The notes under the pieces: generated by a model
Databases searched by the model: none
Seen by the model: only the letters and a program-made list of their open reading frames with translations
Told to the model about the DNA's origin: nothing
Translations under genes and position numbers: made by a program
Part shown: piece after piece, positions 1 to 64,000 of the stretch
How the letters are laid out: every line of letters starts with the position of its first letter
Position numbering within the stretch: the first letter of the stretch is position 1
Source of the DNA: Lachnospiraceae bacterium
Lineage (GTDB): Bacteria; Bacillota; Clostridia; Lachnospirales; Lachnospiraceae
Assembly: GCA_024687125.1 (NCBI GenBank)
Contig: JAILFA010000036.1
Location: forward strand, 37,801-101,800
Direction: 5' to 3'
Length of the DNA: 64,000 bases

Positions 1-28
1 TTTTCAGCCGGATCATCACGCATGCCGC

Positions 29-1114
29 CTACTGCCCCTGAATCTCGATCATGACGTACTCGGACTTCGTGCCGGTCTTGAAATCCATCTGCCAGTTGGA
101 CATACCGGAGGTGACGAGGAACGTCGTGCCGTTCCTGTCTTCGCGGCCGTAATTCAGGTCATCAAGGCCCAGCAGCATCCCCATCCCGTTGAAAGGAAAG
201 AGATACCCGCCGTGCGTGTGTCCGCTGAGAACCAGATCCGCCGCGGTCTTCGATTCGTTTTCAAAATCCGCCGGCTCGTGGTCGATCACGACGATGTATT
301 TGTCCGTGTCCGCTCCTTCAAGGAGCTCCGACAGATCCATACGCTGCCCCGACCAGCCGTCTGCGCGGCCGACAATGCACAGGTCACCGGCATAGGCGAC
401 CTCATCCTCCAGGATGTGCACATTGTTCTTTTCCAGTTCAGCGGCCAGCTGTTCCGCAGAGAAGGCGCGTTTCCTGTAGGTGCCCTTGTCGTGGTTTCCG
501 TAGGCGTACCAGACGCCGTATTTCACATCGATCGTTCCCAGCGCCGCGCAGGCTCTGACGATGTCATCACTCTCCGACCAGTCGTCAATGAAGTCGCCGG
601 CGATCACAACAATGTCAGGATTCTGGGCTTTGATCGTTTCTACATGCTCCGCGAAGCCGTCGCCGTCAAAGGTCGTGCCGACATGGGAATCGGCGAACAT
701 CGCGATCCGCACGGGCTCAACTTTTTTCTGTGTGGAAAGAACATAGTCCGTCCGCCAGACATGATGGCAGAGATAATAGGCCGTGCTCAGATAGATGAGC
801 GAGACCGCGAGCGCGCACCAGCCCTGCCAGCAGATGCGGGGCTCCTTTTTCGTGACACGGAAGATGATCCGGAAGAGGAGACCAAAGAGCAGGAAGAAAG
901 CCAGCACATGCAGAGCGGCGATGGCCGCGCTGACAAAGGACAGTACTCTGCTGATGATCAGGAATACGGCTGCGACCGCTGCAAGAGAAACGAGCGCCCT
1001 CTGCCACCTGTGCGGCAGTCTGCGGATCGCCCCGAACCGGCTGACACAGACGGCGAGATAGACTGCGCCGCCCGCCAGAATGATGCCGACGGCAAAAATG
1101 ATCCTGAACCACAT
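29..1114 (-). CDS. Membrane-anchored metallophosphoesterase (YkuE/calcineurin-like)
   Basis: N-terminal TM helices; motifs DSHVG, GDFID, GNHD, HEP, SGHTHGG. Confidence 0.88.
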   Translation of the reverse strand: MWFRIIFAVGIILAGGAVYLAVCVSRFGAIRRLPHRWQRALVSLAAVAAVFLIISRVLSFVSAAIAALHVLAFFLLFGLLFRIIFRVTKKEPRICWQGWCALAVSLIYLSTAYYLCHHVWRTDYVLSTQKKVEPVRIAMFADSHVGTTFDGDGFAEHVETIKAQNPDIVVIAGDFIDDWSESDDIVRACAALGTIDVKYGVWYAYGNHDKGTYRKRAFSAEQLAAELEKNNVHILEDEVAYAGDLCIVGRADGWSGQRMDLSELLEGADTDKYIVVIDHEPADFENESKTAADLVLSGHTHGGYLFPFNGMGMLLGLDDLNYGREDRNGTTFLVTSGMSNWQMDFKTGTKSEYVMIEIQGQ

Positions 1115-1129
1115 ATCGTACTCCCCCGC

Positions 1130-2827
1130 CTACGATGCGTCCAATCCCTGATAATATGCCTCAAGATGAGGCCTTGCCTTGACATAGCACGGCTCCAGCT
1201 GCTTGTCGAAGTGCCTGCCCATGCCTTCCATGATGATCGCGTCCGCCTTTTCAAAGGACATGCTCTCCTTGTAGACGCGTTTGCTGACCAGTGCGTCATA
1301 GACATCGGCGATCGCCATGATCCGGGCCTCCAGCGGGATCTGCTCCCCTTTGAGTCCCTCCGGATAACCGGAGCCGTCCCAGCGCTCGTGATGATAATGT
1401 GCGACGTTTTCCGCAAGGCGATGGAAATCCGCGTCATCCGTACCGACCAGGATCTCGTGGACGATCCGCGCGCCCTCCGCGGCGTGCTTCTTCATCACCT
1501 CAAACTCCTCCGGCGTGAACTTTCCGGGTTTGCGCAGGATCGTGTCATCGACCGCGATCTTGCCCAGATCATGCATGGGCGCCGCCTTGATCAGGTTCCT
1601 GCAGAACTTGTCGCTGAGCTTAAGCCCCTGTACCTCACCGATCTCCGCGACCAGCATGCGCACGACTTCACTCGTGCGGCGGATATGCCCGCCCGTGGAG
1701 TTGTCTCTGCCGTCCACCATGGCCGCCATCCCGAGGATGAGCCGGTCATGCATATCCTCGATCCGCTCTGTCTTTTCGGCGACCTCTTTTTCCAGCTTCG
1801 CATTGAAGTCGCCCAGCAGTGAGATATACTTCTGATCCTCGGTATCGTCTGTCAGGACCAGCTGATAGCCGCGGCGGTGCCTGCCGCCGAACAGATAGCT
1901 GACCGTCACGAGATAGATCCGCCCGTCATGCTCGTAGTGGAACTGATTGTTCGACCGGTTATCCTCAAACGACCGGATCCATTTGAGCGCGGATTCGCGG
2001 AGCCTCTGTTCATAGGCGATATCCGTATCCACCTTGATCTCCCTGAGCTCCGGGAAGATCTTCTTTGCCCTCTCATTGCTGCCCAGATAGTTCTCACGAA
2101 AGTCAAAGGAGATGAACCCGGTGGTGCCGTTGAACAGCAGGGAATCGACGGCCGTATCGTCGATCATGTAGAGGCTCACACGCTGCGCGATGATCAGGTA
2201 GACCACCTGTGCCAGGCAGTAGGTCAGCGGGGTCAGTTCGAGGTCCTTTCCGGAAAAACGGCTTGCGAAAAAGCCGGCAAAGCAGACCGCTTCCGGCAGG
2301 AACAGCAGTTTGAGGATCAGATTGGAGACATCCGGCTTTTTGAAATAGCAGTACAGCATCACGCAGAGACTGATGAGGAAATAGGTCACGATCATCAGGA
2401 GATAGACGGTATGCATCGGCCCGTAGGTACGGTAGAGCACATACTTTCCGCTCTCCCTGATAAAGCTGTAATCCGAATAATATATGGGAAAAACGCCGAT
2501 CGTAAAGGAAGAAAAGAAGATCAGACTGCTGATGATCATGAGCGCCAGATGGGTCCACCACTTCAGCCGGATATGGCACATGTCCAGGATCGCCAGCAGG
2601 ATGACAGGCGTCAGGAAACAGCCTCCCATGTTGGAGAGCTGGATCGCACTGATCGCCGTGCGCACATCACGCGCGATCGATCCCAGGTAATAAGAAAAGT
2701 TGCAGATCGGGATCAGTACAAAGATCAGCGTAAAAAAGACACTGATGCGCCGGTGCCAGATCCCTGCGTAGATCACGGTCAGGATCATGGAGGCGAAAAA
2801 CAGCCAGCCATAAGGATTTGTGAACAT
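1130..2827 (-). CDS. HD-GYP domain protein with N-terminal multi-TM sensor region (putative c-di-GMP phosphodiesterase)
   Basis: About 7 hydrophobic segments, then MHDLGK, HHERWDGSGYP and ADVYDAL motifs. Confidence 0.85.
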   Translation of the reverse strand: MFTNPYGWLFFASMILTVIYAGIWHRRISVFFTLIFVLIPICNFSYYLGSIARDVRTAISAIQLSNMGGCFLTPVILLAILDMCHIRLKWWTHLALMIISSLIFFSSFTIGVFPIYYSDYSFIRESGKYVLYRTYGPMHTVYLLMIVTYFLISLCVMLYCYFKKPDVSNLILKLLFLPEAVCFAGFFASRFSGKDLELTPLTYCLAQVVYLIIAQRVSLYMIDDTAVDSLLFNGTTGFISFDFRENYLGSNERAKKIFPELREIKVDTDIAYEQRLRESALKWIRSFEDNRSNNQFHYEHDGRIYLVTVSYLFGGRHRRGYQLVLTDDTEDQKYISLLGDFNAKLEKEVAEKTERIEDMHDRLILGMAAMVDGRDNSTGGHIRRTSEVVRMLVAEIGEVQGLKLSDKFCRNLIKAAPMHDLGKIAVDDTILRKPGKFTPEEFEVMKKHAAEGARIVHEILVGTDDADFHRLAENVAHYHHERWDGSGYPEGLKGEQIPLEARIMAIADVYDALVSKRVYKESMSFEKADAIIMEGMGRHFDKQLEPCYVKARPHLEAYYQGLDAS

Positions 2828-2853
2828 TATCCCGCTCTCCTCCTTTCCTTTTT

Positions 2854-5800
2854 CTACAGGAGATCAAACAGGCTGATCTGGTTGGACTCCGGGATCTCTC
2901 CGAGGATCCCGAGACGGCTGAGCGTCTCGACCAGCGTTGCGGAGCACTTCGTCCGGTCGCGGAAATCATCCTTGGACAGGAACGGTCCGTCCTTGACCGC
3001 CTCCTCGATCGCATCGGCGGCCTGCTCTCCCATACCGTTGATCGAATTGATCGCCGGCATGACCATGCCGTCCACGACGGTAAAATGCCGGGCTTTTGCG
3101 CGGAAGATATCCAGCGGAAGGAACTCGATCCCGCGCGCGTACATCTCCTGCACCATCCGCATGTCATACAGCTCGTTCTTCTGCGGCGACGACATGGCGT
3201 CTCCGAGGGCCCTGTAATGCGCCATCGTCTCCTCGAGCACCTTTCTCCCGCGGCACATATGCTCGTAGTCAAAGTGCTTGGAGCGGATGGAAAACCAGGC
3301 GGCATAAAACTCCTGCGGGCGGTGAACCTTGAACCAGGCGATGCGCCAGCACATCATGACATAAGCCGCCGCGTGCGCCTTGGGGAACATGTACTTGATC
3401 TTTTTGCACGACCAGATGTACCAGTCCGGCACCTCGGCCGCCCTCATGGCTTCCTCCATCTCAGGCTTTAACCCCTTGCCCTTGCGGACGGATTCCATGA
3501 TCTTAAAGGAAAGCGACTGATCGATCCCCTTCTGGATCAGATAGATCATGATGTCATCACGGGTACAGATCGCCGTGTCGATCGTGGCCTTGCCCTCCTG
3601 GATCAGCGTCTGCGCGTTGCCGCTCCAGACATCGGTACCGTGTGAGAGGCCGGAGATCCGGACCAGATGGGAAAAGGTTGTGGGCTTGGCTTCTACGACC
3701 ATCTGCATTGCGAAATCGGTGCCGAACTCAGGCAGTCCGAGACAGCCCAGCTTGGTCCCGCTGATATCCTCGGGACGGATCCCCAGCGGCTCCGTGGAGG
3801 CGAACAGTTTCATGACCTCGGGATCATCGAGCGGCACCTTTGTCGGATCGATGCCGGTCTGATCCTGCAGATAGCGCACCATCGTGGGATCATCATGTCC
3901 CAGGATGTCGAGCTTGAGCAGGTTGTGGTCGATCGAATGATAATCGTAGTGCGTCGTGATGATCGGCACATCCATCTTGTTGGCGGGGTGCTGCACCGGG
4001 GTAAAGGTGTCAATCTCCTCGCCCCTGGGGAGCACGATGATGCCGCCGGGATGCTGACCGGTATTGGTCTTGATCCCGATGAGCTTCTGCAGCTGCCGGT
4101 TGATCTCGCACTTGCGCTTCGGCAGGCCGCGCTCCTCGTAGAAGTTCTTGACATAGCCGTAGGCGTTCTTGTCCGCGAGGCCCGAGATCGTACCGGCCCG
4201 GAAAGTCTGGCCGTAGCCGAAGATGACCTCCGTGTACTTGTGCGCCTTGCTCTGATACTCTCCGGAAAAGTTCAGGTCGATATCCGGCTCCTTGTCGCCG
4301 TTGAACCCCAGAAAGGTCTCGAAGGGGATGTCAAAGCCGTCCTTGTTCAGTTTTTCACCGCACACCGGGCAGACCTTGTCCGGCATGTCGCAGCCGGAGT
4401 TGCCGCCGTAGGATCTGACCTCTTCGGAATCAAAGTCGCTGTAGTGACACTTCGGACAGACATAGTGCGGCTGCAGGGAATTGACCTCGGTGATCCCGGC
4501 CGTAAATGCCACAAACGAAGAGCCGACCGATCCGCGGGAACCGACCAGATAGCCGTCCTCCACGGATTTCCAGACGAGCTTCTGCGCGATGATATACATG
4601 ACAGCAAAGCCGTTTGAGATGATCGAATTGAGTTCCCTCTCGAGGCGTTCCGCAACCACCGGCGGCAGTTCCTCGCCGTAGATCTCATGCGCCTTGTCGT
4701 AGCAGATCCGGCGCAGCGTCTCATCGCTGTTTTCGATGACCGGCGCGCACTTGTCGGGACGGACCGGTGAGATGCTGTCGCACATGGCCAGGATCCGGCG
4801 GGGATTCTCGATCACGATCTCGCGCGCAGTCTCGGGATCCAGATACGAGAACTCATCCAGCATCTCGTCCGTTGTCCTCAGGAACAGAGGCGCCGGCTCC
4901 TCGGAATCCATCGCTTTCCCGCTCATGATGATGGTCCGGTAGATCTCGTCCTCCGGATCGAGGAAGTGCACGTCGCAGGTCGCGACGACAGGTTTCCTGA
5001 ACGTCCGTCCGAGTTCCAGGACCCGTCGGTTGATATCGCGGATGTCCTCCTCGGAGGTGATGTTCTCATAGCGGCGTTCATCGGCGATCATGAAGCGGTT
5101 GTTGCCGATGGGCTGGACCTCGAGATAATCGTAGTAGCGCACGATCCTGGAGATCTCCTCCTCGGACCGGTCTTCCACGAGTGCCTCATAGAGCTCGCCC
5201 AGACAGCACGCGCTGCCGAGGATCAGTCCCTCACGGTGTTTTTCTACTTCGCTCTTGGGGATCAGCGGATGTTTCCTGAAATATTCTACATGGGATTTGC
5301 TGATCAGCCGATAGAGGTTGGAGCGTCCCACGGTGTTCTTGGCCAGGATGATCGCATGATGCGGATGCAGGCTTCGGATGGCTTCCACACCCGGCCTGGT
5401 CATGTCAGCCACATCCGTCACTGTACGGGCGTTCTCCTTCTGCAGCATGGCCAGGAATTTCAGAAAGATCCCCGCCGTGCACTCGGCGTCGTTGACGGCG
5501 CGGTGATGCCCGTCCAGGCTCACGCCGAGCGTCTTGGCGACAGCATCGAGCGTGTGCTTTTTCTGGAGCGGATAGTAGTGTCTGGAGAGACCCACGGTGT
5601 CGATCGTCGTATAGTCCGCGGGATACCCTAGATTTCTGCAGTTCTGGTTGATAAAGCCGATGTCAAACGCGACATTGTGTCCCACGAGCACCGCCCCTTC
5701 GATAAAGGAGAGGAACTCCGGCAGGATCTTATCGATCGTCCCGGCGCCGCGCACCATATCATCACTGATATGCGTGATGTCCTCGATCCTCGCGGGGATC

Positions 5801-7392
5801 GGGATCTGCGGGTCGACAAACGTCGAGAACCGGTCCGTGATCTCTCCTCCGCGGACCTTGACCGCACCGATCTCGATGATCCTGTCCCGCGCGGCAGAGA
5901 AACCGGTGGTCTCGAGGTCAAATACGACAAAGGTGCTGTTCTCCAGATCCTGTTCCTTGCCGTTCCCGACGACCAGTTTCAGGTCATCCACCAGATAAGC
6001 TTCCACACCGAGGACGACCTTGAAGAAGTCCTGGCGGTCCAGCGGAGGCTCACCGGCCTCTTTCCGCTTGTCACCGGCCTTTTCAAAGAGCTTGTCCCAC
6101 GCATGGCCTGCCTCGGTGAGTGCCTGCACAACGCCGTGATCGGTGATCGCGATCCCGGGCATGCCCCACTCGCAGGCTCGTTTTACAAGGCTTCCTACCT
6201 CGGAGACACCGTCCATCTCACTCATCTTGGAGTGACAGTGGAGCTCTACACGCTTTACTTCGGCGGTATCCTTTCTCTTTTCGCGGAAGGGCGGGATCTT
6301 TTTTACTGCGTTGATCGATGCCAGACCCAGCTCATGGTCGAAGCGGTCAAACAGCGGAATGCCCTTCATCTTGAGGAACGCGCCGATCTTTAACTCTCCC
6401 TTGATCTCCTCCCACTGCGCGGGCGAAAAGAAGAGTTTTCCGGTGATCGTATCGGTATCGTCCGTGATATCAAAGATCGCCAGGATCTTTTCGGACTTGG
6501 TCTCTCTCGTATCCAGCCGGATGATCTCGCCGCGCACGCATGTCTCGCCGCCCTCGCCTTCGATATCGCGGATCGGCATCGCTTCGTCGTCGAAATCCCT
6601 GCCCATGAGGACATCCGGATTGGAGGAACGCGAAAGTTTCCCGTCCCTGCCCTTTTTGCCGCGCGAAAAACCGGTATAGCCTCCGCCGGAACCGCCTGCG
6701 GCCTTTTCGGAGACTTTTTCCGCGGGTTCCGGAGCGGGCGCTGCTGCCGGCTCCTGCGGTTCATCCGGAAACTCGGGATCCTCCGTTATCACATTCTCAG
6801 TTTCCTCAGGCTCATCGTCAGCGACTGCCCCCGTGTCCGTGCCGCCGTAGAGGTGTCTTGTGGCCGCGGAACCGCGCGTCTTTTTCTTTTTCGGGACATA
6901 ATCGATCGTCACCTGCACGGAAAAACCGGCCCGCTCGTTGAACACCTTTTCGAGGATCCGGACAATCTCCTCGGCGTGGTCCTCGGCGATGATGGACTCC
7001 TCGAGTTCGAGGGTCACCTCGTTTTCGGCCGGAAACCGGAACTCGCCGGCCTTGACCAGCGCGTAGATCACGGGATGATAGGTGGAAAGCTCGCTGTACA
7101 GACTGTCCCTGTAGTTTTCAAGAAAGAGCTCCGGCGTATACTGAAGCGACAGCTGAAACCTCTCAAAGATCCGCACGGTCAGGTCGACATCCGAGAACAG
7201 CTGCGCCTTGATCCTGCGCTCGAGGCGATGCACGTCCTTCTTGTCGATGAGCCGTCTGCTGGCCAGATAGATGTGCAGGAAATCCTTGCGTCTGGTCGTG
7301 GATACGCGCAGGACCTCGGTGTCCGAAAACAGGCCGGACTCATCGCCCGTAAGCTTCAGATTGGGAAAAACTTCCGCGAGTGTTTTAGGCAT
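2854..7392 (-). CDS. polC: DNA polymerase III PolC-type
   Basis: PHP motif ELHCHSKMS, exonuclease FDLETTG, GSRGSVGSS, PDIDLNFSG, YMFPKAHAAAY. Start moved to the ATG at 7392, which overlaps the ispG stop. Confidence 0.96.
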   Translation of the reverse strand: MPKTLAEVFPNLKLTGDESGLFSDTEVLRVSTTRRKDFLHIYLASRRLIDKKDVHRLERRIKAQLFSDVDLTVRIFERFQLSLQYTPELFLENYRDSLYSELSTYHPVIYALVKAGEFRFPAENEVTLELEESIIAEDHAEEIVRILEKVFNERAGFSVQVTIDYVPKKKKTRGSAATRHLYGGTDTGAVADDEPEETENVITEDPEFPDEPQEPAAAPAPEPAEKVSEKAAGGSGGGYTGFSRGKKGRDGKLSRSSNPDVLMGRDFDDEAMPIRDIEGEGGETCVRGEIIRLDTRETKSEKILAIFDITDDTDTITGKLFFSPAQWEEIKGELKIGAFLKMKGIPLFDRFDHELGLASINAVKKIPPFREKRKDTAEVKRVELHCHSKMSEMDGVSEVGSLVKRACEWGMPGIAITDHGVVQALTEAGHAWDKLFEKAGDKRKEAGEPPLDRQDFFKVVLGVEAYLVDDLKLVVGNGKEQDLENSTFVVFDLETTGFSAARDRIIEIGAVKVRGGEITDRFSTFVDPQIPIPARIEDITHISDDMVRGAGTIDKILPEFLSFIEGAVLVGHNVAFDIGFINQNCRNLGYPADYTTIDTVGLSRHYYPLQKKHTLDAVAKTLGVSLDGHHRAVNDAECTAGIFLKFLAMLQKENARTVTDVADMTRPGVEAIRSLHPHHAIILAKNTVGRSNLYRLISKSHVEYFRKHPLIPKSEVEKHREGLILGSACCLGELYEALVEDRSEEEISRIVRYYDYLEVQPIGNNRFMIADERRYENITSEEDIRDINRRVLELGRTFRKPVVATCDVHFLDPEDEIYRTIIMSGKAMDSEEPAPLFLRTTDEMLDEFSYLDPETAREIVIENPRRILAMCDSISPVRPDKCAPVIENSDETLRRICYDKAHEIYGEELPPVVAERLERELNSIISNGFAVMYIIAQKLVWKSVEDGYLVGSRGSVGSSFVAFTAGITEVNSLQPHYVCPKCHYSDFDSEEVRSYGGNSGCDMPDKVCPVCGEKLNKDGFDIPFETFLGFNGDKEPDIDLNFSGEYQSKAHKYTEVIFGYGQTFRAGTISGLADKNAYGYVKNFYEERGLPKRKCEINRQLQKLIGIKTNTGQHPGGIIVLPRGEEIDTFTPVQHPANKMDVPIITTHYDYHSIDHNLLKLDILGHDDPTMVRYLQDQTGIDPTKVPLDDPEVMKLFASTEPLGIRPEDISGTKLGCLGLPEFGTDFAMQMVVEAKPTTFSHLVRISGLSHGTDVWSGNAQTLIQEGKATIDTAICTRDDIMIYLIQKGIDQSLSFKIMESVRKGKGLKPEMEEAMRAAEVPDWYIWSCKKIKYMFPKAHAAAYVMMCWRIAWFKVHRPQEFYAAWFSIRSKHFDYEHMCRGRKVLEETMAHYRALGDAMSSPQKNELYDMRMVQEMYARGIEFLPLDIFRAKARHFTVVDGMVMPAINSINGMGEQAADAIEEAVKDGPFLSKDDFRDRTKCSATLVETLSRLGILGEIPESNQISLFDLL

Positions 7393-8443
7393 TCCAGTTC
7401 TCCAATTCTCTGCGGAGCGCCGGGAGCAGCTCGGATTCCGGCATCTTGCGCAGGATCTCACCCTTACGGATGAGCAGTCCTTCACCGTCTCCGCCGGCGA
7501 TGCCGATATCCGCCTCCCGGGCTTCCCCGGGGCCGTTGACCGCGCATCCCATCACTGCTACCCGGATAGGCAGGTCGAACTCCTGCGCCATTTTTTCTAC
7601 TTCACCGGCAAGGCGCGGCAGATCGATCTTCGTTCTCCCGCAGGTCGGGCACGAGATGACCTCGATCCCCTCCCGGCGAAGGCCCATGGCTCTGAGCAGG
7701 ATCTTTGCACTCACGATCTCGTTGACAGGGTCTCCTGTCAGCGAAACGCGGACCGTATCCCCGAGGCCGTCATTTAACAGGATCCCAAGGCCGGCCGCTG
7801 ATTTGATGTTGCCGGAGAGGATCGTCCCCGCCTCAGTGATGCCGATATGCAGCGGGTGATCCGTCTTTTCTGCAAGCAGCCTGTGCGCGCGCGTCGAAAA
7901 TCCGATGTTCGAGGATTTGATGCTGACGACAAGATTGTCATAGCCCATATCCTCGATCATGCGGACCTTGTCCAGAGCACTCTCCACAAGTCCCTCGGGC
8001 GTGACGCCTCCGTATTTTTCTACAAGCTCCCGCTCCAGGGATCCGCCGTTCACACCGACACGGATCGGGATATTCCGTTCCCTGGCGGCGTCGACAACGG
8101 CTTTGACGCGATCCCTGCCCCCGATGTTCCCGGGGTTGATGCGGATCTTGTCCGCGCCGTGCTCAATGGCGGCGATCGCCATCTTATAGTCAAAATGGAT
8201 ATCCGCGACGAGCGGGATGTGGATTTGCTTCCTGATCTGTGTCAGCGCCTCTGCCGCCTCCATGTCCGGAACCGTCGCGCGCACGATCTCACATCCCGCC
8301 TTTTCGAGGGCAAGGATCTGCGCGACACAGGCGTTCACATCCTGCGTGGGGACATTGGTCATGGACTGGATCCGGATGGGGTTGCCCGCGCCGATAGTCA
8401 GATCGCCGATCTGTACGGACCGTGTATGCTCTCTGGTAGTCAC
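7385..8443 (-). CDS. ispG: 4-hydroxy-3-methylbut-2-en-1-yl diphosphate synthase
   Basis: IQSMTN, ADIHF, RINPGN, SCPTCGR, MGCAVNGPGEA. Confidence 0.96.
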   Translation of the reverse strand: MTTREHTRSVQIGDLTIGAGNPIRIQSMTNVPTQDVNACVAQILALEKAGCEIVRATVPDMEAAEALTQIRKQIHIPLVADIHFDYKMAIAAIEHGADKIRINPGNIGGRDRVKAVVDAARERNIPIRVGVNGGSLERELVEKYGGVTPEGLVESALDKVRMIEDMGYDNLVVSIKSSNIGFSTRAHRLLAEKTDHPLHIGITEAGTILSGNIKSAAGLGILLNDGLGDTVRVSLTGDPVNEIVSAKILLRAMGLRREGIEVISCPTCGRTKIDLPRLAGEVEKMAQEFDLPIRVAVMGCAVNGPGEAREADIGIAGGDGEGLLIRKGEILRKMPESELLPALRRELENWNA

Positions 8444-8462
8444 AGCGTTTCCTCCCGGTTTA

Positions 8463-9512
8463 TTACAGAAATCTTCCGATATCGTTGAACAGGACGACGA
8501 CCATCAGTACGATCAGCGCGATCGCTCCTGCCAGATGTACATAGCCTTCTTTTTCCGCGGGAACCGGTTTTCCGCGGATGAGCTCGATCAGGGCAAACAG
8601 CAGCCGGCCGCCGTCGATCGAGGGCAGCGGGAGCAGGTTCATGACACCGAGGTTCACCGACAGCAGCACCGCCAGATCCAGCATCGTCAGAACCACGGCC
8701 GGAAGTCCGTAAGGCTTTACTTCCTCATAGGTCTGGTCGACCACTTTGACCATTCCCACCGGACCGTAGACATTATTGAGATTCAGTTCCCCGCGCACGA
8801 GCATCTTAACGCTCGTGACAGAGATATCGAGGTAGTATTTCTCCGTGTACCAGGCGTAGGGGATGAGTTTGAAGCCGCTGATACTCCCGGTCTCACCGAC
8901 ATAGAGGCCCATGTAGTAGCGGTTCTCCTCCGGACTGAATCTGGGCGTGAACCGGATCGTCAGTTCCTCGTTTCCCCGCTCGACAAGCAGTTCGATCTCC
9001 TCACCCTTGTTGAGCTGGGACAGGAGCGTGACCTCGCCCGCCATGTGGATGCTGCGTCCGTTCATTTTGAGGATCCTGTCACCCTCCTGCATGCCGGCTT
9101 CGGCGGCCGCGGAATCCTCGGGGAACCCGGATACAACCGGATAGTTCCACGGGGAAAAGGCCGTAATGATGAGCGCGAGGACAAAGGCCAGCAGGAAATT
9201 GAAAAAGGGACCGGCCAGGATCGTCGCGATCCGCGCCCAGACGCTCGCATTGCGAAAGCTGTGCTCGTCGTTGATCATCTCCTCTTCATCCTCGCCCGCC
9301 ATGCCTTCAAAGATGCAGGCGCCGCCGATGGGGAGGATACGCAGGGCAAATACAGTGTCGCCCTTCTTTTTCTTGATGATGGCCGGACCCATGCCGACGG
9401 TAAACTCAGACACCCGGATCCCGCTCATGCGCGCGATCAGATAATGCCCGCCTTCGTGGGCAATGATCAGCATGCTGATGATGAGTAAAAAGATGATGAT
9501 ACTGAAGATCAT
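8463..9512 (-). CDS. rseP: RIP metalloprotease RseP
   Basis: HEGGH zinc motif, PDZ region, NLLPLPSIDGG; conserved position after dxr. Confidence 0.93.
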   Translation of the reverse strand: MIFSIIIFLLIISMLIIAHEGGHYLIARMSGIRVSEFTVGMGPAIIKKKKGDTVFALRILPIGGACIFEGMAGEDEEEMINDEHSFRNASVWARIATILAGPFFNFLLAFVLALIITAFSPWNYPVVSGFPEDSAAAEAGMQEGDRILKMNGRSIHMAGEVTLLSQLNKGEEIELLVERGNEELTIRFTPRFSPEENRYYMGLYVGETGSISGFKLIPYAWYTEKYYLDISVTSVKMLVRGELNLNNVYGPVGMVKVVDQTYEEVKPYGLPAVVLTMLDLAVLLSVNLGVMNLLPLPSIDGGRLLFALIELIRGKPVPAEKEGYVHLAGAIALIVLMVVVLFNDIGRFL

Positions 9513-10657
9513 GCTTTCAGATCTCTCCTGACTGCTTCTTCTGTTTCCTGCTGTACCTGCAGGATCTCGCTGACATCCGGGTTTTCACGCAGCGTATGCT
9601 GCTGCATGGCTTTCTCGATCCCGTCGGTGATATCCGTAAATCCGATCCTGCGTTCAAGAAACGCCCGCACGAGAACCTCATTGGAGGCGTTAAAGACAGT
9701 GGGAAGACTCCCGCCGGTTCTTGCGGCTGTGAGCGCGAGTCCCAGCCCCGGAAAATTCTCCATATCCGGTGCTTCCCAGGTGATCTTTCCGAGTTTTGCA
9801 AAATCAAGTCTTGGCGTGGCGCTCTCCCGTCTGTCCGGATAAAAGAGAGCGACCTCGATGGGCAGCTTCATCGTCGGGACAGAGAGCTGCGCGATCACGC
9901 TGCCGTCGACAAACTGTACCATGGAGTGGACAATGCTCTCGGGCTGCACGACGACCTCGATCCTGTCGACCGTAACATCAAACAGCCAGCGGGCTTCCAT
10001 GACTTCAAGCCCTTTGTTGACAAGGCTCGCGGAATCGATCGTCACCTTGCTCCCCATCTGCCAGTTCGGATGCCTGAGGGCGTCCTCGGGGCGCATATGG
10101 ATCAGTTCCTCTCTCTTTTTCCCGCGGAACGGCCCGCCGGAGGCAGTGAGCAGAATTTTTTCCAGACGCCGCGGCGTTCCGGCAAGACACTGCCAGATCG
10201 CGCTGTGCTCGCTGTCTACCGGCAGGATCTGTACGCCCTTTTCCCTGGCCAGCGGCATGATAATATGCCCGGCACAGACCAGTGTCTCCTTGTTGGCGAG
10301 AGCGATATCCTTGCCGCTCTCGATCGCGGCGATCGTCGGCCGGATGCCGATCATGCCCACCACAGCGGTGAGGACGATATCCGCTTCCGGCATCGAAGCG
10401 ATCTCGATCAGACCGTCCATTCCGGCGAGTACGCGCACGTCAAGATCCGCGACGCGTACCTTAAGATCCTCCGCGGCGCCGCTGTCATACATACAGACAA
10501 GCCGCGGACGGTACTGCCGGATCTGTTCCTCCATCAGGGTGACGTTTTTATCGGCGGCAAGAGCCGCCACAGAGAGCTCCTCCCTGTGCTCCGATACGAC
10601 CTCGAGCGTCTGTGTCCCGATGGAGCCGGTGGAGCCGAGCAGTGCGATCCTTTTCAT
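9509..10657 (-). CDS. dxr: 1-deoxy-D-xylulose-5-phosphate reductoisomerase
   Basis: LGSTGSIG, LANKE, PVDSEHSA, HPNWQMG. Confidence 0.97.
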   Translation of the reverse strand: MKRIALLGSTGSIGTQTLEVVSEHREELSVAALAADKNVTLMEEQIRQYRPRLVCMYDSGAAEDLKVRVADLDVRVLAGMDGLIEIASMPEADIVLTAVVGMIGIRPTIAAIESGKDIALANKETLVCAGHIIMPLAREKGVQILPVDSEHSAIWQCLAGTPRRLEKILLTASGGPFRGKKREELIHMRPEDALRHPNWQMGSKVTIDSASLVNKGLEVMEARWLFDVTVDRIEVVVQPESIVHSMVQFVDGSVIAQLSVPTMKLPIEVALFYPDRRESATPRLDFAKLGKITWEAPDMENFPGLGLALTAARTGGSLPTVFNASNEVLVRAFLERRIGFTDITDGIEKAMQQHTLRENPDVSEILQVQQETEEAVRRDLKA

Positions 10658-11475
10658 GAGAGCATCGCCTGCATGACGAGAACCAGAAAGTATACGATCG
10701 GCGCGGCGATCAGGACGCTGTCAAAGCGGTCCATGATCCCGCCGTGGCCGGGGATGAGCTTTCCGAAATCCTTGATCCCGTGATCACGCTTGATCCCGCT
10801 CGCCACGAGGTCTCCCAGCTGTGTGACGATACTGCCGAGCGCGGCGATCACAAGCATAACCCAGATCATATGGTAATTATCCATGGCATGCCCCAGCGCA
10901 ATGCCGAAACAGCCTCCCGCGATCGTTGCGCCGATGGTTCCGCCGATCGCACCCTCGATCGTTTTCTTCGGGGACAGAAGCGGCGTCATTTTATGCCTGC
11001 CGAGCGCCACGCCGGTGAAATAGGCGCAGGTATCGCAGATCCAGGCGATAAACGGAAGCCACACAAAATAGTTGCCGAACGGCAGTTCCCACAGCAGATA
11101 GATAAAGGAGAGCATGCAGGGCGCGTAGATAAAGCAGAAAACGATATCGGCGACCTCACGGCTGTGGATCCGCGGGAAAAAGATCACATACAGGAAGAAC
11201 ATCGCAATGATGAGCAGCATCACCGACACGATGTAGTTGGACATCGACACGGTAAACTTGAGCGCCAGATACAGCTCGACGATCAGTACATAAGCCGCGA
11301 GTTCCTGGAGCGAGATGATTGTGCCCTCCTTGTGGACACCGGTCGCCCGCGCCAGTTCAAAAAAGCCGATCAGAGATATGGCCAGCAGGATACCCCAGAG
11401 CACCCAGCCGCCCAGAAAACACGAAACAGCAAGGATCACTGCGATACACACCCCGCTGATGACACGTTCTTTCAC
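10654..11475 (-). CDS. cdsA: Phosphatidate cytidylyltransferase
   Basis: SPKKTIEG and KDFGKLIPGHGGIMDRFDS; multi-TM. Confidence 0.95.
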   Translation of the reverse strand: MKERVISGVCIAVILAVSCFLGGWVLWGILLAISLIGFFELARATGVHKEGTIISLQELAAYVLIVELYLALKFTVSMSNYIVSVMLLIIAMFFLYVIFFPRIHSREVADIVFCFIYAPCMLSFIYLLWELPFGNYFVWLPFIAWICDTCAYFTGVALGRHKMTPLLSPKKTIEGAIGGTIGATIAGGCFGIALGHAMDNYHMIWVMLVIAALGSIVTQLGDLVASGIKRDHGIKDFGKLIPGHGGIMDRFDSVLIAAPIVYFLVLVMQAMLS

Positions 11476-12218
11476 TTCGCCCCTCCGCTGTTGTCTTTCA
11501 GTCCGCCGTACCTGCGGTCTCTCGCGCCGTAAGCTTCGACGGCTTTTTCCAGTTCTTTTTTGTCAAAATCCGGCCATGCCGTGTCTGTGTAGTAGAATTC
11601 CGCGTACGCGAGCTGCCAGAGCAGAAAGTTTGACAGCCGCTGTTCGCCTGCCGTCCGGATCAGCAGATCCGGATCCGGGAGGTCCGCGGTGTCAAGCTGA
11701 GCGGTGATATCCGCCTCTTTGATCTCTGCGGGGTCGATCTCCCCCGCGGCCGCCTGAGCCGCGATCCGCCGTACAGCGCGTGTGATCTCATCACGGCTTC
11801 CATAGTTGATCGCGATCGTAAACTGCAGGCCCGTGTTCTCCCGGGTCGCCTCCTCAAGCCGCTCGATGCTCTCCAGGATCTTCGGAGAAAGGCGCGAGCG
11901 CTCGCCGATCACACGGCAGCGCACGTTGTTCTTCATGGATTTTTTGATACTGCCCACCAGATAGTCTGCGAGCAGCTTCATCAGCGCTTTGACCTCGTCC
12001 TGCGGACGCGACCAGTTTTCCGTGGAAAAAGCGTAAACCGTCAGGTATTTGATGCCCAGATCCCTCGCGACGGTCAGAATGTTCTCAACGGCTGCGGCGC
12101 CCTTGAGATGCCCCGCGTTGCGCGGCAGACCATGCGCTTTTGCCCATCGACCGTTGCCGTCAAGAATGATGGCAACGTGCGCGGGTACTTTGGATTCCGT
12201 GGGTTCTGCTGCGACCAC
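11472..12218 (-). CDS. uppS: Undecaprenyl diphosphate synthase
   Basis: HVAIILDGNGRW, FSTENWSR, RLSNFLLWQ. Confidence 0.96.
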   Translation of the reverse strand: MVAAEPTESKVPAHVAIILDGNGRWAKAHGLPRNAGHLKGAAAVENILTVARDLGIKYLTVYAFSTENWSRPQDEVKALMKLLADYLVGSIKKSMKNNVRCRVIGERSRLSPKILESIERLEEATRENTGLQFTIAINYGSRDEITRAVRRIAAQAAAGEIDPAEIKEADITAQLDTADLPDPDLLIRTAGEQRLSNFLLWQLAYAEFYYTDTAWPDFDKKELEKAVEAYGARDRRYGGLKDNSGGAK

Positions 12219-12220
12219 TG

Positions 12221-12772
12221 TCAGATCTCCATGAGTTCATTGGACTTTTCTTCGATCGCCTTGTCGATCTTCTTGCAGTAGTCCTCTGTCTTCTTCTGCA
12301 GTTCGTCCTCAAGATCCGCAATCTCATCCTCGGAAACCTCGGTCCCCTTTAATTTCTTGAGAGCGTCGTTGCCGTCACGCCGGATGTTGCGGACCGCCAC
12401 CTTGGCATCCTCGCCTTTTTTACGGATCTCCTTGGTCAGCTGCTTTCTGCGCTCCTCGGTCAGTTCCGGAAAGACCAGCCGGATCACGCTGCCGTCGTCG
12501 GACGGGGTGATGCCCAGGTCGCTCGTCATGATGGCTTTGTTGATCTCCTTGACCATCGATTTATCCCAGGGGGCGATCTGGATCAGACGCGCCTCGGGCA
12601 CGGTCACGTTGCCGACCTGCGCGATGGGCGTCGGGGTTCCGTAATAGTCAACACGGATCCTGTCGAGTACGTGCGGATTGGCTCTTCCTGCTCTGACCGC
12701 CGCCAGCTCGTCCATGAGAAAGTTGTATGCTTTCGTCATCTTTTCATCGTAGATCTTGATCTTTTCGTTCAT
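12221..12772 (-). CDS. frr: Ribosome recycling factor
   Basis: RAGRANP, DYYGTPTP, LTEERRK, VRNIRRD. Confidence 0.97.
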   Translation of the reverse strand: MNEKIKIYDEKMTKAYNFLMDELAAVRAGRANPHVLDRIRVDYYGTPTPIAQVGNVTVPEARLIQIAPWDKSMVKEINKAIMTSDLGITPSDDGSVIRLVFPELTEERRKQLTKEIRKKGEDAKVAVRNIRRDGNDALKKLKGTEVSEDEIADLEDELQKKTEDYCKKIDKAIEEKSNELMEI

Positions 12773-12792
12773 TGCTCAGCCTCCTGTGACTC

Positions 12793-13488
12793 TTAATCCA
12801 CCAGTACGCGTGTGCCGTTGAATTCATTTCTCGCCGCCCGGACGATGCTCTCCTCTTCCTGAAGCGCAAAGACCCGCAGCGGGATCCTGTTCTCCTTGGC
12901 CATGATCGAAGCGGCCAGATCCACGACCTGCAGCCCGCGCGCGATCACATCGTCGATATGGATCTCGTCGAAGCGCTTTGCGTCCGGATTTTTGGCCGGA
13001 TCGCTGTCGTATACGCCGTCGATGTTCTTGGCCAGGAGCACCATGTCTGCGTTGATCTCGCAGGCTCTCAGGAGCGCCCCCGTATCCGTTGAAAAGTACG
13101 GATGCCCCGTCCCGCCGGCAAAAAAGACGACCATGTTCCTGGAAAAATACTTGTTTGCACGGTCCTTGGAAAACAGCTTTGTAAAAGAGCCGCACTCAAA
13201 TGGTGTGAGGATGGCGGTCATCAGCCCCTCCCCGCGAAAGATCTCCGATACATAGATCGCGTTCATGACCGTCGCGAGCATTCCGATCTGATCCGCCTTG
13301 ACCCGGTCTACCGTCTCATTCTGCCGGCCGCGCCAGAAATTTCCGCCGCCGATCACGACACCGACCTGAGTTTCCGAATCGACGAGCGTCTTTACCTGTT
13401 TCCCGACACGTGTGATCATCGCGTCGTCGAAGCCGGTCTTTTTGTCGCCGGCCAGTGCTTCACCGCTCAGTTTCAGGAGTATCCGCAT
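12793..13488 (-). CDS. pyrH: UMP kinase
   Basis: LLKLSGEAL, GGGNFWRG, GTGHPYFSTD. Confidence 0.96.
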   Translation of the reverse strand: MRILLKLSGEALAGDKKTGFDDAMITRVGKQVKTLVDSETQVGVVIGGGNFWRGRQNETVDRVKADQIGMLATVMNAIYVSEIFRGEGLMTAILTPFECGSFTKLFSKDRANKYFSRNMVVFFAGGTGHPYFSTDTGALLRACEINADMVLLAKNIDGVYDSDPAKNPDAKRFDEIHIDDVIARGLQVVDLAASIMAKENRIPLRVFALQEEESIVRAARNEFNGTRVLVD

Positions 13489-13554
13489 ATGTGCCCCTCT
13501 CTGTGCGCCATGCGCACGTATCGTCCGACTCCCTGCCGAAAGACGGTTGCGGGA

Positions 13555-14913
13555 TCAGTTGCTAAGTCCGTCAAAGAACGCCTGCGGATTGACCTCGGCG
13601 TATGTCTGCGAGCACATGCCCTCGATAACCGCGCCGTTGTTGATCTGCACAGACTGGGACTTGATATTGCCCATGACGATCGCGGTCGTATCGAGCACGA
13701 CCGGCCCGTGGACATCGATATCGCCCTTGACAGCACCCGCGATCACAGCACTTGTTGCGTAGATGTTGCCGAGAATGACGGAGCTCTGTCCGATCTTGGC
13801 CGCCCCCTGGGAACGGACCTCGCCGGTGATCCTCGCGTTCTCCGCATAGATCTCCGCCGCTGTCAGATTGCCCTCCAGAGCACCGGTGACATTGAGTTTG
13901 CCGTAGGCGGTCACGTTGCCGTTGATCTTGCCGATGACATCCAGAGATCCCGACGTGGTCACGTCGCCTTCAATGATCATGCCTGCGGTGATGACCGCAT
14001 TCTCATCGGTAGGTGCTGCGAGTTGCTGTGCCTGCTGTTCCATCTTTTCTTCCTCCTGCTTGTATTCTTTCTTATCGTGCTTCCTGTCAAATCCTTTGCT
14101 GCTCTTGCTTTCCTTATGGGGCTCCTCCGCCGGGGGCACCGCTGCGCTCAGCGCGCTTTCAACAAACGCGGCGTCCGCTCCGTCCGCCACCGGATCCGGT
14201 TCCGGCTCAGGCGGCGCTTCGATCGTCTCCTGCAGAGGGGAGATCGCCGCAGCGATCGCCTCGCTGAAAACATCGTTCTCTTCCGGGACTGCTGGCGGTT
14301 CGGGAAAAACGGAATTCTCAAGCTCGTTGAGCGGGAGCTCGGTCTGAACGAAGTTCTCCGTATCAAATTCCTGCTGCGGTTCATCGGCTGCCGGCTCCGG
14401 CAGATCCGCAGGCAGCTCCTCAGGGAGGATACCGATCTCAGCGGCGGGTTCTTCCGCCGGCATCTCCGGCAGTTCCGTGACCGGCTCCGCGGGCATCTCT
14501 GCCATGACAGGCTCTTCCGCGGCCGGCTCGTCCACAGCGCTCATGAAATCACCGTCCAGCTGGTCGATCCTGGAGAGCATGCTGTCCAGATCAAGACCGT
14601 CCAGGGAGTCCGCCGCTGTATCGCTCCCGGTTTCTTCCTCAAGAGCCTGTGCCTCGCGAAAGACATCCTCGACCGTGCGGTCGCCGGTCGTCTCGTCGAT
14701 GACCACGCCGACGTTCGCATCCGGGTTGGGCACTTCGCCCAGCTCATCCGTGATCATCGGATCGATCCCATCGGCCGGCAGTTCATCCGTCACCGGCTCC
14801 GCAGCCATCGCCGCAGCCAGGAGCGGATCATTGGCCCTTTCCTCTTCCTCACCGGGAAGCAGTGAATTCACTGCCTGGGAAAGGTCGCTCTTCAGTTCCG
14901 TGAAAAATCCCAT
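13555..14913 (-). CDS. Bactofilin (polymer-forming cytoskeletal) domain protein with long acidic N-terminal region
   Basis: C-terminal beta-helix repeats (IEGDV, INGNV, LEGNL, ITGEV, ILGNI, VKGDI, VMGNI, GAVIEG); residues ~20-290 are E/D/P/A-rich low complexity. Confidence 0.85.
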   Translation of the reverse strand: MGFFTELKSDLSQAVNSLLPGEEEERANDPLLAAAMAAEPVTDELPADGIDPMITDELGEVPNPDANVGVVIDETTGDRTVEDVFREAQALEEETGSDTAADSLDGLDLDSMLSRIDQLDGDFMSAVDEPAAEEPVMAEMPAEPVTELPEMPAEEPAAEIGILPEELPADLPEPAADEPQQEFDTENFVQTELPLNELENSVFPEPPAVPEENDVFSEAIAAAISPLQETIEAPPEPEPDPVADGADAAFVESALSAAVPPAEEPHKESKSSKGFDRKHDKKEYKQEEEKMEQQAQQLAAPTDENAVITAGMIIEGDVTTSGSLDVIGKINGNVTAYGKLNVTGALEGNLTAAEIYAENARITGEVRSQGAAKIGQSSVILGNIYATSAVIAGAVKGDIDVHGPVVLDTTAIVMGNIKSQSVQINNGAVIEGMCSQTYAEVNPQAFFDGLSN

Positions 14914-14934
14914 GTTCCGTTTCCTCCGTTTTCT

Positions 14935-15921
14935 TTATCTGTCCGGATGGTGCACCGGCTTTGTATCTTCCGTGATCTGTGCAAATTCCGTATTGTCCAT
15001 GGCGAGGACCGCCTCGATGATCCCGGGGAGTGCCTCGACCGTCGTCTGCTTGTTGCCTGCGTCATGCATCAGCACCACAGCCGTCCGGCAGTTTTCGATG
15101 CCGCGGATGACATTGTCAGTGATCTGATAGGCGCCGATGCTGCCGGAGGCATCTCCGGCGTCGACATTCCAGTCAAAATATGTGATGTTTTCCCGCGACA
15201 GATATGCCTTGAGCTCCGACATGGGCGTCGCTGAGGTCGTGTTGGAGCTGCCGCCGGGAAAGCGGTAGATACGGCACCAGATACCGGTCGTATCATAGAG
15301 AAAGTTCTGCAGCTTATGCAGATCGGTCTGGAAGGCGTCCACCGATTCATAGATATCGCTGTATCTGTGCGAATAGGAATGCATGGCCAGCGTGTGGCCG
15401 TCCGTGACGATCCGGTTGTAGGTCTCCTCGAAGCGGCTCTCAGGCTTGCCGACTACAAAGAATGTCGCTTTGATCCCATAGCGTGCGAGGATATCCAGAA
15501 GTTCCTCCGTGGAGCTGCTTGGTCCGTCATCAAAAGTGAGGTAGACACGGCGGATACCGTCCCACTCGTCCTCCGCGGGCTCCTCATCTGCGGGCTCGTC
15601 CGTCACCGGTTCCATCGCAGCCTCGTTGGCAAGACCGTCGAGTTCACCATCCGCGGGTATCTGCGCCTGCTGCTCGGAGGGCTTCTCAGGCTGTGCCGCC
15701 GTACCGGCAGCCGCCTGAGCCTCCCAGGTCTCACGGGCATCGTAATGATTCTTATACCAGGTCAGTTCCTCACGACTGCGCTCAAGCGCATTCATCGCCC
15801 TGTCATAGCGCGCCGCGAAGATGACGCAGATCATCGTCGGGATCAGTATCGCCGCGGCGACCGATACCAGGATGAGCCTGCGGAGAAACCGAACTCTCTT
15901 GTTGTGCTCCTGATTGTCCAT
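14935..15921 (-). CDS. Membrane-anchored polysaccharide/peptidoglycan deacetylase (CE4, NodB domain)
   Basis: N-terminal TM helix and coiled coil; TFDDGP, HSYSH, RFPGG, DWNVD, LMHD. Confidence 0.9.
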   Translation of the reverse strand: MDNQEHNKRVRFLRRLILVSVAAAILIPTMICVIFAARYDRAMNALERSREELTWYKNHYDARETWEAQAAAGTAAQPEKPSEQQAQIPADGELDGLANEAAMEPVTDEPADEEPAEDEWDGIRRVYLTFDDGPSSSTEELLDILARYGIKATFFVVGKPESRFEETYNRIVTDGHTLAMHSYSHRYSDIYESVDAFQTDLHKLQNFLYDTTGIWCRIYRFPGGSSNTTSATPMSELKAYLSRENITYFDWNVDAGDASGSIGAYQITDNVIRGIENCRTAVVLMHDAGNKQTTVEALPGIIEAVLAMDNTEFAQITEDTKPVHHPDR

Positions 15922-15954
15922 ACAGAGTTTATTGTACCACAGATTTGGGCATAA

Positions 15955-15981
15955 TAAAACCCGCAGTCAATGACTGCGGGT
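15955..15981 (-). terminator. Intrinsic terminator after cheY
   Basis: ACCCGCAGTCA-A-TGACTGCGGGT inverted repeat followed by TTTTA on the minus strand. Confidence 0.75.
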
Positions 15982-16009
15982 AAAATATCATATGATATTT
16001 TATATCAGA

Positions 16010-16372
16010 TCAGCCGATGGCTTTCTGAACAGCGGAGATAACACGATCCGCCTGGAAAGGCTTAACGATGAAATCCTTAGCGCCGGCCTGGATGGACTCG
16101 ATGACCATCGCCTGCTGACCCATGGCGGAACACATGATGCAGACCGCATTGGGATCCACTGCCTTGATACCCTTAAGAGCACCGATACCGTCGAGCTCCG
16201 GCATGGTGATATCAAGCGTCACCAGATCGGGCTGCAGTTCCTTGAACTTATCGATCGCCATCTGACCGTTCTCGGCCTCACCCACGACCTCATAGCCACC
16301 CTTGGTCAGGATGTCCTTAAGCATCATGCGCATGAATGCCGCGTCGTCTGTGATCAGAATCTTCTTAGCCAT
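16010..16372 (-). CDS. cheY: Chemotaxis response regulator CheY (single receiver domain)
   Basis: ILITDDAAFMRMML, DITMPELDG, SAMGQQ, FIVKPF as in Firmicute CheY. Confidence 0.9.
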   Translation of the reverse strand: MAKKILITDDAAFMRMMLKDILTKGGYEVVGEAENGQMAIDKFKELQPDLVTLDITMPELDGIGALKGIKAVDPNAVCIMCSAMGQQAMVIESIQAGAKDFIVKPFQADRVISAVQKAIG

Positions 16373-16446
16373 AAAATCCGTCCCTCCTGCATCGTCGGAA
16401 TAGCACAGTAACGTGCCTGTTCTTTAGACACTTACATACATTGGTC

Positions 16447-16475
16447 ATTTTACAGTAAAAGAATCGGGTTGTCAA
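16447..16475 (-). promoter_or_regulatory. Sigma-A promoter of cheY
   Basis: TTGACA-17 nt-TAAAAT on the minus strand. Confidence 0.75.
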
Positions 16476-16491
16476 CTACTTCATATCGCCC

Positions 16492-17352
16492 TCAGATATT
16501 CCCGAGCAGCACGCGTTTCAGATATCTCTGCGCGGTTTTCCGAAGCTGTTCCATGCACGCAATGTCCGTCGCCGGCTCCCGCATCCTGAATCTCGGAAAA
16601 TACCTTGTGATATGGAGGATCATCTCCGGATCGATCCCCGCGAGCCAGGCTGCTTCCCGCTCCATATCCGCGGGGGAGTCATTCAGTCCCGGCACGATCA
16701 GGCTCGTCACCTCGACGTGAGATACGGCGGCGGCACGGGTGATCGTGTTCATTACGGTCTTCAGATCACCGCCGAGTCTCCTGTAGCCCTCTTCGGTGAA
16801 CACCTTGAGATCTATGTTCCACGCATCGATGACCGGCAGGATCTCGTCGAGCACCGTGTCCGTGACACACCCGTTCGTGACAGCCACGTTTTTCATGCCC
16901 GACCCATGGATGAGACGCCCGGCATCCCTGACGTATTCCCAGCTGATGAGCGGTTCGTTATAGGTATACGCCACGCCGAGATTGCCCTCCGGCATCGCCG
17001 AAAACTCCTCTGCCAGCGCGCAGAGCTCCTCGGGCGGGATCATGCGGACCGGAAGCCCCGGCATGTCGTCGCCGCCCTCCGCGGGCTGAGCGATCTCATG
17101 GTTCTGGCAGAACGGGCAGGCCAGATTGCAGCCGAAGCCGCCGATCGAAAGGATCATGCTTCCCGGATAGAAATCAGCCAGCGGCTTTTTCTCGATCGGA
17201 TCCAGTGCAATGCTCGTCACCGCTCCGTAATTCAGCAGCCGGATCTCACCGCCCTGTACACCCCGCGCGAGGCACACGCCCCTCTGTCCCTCGCGGAGTC
17301 TGCATCCGTGCGGACAGGTGCCGCAGGTAAGTGTTCCCTGTTCCTGTGTCAT
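16492..17352 (-). CDS. AmmeMemoRadiSam-type radical SAM enzyme (AmrS-like)
   Basis: N-terminal CxxCPHxC, DPIEKKPL, radical SAM CNLACPFCQN, YTYNEP; start at the ATG at 17352. Confidence 0.85.
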   Translation of the reverse strand: MTQEQGTLTCGTCPHGCRLREGQRGVCLARGVQGGEIRLLNYGAVTSIALDPIEKKPLADFYPGSMILSIGGFGCNLACPFCQNHEIAQPAEGGDDMPGLPVRMIPPEELCALAEEFSAMPEGNLGVAYTYNEPLISWEYVRDAGRLIHGSGMKNVAVTNGCVTDTVLDEILPVIDAWNIDLKVFTEEGYRRLGGDLKTVMNTITRAAAVSHVEVTSLIVPGLNDSPADMEREAAWLAGIDPEMILHITRYFPRFRMREPATDIACMEQLRKTAQRYLKRVLLGNI

Positions 17353-17353
17353 A

Positions 17354-19783
17354 TCATATCCCCGCGCCTGCCCCGGTGACACGGAACATGATCTCTCTGG
17401 TCATTCCCTCGCAGGCGATGGTGACTCTGCCTTCGCCGGTCCTGCCGTTCGTCCGCACATAAAAGCCGGTCATGCCGCCGCGGAAGGCCGTTACCTCCGG
17501 ACCGATCAGCGAGACGGCACCGCTTGCCGACAAAGAAACCCCCTCCTGAAAGTACGGCAGGACGCCTCCGTTTTGATCCACCATGCGGATCCGCACGGAA
17601 GCGGCATCCCAGGCATCCTCCTCACGCAATAAATAACAGCCGTTATTGTCAATCTCCGCGCCGATCCGGATCTCCATCCGGTGTGAGAGCACAGCGGATC
17701 TTGTGATGCTCTCGGCCGCTTCGCCGCCGCGGATCGCCTCAAAGCGATAGGTGAGCGCCGTCCCGCCCCAGTTGCCGATATACTTGCCGTAAAGACGGAC
17801 CGCCTCCTCCATGGTAATGTGGTCGACCATCATCATCTTTGCCGCTTCGAGCTTTGTCCTGGGCGGAAGAGAATCCATTCCGTACTTTGCGACAGCCCTG
17901 AGCAGACGCTTGATCTGCGCGGCCTGCGCTTTGGTGTACGGCTCATTCTTTTCGATCAGATCCCCGACAAAGTCATCGATCAGGATCGGCGGATGCGGCA
18001 GGGACGGATACTCCTCAACGTCCGGCCAGAACTCGGCGATGAACTCGTCATTCTTGTACATCCGGACACTGTCGGCATTCGTGAACGCATACAGCTTCGT
18101 CAGCTGCCCGGCGGGATGCTCGCCGATATCCATCGTGCTGCTGATCGCGAACACATCATGATCGTCTCCCTGCGAAGCCCACAGGTACGCCGCAAGCTTG
18201 GGATTGCGGAACATATCCATAACGCCGTGGTAGCAGATGCGGTCGCCGCTGCCGAAATCGCGATGCGTGTTGTAGTCAAACATGCACCAGGCAAACTCGC
18301 CGGCGATGCCGTCCTGCTCGAAGGCGTCATTCATCACACGCGCATGGCGCAGGGCGTGCGCTGTACGGTGCAGCTCGTCGTCAAACGCCTTGGTCGGGAA
18401 CATATGCCCGTTGTTTTCCGTGATCAGATAGCCCCTGGAGAGATCGGGCGTGACATCCTTTTTATCTGAGACACCCGCGTTCGTACCGTTGTGCAGGAAG
18501 TCATTGTAGGTGTAGACATCCTCGAGGAGCTGGCTCTTTTTCAGGTAGCGCACGCCGCCGGTGGGACGTGTCGTATCGAGTTCATGGGCGATCCGGTTTG
18601 TTTTTGTATAAAACGCCTCGTCATCCTGGGACTCATTGATCCGAACTCCCCAGATAAAGATCGAAGGATGGTTGCGGTACTGCAGGATCATCTCCCGCAC
18701 GTTTTCGCACGCCTGCTCCTTCCAGGCGTCCCCGCCGATATGCTGCCAGCCCGGGATCTCCATGAACACAAGGAGTCCCAGCTCGTCGCAGCGTTCGATA
18801 AAGCTCTGTGCCTGCGGATAGTGCGAGGTCCGCACCGCGTTGACCTGAAGCTCGGATTTCAGGATGTCCGCGTCCTCCCTCTGCAGACGGTCCGGCATCG
18901 CATACCCGTTGTATGCATAGCACTGGTGGCGGTTCAGGCCCCGGACCGTGATACGTTCGCCGTTGATGTAAAGCCCGTCGGCATTGAACCGGATGGTGCG
19001 GAAACCGAAGCGGTCCGCTTTTTCATCGATCTGTTCACCGCCGGTCACGATCTCGGTGCGGACGGTATAGAGCACGGGACTATCCGGCGACCACGGACGG
19101 ATGCCGCGGATCTCCCAGACAGAGGCGGCTTTCGACTGACCGGCGGGAAACGTCTGGCGGTGCGAAGCGATCTCCTCTCCCTGCTCGTTCAGAACATGAC
19201 AGATAAGCGAGATCTTTTCCTGCGCCGGCCGGGAGATCGTTGTCTCCACGGACAGGACAGCCGAGGAGGCTCGCACCCTGTCCGTCCGGATGCAGATGTC
19301 CTCGATGTGCAGAGGGGAACCGACCTCGAGATAAGCACCGCGGTACAGTCCTCCATAGGTCATGTAATCGATCACAAAGCCGAACGGCGGCTGATCGAGT
19401 GTCTCATTGCTGTCAAGGCGCACGGCGAGCACATTCTTTTCGCCCGCCGGTGCCAGGAAGTCTGTCAGATCCATCGTGAACGCCGTGTATCCGCTTTTGT
19501 GCGTACCGATCTCCTCGCCGTTCAGATACACCGTTGCCTCGTGCGCCGCCCCCTCGAGGGTCAGGAACACGCTCCGATCCTCCCAGCTGTTCTCCGTGAG
19601 GAAAACCTTGCGGTATCCGCTCACCATCTGGTAGATATGCTCGTCAAAGTAGTTAAACGGTGTCTGCACCACGCTGTGCGGGAGCACGACATTCTCTCCC
19701 CCCGCCGGCGCGTCTGCCCCTCTGATCTCCTCGGTCCATTCCTGATAAAATGTCCAGTCCCTGTTCCATGCCGTTTTTTTCAT
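17354..19783 (-). CDS. Glycoside hydrolase family 2 (beta-galactosidase-like)
   Basis: GLNRHQ, VRTSHYP, RNHPSIFIWGVRINE, WCMFDYNT. Confidence 0.92.
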   Translation of the reverse strand: MKKTAWNRDWTFYQEWTEEIRGADAPAGGENVVLPHSVVQTPFNYFDEHIYQMVSGYRKVFLTENSWEDRSVFLTLEGAAHEATVYLNGEEIGTHKSGYTAFTMDLTDFLAPAGEKNVLAVRLDSNETLDQPPFGFVIDYMTYGGLYRGAYLEVGSPLHIEDICIRTDRVRASSAVLSVETTISRPAQEKISLICHVLNEQGEEIASHRQTFPAGQSKAASVWEIRGIRPWSPDSPVLYTVRTEIVTGGEQIDEKADRFGFRTIRFNADGLYINGERITVRGLNRHQCYAYNGYAMPDRLQREDADILKSELQVNAVRTSHYPQAQSFIERCDELGLLVFMEIPGWQHIGGDAWKEQACENVREMILQYRNHPSIFIWGVRINESQDDEAFYTKTNRIAHELDTTRPTGGVRYLKKSQLLEDVYTYNDFLHNGTNAGVSDKKDVTPDLSRGYLITENNGHMFPTKAFDDELHRTAHALRHARVMNDAFEQDGIAGEFAWCMFDYNTHRDFGSGDRICYHGVMDMFRNPKLAAYLWASQGDDHDVFAISSTMDIGEHPAGQLTKLYAFTNADSVRMYKNDEFIAEFWPDVEEYPSLPHPPILIDDFVGDLIEKNEPYTKAQAAQIKRLLRAVAKYGMDSLPPRTKLEAAKMMMVDHITMEEAVRLYGKYIGNWGGTALTYRFEAIRGGEAAESITRSAVLSHRMEIRIGAEIDNNGCYLLREEDAWDAASVRIRMVDQNGGVLPYFQEGVSLSASGAVSLIGPEVTAFRGGMTGFYVRTNGRTGEGRVTIACEGMTREIMFRVTGAGAGI

Positions 19784-21273
19784 ACCATGCTCCTCTCTTT
19801 TCTGACCGCAAACGCGGAGAGCGCCTCCCTGAGGAATTCCCAGGTGCGGACTGTCGATGCGATATGCAGCTTTTCTCCGGTCGTATGCACCTGTTCAAGA
19901 TCCGGTCCAAAGGAGACGCAGTCGAGATCTTTTCTCTTTTCCTTGAACAGTCCGCACTCCACCCCCGCGTGGATCGCTTTGACGCGGGCCTTTTTCCCGG
20001 TGAGCCGCTCGTAAACAGCGCAGAAATGAGCGCAGATGACAGAATCCGGATCGTATACCCAGCCGGGATACACGCCGTGCACACTGCTCTGAGCGCCAAA
20101 GGTCTCAGCGAGAAGTCTGACTCTGCGGATCAGAAGATCCCGCGCGCTCTCCCGGCTGCTGCGTACCGAGAGATCCAGATGCAGGATCGCATCGTCCCCC
20201 GTCTCAAGCCGCATCACGCCCAGATTCAGCGAGGTCTCCACAAGGCCCGGCAGATCCGCGCTCATCGCCTGGATCCCGGAAGGGAGCGTCACAATGAGCC
20301 CCGCCGCCCGGGCGGTGTCATCACCGGCAAGCGCCGTGACCGTCTCAGGGGTATCACCGATATTGATCACAAGGTGAAAATCCGGATCCTTGCTGCCGAG
20401 CTCAGCGCCGATCTCCTGCTCCGTCTTTTTCAGAACCTCACGGATCCTGTCCGTCTGCTCATCGCCCGCGGGTACGACAAGCTCCATCACGGAGGACGGC
20501 GGGATCGCGTTGTCGGCGGAGCCTCCGGAGAGCGCCTTCAGGGAAAAATCACAGCCCGCGTCCGAAAGAGCCAGCAGAAGCCGTCCCGCGATCAGATTGG
20601 CATTGCCGCGTTCCCTGTCGATCTCCGAACCGGAATGGCCGCCGAGGAGACCCGTGACCTGCACGGTGACCGGTATGCCCCGCACCTCTCCGCACGCCCC
20701 GCGCATCGTGATGTGTACGCGTCCTCCGCCGGCACATCCCGCGAGCAGGATGCCCTCATCCTCGGAGTCGATATTGATCAGATATTTTGCGGCAAGAAGC
20801 TCCGGATCGAGCGAGCGTGCGCCGTCCATCCCGGTCTCCTCGTCCGTTGTGACGAGCAGATAAAGCTCCGGATGTTCAATGGACGGATCCTCCATCAGCG
20901 CGCAGAAAAAGGCAACGGCAATTCCGTCATCCGCACCGAGGCTCGTCCCCTCCGCGCTGATCACATCACCGTCGACCCGCAGCTTCAGCGGATCCACGGC
21001 CGGATCCACAGCCGCGCCCTCGTCACGCACCGCCACCATGTCCATATGCCCCTGCAGGATCAGAGGCTCGATATCCTCCTTTCCCGGCGTCGCCGGGATC
21101 CTGATCCGCACGTTGAGCGCTTCGTCCTGAACGGTCTCATAGCCGCGCTTTCTCGCGAACTCCGTCAGATAGTCGCTGATCGCCCGGACATTGCCCGATC
21201 CGTGCGGGATCTGCGTCAGTTTTTCAAAGTTCCGAAAGACGCTCTGCGGCTGTATGTCATCAAGTACTCCCAT
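19780..21273 (-). CDS. pepD: Aminoacyl-histidine dipeptidase (M20C)
   Basis: QGHMDMV, LGADDG, DEETG, GGHSG, IHAGVECG; ATG at 21273 with a GGAGAG RBS. Confidence 0.9.
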   Translation of the reverse strand: MGVLDDIQPQSVFRNFEKLTQIPHGSGNVRAISDYLTEFARKRGYETVQDEALNVRIRIPATPGKEDIEPLILQGHMDMVAVRDEGAAVDPAVDPLKLRVDGDVISAEGTSLGADDGIAVAFFCALMEDPSIEHPELYLLVTTDEETGMDGARSLDPELLAAKYLINIDSEDEGILLAGCAGGGRVHITMRGACGEVRGIPVTVQVTGLLGGHSGSEIDRERGNANLIAGRLLLALSDAGCDFSLKALSGGSADNAIPPSSVMELVVPAGDEQTDRIREVLKKTEQEIGAELGSKDPDFHLVINIGDTPETVTALAGDDTARAAGLIVTLPSGIQAMSADLPGLVETSLNLGVMRLETGDDAILHLDLSVRSSRESARDLLIRRVRLLAETFGAQSSVHGVYPGWVYDPDSVICAHFCAVYERLTGKKARVKAIHAGVECGLFKEKRKDLDCVSFGPDLEQVHTTGEKLHIASTVRTWEFLREALSAFAVRKERSMV

Positions 21274-21330
21274 GATGCTCTCCTGTTCCTGTCCTGTTTT
21301 CGTGCCTGGGGATTTCCGGAAAAAGCGCGG

Positions 21331-21366
21331 AAAAAAGCCCCGCACACATATTGTAACGGGGCTTTT
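21331..21366 (-). terminator. Terminator after rplT, overlapping a putative pepD promoter
   Basis: AAAAGCCCCG...CGGGGCTTTTTT on the minus strand; TAGACA-17-TACAAT (21378-21350) overlaps it. Confidence 0.7.
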
Positions 21367-21399
21367 GATTCTTGTCTATATTGAGGTTAGTGCGAAATC

Positions 21400-21759
21400 T
21401 TACGCGCTCACTTTTTCCTTTGCAATGTCCGCCAGAGACTTGAAGGCATCCGCATCGTTGACGGCCATGTCCGCCAGCATCTTGCGGTTGATATCGATCT
21501 CCGCGAGCTTGAGGCCATGCATGAGCTTGCTGTAGGAGAGACCGTTGATCCTCGCCGCGGCGTTGATCCTCGCGATCCACAGCGCGCGCATGTCGCGCTT
21601 CTTCTGCTTTCTTCCCGCAAACGCACTGTTGAGTGCGCGCATTACCGACTGCTTTGCGATCCTGTACTGCTTGGATCTTGCTCCGCGATAACCCTTCGCG
21701 AGCTTAAGTACCTTGTTCTTCTTTTTCTTCGCATTAACTGCGCCTTTGATTCTGGCCAT
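21400..21759 (-). CDS. rplT: 50S ribosomal protein L20
   Basis: MARIKG...AKGYRG...[11 protein letters not shown]...INRKMLAD. Confidence 0.98.
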
Positions 21760-21797
21760 ATCACACCTCCGATTCGATCAGTTACGTATCCTTTGCC

Positions 21798-21998
21798 TCA
21801 GATATAGGGCAGGATCTTCTTCATGTTCTTCATGTTCGTCTCATCAACGACTGCGTCCTGACGCATGTTCCTCTTGCGCTTTGTGGACTTCTTGGTCAGG
21901 ATATGGCGCTTATAGGCCTTGTTACGCATCAGTTTGCCGGTCCCCGTCACCTTGAACCTCTTGGCTGCGGCTCTGCTCGTCTTCATTTTTTTCTGCAT
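21798..21998 (-). CDS. rpmI: 50S ribosomal protein L35
   Basis: [19 protein letters not shown]...HILTKK; AAAGGAGG RBS. Confidence 0.97.
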
Positions 21999-22536
21999 GG
22001 GTTTTCCCTCCTTTGTATGCTGCGGCGTTGAACGCCATGATCATATTCATAAAACGGCCTTCCGTACGCGGCTCTTTCTCCATGACTGCCACGTCCTTAA
22101 GCTGTTCCGCGATATCCGTCAGGATATGTACACTGGCGCCCATGTGCGCCATCTCACGCCCGCGGAAACGGATCGTGAACTTTACCCGGTTCCCCTTGAT
22201 GAGGAATTTTCTGGCCGCGTTGATCTTGGTGTTCAGATCGTTGGTATCGATGTTCGGAGACATCCGGATTTCCTTGACATCCACGATCTTCTGCTTTTTC
22301 TTGGCCTCCTTGGCCTTGCGCAGCTGATCGTATTTGTACTTGCCGTAATCTACGATCCTGCACACCGGCGGATTGGCTGTCGGAGCGATCTTGACAAGGT
22401 CAAGCTCCGCTTCCTGCGCGAGCTTTAACGCCTCGCTCGTCGGCATGACGCCGAGCTGTTCACCGTCCTCGCCGATCACCCGGACTTCGCGGTCTCTGAT
22501 CTGTTCGTTGATAAAAAGGTCGTTGTTGTTATTGAT
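21922..22536 (-). CDS. infC: Translation initiation factor IF-3 (non-canonical ATC start; C-terminus reads into rpmI)
   Basis: [35 protein letters not shown]; GGGAGG RBS 8 nt before ATC at 22536. Confidence 0.93.
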
Positions 22537-22581
22537 GGCTGTTTCCTCCCTGTTGGCCCGCTGCGGGCATCCCGGTACCAC

Positions 22582-22715
22582 AAAAAAACGATCTGCTCAG
22601 CAAGGCAGACCGTCCATCGTGCGTTCCCTTTCGAAGCGCCGCGCGCTCCCGGGATACGTCCTATGAACACCTGAAGCCTGCGGCCGCAGGGTGAGAGCCA
22701 TGCTCTGCTTGCTGA
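22582..22715 (-). ncRNA. Ribosomal protein L20 leader (attenuator)
   Basis: Lies upstream of infC-rpmI-rplT; 5' AAGCAGAGCATGGCTCTCACCCTG resembles Firmicute L20 leaders; ends in a terminator ACGGTCTGC...GCAGATCGTTTTTTT. Confidence 0.8.
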
Positions 22716-22723
22716 ACAAAAAG

Positions 22724-22752
22724 AGTTTAACTGCTGCGGTCCCTCTTGTCAA
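22724..22752 (-). promoter_or_regulatory. Sigma-A promoter of the infC operon
   Basis: TTGACA-17 nt-TAAACT. Confidence 0.8.
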
Positions 22753-22778
22753 GGGATTTTTTCCAAAGTTCCGGCAGC

Positions 22779-24173
22779 TCAGCCGATCTCCCGAACGGCC
22801 TCCATTGCTTCCTGCAGGTTCTTCACCCCGTGGATCCTGACATTACCTGCATTTTTGATCCGTCCGGCCTGCGCCGCGGGCAGGATGCAGTCGGTAAAAC
22901 CCAGACGCCCCGCTTCCGCCACGCGCAGATCGCAGAGACTCACAGCGCGCACTTCTCCTGAGAGGCCGACCTCTCCGAAAGCCGCCAGCGCCTGCGGCAT
23001 TGCCTGGTTCCGAAAGCTGGAAGCGACCGCGAGGCAGATGCCGAGATCGAGTGCCGGCTCCTGCAGACGGACACCGCCGGCAAGGTTTACATACGCATCG
23101 CAGTCTGAAAGCGTGAGGCCCACCCGTTTTTCAAGAACCGCAAGCAGAAGATTTACGCGGTTGAGATCCGCACCGGTCGCCTGACGCCTCGGAAATCCGA
23201 AGCTTGTGCGCGCGACGAGTGCCTGTACCTCCATCAGGATCGGACGAGTCCCCTCGATCGCGCAGGTGACGACCGAACCGCTCGCACCCGCCGGCCGTCC
23301 CTCGAGCATGAACTGCGACGGGTTCTCGACCTCGGAAAGTCCCTGCTCCCCCATCTCGAACACACCGATCTCATTGGTGGAGCCGAAACGGTTCTTGACC
23401 GCTCTGAGGATCCGGTACGAGGCGTGCCGGTCGCCCTCGAAATAGAGTACGGTATCGACCATGTGCTCGAGCACGCGGGGGCCTGCGACGGTCCCTTCCT
23501 TGGTCACGTGCCCGACGATGAACACGGAGATTCCTTCGCTCTTGGCAATCTTAAGCAGGAGCGCCGTCGCCTCGCGCACCTGGGAGACACTCCCCGGAGC
23601 CGCACTCACTTCGCTGCTCGCCATGGTCTGGATCGAATCGATGATCAGGACCGACGGTTTTTCGGCTTCGATGACTGTCAGGATCGTATCCAGATCTGTT
23701 TCACACAGGAATTTCAGATCGTCCGTAAAGGAGCCGATGCGCTCAGCGCGCAGTTTGATCTGGGAGAGGGATTCCTCTCCGGAAACATAGAGGATCTTCA
23801 GCCCGGCGGCCCCCATATGACGTGCCACCTGCAGCAGGAGTGTGGATTTTCCGATCCCGGGATCGCCGCCGATCAGCGTCAGCGCGCCCCTGACCAGGCC
23901 GGAGCCCAGTACGCGGTTGAATTCGCCGATCCCGGTGTCGTAGCGAACGCCCTCGTCCGCCGCGATCTCCCCCAGGGTACTGGCGTGCGCCGCCCCCGGT
24001 CGGGCTGCCTGACCCGGCGCGTGTCCACGGCCGGAACTTTTGGGCAGAGCCCTGACAGGCTCCTCCACCATGGTGTTCCAGGCGCGGCATCCGGGACACT
24101 GTCCCATCCACTTGGCGGATTCATAGCCGCAGCTCTGGCAGAAGTATACGCTTTTCACAGATTTTGCAGCCAC
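22779..24173 (-). CDS. radA: DNA repair protein RadA/Sms
   Basis: CxxC...CxxC zinc finger, GGDPGIGKS, KNRFG. Confidence 0.97.
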   Translation of the reverse strand: MAAKSVKSVYFCQSCGYESAKWMGQCPGCRAWNTMVEEPVRALPKSSGRGHAPGQAARPGAAHASTLGEIAADEGVRYDTGIGEFNRVLGSGLVRGALTLIGGDPGIGKSTLLLQVARHMGAAGLKILYVSGEESLSQIKLRAERIGSFTDDLKFLCETDLDTILTVIEAEKPSVLIIDSIQTMASSEVSAAPGSVSQVREATALLLKIAKSEGISVFIVGHVTKEGTVAGPRVLEHMVDTVLYFEGDRHASYRILRAVKNRFGSTNEIGVFEMGEQGLSEVENPSQFMLEGRPAGASGSVVTCAIEGTRPILMEVQALVARTSFGFPRRQATGADLNRVNLLLAVLEKRVGLTLSDCDAYVNLAGGVRLQEPALDLGICLAVASSFRNQAMPQALAAFGEVGLSGEVRAVSLCDLRVAEAGRLGFTDCILPAAQAGRIKNAGNVRIHGVKNLQEAMEAVREIG

Positions 24174-24193
24174 GGATCCGCGCTCTTAAGAGT

Positions 24194-24601
24194 TTATTCG
24201 ATGACCTTGACGCGCTTTTCCCCTTCCGTGAGGGCGAGGGAAAGCGAGAGCTTGCCGCTGATACCGGTCGACATCGCTCCGACCTCGGCATCGTTGACAA
24301 AGATGCGATAGGTGGTGTTTTCTTTCAGGCCCAGTGTCACCTGCGCGTCTGCGACTCCCTCGGCTGTGAAGTTAACGCCGCCCGGGAGCGTCTCGAAATG
24401 GGAGACAGCCGTCCCCGGTACCGACTCGTAGACAAACGCGTCGTTCCTTTCGAGCTTGGTGATCTCGCGAAAAGTCTTTACCTTGTAGACGTTACCGCCC
24501 AGGGAAAAGTTTTCTACTTTCTTCTTTTCGCCGAGAGTATAGTCCCCGAAACTGACCGTCCCGTCGGACTCCGCACGCAACAGTTCTGTGATCGCCGCCA
24601 T
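24194..24601 (-). CDS. Conserved hypothetical protein (~135 aa)
   Basis: ORF with AAAGGGG RBS before the ATG at 24601; typical codon usage; upstream TG-n-TATAAT. Confidence 0.75.
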   Translation of the reverse strand: MAAITELLRAESDGTVSFGDYTLGEKKKVENFSLGGNVYKVKTFREITKLERNDAFVYESVPGTAVSHFETLPGGVNFTAEGVADAQVTLGLKENTTYRIFVNDAEVGAMSTGISGKLSLSLALTEGEKRVKVIE

Positions 24602-24677
24602 CTTTTTCCCCTTTCGTTGTGAAGATGATCGTGACTGTGAACCTACAGGTTCCATTATACCATGAAAAAGTTCAGCG

Positions 24678-27236
<2,559 letters not shown>

Positions 27237-27239
27237 GGG

Positions 27240-27620
27240 TTATCCGTTCCTTTCCGCGTACTGGTCATAGATCTTATCCACAAGCTCATGCACCTCGTCC
27301 CTGGTCACGCCGCGGCAGTGTGTCCGCGCGAACACGACCCGGAGGATGTCTTCCGCCTCCCTGAGCGCCCGCAGCTTGTCGATATCCACAGCGATCACCG
27401 CGCCCCGTCTGCGGTCGATCCTGACAAAGCCCTCCTGCTGCAGCACAGCATAGGCCTTGTTGACCGTGTGCATATTGATGCCGATCATATCGGCAAGCTG
27501 CCGCACGCTGGGAAGCGCATCGCCGTCCCGGAACTCCTCGGTGGCGATCCCGACGATGATCTGATCCACAAGCTGGGAATAGATCGCTTCATCGCTGTTG
27601 AAGTTGATCTCGATGAGCAT
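27240..27620 (-). CDS. GntR (YtrA-like) transcriptional regulator
   Basis: LPSVRQLA...INMHTVNKAY HTH with a short C-terminus; AAGGAGG RBS. Confidence 0.9.
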   Translation of the reverse strand: MLIEINFNSDEAIYSQLVDQIIVGIATEEFRDGDALPSVRQLADMIGINMHTVNKAYAVLQQEGFVRIDRRRGAVIAVDIDKLRALREAEDILRVVFARTHCRGVTRDEVHELVDKIYDQYAERNG

Positions 27621-27642
27621 AGTCCGCCTCCTTTCCGGCCTT

Positions 27643-27681
27643 GTGACACCAATTCTATAACAGGTGATCCAGTGTTGTCAA
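27643..27681 (-). promoter_or_regulatory. Promoter of gntR-clpC with possible GntR operator
   Basis: TTGACA-18-TAGAAT overlapped by the imperfect palindrome TGTTATA-N7-TGTCACA. Confidence 0.55.
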
Positions 27682-27703
27682 ACCGCTGCCGGTGAAAAAG
27701 CAT

Positions 27704-27735
27704 AAAAAAGAGACCCGCGGATGCAGGTCTCTTTT
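27704..27735 (-). terminator. Intrinsic terminator after the SH3 gene
   Basis: AAAAGAGACC...GGTCTCTTTT stem with a T-run on the minus strand. Confidence 0.75.
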
Positions 27736-27758
27736 GTGATCTTTTGCAGTGATGACGC

Positions 27759-28754
27759 TTATTCGTCGTCGAGGTTCAGGAATTCGTATTCCAGATCGTC
27801 ATCCTCACGCATGACATTGCGTGCGCGGCGGGTCTGCTCGCTCTCGCGCGGTCTGGCCGCCTGCGGATTTCTCGGGTCCGGACGGGCCGCGGTTCTCGCT
27901 CCGCGAACCGGTTCCTCGCCGCGTCCGGATCTCGCGGACGCTCTGGACGGACGCTGCGGAGGGATATCATCCTCCTCTTCCTCCTCGTCCTCGTCACGTC
28001 TCCTGCGGATAAAGGAGGATCCTCCTCTGCGGGGTTCGGGCTCCTCTTCTTCCTCTTCCTCTTCGTAGTACATATAGTCCTTGAGGCGCAGGATCAGGAT
28101 GACCACAACAACGATCAGCACGACGACCAGGATCCCCAGTACGATCAGAGCGGTCCGCATCGTCTTGTTGCCCTTTTCAAGCTTGCCGATATTGCCGACA
28201 TCCTCGGCTGCCTTCATCAGATCCTCGATCTTGACGCGGTTGAGCGCCTCATTGTCATGCAGATACCAGAACGGAACGCCGTCCGCGTCATTTTCGTATA
28301 CGGCTACATATTTATCCGTCGCCTTGGGGGTATTGTCAGCCTCGGGCTCCTCCGCAACCGGTTCCTCGGGTTCTTCGACCTCGGCAGGCTCGATCTCGGC
28401 GGGCTCCTCCTGGATCACCTCACCCAGCGTCAGGAAATCGTTGCGTACGAATGCCGTGCTGCCGTCAGACAGCGTCACCTGATACCAGACCTTGCCGTCC
28501 CCGTCCGTTGCCTGTCCGGTGACAGTTACCTCGGTGCCTCCGGCGAGCGATGTCACTTTGTCGTAATTTGTCCCCGCGCCGCTGCGAAGATTGACGGTGT
28601 CGCCCTTGATCGTGGCTCTCGTCTGTTCCATCGCGGTGACCTCGGCAGCATATACCGTCACGCTGGCCGCATCGACATATGCGACAGCCACAAACGCCGC
28701 GAGAATGAACGCAATCAGATGTCCACGGAGACTGTTCTTACGCATTCTGTTCAT
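27759..28754 (-). CDS. Single-pass membrane protein with extracellular SH3b domain and charged cytoplasmic tail
   Basis: Signal peptide; VNLRSGAGT...WYQV SH3b; TM LIVLGILVVVLIVVVVILIL; E/R-rich tail. Confidence 0.85.
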   Translation of the reverse strand: MNRMRKNSLRGHLIAFILAAFVAVAYVDAASVTVYAAEVTAMEQTRATIKGDTVNLRSGAGTNYDKVTSLAGGTEVTVTGQATDGDGKVWYQVTLSDGSTAFVRNDFLTLGEVIQEEPAEIEPAEVEEPEEPVAEEPEADNTPKATDKYVAVYENDADGVPFWYLHDNEALNRVKIEDLMKAAEDVGNIGKLEKGNKTMRTALIVLGILVVVLIVVVVILILRLKDYMYYEEEEEEEEPEPRRGGSSFIRRRRDEDEEEEEDDIPPQRPSRASARSGRGEEPVRGARTAARPDPRNPQAARPRESEQTRRARNVMREDDDLEYEFLNLDDE

Positions 28755-28840
28755 TTCCTCTCCTCTCCTTTACAAAACAATTGCAATATATCATACCCGA
28801 AATTCACGATTTACGCAAGTCTGAATGAGACCGTGCGATC

Positions 28841-30118
28841 TTATGCTTCGTCGATCGCCCTGCCGATATCGTGCCGCATCATCATGCCGTCAAAAGACAC
28901 GAGCTTTGTCGCTTCATACGCCGCGGCTCTCGCCTCTTTGAGTGTCGCGCCCAGCGCCGTGACACCGAGAACACGGCCGCCGTTGGTGACGACCCTGCCG
29001 CTCTCGTCCTTTTTCGTGCCCGCATGGAAACAGAAGATGTCATTTTTCCCTTCAAACGCGGAGAGTCCCTCGATGACCCTGCCCTTCTCATAGTGCTCCG
29101 GATATCCCCCGCTGGCCAGTACGACACATACCGCGGCGTTGTCCGCAAACTGCAGGGGCAGCCTGTCGAGCGTGCCGTCGATACAGGCGTTCATCACATC
29201 CACCAGGTCGGTCTCAAGGCGCGGCAGCACCACCTGTGCTTCCGGATCGCCGAATCTGGCGTTGTACTCCAGTACACGGGGGCCCTTGTCCGTCAGCATC
29301 AGACCGAAAAAGATCACGCCCTTGAACTCGCGACCCTCGGAACGCATCGCGTCCACGGTCGGCTGGAAGATGTTCTTCTGACAGAATTCATCCACCTCTT
29401 TGGTGTAGAACGGGCTCGGGGAAAAGGTTCCCATACCGCCGGTGTTGAGGCCTCTGTCGCCGTCCAGTGCCCGCTTGTGATCCTGCGCGCTTGTCATCGT
29501 GCGGATGGTCCTGCCGTCCACAAAGGACAGCACCGACACCTCCCGTCCCCTTAAGAACTCCTCAACGACAAGTCGGTTGCCCGCGTCGCCGAATTTCTTT
29601 TCCTCCATGATCTGGGAGATTCCCGCGAGCGCCTGCTCACGGTTCTCACAGATGAGAACACCCTTGCCGAGCGCCAGTCCGTCGGCCTTGAGCACGACCG
29701 GATACTCCGTAAGACCAGCGATATACTCCCTGGCCGCTTCCGCGCTGTCAAAGGTCTCATAGCCGGCGGTCGGGATCGAATACTTTTTCATCAGTTCCTT
29801 GGAAAAAGCCTTGCTGCCCTCAAGGATCGCCGCGTTCTTTCTGGGGCCGAAGACCCGGATGCCCGCCTCCTCAAACTTATCCACGATACCGCCAACAAGA
29901 GGGTCATCCATCCCGACGACGGTCAGATCGATCTCTTTTTCCTTTGCGAAGGAAACCAGCGCGTCAAACTCCATCGGGCCGATCGGAACGCATTCTGCGA
30001 TCTCCGATATCCCGGCGTTGCCGGGGGCACAGTAAAGCTTTTCGACCTTGCTGCTCTTTTTCAGGCTCGCCGCTATGGCATGCTCGCGGCCGCCGCCGCC
30101 AACGATCAGTACTTTCAT
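28841..30118 (-). CDS. purD: Phosphoribosylamine-glycine ligase
   Basis: GGGGREHA, KADGLALGKGV, NTGGMG, EYNARFGDPE. Confidence 0.97.
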   Translation of the reverse strand: MKVLIVGGGGREHAIAASLKKSSKVEKLYCAPGNAGISEIAECVPIGPMEFDALVSFAKEKEIDLTVVGMDDPLVGGIVDKFEEAGIRVFGPRKNAAILEGSKAFSKELMKKYSIPTAGYETFDSAEAAREYIAGLTEYPVVLKADGLALGKGVLICENREQALAGISQIMEEKKFGDAGNRLVVEEFLRGREVSVLSFVDGRTIRTMTSAQDHKRALDGDRGLNTGGMGTFSPSPFYTKEVDEFCQKNIFQPTVDAMRSEGREFKGVIFFGLMLTDKGPRVLEYNARFGDPEAQVVLPRLETDLVDVMNACIDGTLDRLPLQFADNAAVCVVLASGGYPEHYEKGRVIEGLSAFEGKNDIFCFHAGTKKDESGRVVTNGGRVLGVTALGATLKEARAAAYEATKLVSFDGMMMRHDIGRAIDEA

Positions 30119-30121
30119 CTC

Positions 30122-30757
30122 TTATTCTCCGTTTCCGAGGATCAGCGCCCTGCCGTCCCTGATCTGCACCCTGCCCTGCGCGATCAGACCGATCGCCTTC
30201 GGCAGGATGATCCACTCCGCCTGTTCCATAACCCTTTTCTGCAGGATCTCGGGAGTATCGTCCTGCTGAACCTCCACTGCCTTCTGCAGCAGGATCGGTC
30301 CGGTATCGACGCCCTCGTCGACAAAGTGCACCGTCGCCCCCGTGACACGCACGCCCCTTTTGAGTACCCCTTCATGCACATGCAGGCCGTAGTAACCCTT
30401 GCCGCAGAACGAAGGGATCAGAGAAGGATGGATATTGATGATGCGGCCCGAAAACGCCCGGATCACCTCCGGCGGGATCGTGGCCAGAAATCCTGCCAGG
30501 ACTACCAGATCCGGCGCGACCTCATCAAGGGCATCTGCCAGTGCCCTGTGAAAGAGTTCGCGGTCGGCAAAATCCCTGGCCGAGACCACCCGGGAGGGAA
30601 TCCCCGCCCTTTCCGCGCGCTCCAGCGCACCGGCGCCGTGATTGTTTGAGATAACGCATGTTATTTTAACATCCGGAAGACTGCCCTCCCGGATCCGGTC
30701 GATGATCGCCTGCAGATTGGTCCCGCCGCCGGAGACCAGGACCGCGATATTCAGCAT
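30122..30757 (-). CDS. purN: Phosphoribosylglycinamide formyltransferase
   Basis: SGGGTNLQA, INIHPSL, GATVHFV. Confidence 0.96.
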   Translation of the reverse strand: MLNIAVLVSGGGTNLQAIIDRIREGSLPDVKITCVISNNHGAGALERAERAGIPSRVVSARDFADRELFHRALADALDEVAPDLVVLAGFLATIPPEVIRAFSGRIINIHPSLIPSFCGKGYYGLHVHEGVLKRGVRVTGATVHFVDEGVDTGPILLQKAVEVQQDDTPEILQKRVMEQAEWIILPKAIGLIAQGRVQIRDGRALILGNGE

Positions 30758-31794
30758 AGGACCACTCCCTTTTCTCCCGCTTCCACACTGCCGAGCCGGA
30801 CACCGTCTTCACCGGAGGCTCTGACAGCGGCCAGTACCGCGTCCGCATCCGCCGGATCCACGGCGAGGACCATGCCGATGCCCATGTTGTAGGTATTGTA
30901 CATGACATGCTCATCCACGCTGCCCGCTTCGGCGATCATCTTAAAGATCTCAGGAACGGCATAACTGCTCCTGTCGACCCTGGCACAGCAGCCGTCAGGC
31001 AGCATGCGCGGAATGTTCTCGTAGAAGCCGCCGCCGGTGATATGGCTCACGCCCTTGACGCGGATCCCCGCATCTCTGACCGCCTTCAGCATCTTCACAT
31101 AGATCTTTGTCGGGGTGAGGAGCACCTCGCCGAGCGTCCTGCCGCCCAGCCTCTCCTCTTTTGTTTCAAGGCGCTCCCTGGTCATCGGGAAAACATTGCG
31201 GATCAGAGAAAATCCGTTGGAGTGCACCCCGCTGGAAAAAACGCCGATCAGGGCATCGCCCGGCCGGATGCCTGAGCCGTCGATCAGATCCTTTTTCTCA
31301 CAGACACCGACGGAAAAGCCCGCCAGATCATACTCGTCTTCGGGCATCATGCCCGGATGCTCCGCGGTCTCTCCGCCGACCAGCGCACATCCCGCCTGCC
31401 GGCAGCCCTCGGCCACACCGGCAACGATCGCCTCGATCTTTGCGGGGAAATTCCTGCCGCAGGCGATATAATCCAGGAAGAACAGCGGCTCGCCGCCTGC
31501 GCAGACCACATCGTTGACGCACATGGCCACGCAGTCGATCCCGACCGTATCATGTCTGTCCATCAGGAAAGCCAGCTGAAGCTTGGTCCCCACACCGTCT
31601 GTTCCGGAGAGCAGTACGGGATCATCATAGTCTTTGATCGCCGCCAGAGAAAAGGCTCCGGAAAATCCGCCGATCCCGCCGAGCACTTCGGGGCGCATCG
31701 TGCTCGCCACATGGCTTTTGATGCGTTCCACGGACTCATATCCCGCCTCAATATCCACACCGGCCTTTTTGTAATCCATGCTCATAGAGTTCAT
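30751..31794 (-). CDS. purM: AIR synthase
   Basis: YKKAGVDI, TDGVGTK, GGETAEHPG, SGVHSNGFS, HITGGG. Confidence 0.97.
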   Translation of the reverse strand: MNSMSMDYKKAGVDIEAGYESVERIKSHVASTMRPEVLGGIGGFSGAFSLAAIKDYDDPVLLSGTDGVGTKLQLAFLMDRHDTVGIDCVAMCVNDVVCAGGEPLFFLDYIACGRNFPAKIEAIVAGVAEGCRQAGCALVGGETAEHPGMMPEDEYDLAGFSVGVCEKKDLIDGSGIRPGDALIGVFSSGVHSNGFSLIRNVFPMTRERLETKEERLGGRTLGEVLLTPTKIYVKMLKAVRDAGIRVKGVSHITGGGFYENIPRMLPDGCCARVDRSSYAVPEIFKMIAEAGSVDEHVMYNTYNMGIGMVLAVDPADADAVLAAVRASGEDGVRLGSVEAGEKGVVLC

Positions 31795-32300
31795 CCTTTC
31801 ATGTAACCGTCATAACCGGTTCCCTGAAGCCGTGCGTCCTTGAGTTCGACCTGCTCGCGGATCTCTCTGCTGTGCGCTCTGAGGCGCTCGAGGATCTCCG
31901 GATCCGAAGTCGCGAGGATCCTGGCCGCCAGAAGGCCCGCGTTTTCCCCGCCGTCGATCGCTACGGTCGCGACCGGGACACCGCTCGGCATCTGTACGAT
32001 CGAATAAAGGGAATCCCGTCCGCCGAGGGCTGTCGTTTTCATCGGCACACCGATAACCGGCAGCGGAAAGATTGCCGCGCACATGCCCGGCAGATGCGCC
32101 GCCATACCGGCACCCGCGATGATCACCTTGTAGCCCGTCTGCTCGGCGTTCTTAGCATACGCAAAAAACGCGTCCGGCTCGCGGTGCGCGGAAATGATAT
32201 GCATGTCGTAACTGATCTGCATTTTGTCGAGGATCTTCGCGGCTTTCGCCATGACCGGCATATCCGAGTCAGATCCCATAATGATCCCTACCTGTGGCAT
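31791..32300 (-). CDS. purE: N5-CAIR mutase
   Basis: MGSDSD, SAHR, AGMAAHLPG, VQMPSGVPVATV. Confidence 0.96.
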   Translation of the reverse strand: MPQVGIIMGSDSDMPVMAKAAKILDKMQISYDMHIISAHREPDAFFAYAKNAEQTGYKVIIAGAGMAAHLPGMCAAIFPLPVIGVPMKTTALGGRDSLYSIVQMPSGVPVATVAIDGGENAGLLAARILATSDPEILERLRAHSREIREQVELKDARLQGTGYDGYMKG

Positions 32301-32359
32301 AGCACTCCTTTCTTTAAGTAAAAATAATATAATATCTAGTGATATGATTCAAGTATAAA

Positions 32360-32701
32360 TTAGCGCAAACCCCAAATAAAGAGTCCGACCAATCCGGTCA
32401 ACACCAAGATATTGAGTGTCATCCCGAGAACGGAGAAAAAGCGGAACGTGTCCGCCCGGACCAGCGCATAAACCGCCAGCGCGATCCCCGCCGCCGCGTA
32501 GACAGCGGCCAGCATGAGCGACCAGAGCTGCGCGTTCTTCACCGCACCGTCGTTGAGGAACACCTGCACAACGCCGTAGATCAGGGCAAAGATCCCGCAG
32601 ACACCCAGTACGCAGGAGAGCACCCCCTGCCTGCTGTGGCGCTTGTCCGTAAACATATACCGGTCGGAGCGGCGGTTTTTTTTCAGCCGGATCGGGCGCA
32701 A
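32360..32701 (-). CDS. Small 3-TM membrane protein (hypothetical)
   Basis: Basic N-terminus then three hydrophobic segments; start uncertain (TTG or a later ATG). Confidence 0.65.
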   Translation of the reverse strand: MRPIRLKKNRRSDRYMFTDKRHSRQGVLSCVLGVCGIFALIYGVVQVFLNDGAVKNAQLWSLMLAAVYAAAGIALAVYALVRADTFRFFSVLGMTLNILVLTGLVGLFIWGLR

Positions 32702-32704
32702 TGA

Positions 32705-33400
32705 TTACCCTGTCTGTACGGAGGAAGCTCCGTAGGTGCGGTAGTACTCGGTGAGCGCCGCGTAGATCGTGTCATCGATGAGCACGCCGCGCCCTTCGAT
32801 CTCCTCACCGTAGAGTTCCTTCATTACTTCGTGCATCGTGACAATGGCCGACGATTCAATCCCCCAGGTCTCGCGGATCTCATCCAGCGCGCTCCTGTCG
32901 GAATGCAGTCCCTTTTCCTCGCGGTTGAGGGATACCATGAGACCGACGATCTTTACATCCGCCTGCGCACGCAGGATCGGGACCGTCTCCTCGATGGATT
33001 TGCCGCTGGTCGTGACATCCTCGATGATCACGACACGGTCGCCGTCCCGGAGCTGATACCCCAGCAGGATCCCGGCATCCCCGTGGTCCTTGACCTCCTT
33101 GCGGTTGCTGCAGTAGCGCAGATCCCTGCCGAACAGCCTGTGATAAGCGATCACCGTCATCACCGCGAGCGGGATTCCCTTGTAGGCCGGTCCGAACAGC
33201 ACGTCAAAATCGTCTCCGAAACGCTCGTGGATCGCCCGCGCATAGGCTTCGCCCAGCTTTTCCAGCTGCGAGCCTGTCACATAACCGCCGGCGTTCATGA
33301 AAAACGGGGACTTTCTCCCGCTTTTTAAGGTAAACTCACCGAAGCGGAGCACATCACACTCCACCATGAAACGGATAAAATCCTTTTTATACTGTTCCAT
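32705..33400 (-). CDS. pyrE: Orotate phosphoribosyltransferase
   Basis: FTLKSGRKSP, FGPAYKGIP, RKEVKDHG, IEDVTTSG; TGATG coupling to pyrF. Confidence 0.95.
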   Translation of the reverse strand: MEQYKKDFIRFMVECDVLRFGEFTLKSGRKSPFFMNAGGYVTGSQLEKLGEAYARAIHERFGDDFDVLFGPAYKGIPLAVMTVIAYHRLFGRDLRYCSNRKEVKDHGDAGILLGYQLRDGDRVVIIEDVTTSGKSIEETVPILRAQADVKIVGLMVSLNREEKGLHSDRSALDEIRETWGIESSAIVTMHEVMKELYGEEIEGRGVLIDDTIYAALTEYYRTYGASSVQTG

Positions 33401-34341
33401 CACTTTCCCTCCAGGGCACCGCGGATATCCTCTTTCATAGCGACGACCGCAGCCCGTGCGGCTTCGCCGAAGGCCGCTTCCCCGTACGCTGCATATGCCT
33501 CTTCCTTCCACGCCGCGATGATCCCGCGGGAGGAATTGACGATCGCTCCCAGTCCGTCCGGATGGAAAAAGTGTGCGAGGTCCCTGCCTCTTCCTCCCTG
33601 TGCGCCGTAACCGGGCACGAGGAAGACTGTGTGCTTCATGATCTGTCTGAGGGCTCTGCCCTGCTCGGGGTAGGTCGCGCCGACCACAGCGCCCACATCA
33701 CTATACTCGCCGTCCATCAGCCCGCTCCCCCAGGTGTCGACAAGTTCCCCGACCACCTCGTACAGCGGCCGCATCTGTCCCCGGCCGTCCTGCACCATAA
33801 GATCCTGCAGTTCGCTACTCGAGGGATTGGAGGTCTTGACGAGGACAAAGATGCCCTTGCCCTCTCCGGCCGCCACCTCAATGAAAGGCTTTACACCGTC
33901 GCTTCCGAGATAGGGGTTGACGGTCACGAAATCCGCGTCAAACCCGCGGACACTCGTCCCACCCACCGGTGTGCTCCCGAGGTGTCCCAGAGCATAGGCC
34001 TGCGAGGTCGAACCGATATCGCCGCGCTTGATGTCGGCGATGACGATCAGCCCCTTTTCATGGCAGTAGCGCACCGTCCGGTCATAGACCGCAAGACCGG
34101 GAAGCCCAAACTGCTCGTACATGGCGATCTGCGGTTTGACAGCCGGGATCAGATCCGCCACGTGGTCGACGATCTCCCTGTTGAACTGCCAGAAAGCCTC
34201 CGCGGCGCCCTCGGCGGTCTCTCCGTATTCCGCGAACGCCTTTTTCCGGATCGTCTCCGGAATAAACTTCAGATTGGGATCGAGGCCCACCACGATCGGG
34301 GCTCCTGTTTTCAGGATCGCTTCATTCAGTCGTCTGATCAT
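33400..34341 (-). CDS. pyrF: Orotidine-5'-phosphate decarboxylase
   Basis: VGLDP, KPQIA, DIKRGDIGST, PGYGAQG, NSSRGI. Confidence 0.95.
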   Translation of the reverse strand: MIRRLNEAILKTGAPIVVGLDPNLKFIPETIRKKAFAEYGETAEGAAEAFWQFNREIVDHVADLIPAVKPQIAMYEQFGLPGLAVYDRTVRYCHEKGLIVIADIKRGDIGSTSQAYALGHLGSTPVGGTSVRGFDADFVTVNPYLGSDGVKPFIEVAAGEGKGIFVLVKTSNPSSSELQDLMVQDGRGQMRPLYEVVGELVDTWGSGLMDGEYSDVGAVVGATYPEQGRALRQIMKHTVFLVPGYGAQGGRGRDLAHFFHPDGLGAIVNSSRGIIAAWKEEAYAAYGEAAFGEAARAAVVAMKEDIRGALEGK

Positions 34342-34362
34342 ATCCGTTATGCTCCCCGTTTT

Positions 34363-35778
34363 TTATTCCTTGCCGTCCCAGCAATAGGTACACAGATTTT
34401 CCCTGCCGATCCCGACGGCGTCGAGCATATCATCCAGGCGGTTGAAGGACAGCGTTGTAAAGCCGAGCTGCTCGCAGATCCTGTCGAGCATCTTCCTGTA
34501 ACGCCCGGAATCCGGATCCGCATAGTCATCAAGGACGGATCTTTCCACCTCCGCGCCTTCCTCTTCATTGATGACACGTCTGGCGATCAGTTCCATCTCC
34601 GAGGTAGAGCGGGAGAAATTGATGTACTTGCAGCCGAACAGGATCGGCGGACAGGCAGGACGCACATGAACCTCTTTGGCACCGCTCTTGTACAGAAACT
34701 CGGTCGTCTCACGCAGCTGCGTCCCGCGGACGATGGAGTCATCGATGAGCAGGATCCGTTTGCCGTCGATCAGCTCATGAACCGGCAGCATTTTCATTTT
34801 GGCGATCAGATTGCGCTTTTCCTGGATCGTCGGCATGAACGAGCGCGGCCAGGTGGGCGTGTACTTGATGAATGGACGGGAAAAGGGAACGCCCGAGGCA
34901 TTGGCATAGCCGATCGCGTGTGCGGTGCCGGAATCGGGAACACCGGCCACGATATCCACTTCCTCCCGGCCGTATCCGTCCCGCTTTGCCATGCTCTCGC
35001 CGCAGCGGTACCGCATCTCTTCCACGGAGATCCCTTCATAAAAGGAAGACGGATAACCGTAGTAGATCCACAGAAAGGTACAGATCCGCATCTTTTTCCC
35101 GGGCTGGACGAGCGTTGTCACGGCTTCCGGCGTCATGACGGCGATCTCCCCCGGGCCCAGCTCCCGCACGGTCTCATAGCCCAGATTTCGATAGGCAAAC
35201 GGCTCAAAGGAAGCGCAGTAGCCGTCATCCTTTTTACCGACCACGACCGGTGTCCGGCCGAGGCGGTCTCTGGCGATATAAACGCCGTTCGGTGTCAGGA
35301 CGAGGATCGTCATGGAGCCGTCGATCATCTCCTGCGCGTACTGAATACCTTCAATGAGATGGTCCTTCTGATTGATCATCGCGGCTACCAGCTCCGTCGC
35401 GTTGATCGACCCCCCGCTCATCTCGAGGAAATGTGCCCCGGAACTGACGATCTTTGACGCGAGGTCATCGATGTTGTTGATCTTGCCGACCGTGGTGATC
35501 GCATAGGTACCGTGGTGCGAGCGCACGATCAGCGGCTGCGGCTCGTAGTCCGAGATACAGCCGATACCGAGATTGCCGGTCATCTCCTTCATTTCCGCTT
35601 CAAACTTGGTCCTGAACGGGGAATTCTCGATGTTATGGATCGAGCGGTCGAAGCCGTGCCGGCTGTCGAAAACAGCCATACCGGCACGCCGGGTCCCCAG
35701 ATGGGAATGATAGTCCGTTCCGAAGAACAGATCGAACATACAGTCAGATTTCAGCGCCGCAGCAAAAAAGCCACCCAT
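34363..35778 (-). CDS. purF: Amidophosphoribosyltransferase (variant without N-terminal Cys)
   Basis: PRPP motif DDSIVRGT, VPDSG, Fe-S cysteines (CTF, CPP..C, CTYC); begins MGGFF. Confidence 0.92.
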   Translation of the reverse strand: MGGFFAAALKSDCMFDLFFGTDYHSHLGTRRAGMAVFDSRHGFDRSIHNIENSPFRTKFEAEMKEMTGNLGIGCISDYEPQPLIVRSHHGTYAITTVGKINNIDDLASKIVSSGAHFLEMSGGSINATELVAAMINQKDHLIEGIQYAQEMIDGSMTILVLTPNGVYIARDRLGRTPVVVGKKDDGYCASFEPFAYRNLGYETVRELGPGEIAVMTPEAVTTLVQPGKKMRICTFLWIYYGYPSSFYEGISVEEMRYRCGESMAKRDGYGREEVDIVAGVPDSGTAHAIGYANASGVPFSRPFIKYTPTWPRSFMPTIQEKRNLIAKMKMLPVHELIDGKRILLIDDSIVRGTQLRETTEFLYKSGAKEVHVRPACPPILFGCKYINFSRSTSEMELIARRVINEEEGAEVERSVLDDYADPDSGRYRKMLDRICEQLGFTTLSFNRLDDMLDAVGIGRENLCTYCWDGKE

Positions 35779-35781
35779 TCC

Positions 35782-36903
35782 TTACTCCTTTTCCTCTTCC
35801 ACTTGCTGTTCTTCCTCGGCTACACGCGAGGAAAGAAAAATGTTTTCCCTGATCGCCTCCTCGTCCGTCGGCACCAGGGCCAGATACTCCTTCATCATCT
35901 GGGCCGCTGTATCGTAGCTGCCCATGTGCTCATAAGCGGCAACCATGTTGCGCATCAGCGCCGCGTTCTGCCGGTCGTCATTCAGGCCCAGCCCGATCTG
36001 GAAATCCGTCAGTGCGTCACCGTAGCTGCCCATGCGCATCTCACAGACTCCCAGGGCGTTATAGATGCTCGCCTGTGACTGGTCGTCCTGGAGAAACCTC
36101 CGATATACACTGATCGCGTAGCTGTCGTCCCCCAGATCCTGCGCGACCTCCCCTAATAAAATAACAATTGGTATTCTTACGTCGGACCGCTCTTCCACCG
36201 TCTCGTTATTGGCTTCCTCGAGATAGCGCTTGGCCTCCTCGTTGTTTCCGAGAGCGTAATAGAATCTGCCCTTTTCAAAGCTCGTCATGGCTTCCGCGTT
36301 TTCCGACAGGATCGAATCCAGCATCTTCCTGCCCTCCGCGGTATACCCTGCGTCACTCATCCCCTGATAGATGGACAGGATCCTGTCATACTGGCCGGGA
36401 CTGCGGGACAGGATGATCTCAAAATCCTCGTCCGCCCGTTCCCTGTCGCCCTGCCGCAGATAGCACAGACCGCGCAGATAATGCGCGTCCTCGTTGCCCT
36501 TGTCCAGATCAAGGATCGCCGTGTAGACTTCGATCGCACGGACATCATTCCCCTGGTCCACAAAGGTCTGCGCCAGATAACAGGCGATGTCCACAGCCCT
36601 GCTGTCCGGGATCCCGCCGCACAGGTCCAGCGCCTCGGTAAAGGAGGCCTCGGCCGCGGCATAGTCCCCGAGGGAGTATTCGGCGATCCCTTTGGCACGG
36701 TAGATGTCCGCCGACTTTTCTCCGTTGTCCATCGCCATGCGGAACTGTTCAAGCGCACCGTTGTAGTCATGCGCCGTGAGCAGTTCGATCCCTGTATCAT
36801 AGGAGGATTCTTCGCCGCCAAAGGGCATGGTACAGCCCGTCAGCAGGACGAGAAGCCCGGCCAGGATAAACGGAGCGGACTTTTTCCGTGAAAACAGCTT
36901 CAT
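35782..36903 (-). CDS. TPR-repeat lipoprotein
   Basis: Lipobox LTGC after a signal peptide; multiple TPR helices. Confidence 0.82.
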   Translation of the reverse strand: MKLFSRKKSAPFILAGLLVLLTGCTMPFGGEESSYDTGIELLTAHDYNGALEQFRMAMDNGEKSADIYRAKGIAEYSLGDYAAAEASFTEALDLCGGIPDSRAVDIACYLAQTFVDQGNDVRAIEVYTAILDLDKGNEDAHYLRGLCYLRQGDRERADEDFEIILSRSPGQYDRILSIYQGMSDAGYTAEGRKMLDSILSENAEAMTSFEKGRFYYALGNNEEAKRYLEEANNETVEERSDVRIPIVILLGEVAQDLGDDSYAISVYRRFLQDDQSQASIYNALGVCEMRMGSYGDALTDFQIGLGLNDDRQNAALMRNMVAAYEHMGSYDTAAQMMKEYLALVPTDEEAIRENIFLSSRVAEEEQQVEEEKE

Positions 36904-37289
36904 CAGCCGCCGATCTGCGCGATGATCTCGACCTCGCACAGGACATTCTTCGGAAGTGTACGGACCGCCACACAGCTGCGTGCCGGCTTGTTCGGAAAAT
37001 ACCGCCCGTAGATCTCGTTAAAAGCGGCGAAATCACCCATATCCTGGAGAAAGCAGCCGGTCTTTACGACATCGCCGTAATCCGCACCCGCCGCGGCAAG
37101 GATCGCGCCTATGTTCTTCATAACGCGTTCCGTCTGCGTCTGAATGTCGGTTCCGTCGATCTCGCCCGTCTCCGGGATGATGGCGATCTGTCCGGAGGCA
37201 AACAGGAACCCGCCGGCGATGACCCCCTGGGAATACGGTCCGATCGCTGCCGGTGCCTTGTCGGTTGCTACTGTCTTTTTCTCGCTCAT
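36903..37289 (-). CDS. ridA: RidA (YjgF/YER057c/UK114) enamine deaminase
   Basis: APAAIGPYSQG, ASGQI, PARSCV, EVEIIA. Confidence 0.93.
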   Translation of the reverse strand: MSEKKTVATDKAPAAIGPYSQGVIAGGFLFASGQIAIIPETGEIDGTDIQTQTERVMKNIGAILAAAGADYGDVVKTGCFLQDMGDFAAFNEIYGRYFPNKPARSCVAVRTLPKNVLCEVEIIAQIGG

Positions 37290-37291
37290 GA

Positions 37292-37543
37292 TCAGCTGTC
37301 CTTTCTATCCTCTATCTCTACTGTAATATAGTAGCCTCTCTCATTTTCCTCGATCGATCTGACCACGCCGCCCGTCGCCGTCAGCCGCTGCGTAAGCGGC
37401 ACGTTGGGAGACATGGCGATCGACTTTTCCCGGGCACTGTCCAGCGTGTAGTAATAGGCGCTCGGAAGCACGCCCTCGGTAAAGGTCACTTCTTCACCTT
37501 CGGTCAGAAGTCCTGTCCTCTCCATTTTGAATACCATCTCCAT
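37292..37543 (-). CDS. Hypothetical protein (83 aa)
   Basis: Fills the operon gap with 2-3 nt spacing to both neighbours. Confidence 0.7.
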   Translation of the reverse strand: MEMVFKMERTGLLTEGEEVTFTEGVLPSAYYYTLDSAREKSIAMSPNVPLTQRLTATGGVVRSIEENERGYYITVEIEDRKDS

Positions 37544-37546
37544 CGC

Positions 37547-38563
37547 TCAGCTCCCTGCTATGACGCCATGCCCCAGCAGATACTCGTACCACAGCCCATA
37601 GGATGCCGCCTTGAGATGAACATCATCAAAGGAGAGCTCCGCTCTGAGGTTTCCTTCTTCATCATCGAGGTTCTCGTTGGGATCCACATAAAAGATCCGC
37701 ATCTTCGGATCCGCGAGCTCCGCAAGGGCCGCGTTGCGCCCGTTGATCCGTTCGTTGTTGATATTGGGGTCGCGGGCGCTCTTGGATCCGGTCACATGCA
37801 TGATGCCCTGGACGATGATGATCGCGCCTGGCTGCAGAACGCGGATCCGTCCGATCATCTCCCGGAAATCCTCGCGAAAGCTCTCATTGGTTCCGCCGCC
37901 GAGCTCGTTGATGCCGAGCATGATATAGATCTTGCCGTACTGACGGTCATTCGCGAGCATTTCATAGACGGTCTTTTTTCCTTCAGCGGTCTCAACAAAA
38001 GGCTTGTCGAGCGCCTGTCTGACCGTAAGGGAAACCTTGGCATAAAAGGAGGCGTTCGCATCCAGTTCCGGGCAGTACTCGCCCAGACCGACCGTCCGGG
38101 AATCACCGATAAAGAGCGCATCCGCAAAATAGTCCGGTTCGACGGGCCCGATCGTATACGGCAGGGGCGCTACCTCGATAACGGTATTCTCCCCGGGGTG
38201 AACGACAGGAAGCTCCTCCGCTTCCGGCTCTGTCTCTTCCGCTTCCTGTGTCTCCTGTGTTTCGTCCGCTTCCGGTGCTTCCGGAACCGCGCTGTCCTCC
38301 GCATCAGCCGCGGTATCGGCCTCCGGGGCATCCGTCTGGCTCACCCCGGGCCTGACAACAGGTATCTCAGGCTCCGCGTCGGTCTCCAAGGCCGCGATCT
38401 GCGTTTCCGCGACATAAAGCTCGTCATCATCGTCGTCCATCGCGTACAGGTCATCCTCTGCCGCCCCAAAAAGAGAAAACTCTTCGGGGAGCGCAAAACC
38501 GGTCAGGACATAAAACGCTGCCGACAGGATGAACACGATGATGAGAGGACAGAATCTTTTCAT
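37547..38563 (-). CDS. Exported SGNH/GDSL hydrolase-family protein (putative O-acyltransferase partner)
   Basis: N-terminal TM, acidic linker, FIGDSR, MLGINE, DDVHL. Confidence 0.85.
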   Translation of the reverse strand: MKRFCPLIIVFILSAAFYVLTGFALPEEFSLFGAAEDDLYAMDDDDDELYVAETQIAALETDAEPEIPVVRPGVSQTDAPEADTAADAEDSAVPEAPEADETQETQEAEETEPEAEELPVVHPGENTVIEVAPLPYTIGPVEPDYFADALFIGDSRTVGLGEYCPELDANASFYAKVSLTVRQALDKPFVETAEGKKTVYEMLANDRQYGKIYIMLGINELGGGTNESFREDFREMIGRIRVLQPGAIIIVQGIMHVTGSKSARDPNINNERINGRNAALAELADPKMRIFYVDPNENLDDEEGNLRAELSFDDVHLKAASYGLWYEYLLGHGVIAGS

Positions 38564-38576
38564 TAACCTTACACCT

Positions 38577-39947
38577 TCAGAACTGCAGATACAGGAACGG
38601 ATTGTTCCCCGCGCGCGCCATGCTGATCAGGCTGAGTACGAACAGACCGGAGAGGATCACCGTCACCGGCACCGATCTGCGAAAACGCACATAACAATGA
38701 TAGACGCACGGCAGAAGAAATACAAGGGAAAACAGGAGATATATTCCGTACTGCGAAGTATACTTGGCAAAGTCGCCGGCGAACACCACACCCTGTGTCG
38801 GGACGATCGGGAACAGCCGCAGGAAATAGGCACCGATGCGTTCCAGGTCGCCCACGGCAAACATCACCCAGGTGAGCGGGATGCCCAGAAGAACATGGAT
38901 CCTGCCGACGACGGCGGCAATCCGGGAGTTTCTCTCCCTGAGGGCCCGTTCGACCAGGATCATGTACAGGACCGAGGCCGCCCAGAGCAGATACCCGAAG
39001 TTCACACCGTGCCAGATCCCGGTAAGGAGCCAGACAAACGCGAGGTTCCGCACTGTTTTCAGCCAGCCGCCGCGGCTGCCGCCGAGCGGGATGTAGACAT
39101 AGTCACGGAAAAAGGTGCCCAGCGTCATGTGCCATCTGCGGTAAAATGTTCCCACGCTGTCGGACGCGTAAGGCTGGTCAAAGTTGACGATCATCGGGAG
39201 TCCGATCATGATCCCGACGCCGGCTGCCATCATAGAGTATCCCCAGAAGTCGTAGTACAGCTCCATGGAATAGGTGAGCGCCCCCAGCCAGGCAAGCGGC
39301 ACAGAAAGGCTCTCATAGCCGATCCCGCCCAGTGTATTCCAGAGAGAACGAAGATGGTCAGCGAGCAGTACCTTGGCCGCCAGACCGAAGATAAACCAGG
39401 TCAGGCCGTTTTCCACACGCACGAGGATGTCAGCGATCCGCGTCTTCAGAGGCTTTGTTTCGGAAGGTGCCGTAAACGCGGAGATCTTCGCAAAATCCCC
39501 GTAACGCATGATCGGTCCGGAGAGGATCTGGGGAAAGAGGCAGAAATAGGCGAGTGCCTGCGTAAAAGTAGTCTCCTTCGGTATCTTCCCCCGATAGGAA
39601 TCAAAGCAGTAACTGATCATACGGAAGGTGTAGAAACTGATCCCCAGCGGCAGCGCAAAGCCCGGCAGTCCCGCTGCCAGGGATCTGGCGGCAGCAAGAG
39701 AGATAACATCCGCGGCGACGCCGAGGGCCAGGACCGTCTTTTCACCGTTTGCCGCCCCCTTGCCGATCAGATAATTCCAGAGGGACAGAAAGAGCAGGAC
39801 CGGAATGAAGCGCAGATCCGCCATCGCGTAGAAAAACACGCTGCCGACGATCAGCACATAGATGCGTGCCATCGCCGGTGCCAGATAATACAGGATCAGA
39901 AAAGCCGGTAAGAACCGGAAGATAAAATCAAAATCAGTAAAACTCAT
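38577..39947 (-). CDS. MBOAT family O-acyltransferase (AlgI/PatA-like)
   Basis: LPLGISFYTF, FPQILSGPI, YYDFWGYS, FYRRWHMTL, GIWHG. Confidence 0.92.
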   Translation of the reverse strand: MSFTDFDFIFRFLPAFLILYYLAPAMARIYVLIVGSVFFYAMADLRFIPVLLFLSLWNYLIGKGAANGEKTVLALGVAADVISLAAARSLAAGLPGFALPLGISFYTFRMISYCFDSYRGKIPKETTFTQALAYFCLFPQILSGPIMRYGDFAKISAFTAPSETKPLKTRIADILVRVENGLTWFIFGLAAKVLLADHLRSLWNTLGGIGYESLSVPLAWLGALTYSMELYYDFWGYSMMAAGVGIMIGLPMIVNFDQPYASDSVGTFYRRWHMTLGTFFRDYVYIPLGGSRGGWLKTVRNLAFVWLLTGIWHGVNFGYLLWAASVLYMILVERALRERNSRIAAVVGRIHVLLGIPLTWVMFAVGDLERIGAYFLRLFPIVPTQGVVFAGDFAKYTSQYGIYLLFSLVFLLPCVYHCYVRFRRSVPVTVILSGLFVLSLISMARAGNNPFLYLQF

Positions 39948-41344
39948 ACTCCGGAATTATTAATCTCCGCCAACATATTCTGTGATTCCGCGGCAAGGTT
40001 CGTGTCGGGAAACCTGTCCACTACAAGTTCGAACGCGTCTCTCGCGTTTTCGGTATCACCGCTGCGATAATAGGCCCTGGCCAGATAGAACAGTGCCTCC
40101 TCGTTCTCTTCATCCAGTTCGGACGCACGCTTTAAGGAAGCGATCGCCGATATATCGTTTTCCGCCCGGAAGGCCTCATATCCCTCGTTGTAAAACGCCG
40201 CCGCGAGATTCTTGCCGACCAGGGCCCTGAAATCATTGTACAGACGCCTGACATCCTCGTTGGCGGACATCTCCGGCGCGTCCTTGTCCACCAGTACCAT
40301 ATAACTCTTGATGGAAGCCATATCCTCAGGATCCCTGAGATAGGAAGCGACCGCCAGCATAAGCGCGTCCGCGCTTTCGTGCGGTGCCGCTTCACCGGCA
40401 GCCTCCGCTTCTTTCTCCAGCTCGGTGATCTGTTCTGACAGCTTTGCCTGCTCCTGCTCCAGATTGCGGATCTGGACGCTCTTAGCATCCGATTCCTCGC
40501 TGACCGAAGCAAGCTCCTGCTTCGCCGCCTGCTGGATACGCGTAACTCTGGCAGGAAGGATCAGGAACCAGGCGATTGCAATGCCCAACCCCAGCCCCAA
40601 AAGGAGCATGGCAAAGGAGAATATGCCGCCGCTGACCGAGTGCCGCTGCGGCTGGATGATCGTCTCGTTGCCGCTCTGATAGCGTACTATGTCGCTGTTT
40701 CCCCTGCGGGGCCGTTTGGCTTCCCCGGGGGCAAGAACTGTCTGTACTTCCTTAAGATAGCGCTTGGCCTTGGTATCGCCGCTGTCGATCCTGAGGCACC
40801 GATTGCACTCAAGTTTGGCTCTCTCGTACTCCTCGGACTTGAGGTATAAAAGGGCAAGCAGCTCCCTGGCTCTGAGGAACCCCGGGTTGAGCTGCAGGAT
40901 CCTCTTCAGCTGGATCACTGCCAGATCATAGCTTTCCTGTCTCGCATAGTTGAGCGCCAGATTATACTTTTTGGAGGTACGTCCCAGCGTTTCCAGACGC
41001 TGCGGCTCGCGCTGCACCATCTCGAGAAGATCCCCGGCGAGATTCCGCTCTTCGCGCAGATTCTTGCTGATGACCCACTCCGTGAGCGCCGCGACCACCT
41101 CTCCCATTTCATAATAAATGAGTCCCAGGAGATTTCTGGCGTCGATGTTTCCTCGGTAGAGTCTCAGGGACTGCCGCAGACATTTGACCGCACCGGAAAG
41201 ATCCCGGACACGGGCCTTGTCCAGGGCGTCGTTATAGAGGCGGTTGGATATCTGGATGATCTTTTTGTAGAATCCGACATCCGCGCCGCATGCGGTACAG
41301 TAATCCTGCTCATTCAGTTCATTGCCGCAAGCGTAGCACTGCAA
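39944..41344 (-). CDS. Zinc-ribbon/TPR membrane protein
   Basis: N-terminal CYAC...CTAC, TPRs, central TM helix, coiled coil, C-terminal TPRs; TTG start. Confidence 0.82.
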   Translation of the reverse strand: MQCYACGNELNEQDYCTACGADVGFYKKIIQISNRLYNDALDKARVRDLSGAVKCLRQSLRLYRGNIDARNLLGLIYYEMGEVVAALTEWVISKNLREERNLAGDLLEMVQREPQRLETLGRTSKKYNLALNYARQESYDLAVIQLKRILQLNPGFLRARELLALLYLKSEEYERAKLECNRCLRIDSGDTKAKRYLKEVQTVLAPGEAKRPRRGNSDIVRYQSGNETIIQPQRHSVSGGIFSFAMLLLGLGLGIAIAWFLILPARVTRIQQAAKQELASVSEESDAKSVQIRNLEQEQAKLSEQITELEKEAEAAGEAAPHESADALMLAVASYLRDPEDMASIKSYMVLVDKDAPEMSANEDVRRLYNDFRALVGKNLAAAFYNEGYEAFRAENDISAIASLKRASELDEENEEALFYLARAYYRSGDTENARDAFELVVDRFPDTNLAAESQNMLAEINNSGV

Positions 41345-41345
41345 C

Positions 41346-41522
41346 CTATCTGCCTCCGGTGCGTCCGCCCGCGTTCTGCGGCTGCTGCGCCATCTGCTCG
41401 CGCATCATCGCGACCAGGATATCGGCGACATCACCCAGATCCTGTCCCTCAATGACGTCCTGCGCCTCATCCAGTTCAAGACTCGGATGAAACTTCTTGA
41501 GCTCCTCTTCAAAATTGATCAT
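41346..41522 (-). CDS. Small protein (58 aa, MINFEEELKKFHPSLELDEAQD...), absent from the ORF track
   Basis: ATG overlaps the valS stop (ATGA); open to TAG at 41346; typical codon usage; supplies a GGAGG RBS for the next gene. Confidence 0.78.
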   Translation of the reverse strand: MINFEEELKKFHPSLELDEAQDVIEGQDLGDVADILVAMMREQMAQQPQNAGGRTGGR

Positions 41523-44197
41523 TTCTGTGTACCTGTCAGCCGCGCAAGCTGTTCCCTGACCTGCGCATGGGTCTGTTCATATTTTACCTTTTTCTCTTTC
41601 TCCTCGGCAACCTTTTCAGGCTTCGCGCCGGAAAGGAATTTCTCGTTGGAGAGCATCTTTTCCGAGCGGGCGAGCTCGCCCTCAAGGCGCTTCAGCTCCT
41701 TTGTCAGGCGCTCGATCTCGGCCTGAATATCCACGAGCTCCGCGAGCGGCAGATAAAGCGTCGCCCCGGGGATCGAGACAGAGACCGCGTCCTCGCCGAT
41801 CCCCGTGCGGTCGGTCTGGCAGACGCTGTCCGAAGCACCGGCAAGACTCTCGAAGAAAAGCTTGCCCTTGGTAAAGATATCAAGCGTTATTTTATCCTCG
41901 CTCACGATCGTGATCTGCACCTTCTTGGAAGGCGCCACGTTCATCGTGTTTCGGACACCGCGGATGCCGCGCACGGCCTCTTTGATCGCGTCGATCTCAC
42001 GCTCCTCCTGCGCAAACGACCAGTCCTCGCGATACTCGGGCCAGCTGGAGATCATGATGGAGGGCTCCGCCTGCTGAAGCGTGCAGAAGATCTCTTCCGT
42101 AATGAAAGGCATGTACGGATGGAGCAGCTTCATGGCACCGGCCAGTACCGTCGTCAGGCACCACATTGCCGCCTTTCTGCTCTCCTCCATATTATCGCCG
42201 TACAGACGGGGCTTGACCATCTCGATATACCAGTCGCAGAACTCATCCCAGATAAAGTCGTAGACCTTCTGTACGGCGATACCCAGCTCGTATCCCGTCA
42301 TATTGTCGGTCACTTCGCGGACCGTCGAATTGAACCGCGAGAGGATCCATTTGTCGGCGGGTTCGAGCGCTGCCGGCATGGGAGCGCCGTAGAAATCCTC
42401 ATCCTCCCGGAGGTTCATCATGATGAAACGGGAAGCGTTCCAGATCTTGTTGGCGAAATTCCGGCTGTTCTCCACGCGCTCTGTGTAAAAGCGCATGTCG
42501 CTGCCCATGTCGTTGCCGGTGACAAGGGTAAGTCTGAGCGCATCCGCGCCGTACTTGTCGATCAGCTCGAGCGGATCGATGCCGTTGCCGAGGGATTTGG
42601 ACATCTTGCGCCCCTGGGCATCGCGGACCAGTCCGTGGAAGATGACCGTGTGGAACGGATAGGTGCCCATCTGCTCGTAACTGGAGAAGATCATCCGGAT
42701 GACCCAGAAAAAGATGATATCCCAACCGGTGACCAGCACATCCGTCGGGAAGAAGTACTTCAGATCCGGTGTCTCGTCCGGCCAGCCGAGCGTTTCAAAC
42801 GGCCAGAGGGCCGAAGAAAACCAGGTGTCGAGCACATCGGGATCCTGGGTAAGGTGCTTTCCGCCGCACTTGGGGCATGCTTCGGGTGCTGTCCGGGCGA
42901 CCGTGATCTCACCGCAGTCATCGCACGTCCAGGCCGGGATCCGATGCCCCCACCAGAGCTGCCTGGAGATGCACCAGTCACGGATGTTGTCCGTCCAGTT
43001 GAAGTAACGGTTCTCCGCGCTCTTGGGAACCAGTCGGATCTCTCCTTCCTTAACGGCGCGCACGGCGGGTTTGATGAGCTCGTCCATTTTCACGAACCAC
43101 TGCTTCTTGATCAGCGGTTCGACCGTCGTGTGACATCTTTCATGCGTTCCGACATTGTGGGAATAGTCCTCGATCTTCACAAGGAGACCCAGGGCATCCA
43201 GATCCTCGACGATGCGGCGTCTTGCCTCCATACGGTCAAGACCGGCGTACTTTCCGCCGTTCTCGTTGATCGTCGCATTGTCGTTCATGATATTGATCTC
43301 TTCGAGATGATGGCGCTTGCCCACCTCAAAGTCATTGGGGTCGTGTGCCGGAGTGATCTTGACAACACCCGTTCCGAACTCCATATCGACATACTCGTCC
43401 GCGATGACCGGCAGCTCCCGGTTCATGAGCGGCAGCATGAGCTTTTTACCGACCAGATCCCTGTATCTGTCATCCTCCGGATTGACCGCCACGGCTGTAT
43501 CGCCGAGCATGGTCTCCGGACGGGTCGTCGCGAATTCGATGAAGCGGGTCGTGCTGACCGATCCGTCATCCTCAATGAAGGGATACTTGATATGCCAGAG
43601 ATGACCGTTCTGCTCTTCGTACTCCACCTCAGCGTCGGACAGAGACGTGTTGCACAGCGGGCACCAGTTGATGATGCGGCTTCCCTTGTAGATGTAGCCT
43701 TTTTCGTGAAGGCGGACAAAGACCTCAGTGACGGCCTTGTTGCAGCCGTCATCCATGGTGAAGCGTTCCCTCTCCCAGTCACAGGAGCTGCCGAGCTTTT
43801 TCAGCTGAGAGACGATCGTGCCGCCGTACTTGCGCTTCCACTCCCAGGCGCGCTCCAGGAACTTCTCCCGGCCGAGGGTTTTCTTATCGATCCCCTCTTC
43901 CTTGAGTTCGTTTGTGATCCGGACCTCCGTAGAGATCGAGGCATGATCCGTCCCCGGCTGCCAGAGGGTATTATATCCCTGCATACGCTTCCAGCGGACC
44001 AGAATGTCCTGGACCGTCTCATCGAATGCATGACCCATATGCAGGATTCCCGTGACGTTCGGCGGCGGGATCATCACCGTAAAGGGCTTGCGGCTCTCGT
44101 CCACTTCCGCGTGGAAGTACTTTTTGTCCTCCCAGTTCTTATAGATTCGATCCTCCAGTCCCTTGGGATCGTATGCCTTTGCCAGTTCCTTTTTCAT
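41519..44197 (-). CDS. valS: Valine-tRNA ligase
   Basis: PPPNVTGILHMGH, DWCISRQLWWGH, KMSKS, C-terminal coiled coil; AAGGAGG RBS. Confidence 0.98.
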   Translation of the reverse strand: MKKELAKAYDPKGLEDRIYKNWEDKKYFHAEVDESRKPFTVMIPPPNVTGILHMGHAFDETVQDILVRWKRMQGYNTLWQPGTDHASISTEVRITNELKEEGIDKKTLGREKFLERAWEWKRKYGGTIVSQLKKLGSSCDWERERFTMDDGCNKAVTEVFVRLHEKGYIYKGSRIINWCPLCNTSLSDAEVEYEEQNGHLWHIKYPFIEDDGSVSTTRFIEFATTRPETMLGDTAVAVNPEDDRYRDLVGKKLMLPLMNRELPVIADEYVDMEFGTGVVKITPAHDPNDFEVGKRHHLEEINIMNDNATINENGGKYAGLDRMEARRRIVEDLDALGLLVKIEDYSHNVGTHERCHTTVEPLIKKQWFVKMDELIKPAVRAVKEGEIRLVPKSAENRYFNWTDNIRDWCISRQLWWGHRIPAWTCDDCGEITVARTAPEACPKCGGKHLTQDPDVLDTWFSSALWPFETLGWPDETPDLKYFFPTDVLVTGWDIIFFWVIRMIFSSYEQMGTYPFHTVIFHGLVRDAQGRKMSKSLGNGIDPLELIDKYGADALRLTLVTGNDMGSDMRFYTERVENSRNFANKIWNASRFIMMNLREDEDFYGAPMPAALEPADKWILSRFNSTVREVTDNMTGYELGIAVQKVYDFIWDEFCDWYIEMVKPRLYGDNMEESRKAAMWCLTTVLAGAMKLLHPYMPFITEEIFCTLQQAEPSIMISSWPEYREDWSFAQEEREIDAIKEAVRGIRGVRNTMNVAPSKKVQITIVSEDKITLDIFTKGKLFFESLAGASDSVCQTDRTGIGEDAVSVSIPGATLYLPLAELVDIQAEIERLTKELKRLEGELARSEKMLSNEKFLSGAKPEKVAEEKEKKVKYEQTHAQVREQLARLTGTQK

Positions 44198-44335
44198 CAC
44201 GGACCTCCTTAGCCTGATGCTGTCGTAATCGTTCTATTTTTTATCCATAACAGAGGGTATGTCAAGAAAAGAACTTCTATTATTACAGGGGAATTATATC
44301 AAACCAAATGTTATTGAATAGCCCAGGTGCCATTT

Positions 44336-44363
44336 AGTTTACATAATAACTTTGACTGTATTC
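44336..44363 (-). other. dif-like site (exact B. subtilis-type XerD arm)
   Basis: Minus strand GAATACAGTCA-AAGTTA-TTATGTAAACT; right arm identical to the B. subtilis dif arm, left arm divergent. Confidence 0.45.
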
Positions 44364-44677
44364 GTTTTGTTTGGAATCTCATTTTTTGGGATTCAATTTT
44401 TCGTCAAATCTCGAAACCCGCGTTAATTGGGGATGTCAATTCTCGCGTTGTCGAAATGTCCCCAATTTCCACAGAGTTTTCCACGATGCTCTTTCCGGCC
44501 TTCCTGGTGGATCCGCCCTGCTTTTGTCGAGAAATTTGCGGAATTTTTCACACAATTCTGAAAGAATCGGCGAGTTTTTTGCTTACATAATATGCATTAC
44601 TGTTCGATTATGTAACCTTGTTTAATAACCGTTGATATTTTATTGGTTCACAGAATACCGAGCGTTTTTACCCATTT

Positions 44678-47215
44678 TCAGAGATGTTCCTTCCAGAACG
44701 AATTCAGGGCATTTTTGACCGAATCGGTCGTAGTGGTTATACGCTCTTTCCATTCCTTGGGGAATAGTCTTTGCTCCTCACTGTTCAGGAACCGGTGATC
44801 CAGCAGCAGGATGACGCCCGCGTCGTTCTCCGTCCGGATCAGCCGCCCCGCCGCCTGCAGTACATGGTTCATTCCGGGATACCGGTACGCATAATCAAAA
44901 CCGTCCCTGCCGCGCTGCGCGAAATAGTCGCGGAGCAGATCCCTGCGCGGTGTCACCATAGGGAGTCCGGTGCCGACGACCGCCACACCGATCAGCCGTT
45001 CCCCTGTCAGGTCGATCCCTTCACCGAAGATCCCGCCCAGCACGCACAGACCGAGCGTACTGCGCTCCTCCTCGGTCTCGATCGGTATTGCGACGCGGTC
45101 CTGAAGATCCGCCGACGTGCCGTTCGTGAACCAGTTCAGAAACTCCTCGCGGCCTTCCTCGGTCATCCTCTCCTGCTGTACCACCAGATCCGCGGTCTCC
45201 TCCTCTCCGAACGCTTCCAGATAAGCGCCGAGCACCTCACGAAGCAGCTGGTAGGACGGGAAGAACGCCATATACTTGCCGGTCTTTGCACACACCATCT
45301 CATGCAGATAACAGGCGATGCGCCGGTACTGCTCCGGCCCGCGGTCTTTGAGTCTCGTTGTCACGTCGTCCGCGATCAGCACCAGATACTGGTCACGGGA
45401 AAACGAGGTCTCGGCATAGGCTTCGTAGTCCTCAGGCGTCCCGCCGAGAAGTCCCTTATAGTACTGGATCGGCAGAAATGTCGCGGAGAACAGGATCGTG
45501 GAGACGGCCCTGTCCATCTGCTCTGCCAGACACGCGGAGGGATCCACGCACATCAGACTGACCGCCCCGTGTCCCTGCGGGTCCTTTTCCCCGCAGATCA
45601 GAAAATGGTCATCCGTCAGATCGGCGATCACAAGGAAACGTCCCAGATCAAACCAGAACCGCAGCTCCTCAGGATCAAACAGGCTGCGCTGAGCGTCGAG
45701 CAGCTCCGTGATCGCTCCGTGAAGGGACGCGCAGGCGTCGATCAACGGATCGATCGATTCCAGAAGCTGCAGCTTCCCGTCCGGCACCCCGCGGAGTGTT
45801 TCCTCCATCACGGAAGCGACGCTCCGCGTCTTTGCGATCACGCCCCGGAGCAGTTTGCGATCCTGATCCGGAAGATGATCCTCCTCCTTCAGGAGCGCGG
45901 TAAACGAAGCACCTGCCTCCCGGACCGCCTCACAGGAAAACTCTGCGCTGTACATCTTCCGCCCGCGGTCGAGGAGGTTATGTGCCTCGTCCGCCAGCAG
46001 GATGACCGGCTTTTTCTCCTCTCCGGCGAAAAAGCGCCCCAGCTGTACAAAGGGATCGAATACATAATTGTAGTCACAGATAATGCCGTCGGAAAACAGG
46101 GACGCGTCAAGCGAGAGCTCAAACGGGCAGACGCTGTGCTTTGCCGCGATCTCCGAGATCTTTTCCCGATCCGGCTGACCGGGGGCTGTAAGAAGTTCAT
46201 AGAGGGCGTCTGACACTCTGTCATAGTGACCCTTCGCGCGCGGACAGTCGACCGGATTGCAGGACGCCTGTTCGAGGACACAGATCTTGTCCTTGGCTGT
46301 CAGTGTAAGACTGCGGAATACCAATCCTCTGTCCGTGAGGAGACGGATCGCCTGCTCAGGCGCCGTCCTGGCGATCGTCTTGGCGGTCATGTAAAACAGT
46401 CTGTCCGCCCTGCCCTCGCCGATGGCTTTCAGCGCCGGATAAAGCGCAGCGAGGGTCTTGCCCGACCCGGTCGGGGCTTCCAGAAAGAGTTTCTTTCCTT
46501 CTTCGATCGTACGCCAGACATACCCGGCGAGAGCCTTCTGTCCCGCCCGATAGGCAAAGGGAAAGGTGATCTTCGCTATGGATGCCCGGCATTCCTTCTG
46601 ATGCGTGAAATCAAGATCGGAAAATCTACGGAATTTTTCAATGAGACCGGTAAACCATGTCTCCAGTTCGCTTACGGTGTATCGGAAACGGAAGAACTTC
46701 AGTTCCATGGTCTTGCGGTGGCAGTAGGTGATCCTGACCTTGATGCGTGCAAGCCCGTGATCTCTTGCGTAAAACAATGCATAGCACATTGCCTGCGCGA
46801 GATGCACATTCTTCGGTTCCCGGACACCCCGCAGTTCCATGCTGACGGCTTTGATCTCATCGATCACCGGCGCATCGGCATACGCGTCATCCTCTTCGTT
46901 TTTCCCGCCCGGCAGCAGGTCGCTCAGTGAAAGCTGAACCCCCGCGGATTCCTCCTTTTCACGCTCGATGACGCCGTCCGCTCTGCCGCGGATGACCAGC
47001 GCATACTCTCCCATCGGAACCGTGCAGACAAGTGGCACTTCCGCGTGATAATCGCCTTTCTGGCTGCCCTGGATCATCCGGTGGATGCGCGCGCCCTCGA
47101 GCATCGCCTGTTCGACGCTGCCGCCCATGCGGTCATCGATATCGCCCTCACGGAGGACGAATTCGACCAGTTCGCGTACGGAGATCGGATAAACAGAGAG
47201 ATCATTTTCACTCAT
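44678..47215 (-). CDS. PD-(D/E)XK nuclease fused to XPD/Rad3-type Fe-S DNA helicase
   Basis: GRADG...IDEIK nuclease motifs, EAPTGSGKT, Fe-S cysteines (KIC...C...C...CPF), DEAHN, QAAGRLIR; true start is the ATG at 47215. Confidence 0.88.
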   Translation of the reverse strand: MSENDLSVYPISVRELVEFVLREGDIDDRMGGSVEQAMLEGARIHRMIQGSQKGDYHAEVPLVCTVPMGEYALVIRGRADGVIEREKEESAGVQLSLSDLLPGGKNEEDDAYADAPVIDEIKAVSMELRGVREPKNVHLAQAMCYALFYARDHGLARIKVRITYCHRKTMELKFFRFRYTVSELETWFTGLIEKFRRFSDLDFTHQKECRASIAKITFPFAYRAGQKALAGYVWRTIEEGKKLFLEAPTGSGKTLAALYPALKAIGEGRADRLFYMTAKTIARTAPEQAIRLLTDRGLVFRSLTLTAKDKICVLEQASCNPVDCPRAKGHYDRVSDALYELLTAPGQPDREKISEIAAKHSVCPFELSLDASLFSDGIICDYNYVFDPFVQLGRFFAGEEKKPVILLADEAHNLLDRGRKMYSAEFSCEAVREAGASFTALLKEEDHLPDQDRKLLRGVIAKTRSVASVMEETLRGVPDGKLQLLESIDPLIDACASLHGAITELLDAQRSLFDPEELRFWFDLGRFLVIADLTDDHFLICGEKDPQGHGAVSLMCVDPSACLAEQMDRAVSTILFSATFLPIQYYKGLLGGTPEDYEAYAETSFSRDQYLVLIADDVTTRLKDRGPEQYRRIACYLHEMVCAKTGKYMAFFPSYQLLREVLGAYLEAFGEEETADLVVQQERMTEEGREEFLNWFTNGTSADLQDRVAIPIETEEERSTLGLCVLGGIFGEGIDLTGERLIGVAVVGTGLPMVTPRRDLLRDYFAQRGRDGFDYAYRYPGMNHVLQAAGRLIRTENDAGVILLLDHRFLNSEEQRLFPKEWKERITTTTDSVKNALNSFWKEHL

Positions 47216-47275
47216 AACACTTGCATTATATATCAAAAAAGCGTTTAATAGTAGCGTTGGAAAGGAGCACATTCT

Positions 47276-48283
47276 ATGGAAAACCTGAAGATCCCGAAGG
47301 GGTATGAATCCCCCCTCTCCATTCATGACACACAGGTCGCGATCAAGACCGTCAAGGATTTCTTCCAGGATCTTTTCGCGCAGCGCATGGGACTGCTGCG
47401 TGTGACCGCACCGCTTTTCGTCGATCCTCTGAGCGGTCTCAACGACGACCTTAACGGCGTGGAACGCCCCGTGGATTTCGTCTGTGCGGACGGCGAACGG
47501 GATGCGCAGATCGTCCAGTCGCTCGCCAAATGGAAGCGCTACGCGCTGAAAGCTTACGGTTTTCAGACCGGCGAAGGGCTCTATACGGATATGAACGCGA
47601 TCCGGCGTGATGAGATCACGGACAATATCCACTCCGTCTATGTTGATCAGTGGGACTGGGAACGCAGCATACAGGAATCCGAAAGGACCATGGAGTATCT
47701 GCAGGAAACCGTGCGCACCATCTATAAGGTCCTGCGCAAGACAGAGAAATTCATGGCCATCAACTACGATTACATCGAAGAGATCCTGCCCAATGATATC
47801 TTCTTTATCACAACACAGGAGCTCGAGGACATGTTCCCCGACAACACCCCGAAAGAAAGGGAGTACTATATCGCTAAGGCCAAAGGCGCGGTCTGCATCA
47901 CGCAGATCGGCGACCTGCTCGCCTCCGGAAAAAAACACGACGGCCGCGCTCCGGACTATGACGACTGGACACTGAACGGCGATATCGTCGTATACTACCC
48001 TGTGCTGGATATCGCGCTGGAGCTCTCCTCGATGGGGATCCGCGTTGACGCAGCCTCCCTTTCCTCTCAGCTGAAGAAAGCCGGCTGCACGGAGAGAGCC
48101 TCTCTCCCGTTCCAGAAGAGCATTCTGGACGGCAGACTGCCTCTCTCCATCGGCGGCGGCATCGGCCAGTCGCGCCTGTGCATGTTCTTCCTGCGCAAGG
48201 CACATATCGGTGAAGTACAGAGTTCCCTCTGGCCCAGGGACGTCATCGAGGAAGCGGAGAAACAGGGCCTTCATCTTCTGTAA
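47276..48283 (+). CDS. asnA: Aspartate-ammonia ligase
   Basis: SLAKWKR, YVDQWDWE, HDGRAPDYDDW, IGGGIGQSR; AAAGGAG RBS; TTGCAT-17-TTTAAT promoter. Confidence 0.96.
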   Translation: MENLKIPKGYESPLSIHDTQVAIKTVKDFFQDLFAQRMGLLRVTAPLFVDPLSGLNDDLNGVERPVDFVCADGERDAQIVQSLAKWKRYALKAYGFQTGEGLYTDMNAIRRDEITDNIHSVYVDQWDWERSIQESERTMEYLQETVRTIYKVLRKTEKFMAINYDYIEEILPNDIFFITTQELEDMFPDNTPKEREYYIAKAKGAVCITQIGDLLASGKKHDGRAPDYDDWTLNGDIVVYYPVLDIALELSSMGIRVDAASLSSQLKKAGCTERASLPFQKSILDGRLPLSIGGGIGQSRLCMFFLRKAHIGEVQSSLWPRDVIEEAEKQGLHLL

Positions 48284-48337
48284 AAAGCAGCATGAAATAT
48301 CGGCTGTTTTTATAATAAGTTATATCAAAACTTAATA

Positions 48338-48455
48338 ATTGCCAGGGGAGCGACGCTGAGATGGCGAATTTTCGGGCTTTTTGGCCCATGTGTGATCGTA
48401 AGATCTGCCAGACCCTCATCACCTGAACCGGATAATACCGGCGTAGGGAGGCATA
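48338..48455 (+). ncRNA. TPP riboswitch
   Basis: AGGGGAGC..GCTGAGA...GACCC..ACCTGAACCGGATAATACCGGCGTAGGGAG upstream of thiT. Confidence 0.95.
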
Positions 48456-48480
48456 AGATAACATCCGCTATTTTGTGTTG

Positions 48481-48507
48481 ACCTCCTTTGGCACCATCAA
48501 AGGAGGT
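48481..48507 (+). promoter_or_regulatory. RBS-sequestering hairpin (riboswitch expression platform)
   Basis: ACCTCCTTTG-N7-CAAAGGAGGT, a perfect 10-bp stem covering the SD. Confidence 0.85.
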
Positions 48508-48513
48508 TTTACT

Positions 48514-49197
48514 ATGGAACTTTTTACTCAGGAAGACGGTTATTATGCACTCACTTCGTTGGGGACAGCACTGATATTTGACATCATCGAACTGATCATT
48601 GTGCTGTTCATCCTGCGCGTACGTACATCCAAAGAGGACCGGAAGTCCTCAGTGATCTCCGCCAGGCAGCTGGTCTACTGCTCCGCAGCACTGGCCATCG
48701 GCTTCATCCTGTCCTTTGTCAAGATCGTCCATCTGCCCTGGGGCGGCTCCGTCACGCTGTGCTCCATGCTCTTTATCACGCTGATCGGCTACTGGTACGG
48801 GCCTCGGATCGGCCTCATGGCTGCCTTTGCCTACGGCCTGCTTCAGTTTGTTCAGGGCGGCGGCTCCTACATGCTCTCACCTCTGCAGGTGTGCATGGAT
48901 TACATCTTTGCCTTTACAGCGCTGGGCCTTGCCGGATTCTTCTCAAACAAAAAACACGGCCTGGTAACAGGATATATCGTAGCGATCCTGGTACGCGGCC
49001 TGTTCCATTCGATCGGCGGCTACCTGTTCTGGATGGATTATATGCCCGAAGACTTCCCCAAGGCTCTCACCTTCGCCTACCCGATCATTTACAATTACGC
49101 ATATATTCTGCTCGAAGGAGCGCTCACTGTTGTGATCCTGCTCTTCCCGGCTGTAAGAAACGCGCTCGCACGGGTCAAGGAGACTGCTCTCTCCTAA
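48514..49197 (+). CDS. thiT: ECF S-component thiamine transporter ThiT
   Basis: LPWGGSVT, YGLLQF, QVCMDY, YNYAY; TPP riboswitch upstream. Confidence 0.92.
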   Translation: MELFTQEDGYYALTSLGTALIFDIIELIIVLFILRVRTSKEDRKSSVISARQLVYCSAALAIGFILSFVKIVHLPWGGSVTLCSMLFITLIGYWYGPRIGLMAAFAYGLLQFVQGGGSYMLSPLQVCMDYIFAFTALGLAGFFSNKKHGLVTGYIVAILVRGLFHSIGGYLFWMDYMPEDFPKALTFAYPIIYNYAYILLEGALTVVILLFPAVRNALARVKETALS

Positions 49198-52100
49198 TTC
49201 TCCCTGACCGGTACCGCGCGGCCGGCCGTAAAGGACCAGATCCATCTCTCGGTGACCTTCCGGCCCGTGACACGCTCCAGTGCATCGGCGTACAGTGCAA
49301 GCTGTACGCCGTATTTTTCCGCGAGTTCCGATGCGTCTCCCGTAATCCTGTCCGTCTTGTAGTCCAGGAGGATAATGCTTTCCCCCTCCGTGAAATAGAC
49401 GTCGATCACCCCCTGGATGAGCACCATCTCGCCGGCAGGCAGTCCCTTCTGCACATCGGCGGCATCCATCCCCATCATGAACTGTTTCTCTCTGCAGAGC
49501 TCTCCTCTGCGGTAAGCCTCAGCAAAACGTATGCCGAGCGGGTCCGCTAAAAACTTCAGAACATCATCCGGCCTGACGGTCTCCGATGCACCCTCTTGGA
49601 GCCGCTTTTTCTGCTCTTGCTTTATCATCCATTTTTTAACGATATTACGTATATTATCGCATGATTCAGATATTAAATCATGGTTTGATACATCGATCTG
49701 ATCCAGGATTTCCGCATCTAAAAGTTCCATGACCTTATGGTATGCCGTACCGCGTTCCGCACCTGTAAGCTGTCGGGTTGTGTTTCTGTCTTCAGAGGCT
49801 GTCGGCGGCTCCGGAATTGACCGATAAAGTTCATTTCTGCCCGGACCCTCCGATTCCTCAGCCAGGATCCGCTCCTTAAGCTCCGTGACCGTCGTCTTGA
49901 CAAACAGTCGTTCAAGATCGCTGTGCGTATAGGAAAATGCAAGCTTTTCACGAAGTTCGGCATTTTGATAACATTTGTTATTGCTTGTGTTGACTACACT
50001 GGTCAGTGCTTCTTTTCGCCCTGTTTTACTGCTCATCGCGGGCGGTATCACTGCGGATCCACCGGTGCATTCGTCGGCAGCCTCCCGGAGTACCGCCAGC
50101 TCCGCCCGGATCGGCACACCTCCTTCGCGCATCGCGGCTGTCAGCAGATCAAGAAAGCTTTGCGCGCGGTACCGGCTGCGATAGGATACCGCAGTCTGAT
50201 CCCTCTGTCCCGATCCTTGGGCATTTATCCGCGCGATCTCCTCCAGAAGTGCCTCAGCCTTGTTCTGTGCGAGAAGGCCTGTCATGATCAGCCTGTCCTT
50301 AGCCCGGGTCATCGCCACATACAGCACCCGGATTTCTTCCCCCAGACTCTCCTCCCGGATCCTGTCCGCGACCGCCAGGCGCTTCAGCGTCGAGACGCTC
50401 ACTCTTGTCTCGGAATCCACACATTTCGCGCCGATCCCCGCGTGCTCATCGACGAGCACCGTACCGTTTTCATCCATACGGTTGAACTGTCTGGCAAGAC
50501 CCGAGACAAAAACGATGGGAAACTCCAGGCCCTTACTCTTATGAATGCTCATGAGACGGACCAAATCGGCGTCCTCAGAGAGCGTAGATGCTTCGCCCAG
50601 ATCGATCTCCGCAAGCCGGTACTGCTCCAGGCGCTGCGTGAACGCCGCGAGTCCGTGTCCTCCGGAAGCCGCAAAGGCGGCCGCGCGGATCAGCAGCATC
50701 CGGACATTGGCCTGTCTGCGCCTGCCTCCGGGCATCGCGGAGACGATCTCCAGATACCGGGTCTGCGCCAGGATCTCCTCGAGAAGATCATGTACGGACA
50801 TGCGCATCGACCGGTCTCTGAAATCCTCCAGCTCTTTCAGAAAGGCACGGCATTTCACGGAGAGCGGATCCTGTCCGTCGTTCTTCGAGCGTGCTGTCAG
50901 CGCTTCATAAAATCCGTGGCCGTCCCGCAGATCCGCCGTTCGGATCTCCGCGAGCTCCTCATCCGAAAAACCGCCGATGAAGGAGTGCATCACCGCCGCC
51001 AGCGGTATATCCCGAAAAGGATTCTCGATCGCGTGCAGAAGATCGATCAGAAGCCGGATCTCGATCGTCCCGAAATATCCCGCTTTGGATTCCATGTGGA
51101 CCGGGATCCCGCGTGCCGTCAGCACGTCCCGGTAGATCTCATCGACGCCCGAGGCTGTGCGAAGCAGGATTACGATATCGCCGTACCGCACCGGCCGCAT
51201 ACCGCTGTCGCCGTCCCGTACTCTGCCTTTCTCCATGAGCTGCAGGATCCTGTCTGCGACAACGCCTGCTTCCAGCTCCTCTGCAGCCTTTTCCGCACCG
51301 GTGAGCACCCCGCTCATCTCCTCCGGGTCTCCCGCCTCCGTATCGTTATCATCAGGCTCAGCGCTGTCAGTCCCTGTGTCCGCGTCCGCCTGCTCTGCCC
51401 TGTCCGACGTTTTCTCCGCGGCCTGTCCGTCCCGGGAGATCAGCAGAAGCTCCGGGATAAACTCACCGTCCTCGTCCTCCGGACAGGGGATCCCGGGCAC
51501 CAGATGGGCATCCTCATCATAATCCACACCGCCGATATTCGCGGCCATGATTCTCTCATGCACCGCGTTGACGGCATCCAGGATCTCGGGTCTGCTGCGG
51601 AAATTCCGGTGCAGATCGATCCTTCGTTCTGACGGATCCTCTCCGCCGAAGCGGTGCATCTTCTCCGCAAAGATCTCCGGTCTGGCAAGCCGGAACCGGT
51701 AGATGCTCTGCTTGATATCTCCGACCATGAAACGATCCGGGCGGCCCAGGCGTCTCGCGGAGACCGCGTCGAGGATCAGTTCCTGGATCATGTTGCTGTC
51801 CTGGTACTCATCAACCATGATCTCCCGGTAGAACTCCGCATAGGCTAAGGCTGTTTTCGTCGGCTGCGCCTCGCTGATGCTCTTTCCCTCTTCCGGTTCG
51901 TCCAGGAGAACCTGCAGTGCCAGATGCTCCATATCAGAGAAATCGATCAGATTCTTTTCCCGCTTCTTTTCGTCGAGCCGCGTGATGAACTCCATCGTCA
52001 GAAGCACAAGCTCCCGCGTCATCTCCGCCGCCTTCTTTTCCCGGGCCGCAAACTCCCGGGGCGGCGTGTTAAAATATCGCTTGATATTTTTGCCGACCGC

Positions 52101-53069
52101 GTCTTTGATCCCATTCCTGAGGTTTTTGACACGATCCCGCTTTATCCTGTCCACCGCGTCGTCACGTTTTGCGGAAAGTTTGCCGAACAGTTCGTGATCC
52201 AGCAGATGATCATACATCTCGGGGAAAGATTCCAATGCGGCCAGTGCGGTAAGTGATTCAATATCATCTGTTATTGTATCAGCGTACATATAAGGTCCGC
52301 CCGGCATACCGGCAATCCTGAGGAGCTTTTCCAGTTCCCGAATGCAGTCCCTGAGCTCCTCCCGGATCCTGACAGTCACACCGGTGACCCATGCCGGTGT
52401 CTTACTGCCTGGCGTAAAAAGTTCTTCATCCGCGGTCAGCGTGTTCAGAAGTTCCTTCAGACTCCGCATGGGCCAGGGCATGCTCTTCGCATAGCGGTAG
52501 AGCTTCATGATCTCCGTTTCCGCGGGCTCATCGCCCGCTCCCCCGGACAGACAGTCCATGCACCTCAGGAACTCCGGTGTCCCCTCGGCATACGCGTCCT
52601 CCAGGACCTGCGCCAGCACCTCCTGTTCAAGAAGCTTCATCTCCCCCTCGTCGCTCACGCGAAAAGACGGATCCAGACCGATCGCGGAAAAGTTGTTGCG
52701 GAGCAGATACTGGCAGAACGCGTCGATCGTCATGATCTTTGCGTGCGGAAGCAGCATCTCCTGTCTCCGAAGATGACGGTTGTCCGGCTGTGCGGCGATC
52801 CTCTTTGCGAGCGCGCCCGCGATCTTTTCCCGCATACCGGATGCGGCTGCCCTGGTAAAGGTCACCACAAGGATCCTGTCGATGTCACAGGGAGGATCAT
52901 CCTCTGCGATACGTCTGACAATGCGTTCCGCAAGTACCGCGGTCTTGCCGGAGCCGGCAGCCGCAGACACGAGCAGATCACAGCCTCCGGCCCTGATCAC
53001 CTCCAGTTGTTCATCCGTAAAGGAGAATCCCTCTTTTTTCTGATCGTCTGTCATTTCCATTCCGTTCAT
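49194..53069 (-). CDS. addA: Helicase-nuclease AddA
   Basis: SAAAGSGKT, VDEYQD, GDIKQSIYRFR, SIHKSKGLEF, YVAMTRAK, QGVID...DYKT. Confidence 0.96.
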   Translation of the reverse strand: MNGMEMTDDQKKEGFSFTDEQLEVIRAGGCDLLVSAAAGSGKTAVLAERIVRRIAEDDPPCDIDRILVVTFTRAAASGMREKIAGALAKRIAAQPDNRHLRRQEMLLPHAKIMTIDAFCQYLLRNNFSAIGLDPSFRVSDEGEMKLLEQEVLAQVLEDAYAEGTPEFLRCMDCLSGGAGDEPAETEIMKLYRYAKSMPWPMRSLKELLNTLTADEELFTPGSKTPAWVTGVTVRIREELRDCIRELEKLLRIAGMPGGPYMYADTITDDIESLTALAALESFPEMYDHLLDHELFGKLSAKRDDAVDRIKRDRVKNLRNGIKDAVGKNIKRYFNTPPREFAAREKKAAEMTRELVLLTMEFITRLDEKKREKNLIDFSDMEHLALQVLLDEPEEGKSISEAQPTKTALAYAEFYREIMVDEYQDSNMIQELILDAVSARRLGRPDRFMVGDIKQSIYRFRLARPEIFAEKMHRFGGEDPSERRIDLHRNFRSRPEILDAVNAVHERIMAANIGGVDYDEDAHLVPGIPCPEDEDGEFIPELLLISRDGQAAEKTSDRAEQADADTGTDSAEPDDNDTEAGDPEEMSGVLTGAEKAAEELEAGVVADRILQLMEKGRVRDGDSGMRPVRYGDIVILLRTASGVDEIYRDVLTARGIPVHMESKAGYFGTIEIRLLIDLLHAIENPFRDIPLAAVMHSFIGGFSDEELAEIRTADLRDGHGFYEALTARSKNDGQDPLSVKCRAFLKELEDFRDRSMRMSVHDLLEEILAQTRYLEIVSAMPGGRRRQANVRMLLIRAAAFAASGGHGLAAFTQRLEQYRLAEIDLGEASTLSEDADLVRLMSIHKSKGLEFPIVFVSGLARQFNRMDENGTVLVDEHAGIGAKCVDSETRVSVSTLKRLAVADRIREESLGEEIRVLYVAMTRAKDRLIMTGLLAQNKAEALLEEIARINAQGSGQRDQTAVSYRSRYRAQSFLDLLTAAMREGGVPIRAELAVLREAADECTGGSAVIPPAMSSKTGRKEALTSVVNTSNNKCYQNAELREKLAFSYTHSDLERLFVKTTVTELKERILAEESEGPGRNELYRSIPEPPTASEDRNTTRQLTGAERGTAYHKVMELLDAEILDQIDVSNHDLISESCDNIRNIVKKWMIKQEQKKRLQEGASETVRPDDVLKFLADPLGIRFAEAYRRGELCREKQFMMGMDAADVQKGLPAGEMVLIQGVIDVYFTEGESIILLDYKTDRITGDASELAEKYGVQLALYADALERVTGRKVTERWIWSFTAGRAVPVREN

Positions 53070-56000
53070 CCGCCGATCTCTTCCCGGATCCTCTGCATGG
53101 CATCGTTTTCGTTCATCTCCCTGAATTCCCGGAAGGAGTATCCGTCCACCTGTACATCAAAGCCGCAGACACCGCGATACGCGCAGAATCTGCAGGGCTC
53201 CTTCTTTTTATAGCGATAAGGGGACACCGCGATCTCACCGCCGCGGATCCTGGACCCCAGCGATCGGACTGTCTCTCCGACATAGCGCGCGGCAAGCCCG
53301 ATATCCTCTCCGGACAGCACGTGCGAGTTGGCGGAAAGGGAACCGCCCTTGACAAGCTTCACCGGAATGATGTCCGAGGCACCCGTCGTCATAAGATCGC
53401 TGTCCATAAGTGAAAGCACCGCGGGATCACTGTTCACGATCCCGGTGAAGGCGAGCTTTTTCCGAAGCATGCCATTAATATCGCCCGTTATTTTTTCGCG
53501 GTCCCCCGCGATCATCGGATCCTGAACCCGATAATAGAGCATGCCGGCAGGGGATACCTCCAGCTGCGGCTCAAGTCTTCTCTGTTCCCGGAGGGCAACA
53601 GCCAGATAGAGCGGCAGCTGCAGCTCTACGCCGTGCACGAGCAGTGTCGGATCAAATTTCCGGCTGCCGGATTTGTAGTCGACGACACGCAGATACTTTA
53701 CGCCCTCACTGACACAGATATCCAGACGGTCGATCCTGCCCTTAAGGATCATGGAATCCGTGATCTGTTCACGAAAGCTCCTTTCGGAAAACGCCGGCAT
53801 AAAGCTTCCCTTGCCGATCTGATACTGCAGGGTGTCCACCGTGCGCAGCAGGATCCGCCGGATCCTCTGCAGCATATATAAATAACGCTTGTTACTTAAA
53901 AGGATGTTGTTTCTGTACTGCTCAGCGTAGCCTTTGAGCGCTTCATCGATGAACTCCGCTGCCTGCGCGGAGGAGAAGCTGCGCCAGTCCAGACCGTGCC
54001 CCGTGAGCGCATGATCGAACTGCTCGAGTGCCGAGTGATAGATATTGCCGACATCTGCCGGATTCAGGAGATAACGCTCCTCTTCCCTGAGGCGCAGACC
54101 ATAGTCCGCGAAGTGCGCATAAGGACAGGAGGCAAATTCCTCCAGCCTGCGCACGCTGTTTTCCATGACCTCACCATATAAAATATCAGCTGTTTTTTTA
54201 TCGATGGAGGACGGCTGATAGGTGCGATACGCGGCCCGGACCAGTTCGCCGAGGATCGCGTGCGCCTCCTCACCCGTCCGGACAAGCTCCGCCGCAACGC
54301 TTAAATATTCCTTTGCCTCTTCGGAATCCATTCGTCCGTCAGCGAAATCCCGCATCCCCGCGGAGAGAAGCACCGCCGTGTTCGCAGGAGTCTCCGCGCG
54401 TTCGGTAAGGGACAGCTGCTGCGCCTGCCGGACAGCGAGTCCGGGATACATCGACCGCAGCCTCCGGATCAGCTCCGCGGGTCTGAGACTCCTGCCGTCC
54501 ATTCCCATGAGCGACCAGGAAAGACACAGCGTCTGTGAAGGTCTCGTAAGGTTCAGGTACAGGTATTCCCGTTCGTAGGCGAGCTTCTGTGCGGGACCGG
54601 GAGCCAGTTCCACGCCGGTCCCCGCCTGCGCGAGAAACTCCCTGTCGATCTCGTTTAAGATGCCGCCGCCCGCATCACTCTTGGGAAGCAGGGTATCATT
54701 GACGCCGAGGAAGAAGATGATCTTCTTTTCCCCAAGTCTGGTACGTTCCATATCGCCGACGATCACGCGGTCGATGCTCGCCGGTAACATACCAATTGAT
54801 ATTTTATTAATCCCGACACGCAGCAGATCCAGATACTCCCGCACACTGACGGTCTGATCACCGAGCAGAGCCACCATCTGATCGATCAGTTCCAGCATTC
54901 GCGGACAGATCTGCTCATATTCTCGGGCCAATGCCGTCTGACCTGTCTCCTGCATGGAGACAGCCATATTCGCAAGCTGCTCTCCGACCCCCAGATTCCT
55001 GAGAAGTTCCTCAAGAGCCTGCGAAAAGCCCCGTACATTCCCTGCCCTGCTGTCATACATCGGAGCGATCAGTCCTGTCAGCCGCTCGCGAAGGCTGTTC
55101 ATCTGTGTGAGCAGTTCGCTCTGCTCTTTCTCTTCGCGATGCAGCCAGACTGTCCTTAAGAACCTGTCCTCCCAGCGCTTTCTTCCCCGGATCCCGAGTG
55201 TCTCCAGATAGATCTGCATGCGGTCCACCGCTTCCCGGGAAAATCCGGTGAGCGGGCAGCGCATGAACCTGAGGACAGCCGCCGGGGTGTAATCATCCCG
55301 CAGGATCTCCAGGGCGCTCTCCACGCATTCCACCAGAGGATCCATCTCCACTCTGCCGGTCCGGTCGAGGTAGACCGGGATCCCGTACAGTGCTGCCGTC
55401 TTTTCCATGAGCGGTCCGTAGGTCTCCGGATCGGTGGAAAGCACCGCGAACTGCTCATAGGTAAGGCTCTCATCTCTCCGCAGCGCTCTGCGGATCTGCA
55501 GACAGCACATGGCACATTCTTCCGCGGGATCCGCCGCCTCGGTGAGCAGCAGAGAGTCTCCTGTCTCCCCCGTAAAAACCCGCTGCTCCCGGAACAGATT
55601 CTCCTCGAGGTGCGAAAGCGGCGGATTCTGTTCCAACCGTTTGACGGGATGACCGTCCAATATAATATCATCTGATATTTTATCTTTTCCGACGAGTCTT
55701 GTCAGATCAGCCACGGTCCTGTAGGTCAGGGAAAAGACACTGTCCTCCGGCCCGCGGGCACCTGTAAGCTCTGCGGGATCCATGACCAGAGAGATCGTGA
55801 GACTCCTGGCAGTCTGCAGGATAGATAATAACACCTGATATTGAATTGGGGTAAAGCCGGTGAAGCCGTCCATCACGACTACGGAATCGCGGAGAAGCTC
55901 CGAATCCGGGATCTTTTCCGCGAGGATCTGAAAGGTCTCCTCAGCGGTGGTAAAATGCCCGGCCAGATACTCCCCAAAGGCGATCTGGATCCTTCTGATC

Positions 56001-56470
56001 TCACTGAGCCTCGCCGCGAGCTGTCCGTGCAGACCGCATACCCCGATCAGACGCTCGAGGTCCCCGGAGGTGATCCTGTACTGCAGAAACTCGGAGAGAA
56101 TGGATTTGATCTCGTCGATGAAACCCGGCTGGCGCAGGCGGGATCCGAACATCGGAAGCTCATCCCGGATCTGCTCCGCGACATGCCGGAGCACCAGCGT
56201 TTTGCCCATGTCATCGAGCACGGGGACATCGGGGCCTCCGAGTTCATCAAATATACGGTATCTGAGCCTGGAAAGACTGAGCACGTCGATGTTCATGATC
56301 GCGTGCCTGGGATGCAGCTTCACAACATCGCGCTGTGCCTGCATGGTGAACTGATCAGGGACAATGATGAAAAACCGGGTATCCGGTGACTGGATGCTTT
56401 CTTCGATCACCTTCCGGTACAGGGTCGTACTCTTCCCTGCACCGGAGGCTCCGAAGCAGAAATGAAGCAT
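53066..56470 (-). CDS. addB: Helicase-nuclease AddB
   Basis: GASGAGKS, IVPDQF, DGFTGFT, CPYAHF, GRIDRLD, DYKSG, C-terminal CxxCxxxxxC. Confidence 0.95.
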   Translation of the reverse strand: MLHFCFGASGAGKSTTLYRKVIEESIQSPDTRFFIIVPDQFTMQAQRDVVKLHPRHAIMNIDVLSLSRLRYRIFDELGGPDVPVLDDMGKTLVLRHVAEQIRDELPMFGSRLRQPGFIDEIKSILSEFLQYRITSGDLERLIGVCGLHGQLAARLSEIRRIQIAFGEYLAGHFTTAEETFQILAEKIPDSELLRDSVVVMDGFTGFTPIQYQVLLSILQTARSLTISLVMDPAELTGARGPEDSVFSLTYRTVADLTRLVGKDKISDDIILDGHPVKRLEQNPPLSHLEENLFREQRVFTGETGDSLLLTEAADPAEECAMCCLQIRRALRRDESLTYEQFAVLSTDPETYGPLMEKTAALYGIPVYLDRTGRVEMDPLVECVESALEILRDDYTPAAVLRFMRCPLTGFSREAVDRMQIYLETLGIRGRKRWEDRFLRTVWLHREEKEQSELLTQMNSLRERLTGLIAPMYDSRAGNVRGFSQALEELLRNLGVGEQLANMAVSMQETGQTALAREYEQICPRMLELIDQMVALLGDQTVSVREYLDLLRVGINKISIGMLPASIDRVIVGDMERTRLGEKKIIFFLGVNDTLLPKSDAGGGILNEIDREFLAQAGTGVELAPGPAQKLAYEREYLYLNLTRPSQTLCLSWSLMGMDGRSLRPAELIRRLRSMYPGLAVRQAQQLSLTERAETPANTAVLLSAGMRDFADGRMDSEEAKEYLSVAAELVRTGEEAHAILGELVRAAYRTYQPSSIDKKTADILYGEVMENSVRRLEEFASCPYAHFADYGLRLREEERYLLNPADVGNIYHSALEQFDHALTGHGLDWRSFSSAQAAEFIDEALKGYAEQYRNNILLSNKRYLYMLQRIRRILLRTVDTLQYQIGKGSFMPAFSERSFREQITDSMILKGRIDRLDICVSEGVKYLRVVDYKSGSRKFDPTLLVHGVELQLPLYLAVALREQRRLEPQLEVSPAGMLYYRVQDPMIAGDREKITGDINGMLRKKLAFTGIVNSDPAVLSLMDSDLMTTGASDIIPVKLVKGGSLSANSHVLSGEDIGLAARYVGETVRSLGSRIRGGEIAVSPYRYKKKEPCRFCAYRGVCGFDVQVDGYSFREFREMNENDAMQRIREEIGG

Positions 56471-57649
56471 TTAATGATGGAAGAGCCTGAGGCCCGTGAA
56501 GCACATTACCATATCATGCGCATCCGCAGAGGCGATGACATGGTCATCACGGACCGAGCCGCCGGGCTCCGCCACATAGGAGACACCGGATCTCGCCGCG
56601 CGTTCGATATTATCGCCGAACGGGAAGAAGGCATCGCTGCCGAGGGAAACACCGCTGCCGCGCTTCAGCCAGGCTCGCTTTTCTTCAGCCGTGAACGGAT
56701 CGGGACGGACGGAGAACAGTGCCTGCCACTTGCCGTCGGCCAGGACATCGTCCGCGTCCTCACCCAGATAGAGATCGATCGCATTATCACGGTCCGGTCT
56801 GCGCACATCGGCGAGGAACGGGAGTTCCAGCACCTGCGGTGCCTGCCGCAGGAACCAGCGGTCCGCTTTGTCCCCGGCCAGTCTTGTGCAGTGAATACGT
56901 GACTGCTGTCCCGCACCGATGCCGATTGCCTGACCGCCCTTTGCGTAGCAGACGGAATTGGACTGCGTATACTTGAGCGTGATCAGAGAAAGCAGCAGAT
57001 CATCCTTTGCGTCATCCGGCAGGTTTTGATTCTTCGTTACGATATTCTTAAGAAGGCTCTCGTCGATCACCTGGTTGTTATGACCCTGGGCAAAGGTGAC
57101 GCCGAACACGGTCTTGGTCTCGAGCTCCGCCGGCCTGTAGCCGCGGTCGACACGGATGACAGCATAGCCGCCCTTCTTTTTCTCCTTAAGGATCTCCAGA
57201 GCTTCCGGTGTGTAGTCGGGGGCGATGATACCGTCGGAAACCTCACGCTTGAGAAGTCTGGCCGTATCTTCGTCACAGGTATTGGAGAGGGACACGAAAT
57301 CCCCAAAGGAGCTCATGCGGTCCGCGCCGCGTGCACGCGCATAGGCACTCGCCATCGGAGACAGCGCGCCCAGATCGTCCACCTGGTAGATCTTTCTCTC
57401 GATGTCGCTGAGTTCCCGTCCGATCGCCGCGCCGGCGGGGCTGACATGCTTAAAGGAAGTCGCCGCCACCTGACCGGTCGCCGCCTGCAGTTCCGAGACC
57501 AGCTGCCACCCGTTAAACGCGTCCAGCAGATTAATGTAGCCGGGTCGGCCGTTCAGTACCTCGATCGGCAGCTCCGAGCCGTCCTCCATGTAAATACGGG
57601 ACGGTTTCTGGTTGGGGTTGCAGCCGTATTTCAATTCCAGTTCTTTCAT
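56471..57649 (-). CDS. Stand-alone AICAR transformylase (PurH C-terminal domain only)
   Basis: LKYGCNPNQ, SFKHVSPAG, YTQSNS, GQQSRIHC, SDAFFPF; lacks the N-terminal IMPCH/MGS domain. Confidence 0.92.
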   Translation of the reverse strand: MKELELKYGCNPNQKPSRIYMEDGSELPIEVLNGRPGYINLLDAFNGWQLVSELQAATGQVAATSFKHVSPAGAAIGRELSDIERKIYQVDDLGALSPMASAYARARGADRMSSFGDFVSLSNTCDEDTARLLKREVSDGIIAPDYTPEALEILKEKKKGGYAVIRVDRGYRPAELETKTVFGVTFAQGHNNQVIDESLLKNIVTKNQNLPDDAKDDLLLSLITLKYTQSNSVCYAKGGQAIGIGAGQQSRIHCTRLAGDKADRWFLRQAPQVLELPFLADVRRPDRDNAIDLYLGEDADDVLADGKWQALFSVRPDPFTAEEKRAWLKRGSGVSLGSDAFFPFGDNIERAARSGVSYVAEPGGSVRDDHVIASADAHDMVMCFTGLRLFHH

Positions 57650-57667
57650 TAAATAACCTCCGATATT

Positions 57668-58375
57668 TTATTTGTTCTTGTTGATGATCCTGGATACGGC
57701 CTCACCGGTCTGAAGATCGATGAACCGCGTGAAGAGAGAAACCTTGTTCTCCTCGTTGAGAGCCGTCCAGATGCTGTCCGTAAACCCGTCAAGGTCATTG
57801 CCGATCCCGACCGCCTTGGGTTCACCCGCATAACTCGGCAGTGGATCGCCGTCCCCGGCGTAGGTGTGAATAAAATGTCCCTCGCCGGCCGCCGGATTAC
57901 CGTAGGCAAAATAGAAGCGCTGACAGGAGGAAGGATCTCCGCCGCGGGATTTGATGATCGAAAGCTGGTAGTCATAGTGGCCGCCGGTCACATGCAGCAG
58001 TGCCGAAATGCGGGGTGTGAAATTCGGAGCGTCGGGCTCGAATTCCCGGGTTGAGAGTGCCTCCGCCCAGGTCATCTGCGCATCCAGCCCGGCAACGATC
58101 GTATCGGTCTGGTCGCCGTTCGTCACAACGGTATAATTGCCGATGGTGCGCACCGGCGCGTAGATGATCAGGCTGGGATCCTTCATCTTCGCAGGATCAA
58201 AGGCCTCCGTGCGGATCCCGGTACCATCGGTGACAAAAATGCGGTTCCGGCTGTTCTCACTTCTCCCCATAATAAAATAGGCGATCGCGGCATGAGTTCC
58301 ATCCTCTGTAAGTCCGACCACGATCCCCCGTCCGGGATAGCTGTTACCCTGCAATTCTCTGACAAGTTCCATCAC
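57668..58375 (-). CDS. IMP cyclohydrolase-like protein (PurO fold)
   Basis: YPGRGI, YFIMGRSENSRNR, VTNGDQTD, EPDAPNFTPRIS; adjacent to the AICAR transformylase. Confidence 0.88.
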   Translation of the reverse strand: MMELVRELQGNSYPGRGIVVGLTEDGTHAAIAYFIMGRSENSRNRIFVTDGTGIRTEAFDPAKMKDPSLIIYAPVRTIGNYTVVTNGDQTDTIVAGLDAQMTWAEALSTREFEPDAPNFTPRISALLHVTGGHYDYQLSIIKSRGGDPSSCQRFYFAYGNPAAGEGHFIHTYAGDGDPLPSYAGEPKAVGIGNDLDGFTDSIWTALNEENKVSLFTRFIDLQTGEAVSRIINKNK

Positions 58376-59790
58376 ATAACGCCTCCTGTACGCTGTGCTC
58401 CGTCCCCGGCGTCAGGTTCGACCGTGCCGCCCGCTCCGGGTTCCGTTTCCGTATTGCCTGTGTCACCGTTTTCATCCGCAGACTGCCCGTCCGTCCCGGG
58501 TTCCGTCTGTCCCTCCCCGTCTCTGGTGTTTTCCTGCGCAGCTTTTGCGGCAGCGCTCTTCTGCTTGGCCTGCTCGATAAACTGTTCGGAAAAGACCTCC
58601 GACAGTTCGGTCACGTACGCATCATGCGTTATCTCAGCAGCTTCCTCACCGTCATACCGGTAGTAGTGCAGCTCATCCTTGAGCGAGTTGGTCGCGGATA
58701 CAACCCTCTCCGTCTGCGACAGCGCATAGAATTTTCCGGTGGAAGGGATATAGGCCAGTTCATTGAAGATGGCTTCACGCTGTGAGGTGCGCGTCCAGTC
58801 GATGATCACCAGCAGTACCTCTCCGGATGCGGGATCATGCTCCGCATAGATCGTCGTGTTCATATCTGCCGGCTGGATCGCGGAGAAGTCAAACTGCTCC
58901 TCACCCAGTTCATCGGTCACGGTCGCGTACTCCTCGATCCGGTACAGGAACAGATCGTGCTGTACGACCTTCATCGCTGCCGGGAAGTTGGCGCCCGCCA
59001 TGGCATCATTGAGTTCCTTGATAAAGACATCCGGCAGGAAGGTGTCGGCATTGTCCTGCGCGTACTGATCGCGTATCTTTTCAAGATCCTCATTGCCAGT
59101 CGCGTCGATCCCCTCCTCAAGAACCGCGACGGCAGCTTCCGGATCCGCTTCGGACTCCATCAGCTCCGCCATCAGTTCATAAACGGGTGCCGTATCGATA
59201 TTCTCAACGGTCAGAAGTCTTCCGTAAATGGACATGGCCGTATTGGTGTCGGAATTGCGGGCCTCCTCGAGCATTCCGTCGACGACCAGTGCCCGGATCA
59301 GCGATGCTTCATTCTTATCGCCGGTCACCTGCTCAACAGTATCAGCCACGGAAAACGCGCCGTCATAGTCCTTCTGCTCCACACGTTCGATCGCGCGCTC
59401 CTCGAGAAGTCTTTCCAGCGGCTCCTTGTAGGTGGCGAGCTTATCAGCGGCGCGCCCGTACAGTTCCACGGCTTCCTCCGTGTCCTGTGACTGGATGGCA
59501 ACCTCCATCAGGCCGCGATAGGCCTCCTCATTGTCCTCGTCCTGCGCGAGCACCCGCCTGAACTCCGTGACGGCACGGGAATAATTGGCCTTGGCAAGGT
59601 ACTCCCGGCCGTACTTGAGGTTGTGCGCCAGACGGCTGGCGGGATTGTACATGAACCAGGTCATGAAGATAAAGACGCCTACCAGAAACGCGCAGAAAAC
59701 ACTCCAGAGCGCGATGATCGCCTTCTCTGCGGGTGTGTGGATGATCTTCCGATGTTTCGGTGCTGTCCTCTTTTTTCGAATCTTTCGCAT
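58372..59790 (-). CDS. Membrane-anchored TPR protein
   Basis: Basic N-terminus, TM helix, TPR-like helices, acidic tail. Confidence 0.75.
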   Translation of the reverse strand: MRKIRKKRTAPKHRKIIHTPAEKAIIALWSVFCAFLVGVFIFMTWFMYNPASRLAHNLKYGREYLAKANYSRAVTEFRRVLAQDEDNEEAYRGLMEVAIQSQDTEEAVELYGRAADKLATYKEPLERLLEERAIERVEQKDYDGAFSVADTVEQVTGDKNEASLIRALVVDGMLEEARNSDTNTAMSIYGRLLTVENIDTAPVYELMAELMESEADPEAAVAVLEEGIDATGNEDLEKIRDQYAQDNADTFLPDVFIKELNDAMAGANFPAAMKVVQHDLFLYRIEEYATVTDELGEEQFDFSAIQPADMNTTIYAEHDPASGEVLLVIIDWTRTSQREAIFNELAYIPSTGKFYALSQTERVVSATNSLKDELHYYRYDGEEAAEITHDAYVTELSEVFSEQFIEQAKQKSAAAKAAQENTRDGEGQTEPGTDGQSADENGDTGNTETEPGAGGTVEPDAGDGAQRTGGVM

Positions 59791-59925
59791 ATGTCTGAGT
59801 GGTCTTTAGCGGACACTTTCCTAAATATAGATTATACGGAAAGAGCAAGTGAAAAACAACGAAAAAACGTTATATATCAGAAGTTATTTTTTAATTTCTT
59901 TTTATTTCGATCAAATTTTCCGCAA

Positions 59926-59954
59926 TTGACACCAGTACATGTTCATTTTATGAT
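59926..59954 (+). promoter_or_regulatory. Sigma-A promoter, probably leaderless transcript
   Basis: TTGACA-17-TATGAT, then 7 nt to the ATG at 59962; no SD. Confidence 0.8.
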
Positions 59955-59961
59955 AAAGTGT

Positions 59962-61449
59962 ATGCGAAAAATACTCACAGTTGGAAAATGGATCCTGTTT
60001 CTGATCCTGCTGATCGCCGCTGTCGCCGTCGCCGCACGGATCACCGGGCGGAAAGCGAGCGAGCGCAAATATGCGGATCTTTACGCCGCGGACAACGCGG
60101 ATGTCCTGTTCCTCGGCTCCTCCCACCTGATCAACGCCGTCAATCCCGTGCAGCTCTATCAGGAGTACGGGATCGCTTCCTATAATCTCGGCGGGCACGG
60201 AAGTATCCTGCCCGCGACCTACTATGAGCTGCTCTGCGCGCTGGACGTCTTTTCCCCGCAGCTGGTCGTCGTCGACTGCTACATGATGGACAGGGATTAT
60301 CACTATGTCGACATCATGACCGACGACTTTACGGACGAAGACCGTGCAAGCTCCGTGAGCCAGCTTCATCTCAACCTCGATGTCTTTCCCCTCTCCCGCA
60401 CCAAGCTGCACGCCGTGCGGGATCTGATCTCCGATCAGAGCATACAGATGGAGTTTCTTTTCCCCTTTATCACTTACCACAGCCGCTGGTCCGAACTGGA
60501 AGGCGACGACTTTGCCCCCTCCTCCGCTTCCGCAAAGGCCAACCATCTGCTGGGTGCGGAAATCCGCATGAACGTCGCCTGGCAGATCGCCCCGCATACC
60601 ATGGGAGACGATGAACTGTCCGACGAGCCCCACATGGGCGAGCAGTATCTGCAGATGATCCTGCAGACGTGCCGTGAACGGGGGATCGATGTCGCCCTGA
60701 CCTTCCTCCCCTGCAATTCCACAGCCGTCGACCGTCAGATGGCGGCCAGGATGGAAGCGGTCGCCCAGGCTGAAGGCATTCCCGCCCTGAACATGCTGGA
60801 GGACGACCCGACGGATCTGCATACCGATTATAATGATGAAGGACACCTGAACCTGCTCGGTATGACCAGAACGACAGACAGGATCGGTTCCTTCCTGCGG
60901 GACGCGTACGCTCTGCCCGACAGACGCGGCGATGCCGCCTATCAGCTCTGGGCAGACCGCGCCGCGGAATATGACCGGAGCTGCCGGGAACAGCTGTCGG
61001 AATCGACGTCTCTGACGGAAGCGCTGCTCCTTCTGGCCGGTTCTCCAGACGCGCTAAGCGCCGTTCTCTATCTGTCCGGATCCGGAAAAGCCGTCGCCGA
61101 CCCGGCCGTCCTGCACCTGACGGACGCTCTTGCTCCGGGAAACACTCTGCGGGATGCGCCTCCGGAAAGCCCCCTCCTGCTCGTGCTGCCGTCCTCCGGC
61201 GAAGCGCTCGGGTTCGCCGGATATCAGGTGACAGACTGGGAGGAAAGCGCGATCGGTCCTCTCGAGGTCATCCAGGTTGAAAACTTTACCGGCGTTTATC
61301 TGCATCATGACGAATCCGACAACCTGCTGAACATGGACGAGGAACGTCTGGCCGACGCTCAGCTGATCCTGCTCTCCGCGGACGGATCCGAAATAGAAGA
61401 ACATTTGATATTTAATTATCCCCGAATGATAACAGGCGATACCGAATGA
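59962..61449 (+). CDS. Exported SGNH-like protein (DltD/AlgJ-like fold possible)
   Basis: N-terminal TM; FLGSSH, SYNLG, DEGHLN motifs; start is 59962, not 59623. Confidence 0.75.
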   Translation: MRKILTVGKWILFLILLIAAVAVAARITGRKASERKYADLYAADNADVLFLGSSHLINAVNPVQLYQEYGIASYNLGGHGSILPATYYELLCALDVFSPQLVVVDCYMMDRDYHYVDIMTDDFTDEDRASSVSQLHLNLDVFPLSRTKLHAVRDLISDQSIQMEFLFPFITYHSRWSELEGDDFAPSSASAKANHLLGAEIRMNVAWQIAPHTMGDDELSDEPHMGEQYLQMILQTCRERGIDVALTFLPCNSTAVDRQMAARMEAVAQAEGIPALNMLEDDPTDLHTDYNDEGHLNLLGMTRTTDRIGSFLRDAYALPDRRGDAAYQLWADRAAEYDRSCREQLSESTSLTEALLLLAGSPDALSAVLYLSGSGKAVADPAVLHLTDALAPGNTLRDAPPESPLLLVLPSSGEALGFAGYQVTDWEESAIGPLEVIQVENFTGVYLHHDESDNLLNMDEERLADAQLILLSADGSEIEEHLIFNYPRMITGDTE

Positions 61450-62078
61450 GCGGCGGGTTTGTTTCATATCATCTGTTATTCATTATCAACAGCGTCGCTC
61501 TCGGAGCGGGTCTCGCCATGGACGCGTTTTCCGTCTCCGTCGCCAACGGCCTGCGGGAGCCGAAGATGCTCCGCCGGCGCATGTTCGCGATTGCAGGGGT
61601 CTATGCCGGTTTCCAGTTCCTGATGCCCCTGACGGGATGGTTTCTCGTCCACACGGCGATCACCGTGTTTTCCGCCATGGAGCCGTTCATTCCCTGGATC
61701 GCCCTGCTGCTCCTTGTGTTCATCGGCGGCAAGATGATCCTGGAGGGGATCCGGGAATCACGGGACGCCGGCAGTGACGCCCCCGCTCACTCCCCCGCCG
61801 AGGAAAAGAGCGTGGTCTCCCTTCGCCTGCTGCTCGTTCAGGGGATCGCCACCTCGATCGACGCTCTGTCCGTCGGTTTCACCATCGCTGAGTATCAGGT
61901 ACTGGAAGCGCTGTGCAGTTCACTGATCATAGGTTCCATAACGCTTGTTATTTGCCTGGCCGGACTCCGGCTCGGCAAGGCCTTCGGGCTGCGCCTTGCC
62001 CACCGCGCCACGATCCTCGGCGGCATCATTCTCATTGCGATCGGCCTCGAGATCTGGATCTCGGGCGTCTTTTTCTGA
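61446..62078 (+). CDS. mntP: Manganese efflux pump MntP family
   Basis: GLAMDAFSVS, FQFLMP, GIATSIDAL, GGIILIAIG. Confidence 0.9.
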   Translation: MSGGFVSYHLLFIINSVALGAGLAMDAFSVSVANGLREPKMLRRRMFAIAGVYAGFQFLMPLTGWFLVHTAITVFSAMEPFIPWIALLLLVFIGGKMILEGIRESRDAGSDAPAHSPAEEKSVVSLRLLLVQGIATSIDALSVGFTIAEYQVLEALCSSLIIGSITLVICLAGLRLGKAFGLRLAHRATILGGIILIAIGLEIWISGVFF

Positions 62079-62109
62079 AAGTATCCGGCTTCTCTTTTCT
62101 TTATGTTTG

Positions 62110-62138
62110 TTGACAGGATCGCCTTCGCGTTGTATTCT
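62110..62138 (+). promoter_or_regulatory. Sigma-A promoter of typA
   Basis: TTGACA-17-TATTCT. Confidence 0.7.
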
Positions 62139-62212
62139 TTTTCATCGGTGCAAACATAATATATAAGTAGTCTCCGGTGAAGAAGACATCGGCAGAGAGA
62201 GGATCCCGCATT

Positions 62213-64000
62213 ATGAAACAGACAAGAAATGACGTCCGCAATGTTGCCATCATCGCCCACGTCGACCACGGCAAAACGACGCTGGTAGACGGGCTGCTCC
62301 GGCAGAGCGGCATCTTCCGTGAGAATCAGGAGGTCGTTGAGCGCGTGATGGATTCCAACGACATCGAACGCGAGCGCGGCATCACCATTCTTTCCAAGAA
62401 TACAGCCATCACCTATAAGGACATCAAGATCAATATCATCGACACCCCCGGCCACGCGGATTTCGGCGGTGAGGTCGAGCGCGTGCTCAAGATGGTCAAC
62501 GGCGTCATCCTCGTCGTCGACGCTTTCGAAGGGCCGATGCCGCAGACCAAGTTCGTTCTGAGAAAAGCCATGGAGCTGCGCCTCCCGGTCATCGTCTGCG
62601 TCAACAAGATCGACCGCCCCGAGGCCCGGCCCAAGGAGGTCATCGATGAGGTGCTCGAGCTCCTGATGGATCTGGGCGCGGACGACAAGCAGATCGACTG
62701 CCCCTTCGTCTTTGCCTCCGCCAAGGCGGGGACCTCTTCCATGGATCCCGAGGATGCCGGAACGGATCTGCAGCCGCTGCTGGACACGATCATCAACTAT
62801 ATCCCGGCGCCCGTCGGCGATCCCGAGGCGGGCACACAGATGCTGATCTCCACGATCGACTACAACGAATATGTCGGCCGGATCGGTGTCGGCAAGATCG
62901 ACAACGGTTCGCTCAAGGTCGGCCAGGAGGTCGTTATCGTCAATCACCACGACGAGTCCAAGCTGATCAAGACCAAGGTCAGCAAGCTCTATGAGTTTGA
63001 GGGCTTAAACAAGATCGAGGTGCAGGAGGCCGGCATCGGCTCCATCGTCGCGATCTCCGGCATCGACGCGATCCGCATCGGTGACACCCTCTGCTCCCCT
63101 GACGCACCGAAGGCGATCCCGTTCCAGAAGATCTCGGAGCCCACGATCGCGATGAATTTCATCGTCAATGATTCCCCGCTCGCCGGCCAGGAGGGCAAGT
63201 ATGTCACGAGCCGCCATCTGCGCGACCGCCTCTACCGCGAGCTCAACACGGATGTGTCCCTGCGTGTCGAAGACACGGAGACGACCGAGACCTTCAAGGT
63301 CTCCGGCCGCGGAGAGCTGCACCTCTCGGTCCTGATCGAGAATATGCGCCGAGAGGGCTACGAATTCGCCGTGAGCAAGGCGGAGGTCATCTACAAAGAG
63401 GATGAGAACGGCAAGAAGCTGGAGCCGATGGAGACCTGCGTCATCGATGTGCCGGAGGAGTTCTCCGGCAATGTCATCCAGAAGCTCGGCATGCGCAAGG
63501 GCGAGCTGGTCTCCATGGGCGAGTCCGGCGGCGGCTACACGCGCCTGACCTTTAAGATCCCCTCGAGGGGCCTCATCGGCTACCGCGGGGATTTCCTGAC
63601 CGACACCAAGGGCAACGGCATCATGAACACAGTCTTCGAAGGCTACGAGCCCTACAAGGGGGACATCTCCTACCGCGGGCAGGGCTCACTCATCGCGTTT
63701 GAGTCCGGCGAAGCCGTGACCTATGGTCTGTTCAACGCGCAGGAGCGCGGCGCGCTCTTCATCGGGCCGGGGACAAAGGTCTATTCCGGCATGGTCATCG
63801 GTGAGAGCTCCAGAAATGAAGATATCGAGGTCAATGTCTGTAAGACCAAGCACCTGACCAATACCCGTACCTCGTCCTCGGATGAGGCGCTGCGCCTGGT
63901 GCCGCCCAAGCAGATGAGTCTTGAGCAGTGCATTGAGTTCATCGACACGGACGAGCTGCTCGAGATCACGCCCGAGAGCCTCCGGATCCGCAAGCGCATC
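62213..64000 (+). CDS. typA: Translational GTPase TypA/BipA (runs off the window end; not in the ORF track)
   Basis: Manual translation: [57 protein letters not shown]. Confidence 0.96.

Follow-up and report, generated by a model that had tools for sequence, protein, structure and literature searches.

A clustered, mostly intragenic palindrome in one branch of the Lachnospiraceae: probable operator of a TetR subfamily and possible positional mark for cell division

The window analyzed here is a 64-kb stretch of a Lachnospiraceae genome (contig JAILFA010000036.1, positions 37,801 to 101,800), in which a palindrome with the consensus ATAWCR-NN-YGWTAT recurs within and between genes. The palindrome is a 14-bp core that begins 3 bp into the 20-mers quoted in a preliminary description, and all six quoted examples were recovered from the sequence at their coordinates. 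The sites, given without strand, and the two genes at the centre of their distribution are the following.

15985..15998, exact site, gap between the genes of a CheY-like protein and a polysaccharide deacetylase
17633..17646, exact site, GH2 coding sequence
30651..30664, exact site, purN coding sequence
32332..32345, one-mismatch site, intergenic, upstream of purE
36161..36174, one-mismatch site, coding sequence of a TPR protein
36577, match with at most one mismatch, GC-rich flanks, PWM score 0.5, probably chance
41877..41890, exact site, valS coding sequence
44625..44638, one-mismatch site, gap between valS and the gene of a DinG-type helicase
48297..48310, one-mismatch site, intergenic, after asnA
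48458..48471, one-mismatch site, intergenic, before a thiamine ECF S-component gene
49194..53069, minus strand, addA coding sequence with three exact sites (49968, 52074, 52261)
49968..49981, exact site, addA
52074..52087, exact site, addA
52261..52274, exact site, addA
53066..56470, minus strand, addB coding sequence, centre of the peak, with three exact (53478, 55665, 55828) and three one-mismatch sites (53882, 54183, 54789)
53478..53491, exact site, addB, alignment column 1155, in 5 of 5 high-GC species
53882..53895, one-mismatch site, addB, column 1000, in 3 of 5 species
54183..54196, one-mismatch site, addB, column 900, in 2 of 5 species; in two others it is replaced by one at column 891
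54789..54802, one-mismatch site, addB, column 694, in 5 of 5 species
55665..55678, exact site, addB, column 376, in 4 of 5 species
55828..55841, exact site, addB, column 283, in 5 of 5 species
57653..57666, one-mismatch site, short gap before purH
59874..59887, one-mismatch site, divergent intergenic region
61398..61479, three sites (61398, 61429, 61466; spacing 31 and 37 bp), junction of a 495-aa coding sequence and mntP
61938..61951, exact site, mntP coding sequence

The palindrome of the window is real. Its 12 exact copies compare with none in each of 100 dinucleotide shuffles, and the 25 matches with at most one mismatch compare with a shuffle mean of 0.92 (maximum 3). The earlier count of 12 exact copies is confirmed, whereas the total of 24 has to be raised by the match at 36577. 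Likewise, the regional counts, formerly 0, 2, 5 and 17, are 0, 2, 6 and 17 at up to one mismatch, and the statement that about two thirds of the copies are intragenic agrees with 18 of 25 according to the gene calls made here. The whole genome (G000) contains 48 exact copies, and since 36 of these lie outside the window, the worry over a consensus derived post hoc is answered. A reversed-pattern control gave 3 exact matches in the same genome. The excess is specific to the 2-nt spacer, as the nine other spacers of 0–9 bp yielded 0–12 matches instead of 48. Enrichment within coding sequences also held in the proposed codon-preserving comparison, with 34 exact copies versus 1.8 (maximum 4) across 30 synonymous-codon shuffles.

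The density gradient of the preliminary description turned out to be one side of a peak that has its centre at addAB. Along contigs C122 and C47, the PWM sites per 10 kb number 0, 0, 0, 0, 0, 2, 1, 3, 5, 11, 0, 6, 3, 4, 0, 0, 0 and 0. Codon usage in addB differs sharply between the sites and the remainder of the gene: ATA or ATT encodes Ile nine times in the sites and ATC never, versus 5 and 52 elsewhere, and TTA accounts for 6 of 6 Leu codons in the sites versus 3 of 135 elsewhere. The positions of the addB sites are shared by two to five of five species, while four-fold sites are only 32–40% identical to G000. In a codon alignment of 30 addB genes, the sites turn over between species; five of the six differ by substitutions only, and the sixth lies in a gappy loop. 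Because rare codons and amino-acid changes have been kept across five species, the addB sites are under selection; they are not insertions.

A genome-wide scan showed that the distribution is clustered and not uniform. Of the 51 exact sites of three closed genomes, 20 are located on chromids, where the density is nine-fold that of the chromosome (2.27 vs. 0.25 per 100 kb). On five chromids, 33 of 48 sites are no more than 50 kb away from rep, where 17 would be expected, and the density decays away from the origin. Two megaplasmids of G394 carry a single site in 548 kb. A chromid was not found in G000. The assembly of this genome does not include dnaA, and a dif-like match was not detected in it with a half-site as query; therefore, origin distances rest on orthologue anchors in G394, which cover 0–268 degrees in 60 20-kb windows totalling 1.2 of 3.55 Mb. 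Among the blocks of G000, those that anchor close to the origin contain 0–1 sites, with the exception of one C47 block with seven sites, which is part of the addAB cluster and whose sugar-transport genes anchor at 24 degrees. Other blocks, at 97–115 degrees from the origin, also contain 0–1 sites. C48, a contig with a skew turn at about 134 kb, has no exact and one PWM site in 151 kb, where 3.9 would be expected, a weak depletion. Canonical parS sites, three in each case, were found beside the parAB operons of C100 and C108, contigs that are devoid of the motif. In the third of the G394 chromosome that was sampled, site numbers are close to background (5 vs. 2). The foci vary between genomes and are found at 48–54 degrees in G391 and at pyrH-polC-infB and polysaccharide loci in genus g72. 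A simple model with placement at both mid-arms found no support, as only the addAB block is rich. Thus, of the chromosome-domain reading proposed earlier, the clustering stands, but the chromosomal pattern consists of several foci and is not an origin or terminus macrodomain. Taken together, the palindrome is a clustered, selected and mostly intragenic DNA site, and its clusters are largely limited to one branch of the Lachnospiraceae and its secondary chromosomes. In the literature, neither the motif nor its cognate protein was found described, although supplements may contain motif catalogues.

The best candidate for the binding protein is P0001, a single-copy TetR-family protein encoded outside the window (G000:C2:18814-19368). 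It combines an N-terminal TetR helix-turn-helix with a helical dimerisation domain; in Pfam, TetR_C_33 exceeds its cut-off and TetR_N, at 21.7 bits, is just under the cut-off of 24. The structure model has a pLDDT of 94, the top fold matches are all TetRs, and the ESM Atlas yielded generic TetR clusters only. The orthologous genes are found in a housekeeping operon, tetR-rpiR-HI0933-cmk-rpsA. At 24 of 30 orthologue loci, a motif copy with up to one mismatch (exact at 13 loci) precedes the TetR gene by no more than 160 bp, compared with 1.2% in shuffled controls. The copy usually extends from the -10 hexamer, which suggests that proteins of this type are likely to repress themselves via a promoter operator. 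A GTDB search for a 15-bp tandem of the motif retrieved 94 loci; of the 80 examined, 22 encode TetRs that share the xS[TVIP][QAM]P helix, a further 8 encode another TetR group, and the TetR genes mostly adjoin the tandem. The orthologue is present in 42 of 350 family genomes, which contain 673 motif versus 230 control hits, compared with 1877 versus 1686 in the 308 genomes without it, whereby related genomes are not independent and the significance is overstated. The association is not strict, as 9 of the 42 carriers exceed their own control by at most one and 8 of the 308 other genomes still pass the enrichment rule. From these genomic contexts, the motif is best described as the operator of a TetR subfamily, and P0001 likely binds the sites. 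Of the dimeric binder of unknown family postulated before, the selected, dimer-type site remains and the unknown family probably does not: the motif serves as a standard TetR operator, also in other phyla.

The division genes would leave a niche for such a protein. None of 351 family genomes reached the TIGR04285 cut-off for Noc, and searches for MinD in G000 and G432 were negative. The site-rich chromosomal lineage appears to have lost the Min system, yet G546, with 70 sites, has MinD. In G000, pbp2 adjoins rodA. spoIVA is present in none of 14 genomes of this genus and in 8 of 8 of g72, and a role in sporulation only was therefore rejected. When the TetR dimer was modelled together with the FtsZ tail (residues 362–396), the score was 0.02 (mark 0.32), which counts neither for nor against an interaction.

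As had been stated before for parS, NBS, matS and SBS, the motif matches none of these, and it does not match RBM either. Noc-NBS, ParB-parS and MatP-matS resemble the present system in having dispersed, position-biased palindromes, and the symmetry of parS is likewise centred on 2 bp. However, parS is separate and located beside parAB, the present sites are not concentrated at the terminus as are those of MatP, and Noc was not found in the family genomes. The CopY/BlaI cop box, TACAnnTGTA, is said to have a similar ACA-NN-TGT geometry, but its outer bases differ, and the operator evidence favours a TetR over a winged-helix repressor. Local TetR_C_33 (WHG-type) repressors of ABC-transporter or oxidoreductase operons share the type of recognition helix as well as the operator, which in most cases forms a 15-bp tandem in front of tetR. 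They differ in having one or two local operators without a genome-wide excess, whereas the P0001 orthologue is a single-copy protein of a housekeeping operon.

SlmA and RefZ are both TetR proteins that act through DNA sites (PMC6657595, PMC3020112). For SlmA of E. coli, 52 ChIP peaks are given, and SBS were not found in promoters (PMC3020112); in Vibrio, its sites are also present on chromosome 2, except at the terminus (PMC8826520). The present system shares with SlmA the TetR fold, dozens of dispersed and selected palindromes, sites on a secondary chromosome and a weak depletion of the terminus contig. In contrast, P0001 is related to SlmA only as a generic TetR, has another motif, a Firmicutes host and a retained promoter operator. 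SlmA chains rank 12–30 in the fold search with 16–19% identity, among generic TetRs, and neither the NCBIfam hits of P0001 nor its 13 sequence hits include SlmA; as the fold resembles SlmA no more than it does other TetRs, orthology was rejected. The promoter-free spread of SlmA sites everywhere but at the terminus was not found either, as the present sites are focal, near-origin blocks are mostly empty and 33 of 82 sites are intergenic. In Bacillus, RefZ tunes septum placement during sporulation through five palindromes with conserved positions on the chromosome arms (PMC6657595). It is also a Firmicutes TetR with chromosomal palindromes at set positions, but the present genomes have 20–140 sites and no spoIVA (0 of 14). 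Identity of P0001 with RefZ was rejected, because no RefZ model matched, Pfam gives TetR_C_33 and there are 48 exact sites.

We hypothesize that clusters bound by P0001 serve as positional marks and exclude the division ring from unsegregated DNA, similarly to the cases of SlmA and RefZ, and assign this reading a probability of about 0.45. Given binding, the purpose of the sites is probably positional rather than transcriptional, and their target would be the division machinery somewhat sooner than DNA tethering. An ordinary self-repressing TetR would have retained the single operator in its promoter while acquiring dozens of further sites. Single dimers, or paired dimers where two sites are separated by 15 or about 31 bp, would load onto a stretch of 50–200 kb, which would thereby become a local platform. 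In the presence of an essential chromid the platform would form around the chromid origin. In G000, where no chromid was found, it would form at chromosomal foci distant from the terminus, most strongly at addAB, roughly one quarter along the circle. The chromosomal pattern is unlike that of SlmA and the foci differ among genomes, and both observations were counted against this hypothesis. The same holds for the imperfect association of orthologue and motif excess, the surplus of intergenic sites, the retained promoter operator, MinD in G546 and the generic TetR fold.

The same TetR might instead use its sites for tethering or segregation, by DNA bridging, envelope anchoring or regulation of condensin at the chromid origin and chosen foci, which we consider rather unlikely. 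The centring on the chromid origin, the nearly site-free megaplasmids and the focal chromosomal pattern would fit, as would the four site pairs at a distance of 15 bp in G000. In addition, the C-terminal a8 helix and loop are better conserved than the helix-turn-helix (0.82 vs. 0.75), suggesting a fixed partner. However, the chromids are already equipped with iterons, a ParA of their own and a small partner gene, and a chromid Rep is absent from the five genomes richest in sites. The chromid ParA partner and a third ParB_N hit (C148) were dropped as candidate binders, as the most site-rich genomes are without a chromid Rep.

It is unlikely that P0001 is a global transcription regulator with intergenic operators and with intragenic sites acting as roadblocks or titrating decoys. 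The subfamily operator is autoregulatory here, polysaccharide loci are repeatedly rich in sites, and SlmA reportedly activates a promoter as well. Moreover, 33 of the 82 PWM sites of G000 are intergenic, a four-fold over-representation in DNA that makes up only 10%; 28 of these are in tandem or divergent gaps, and some are close to gene starts, so that some ordinary regulation is possible. On the other hand, 49 sites are in coding sequences, of which only 2 lie within 60 nt of a start, and 5 intergenic sites are in convergent gaps. The host genes are unrelated and share no function, the nine sites are spread along both addA and addB at the cost of amino-acid changes, and the density decays with distance from the chromid origin.

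That another protein binds the sites, e.g. a TetR paralogue such as G000:C47:58395, the neighbouring RpiR or a clade-specific protein, and that P0001 merely shares the clade, is quite improbable. Two G000 paralogues have the CSTQP helix, and one of them is encoded at a distance of 30 kb from the border of the addAB cluster. Both the orthologue and the excess of the motif are restricted to a clade, and eight genomes are enriched without the orthologue. Nevertheless, 21 paralogue-only genomes show no enrichment (204 motif vs. 188 control hits), the G000 locus has no RpiR-like gene, and it is the orthologue's own promoter that carries the motif. Footprints of mobile elements, including MITEs, or compositional or assembly artefacts are hardly credible, as, despite the AT-richness of the motif and signs of mixing in the MAG (two parAB-serS loci), the excess depends on the exact spacer length and persists against synonymous shuffles, the addB sites have no indels and keep their positions between species, and the syntenic G432 carries the same cluster.

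Tentatively, a TetR would here have been recruited for nucleoid occlusion or division licensing for a third time and independently, in a clade of Lachnospiraceae without Noc. Its operator would have been multiplied within genes at an amino-acid cost, aimed at the origin of the essential chromid where there is one, and expanded on the chromosome in a lineage that seems to have lost Min. In draft assemblies of this genus, the motif is a practical marker of contigs that belong to chromids. Two open questions are addressed, namely how the septum is kept off the chromosome in Clostridia without Noc, and how chromids of Firmicutes are tied to the cell cycle. As a protein can now be named, together with its probable 14-bp site, maps of the sites and matched clades that have or lack it, both become directly testable in cultured Butyrivibrio. 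If the hypothesis is true, one family would show how a local TetR operator, which other phyla still use in the ordinary way, turns into a mark on the scale of the chromosome. For SlmA and RefZ, this step has only been guessed at.

The 14-bp palindrome ATAWCR-NN-YGWTAT, of which the preliminary description had counted about two dozen copies, was strongly enriched: the window contains 12 exact copies (0 expected) and 25 near matches (0.92 expected). In the whole genome of this Lachnospiraceae bacterium (G000; 3.14 Mb, 155 contigs, 86% complete), 48 exact copies were found versus 3 for the reversed pattern, and only the spacer of 2 bp was enriched (48 exact copies versus 0–12 for other spacers). 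A PWM built from these 48 copies yielded 82 sites at a score of ≥16, of which 49 are in coding sequences and 21, 7, and 5 in tandem, divergent, and convergent gene gaps, respectively; the coding share of the DNA is 90% according to our own gene caller. Within coding sequences, 34 exact copies compared with 1.8 after synonymous shuffling, so that the enrichment described before survived a codon-preserving control.

The clustering of the sites on contigs exceeded all 20,000 random placements. The window covers positions 37801–101800 of contig C122, which runs on into contig C47 via a split penicillin-binding-protein gene, a join confirmed by synteny with genome G432; 88 kb of the joined stretch hold 35 of the 82 PWM sites. 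The density gradient described before turned out to be one flank of a peak: density rises toward addAB, but falls again beyond it. Genes in this part of the window include:
44678–48274 (region 44150–48290): 1198-aa ORF, a DinG-type helicase with the true start near 47214, extended by an antisense frame of asnA
47276–48283, plus strand: asnA
49194–53069, minus strand: addA
53066–56470, minus strand: addB

Nearly all genes of the window are on the minus strand, which is marked as leading by GC skew. A second cluster comprises 12 further sites in a 45-kb polysaccharide locus, the contig join there being deduced from a split gene. Contigs C100 and C108 each carry a separate parA-parB-serS locus with three parS sites, probably because two close organisms are mixed in the bin.

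The addB gene was analyzed in a codon alignment of 30 genes. The five genes from high-GC species contain 5–6 sites apiece, while 19 of the 25 others have none and six have 1–2. The sites came about by substitution (EIEVGT to KISIGM, QYRVI to QYQVL) and use rare codons. Isoleucine is encoded by ATA/ATT nine times and never by ATC within sites, versus 5 and 52 times outside, and TTA occurs in 6/6 cases within sites versus 3/135 outside. Site positions are common to 2–5 of the 5 high-GC species, even though agreement with G000 at four-fold sites is no more than 32–40%; one site is shifted by nine codons in two species. The sites are therefore selected, and insertion footprints and drift are excluded as their origin.

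The distribution on chromosomes is less tidy than that on chromids. In three closed genomes addB is located about 75–90 degrees from dnaA; sites are present in its neighborhood in G412, G024, G018, and G393, and none were found there in G391, G392, and G394. With G394 anchors, the valS-addAB block (about 93 degrees) is the only site-rich block of G000. Its other blocks (97–115 degrees, origin-near, and terminus-near) contain 0–2 sites, except for two C47 blocks that are part of the valS-addAB cluster. Contig C48, the terminus contig, has 1 site versus 3.9 expected. Along this contig the cumulative GC skew reaches its maximum at about 134 kb, next to a gene for a Xer-like recombinase (C48:133836–137610), and this peak is likely the terminus; a search with a dif half-site pattern revealed no dif-like site. 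G391 has a focus at 48–54 degrees, genomes of g72, another genus, have many foci, including pyrH-polC-infB, and clustering is only weak in G362 and G222.

The 271-kb replicon of G005 (contig C3) has a Rep3 initiator, iterons, ParA, and HU at the skew switch, a layout described for Butyrivibrio chromids (PMC6249431). The four best matches of the replication initiator from a same-genus secondary replicon are Butyrivibrio replicons and one TetR orthologue is labelled Lachnospiraceae, and because of these sequence matches the genus was treated as Butyrivibrio-like. The G005 replicon carries 17 of the 28 sites of that genome, and the same applies to the chromids of G398 and G412. Three closed genomes carry 51 sites between them, of which 20 are on chromids (2.27 versus 0.25 per 100 kb on the chromosome). 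For five chromids with full site lists, 33 of the 48 sites fall no farther than 50 kb from rep, where 17 would be expected. G394 has two megaplasmids, with a single site in their 548 kb. No Rep match was obtained in the five genomes of the genus that are richest in sites (81–97% complete), G000 being one of them; in all, 27 of the 79 genomes lack such a match.

The chromid origin of G005 (parA to rep, L009:7700–10900) includes many TGTTATATAACA palindromes near parA, which are the half-sites of the motif in reverse arrangement without spacer, and an extended array of GGTGAC-AAAAAGGGAAT iterons ahead of rep. No Pfam family matched the 186-aa gene following parA. In the closed genomes G391 (C1:4606818) and G392 (C1:849762), the main chromosome encodes a chromid-type Rep3 homologue (41% identity) about 60 kb from dnaA, possibly part of an integrated replicon. 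Several genes carried by the G005 chromid (larC, HU, a MATE transporter, and a two-component/ABC block) are found within or bordering chromosomal regions rich in sites in G000 (C18, C47:26070, C75, C110) or G432 (C58), a hint of gene exchange between chromid and addAB region.

Counts exceeded the control in 66 of 79 genomes of the genus and were below it in 11 (total 1293 versus 568). By our reading of the table, all 101 g72 genomes were above control, with up to 141 sites; most of the 350 family genomes were at background.

The likely protein for the motif, judged from genomic association, is P0001, a TetR-family protein (C2:18814–19368) with a confidently predicted, generic TetR fold. It is one of three TetRs with a CSTQP helix in G000 and is encoded in a housekeeping run (mutY, tetR, HI0933, cmk, rpsA); most relatives have a gene that reads as RpiR-like between tetR and HI0933. 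Clear orthologues occur in 42 of 350 family genomes (E <1e-45, followed by a gap to 1e-33) and in 14/14 genomes of the genus; 301 genomes of the order gave only two weak matches outside the family. Motif versus control counts were 673 versus 230 in orthologue genomes, 1877 versus 1686 in others, and 204 versus 188 in paralogue-only genomes, and a fixed enrichment rule was passed by 17/42 genomes with orthologue versus 8/308 without, kin not being independent in this comparison. In 9 of the 42 orthologue genomes the excess over control is at most 1. The promoter copy typically begins within the −10 box, after TTGACA.

A GTDB scan for two motifs 15 bp apart yielded 94 loci, 80 with DNA. Related TetR genes were present at at least 22 of the 80, from Firmicutes, Saccharibacteria, and other groups, and at least 8 had TetRs of another, mainly proteobacterial group, mostly directly adjoining the tandem; several of these loci represent one contig or lineage more than once. 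Among DPANN archaea, including Woesearchaeota (L110, L127, L138, L157, L161, L162), the tandem precedes a non-TetR protein of about 95 aa that starts with 'QRSPTLNTVLMVE', apparently a separate small regulator family with a similar operator. In Cetobacterium and other Fusobacteriaceae (L087, L108, L114, L115, L130, L137, L150, L154, L156) it precedes a nitronate-monooxygenase/FabK-like gene; at one Fusobacterium locus, a related TetR is encoded close by.

The motif is real and selected and has a named candidate protein and a putative function. No account of motif or protein was found in searches of the open-access literature. The system belongs to none of the SlmA, RefZ, Noc, ParB, and MatP systems, and neither SlmA nor RefZ family models matched P0001, but the apparent deployment of the sites resembles that of SlmA and RefZ. 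Because the sites are selected in unrelated genes, depend on position, and track the origin of a second replicon that is essential, their best interpretation is a loading platform, not an operator set.

In Clostridia, minCDE lies between pbp2 and rodA. In G000, radC-mreBCD-pbp2-rodA-mgsA is contiguous on an unbroken contig (C48:119860–127459), with a pbp2-rodA gap of 24 bp. MinD was found in G394, G546, and G362 but not in G000 and G432, and loss of the Min system in the high-GC clade is possible. Noc was above cut-off in 0/351 family genomes, and both known TetRs of this kind act on FtsZ placement; for these reasons we tentatively favor a division-linked positional role (probability about 0.45). 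Tethering by the platform instead is unlikely, and global regulation, which would suit an operator set, somewhat more so. A binder other than P0001 is improbable: the motif is upstream of the orthologue gene in 24 of 30 fetched loci.

SlmA (PMC3020112) and RefZ (PMC6657595) are TetR proteins that act on FtsZ placement, and on Vibrio chromosome 2 SlmA sites are said to license division (PMC8826520). By analogy only, the division-linked platform might likewise act on FtsZ and direct its placement. As spoIVA was missing from 14/14 genomes of the genus, the role of the sites must include vegetative growth.
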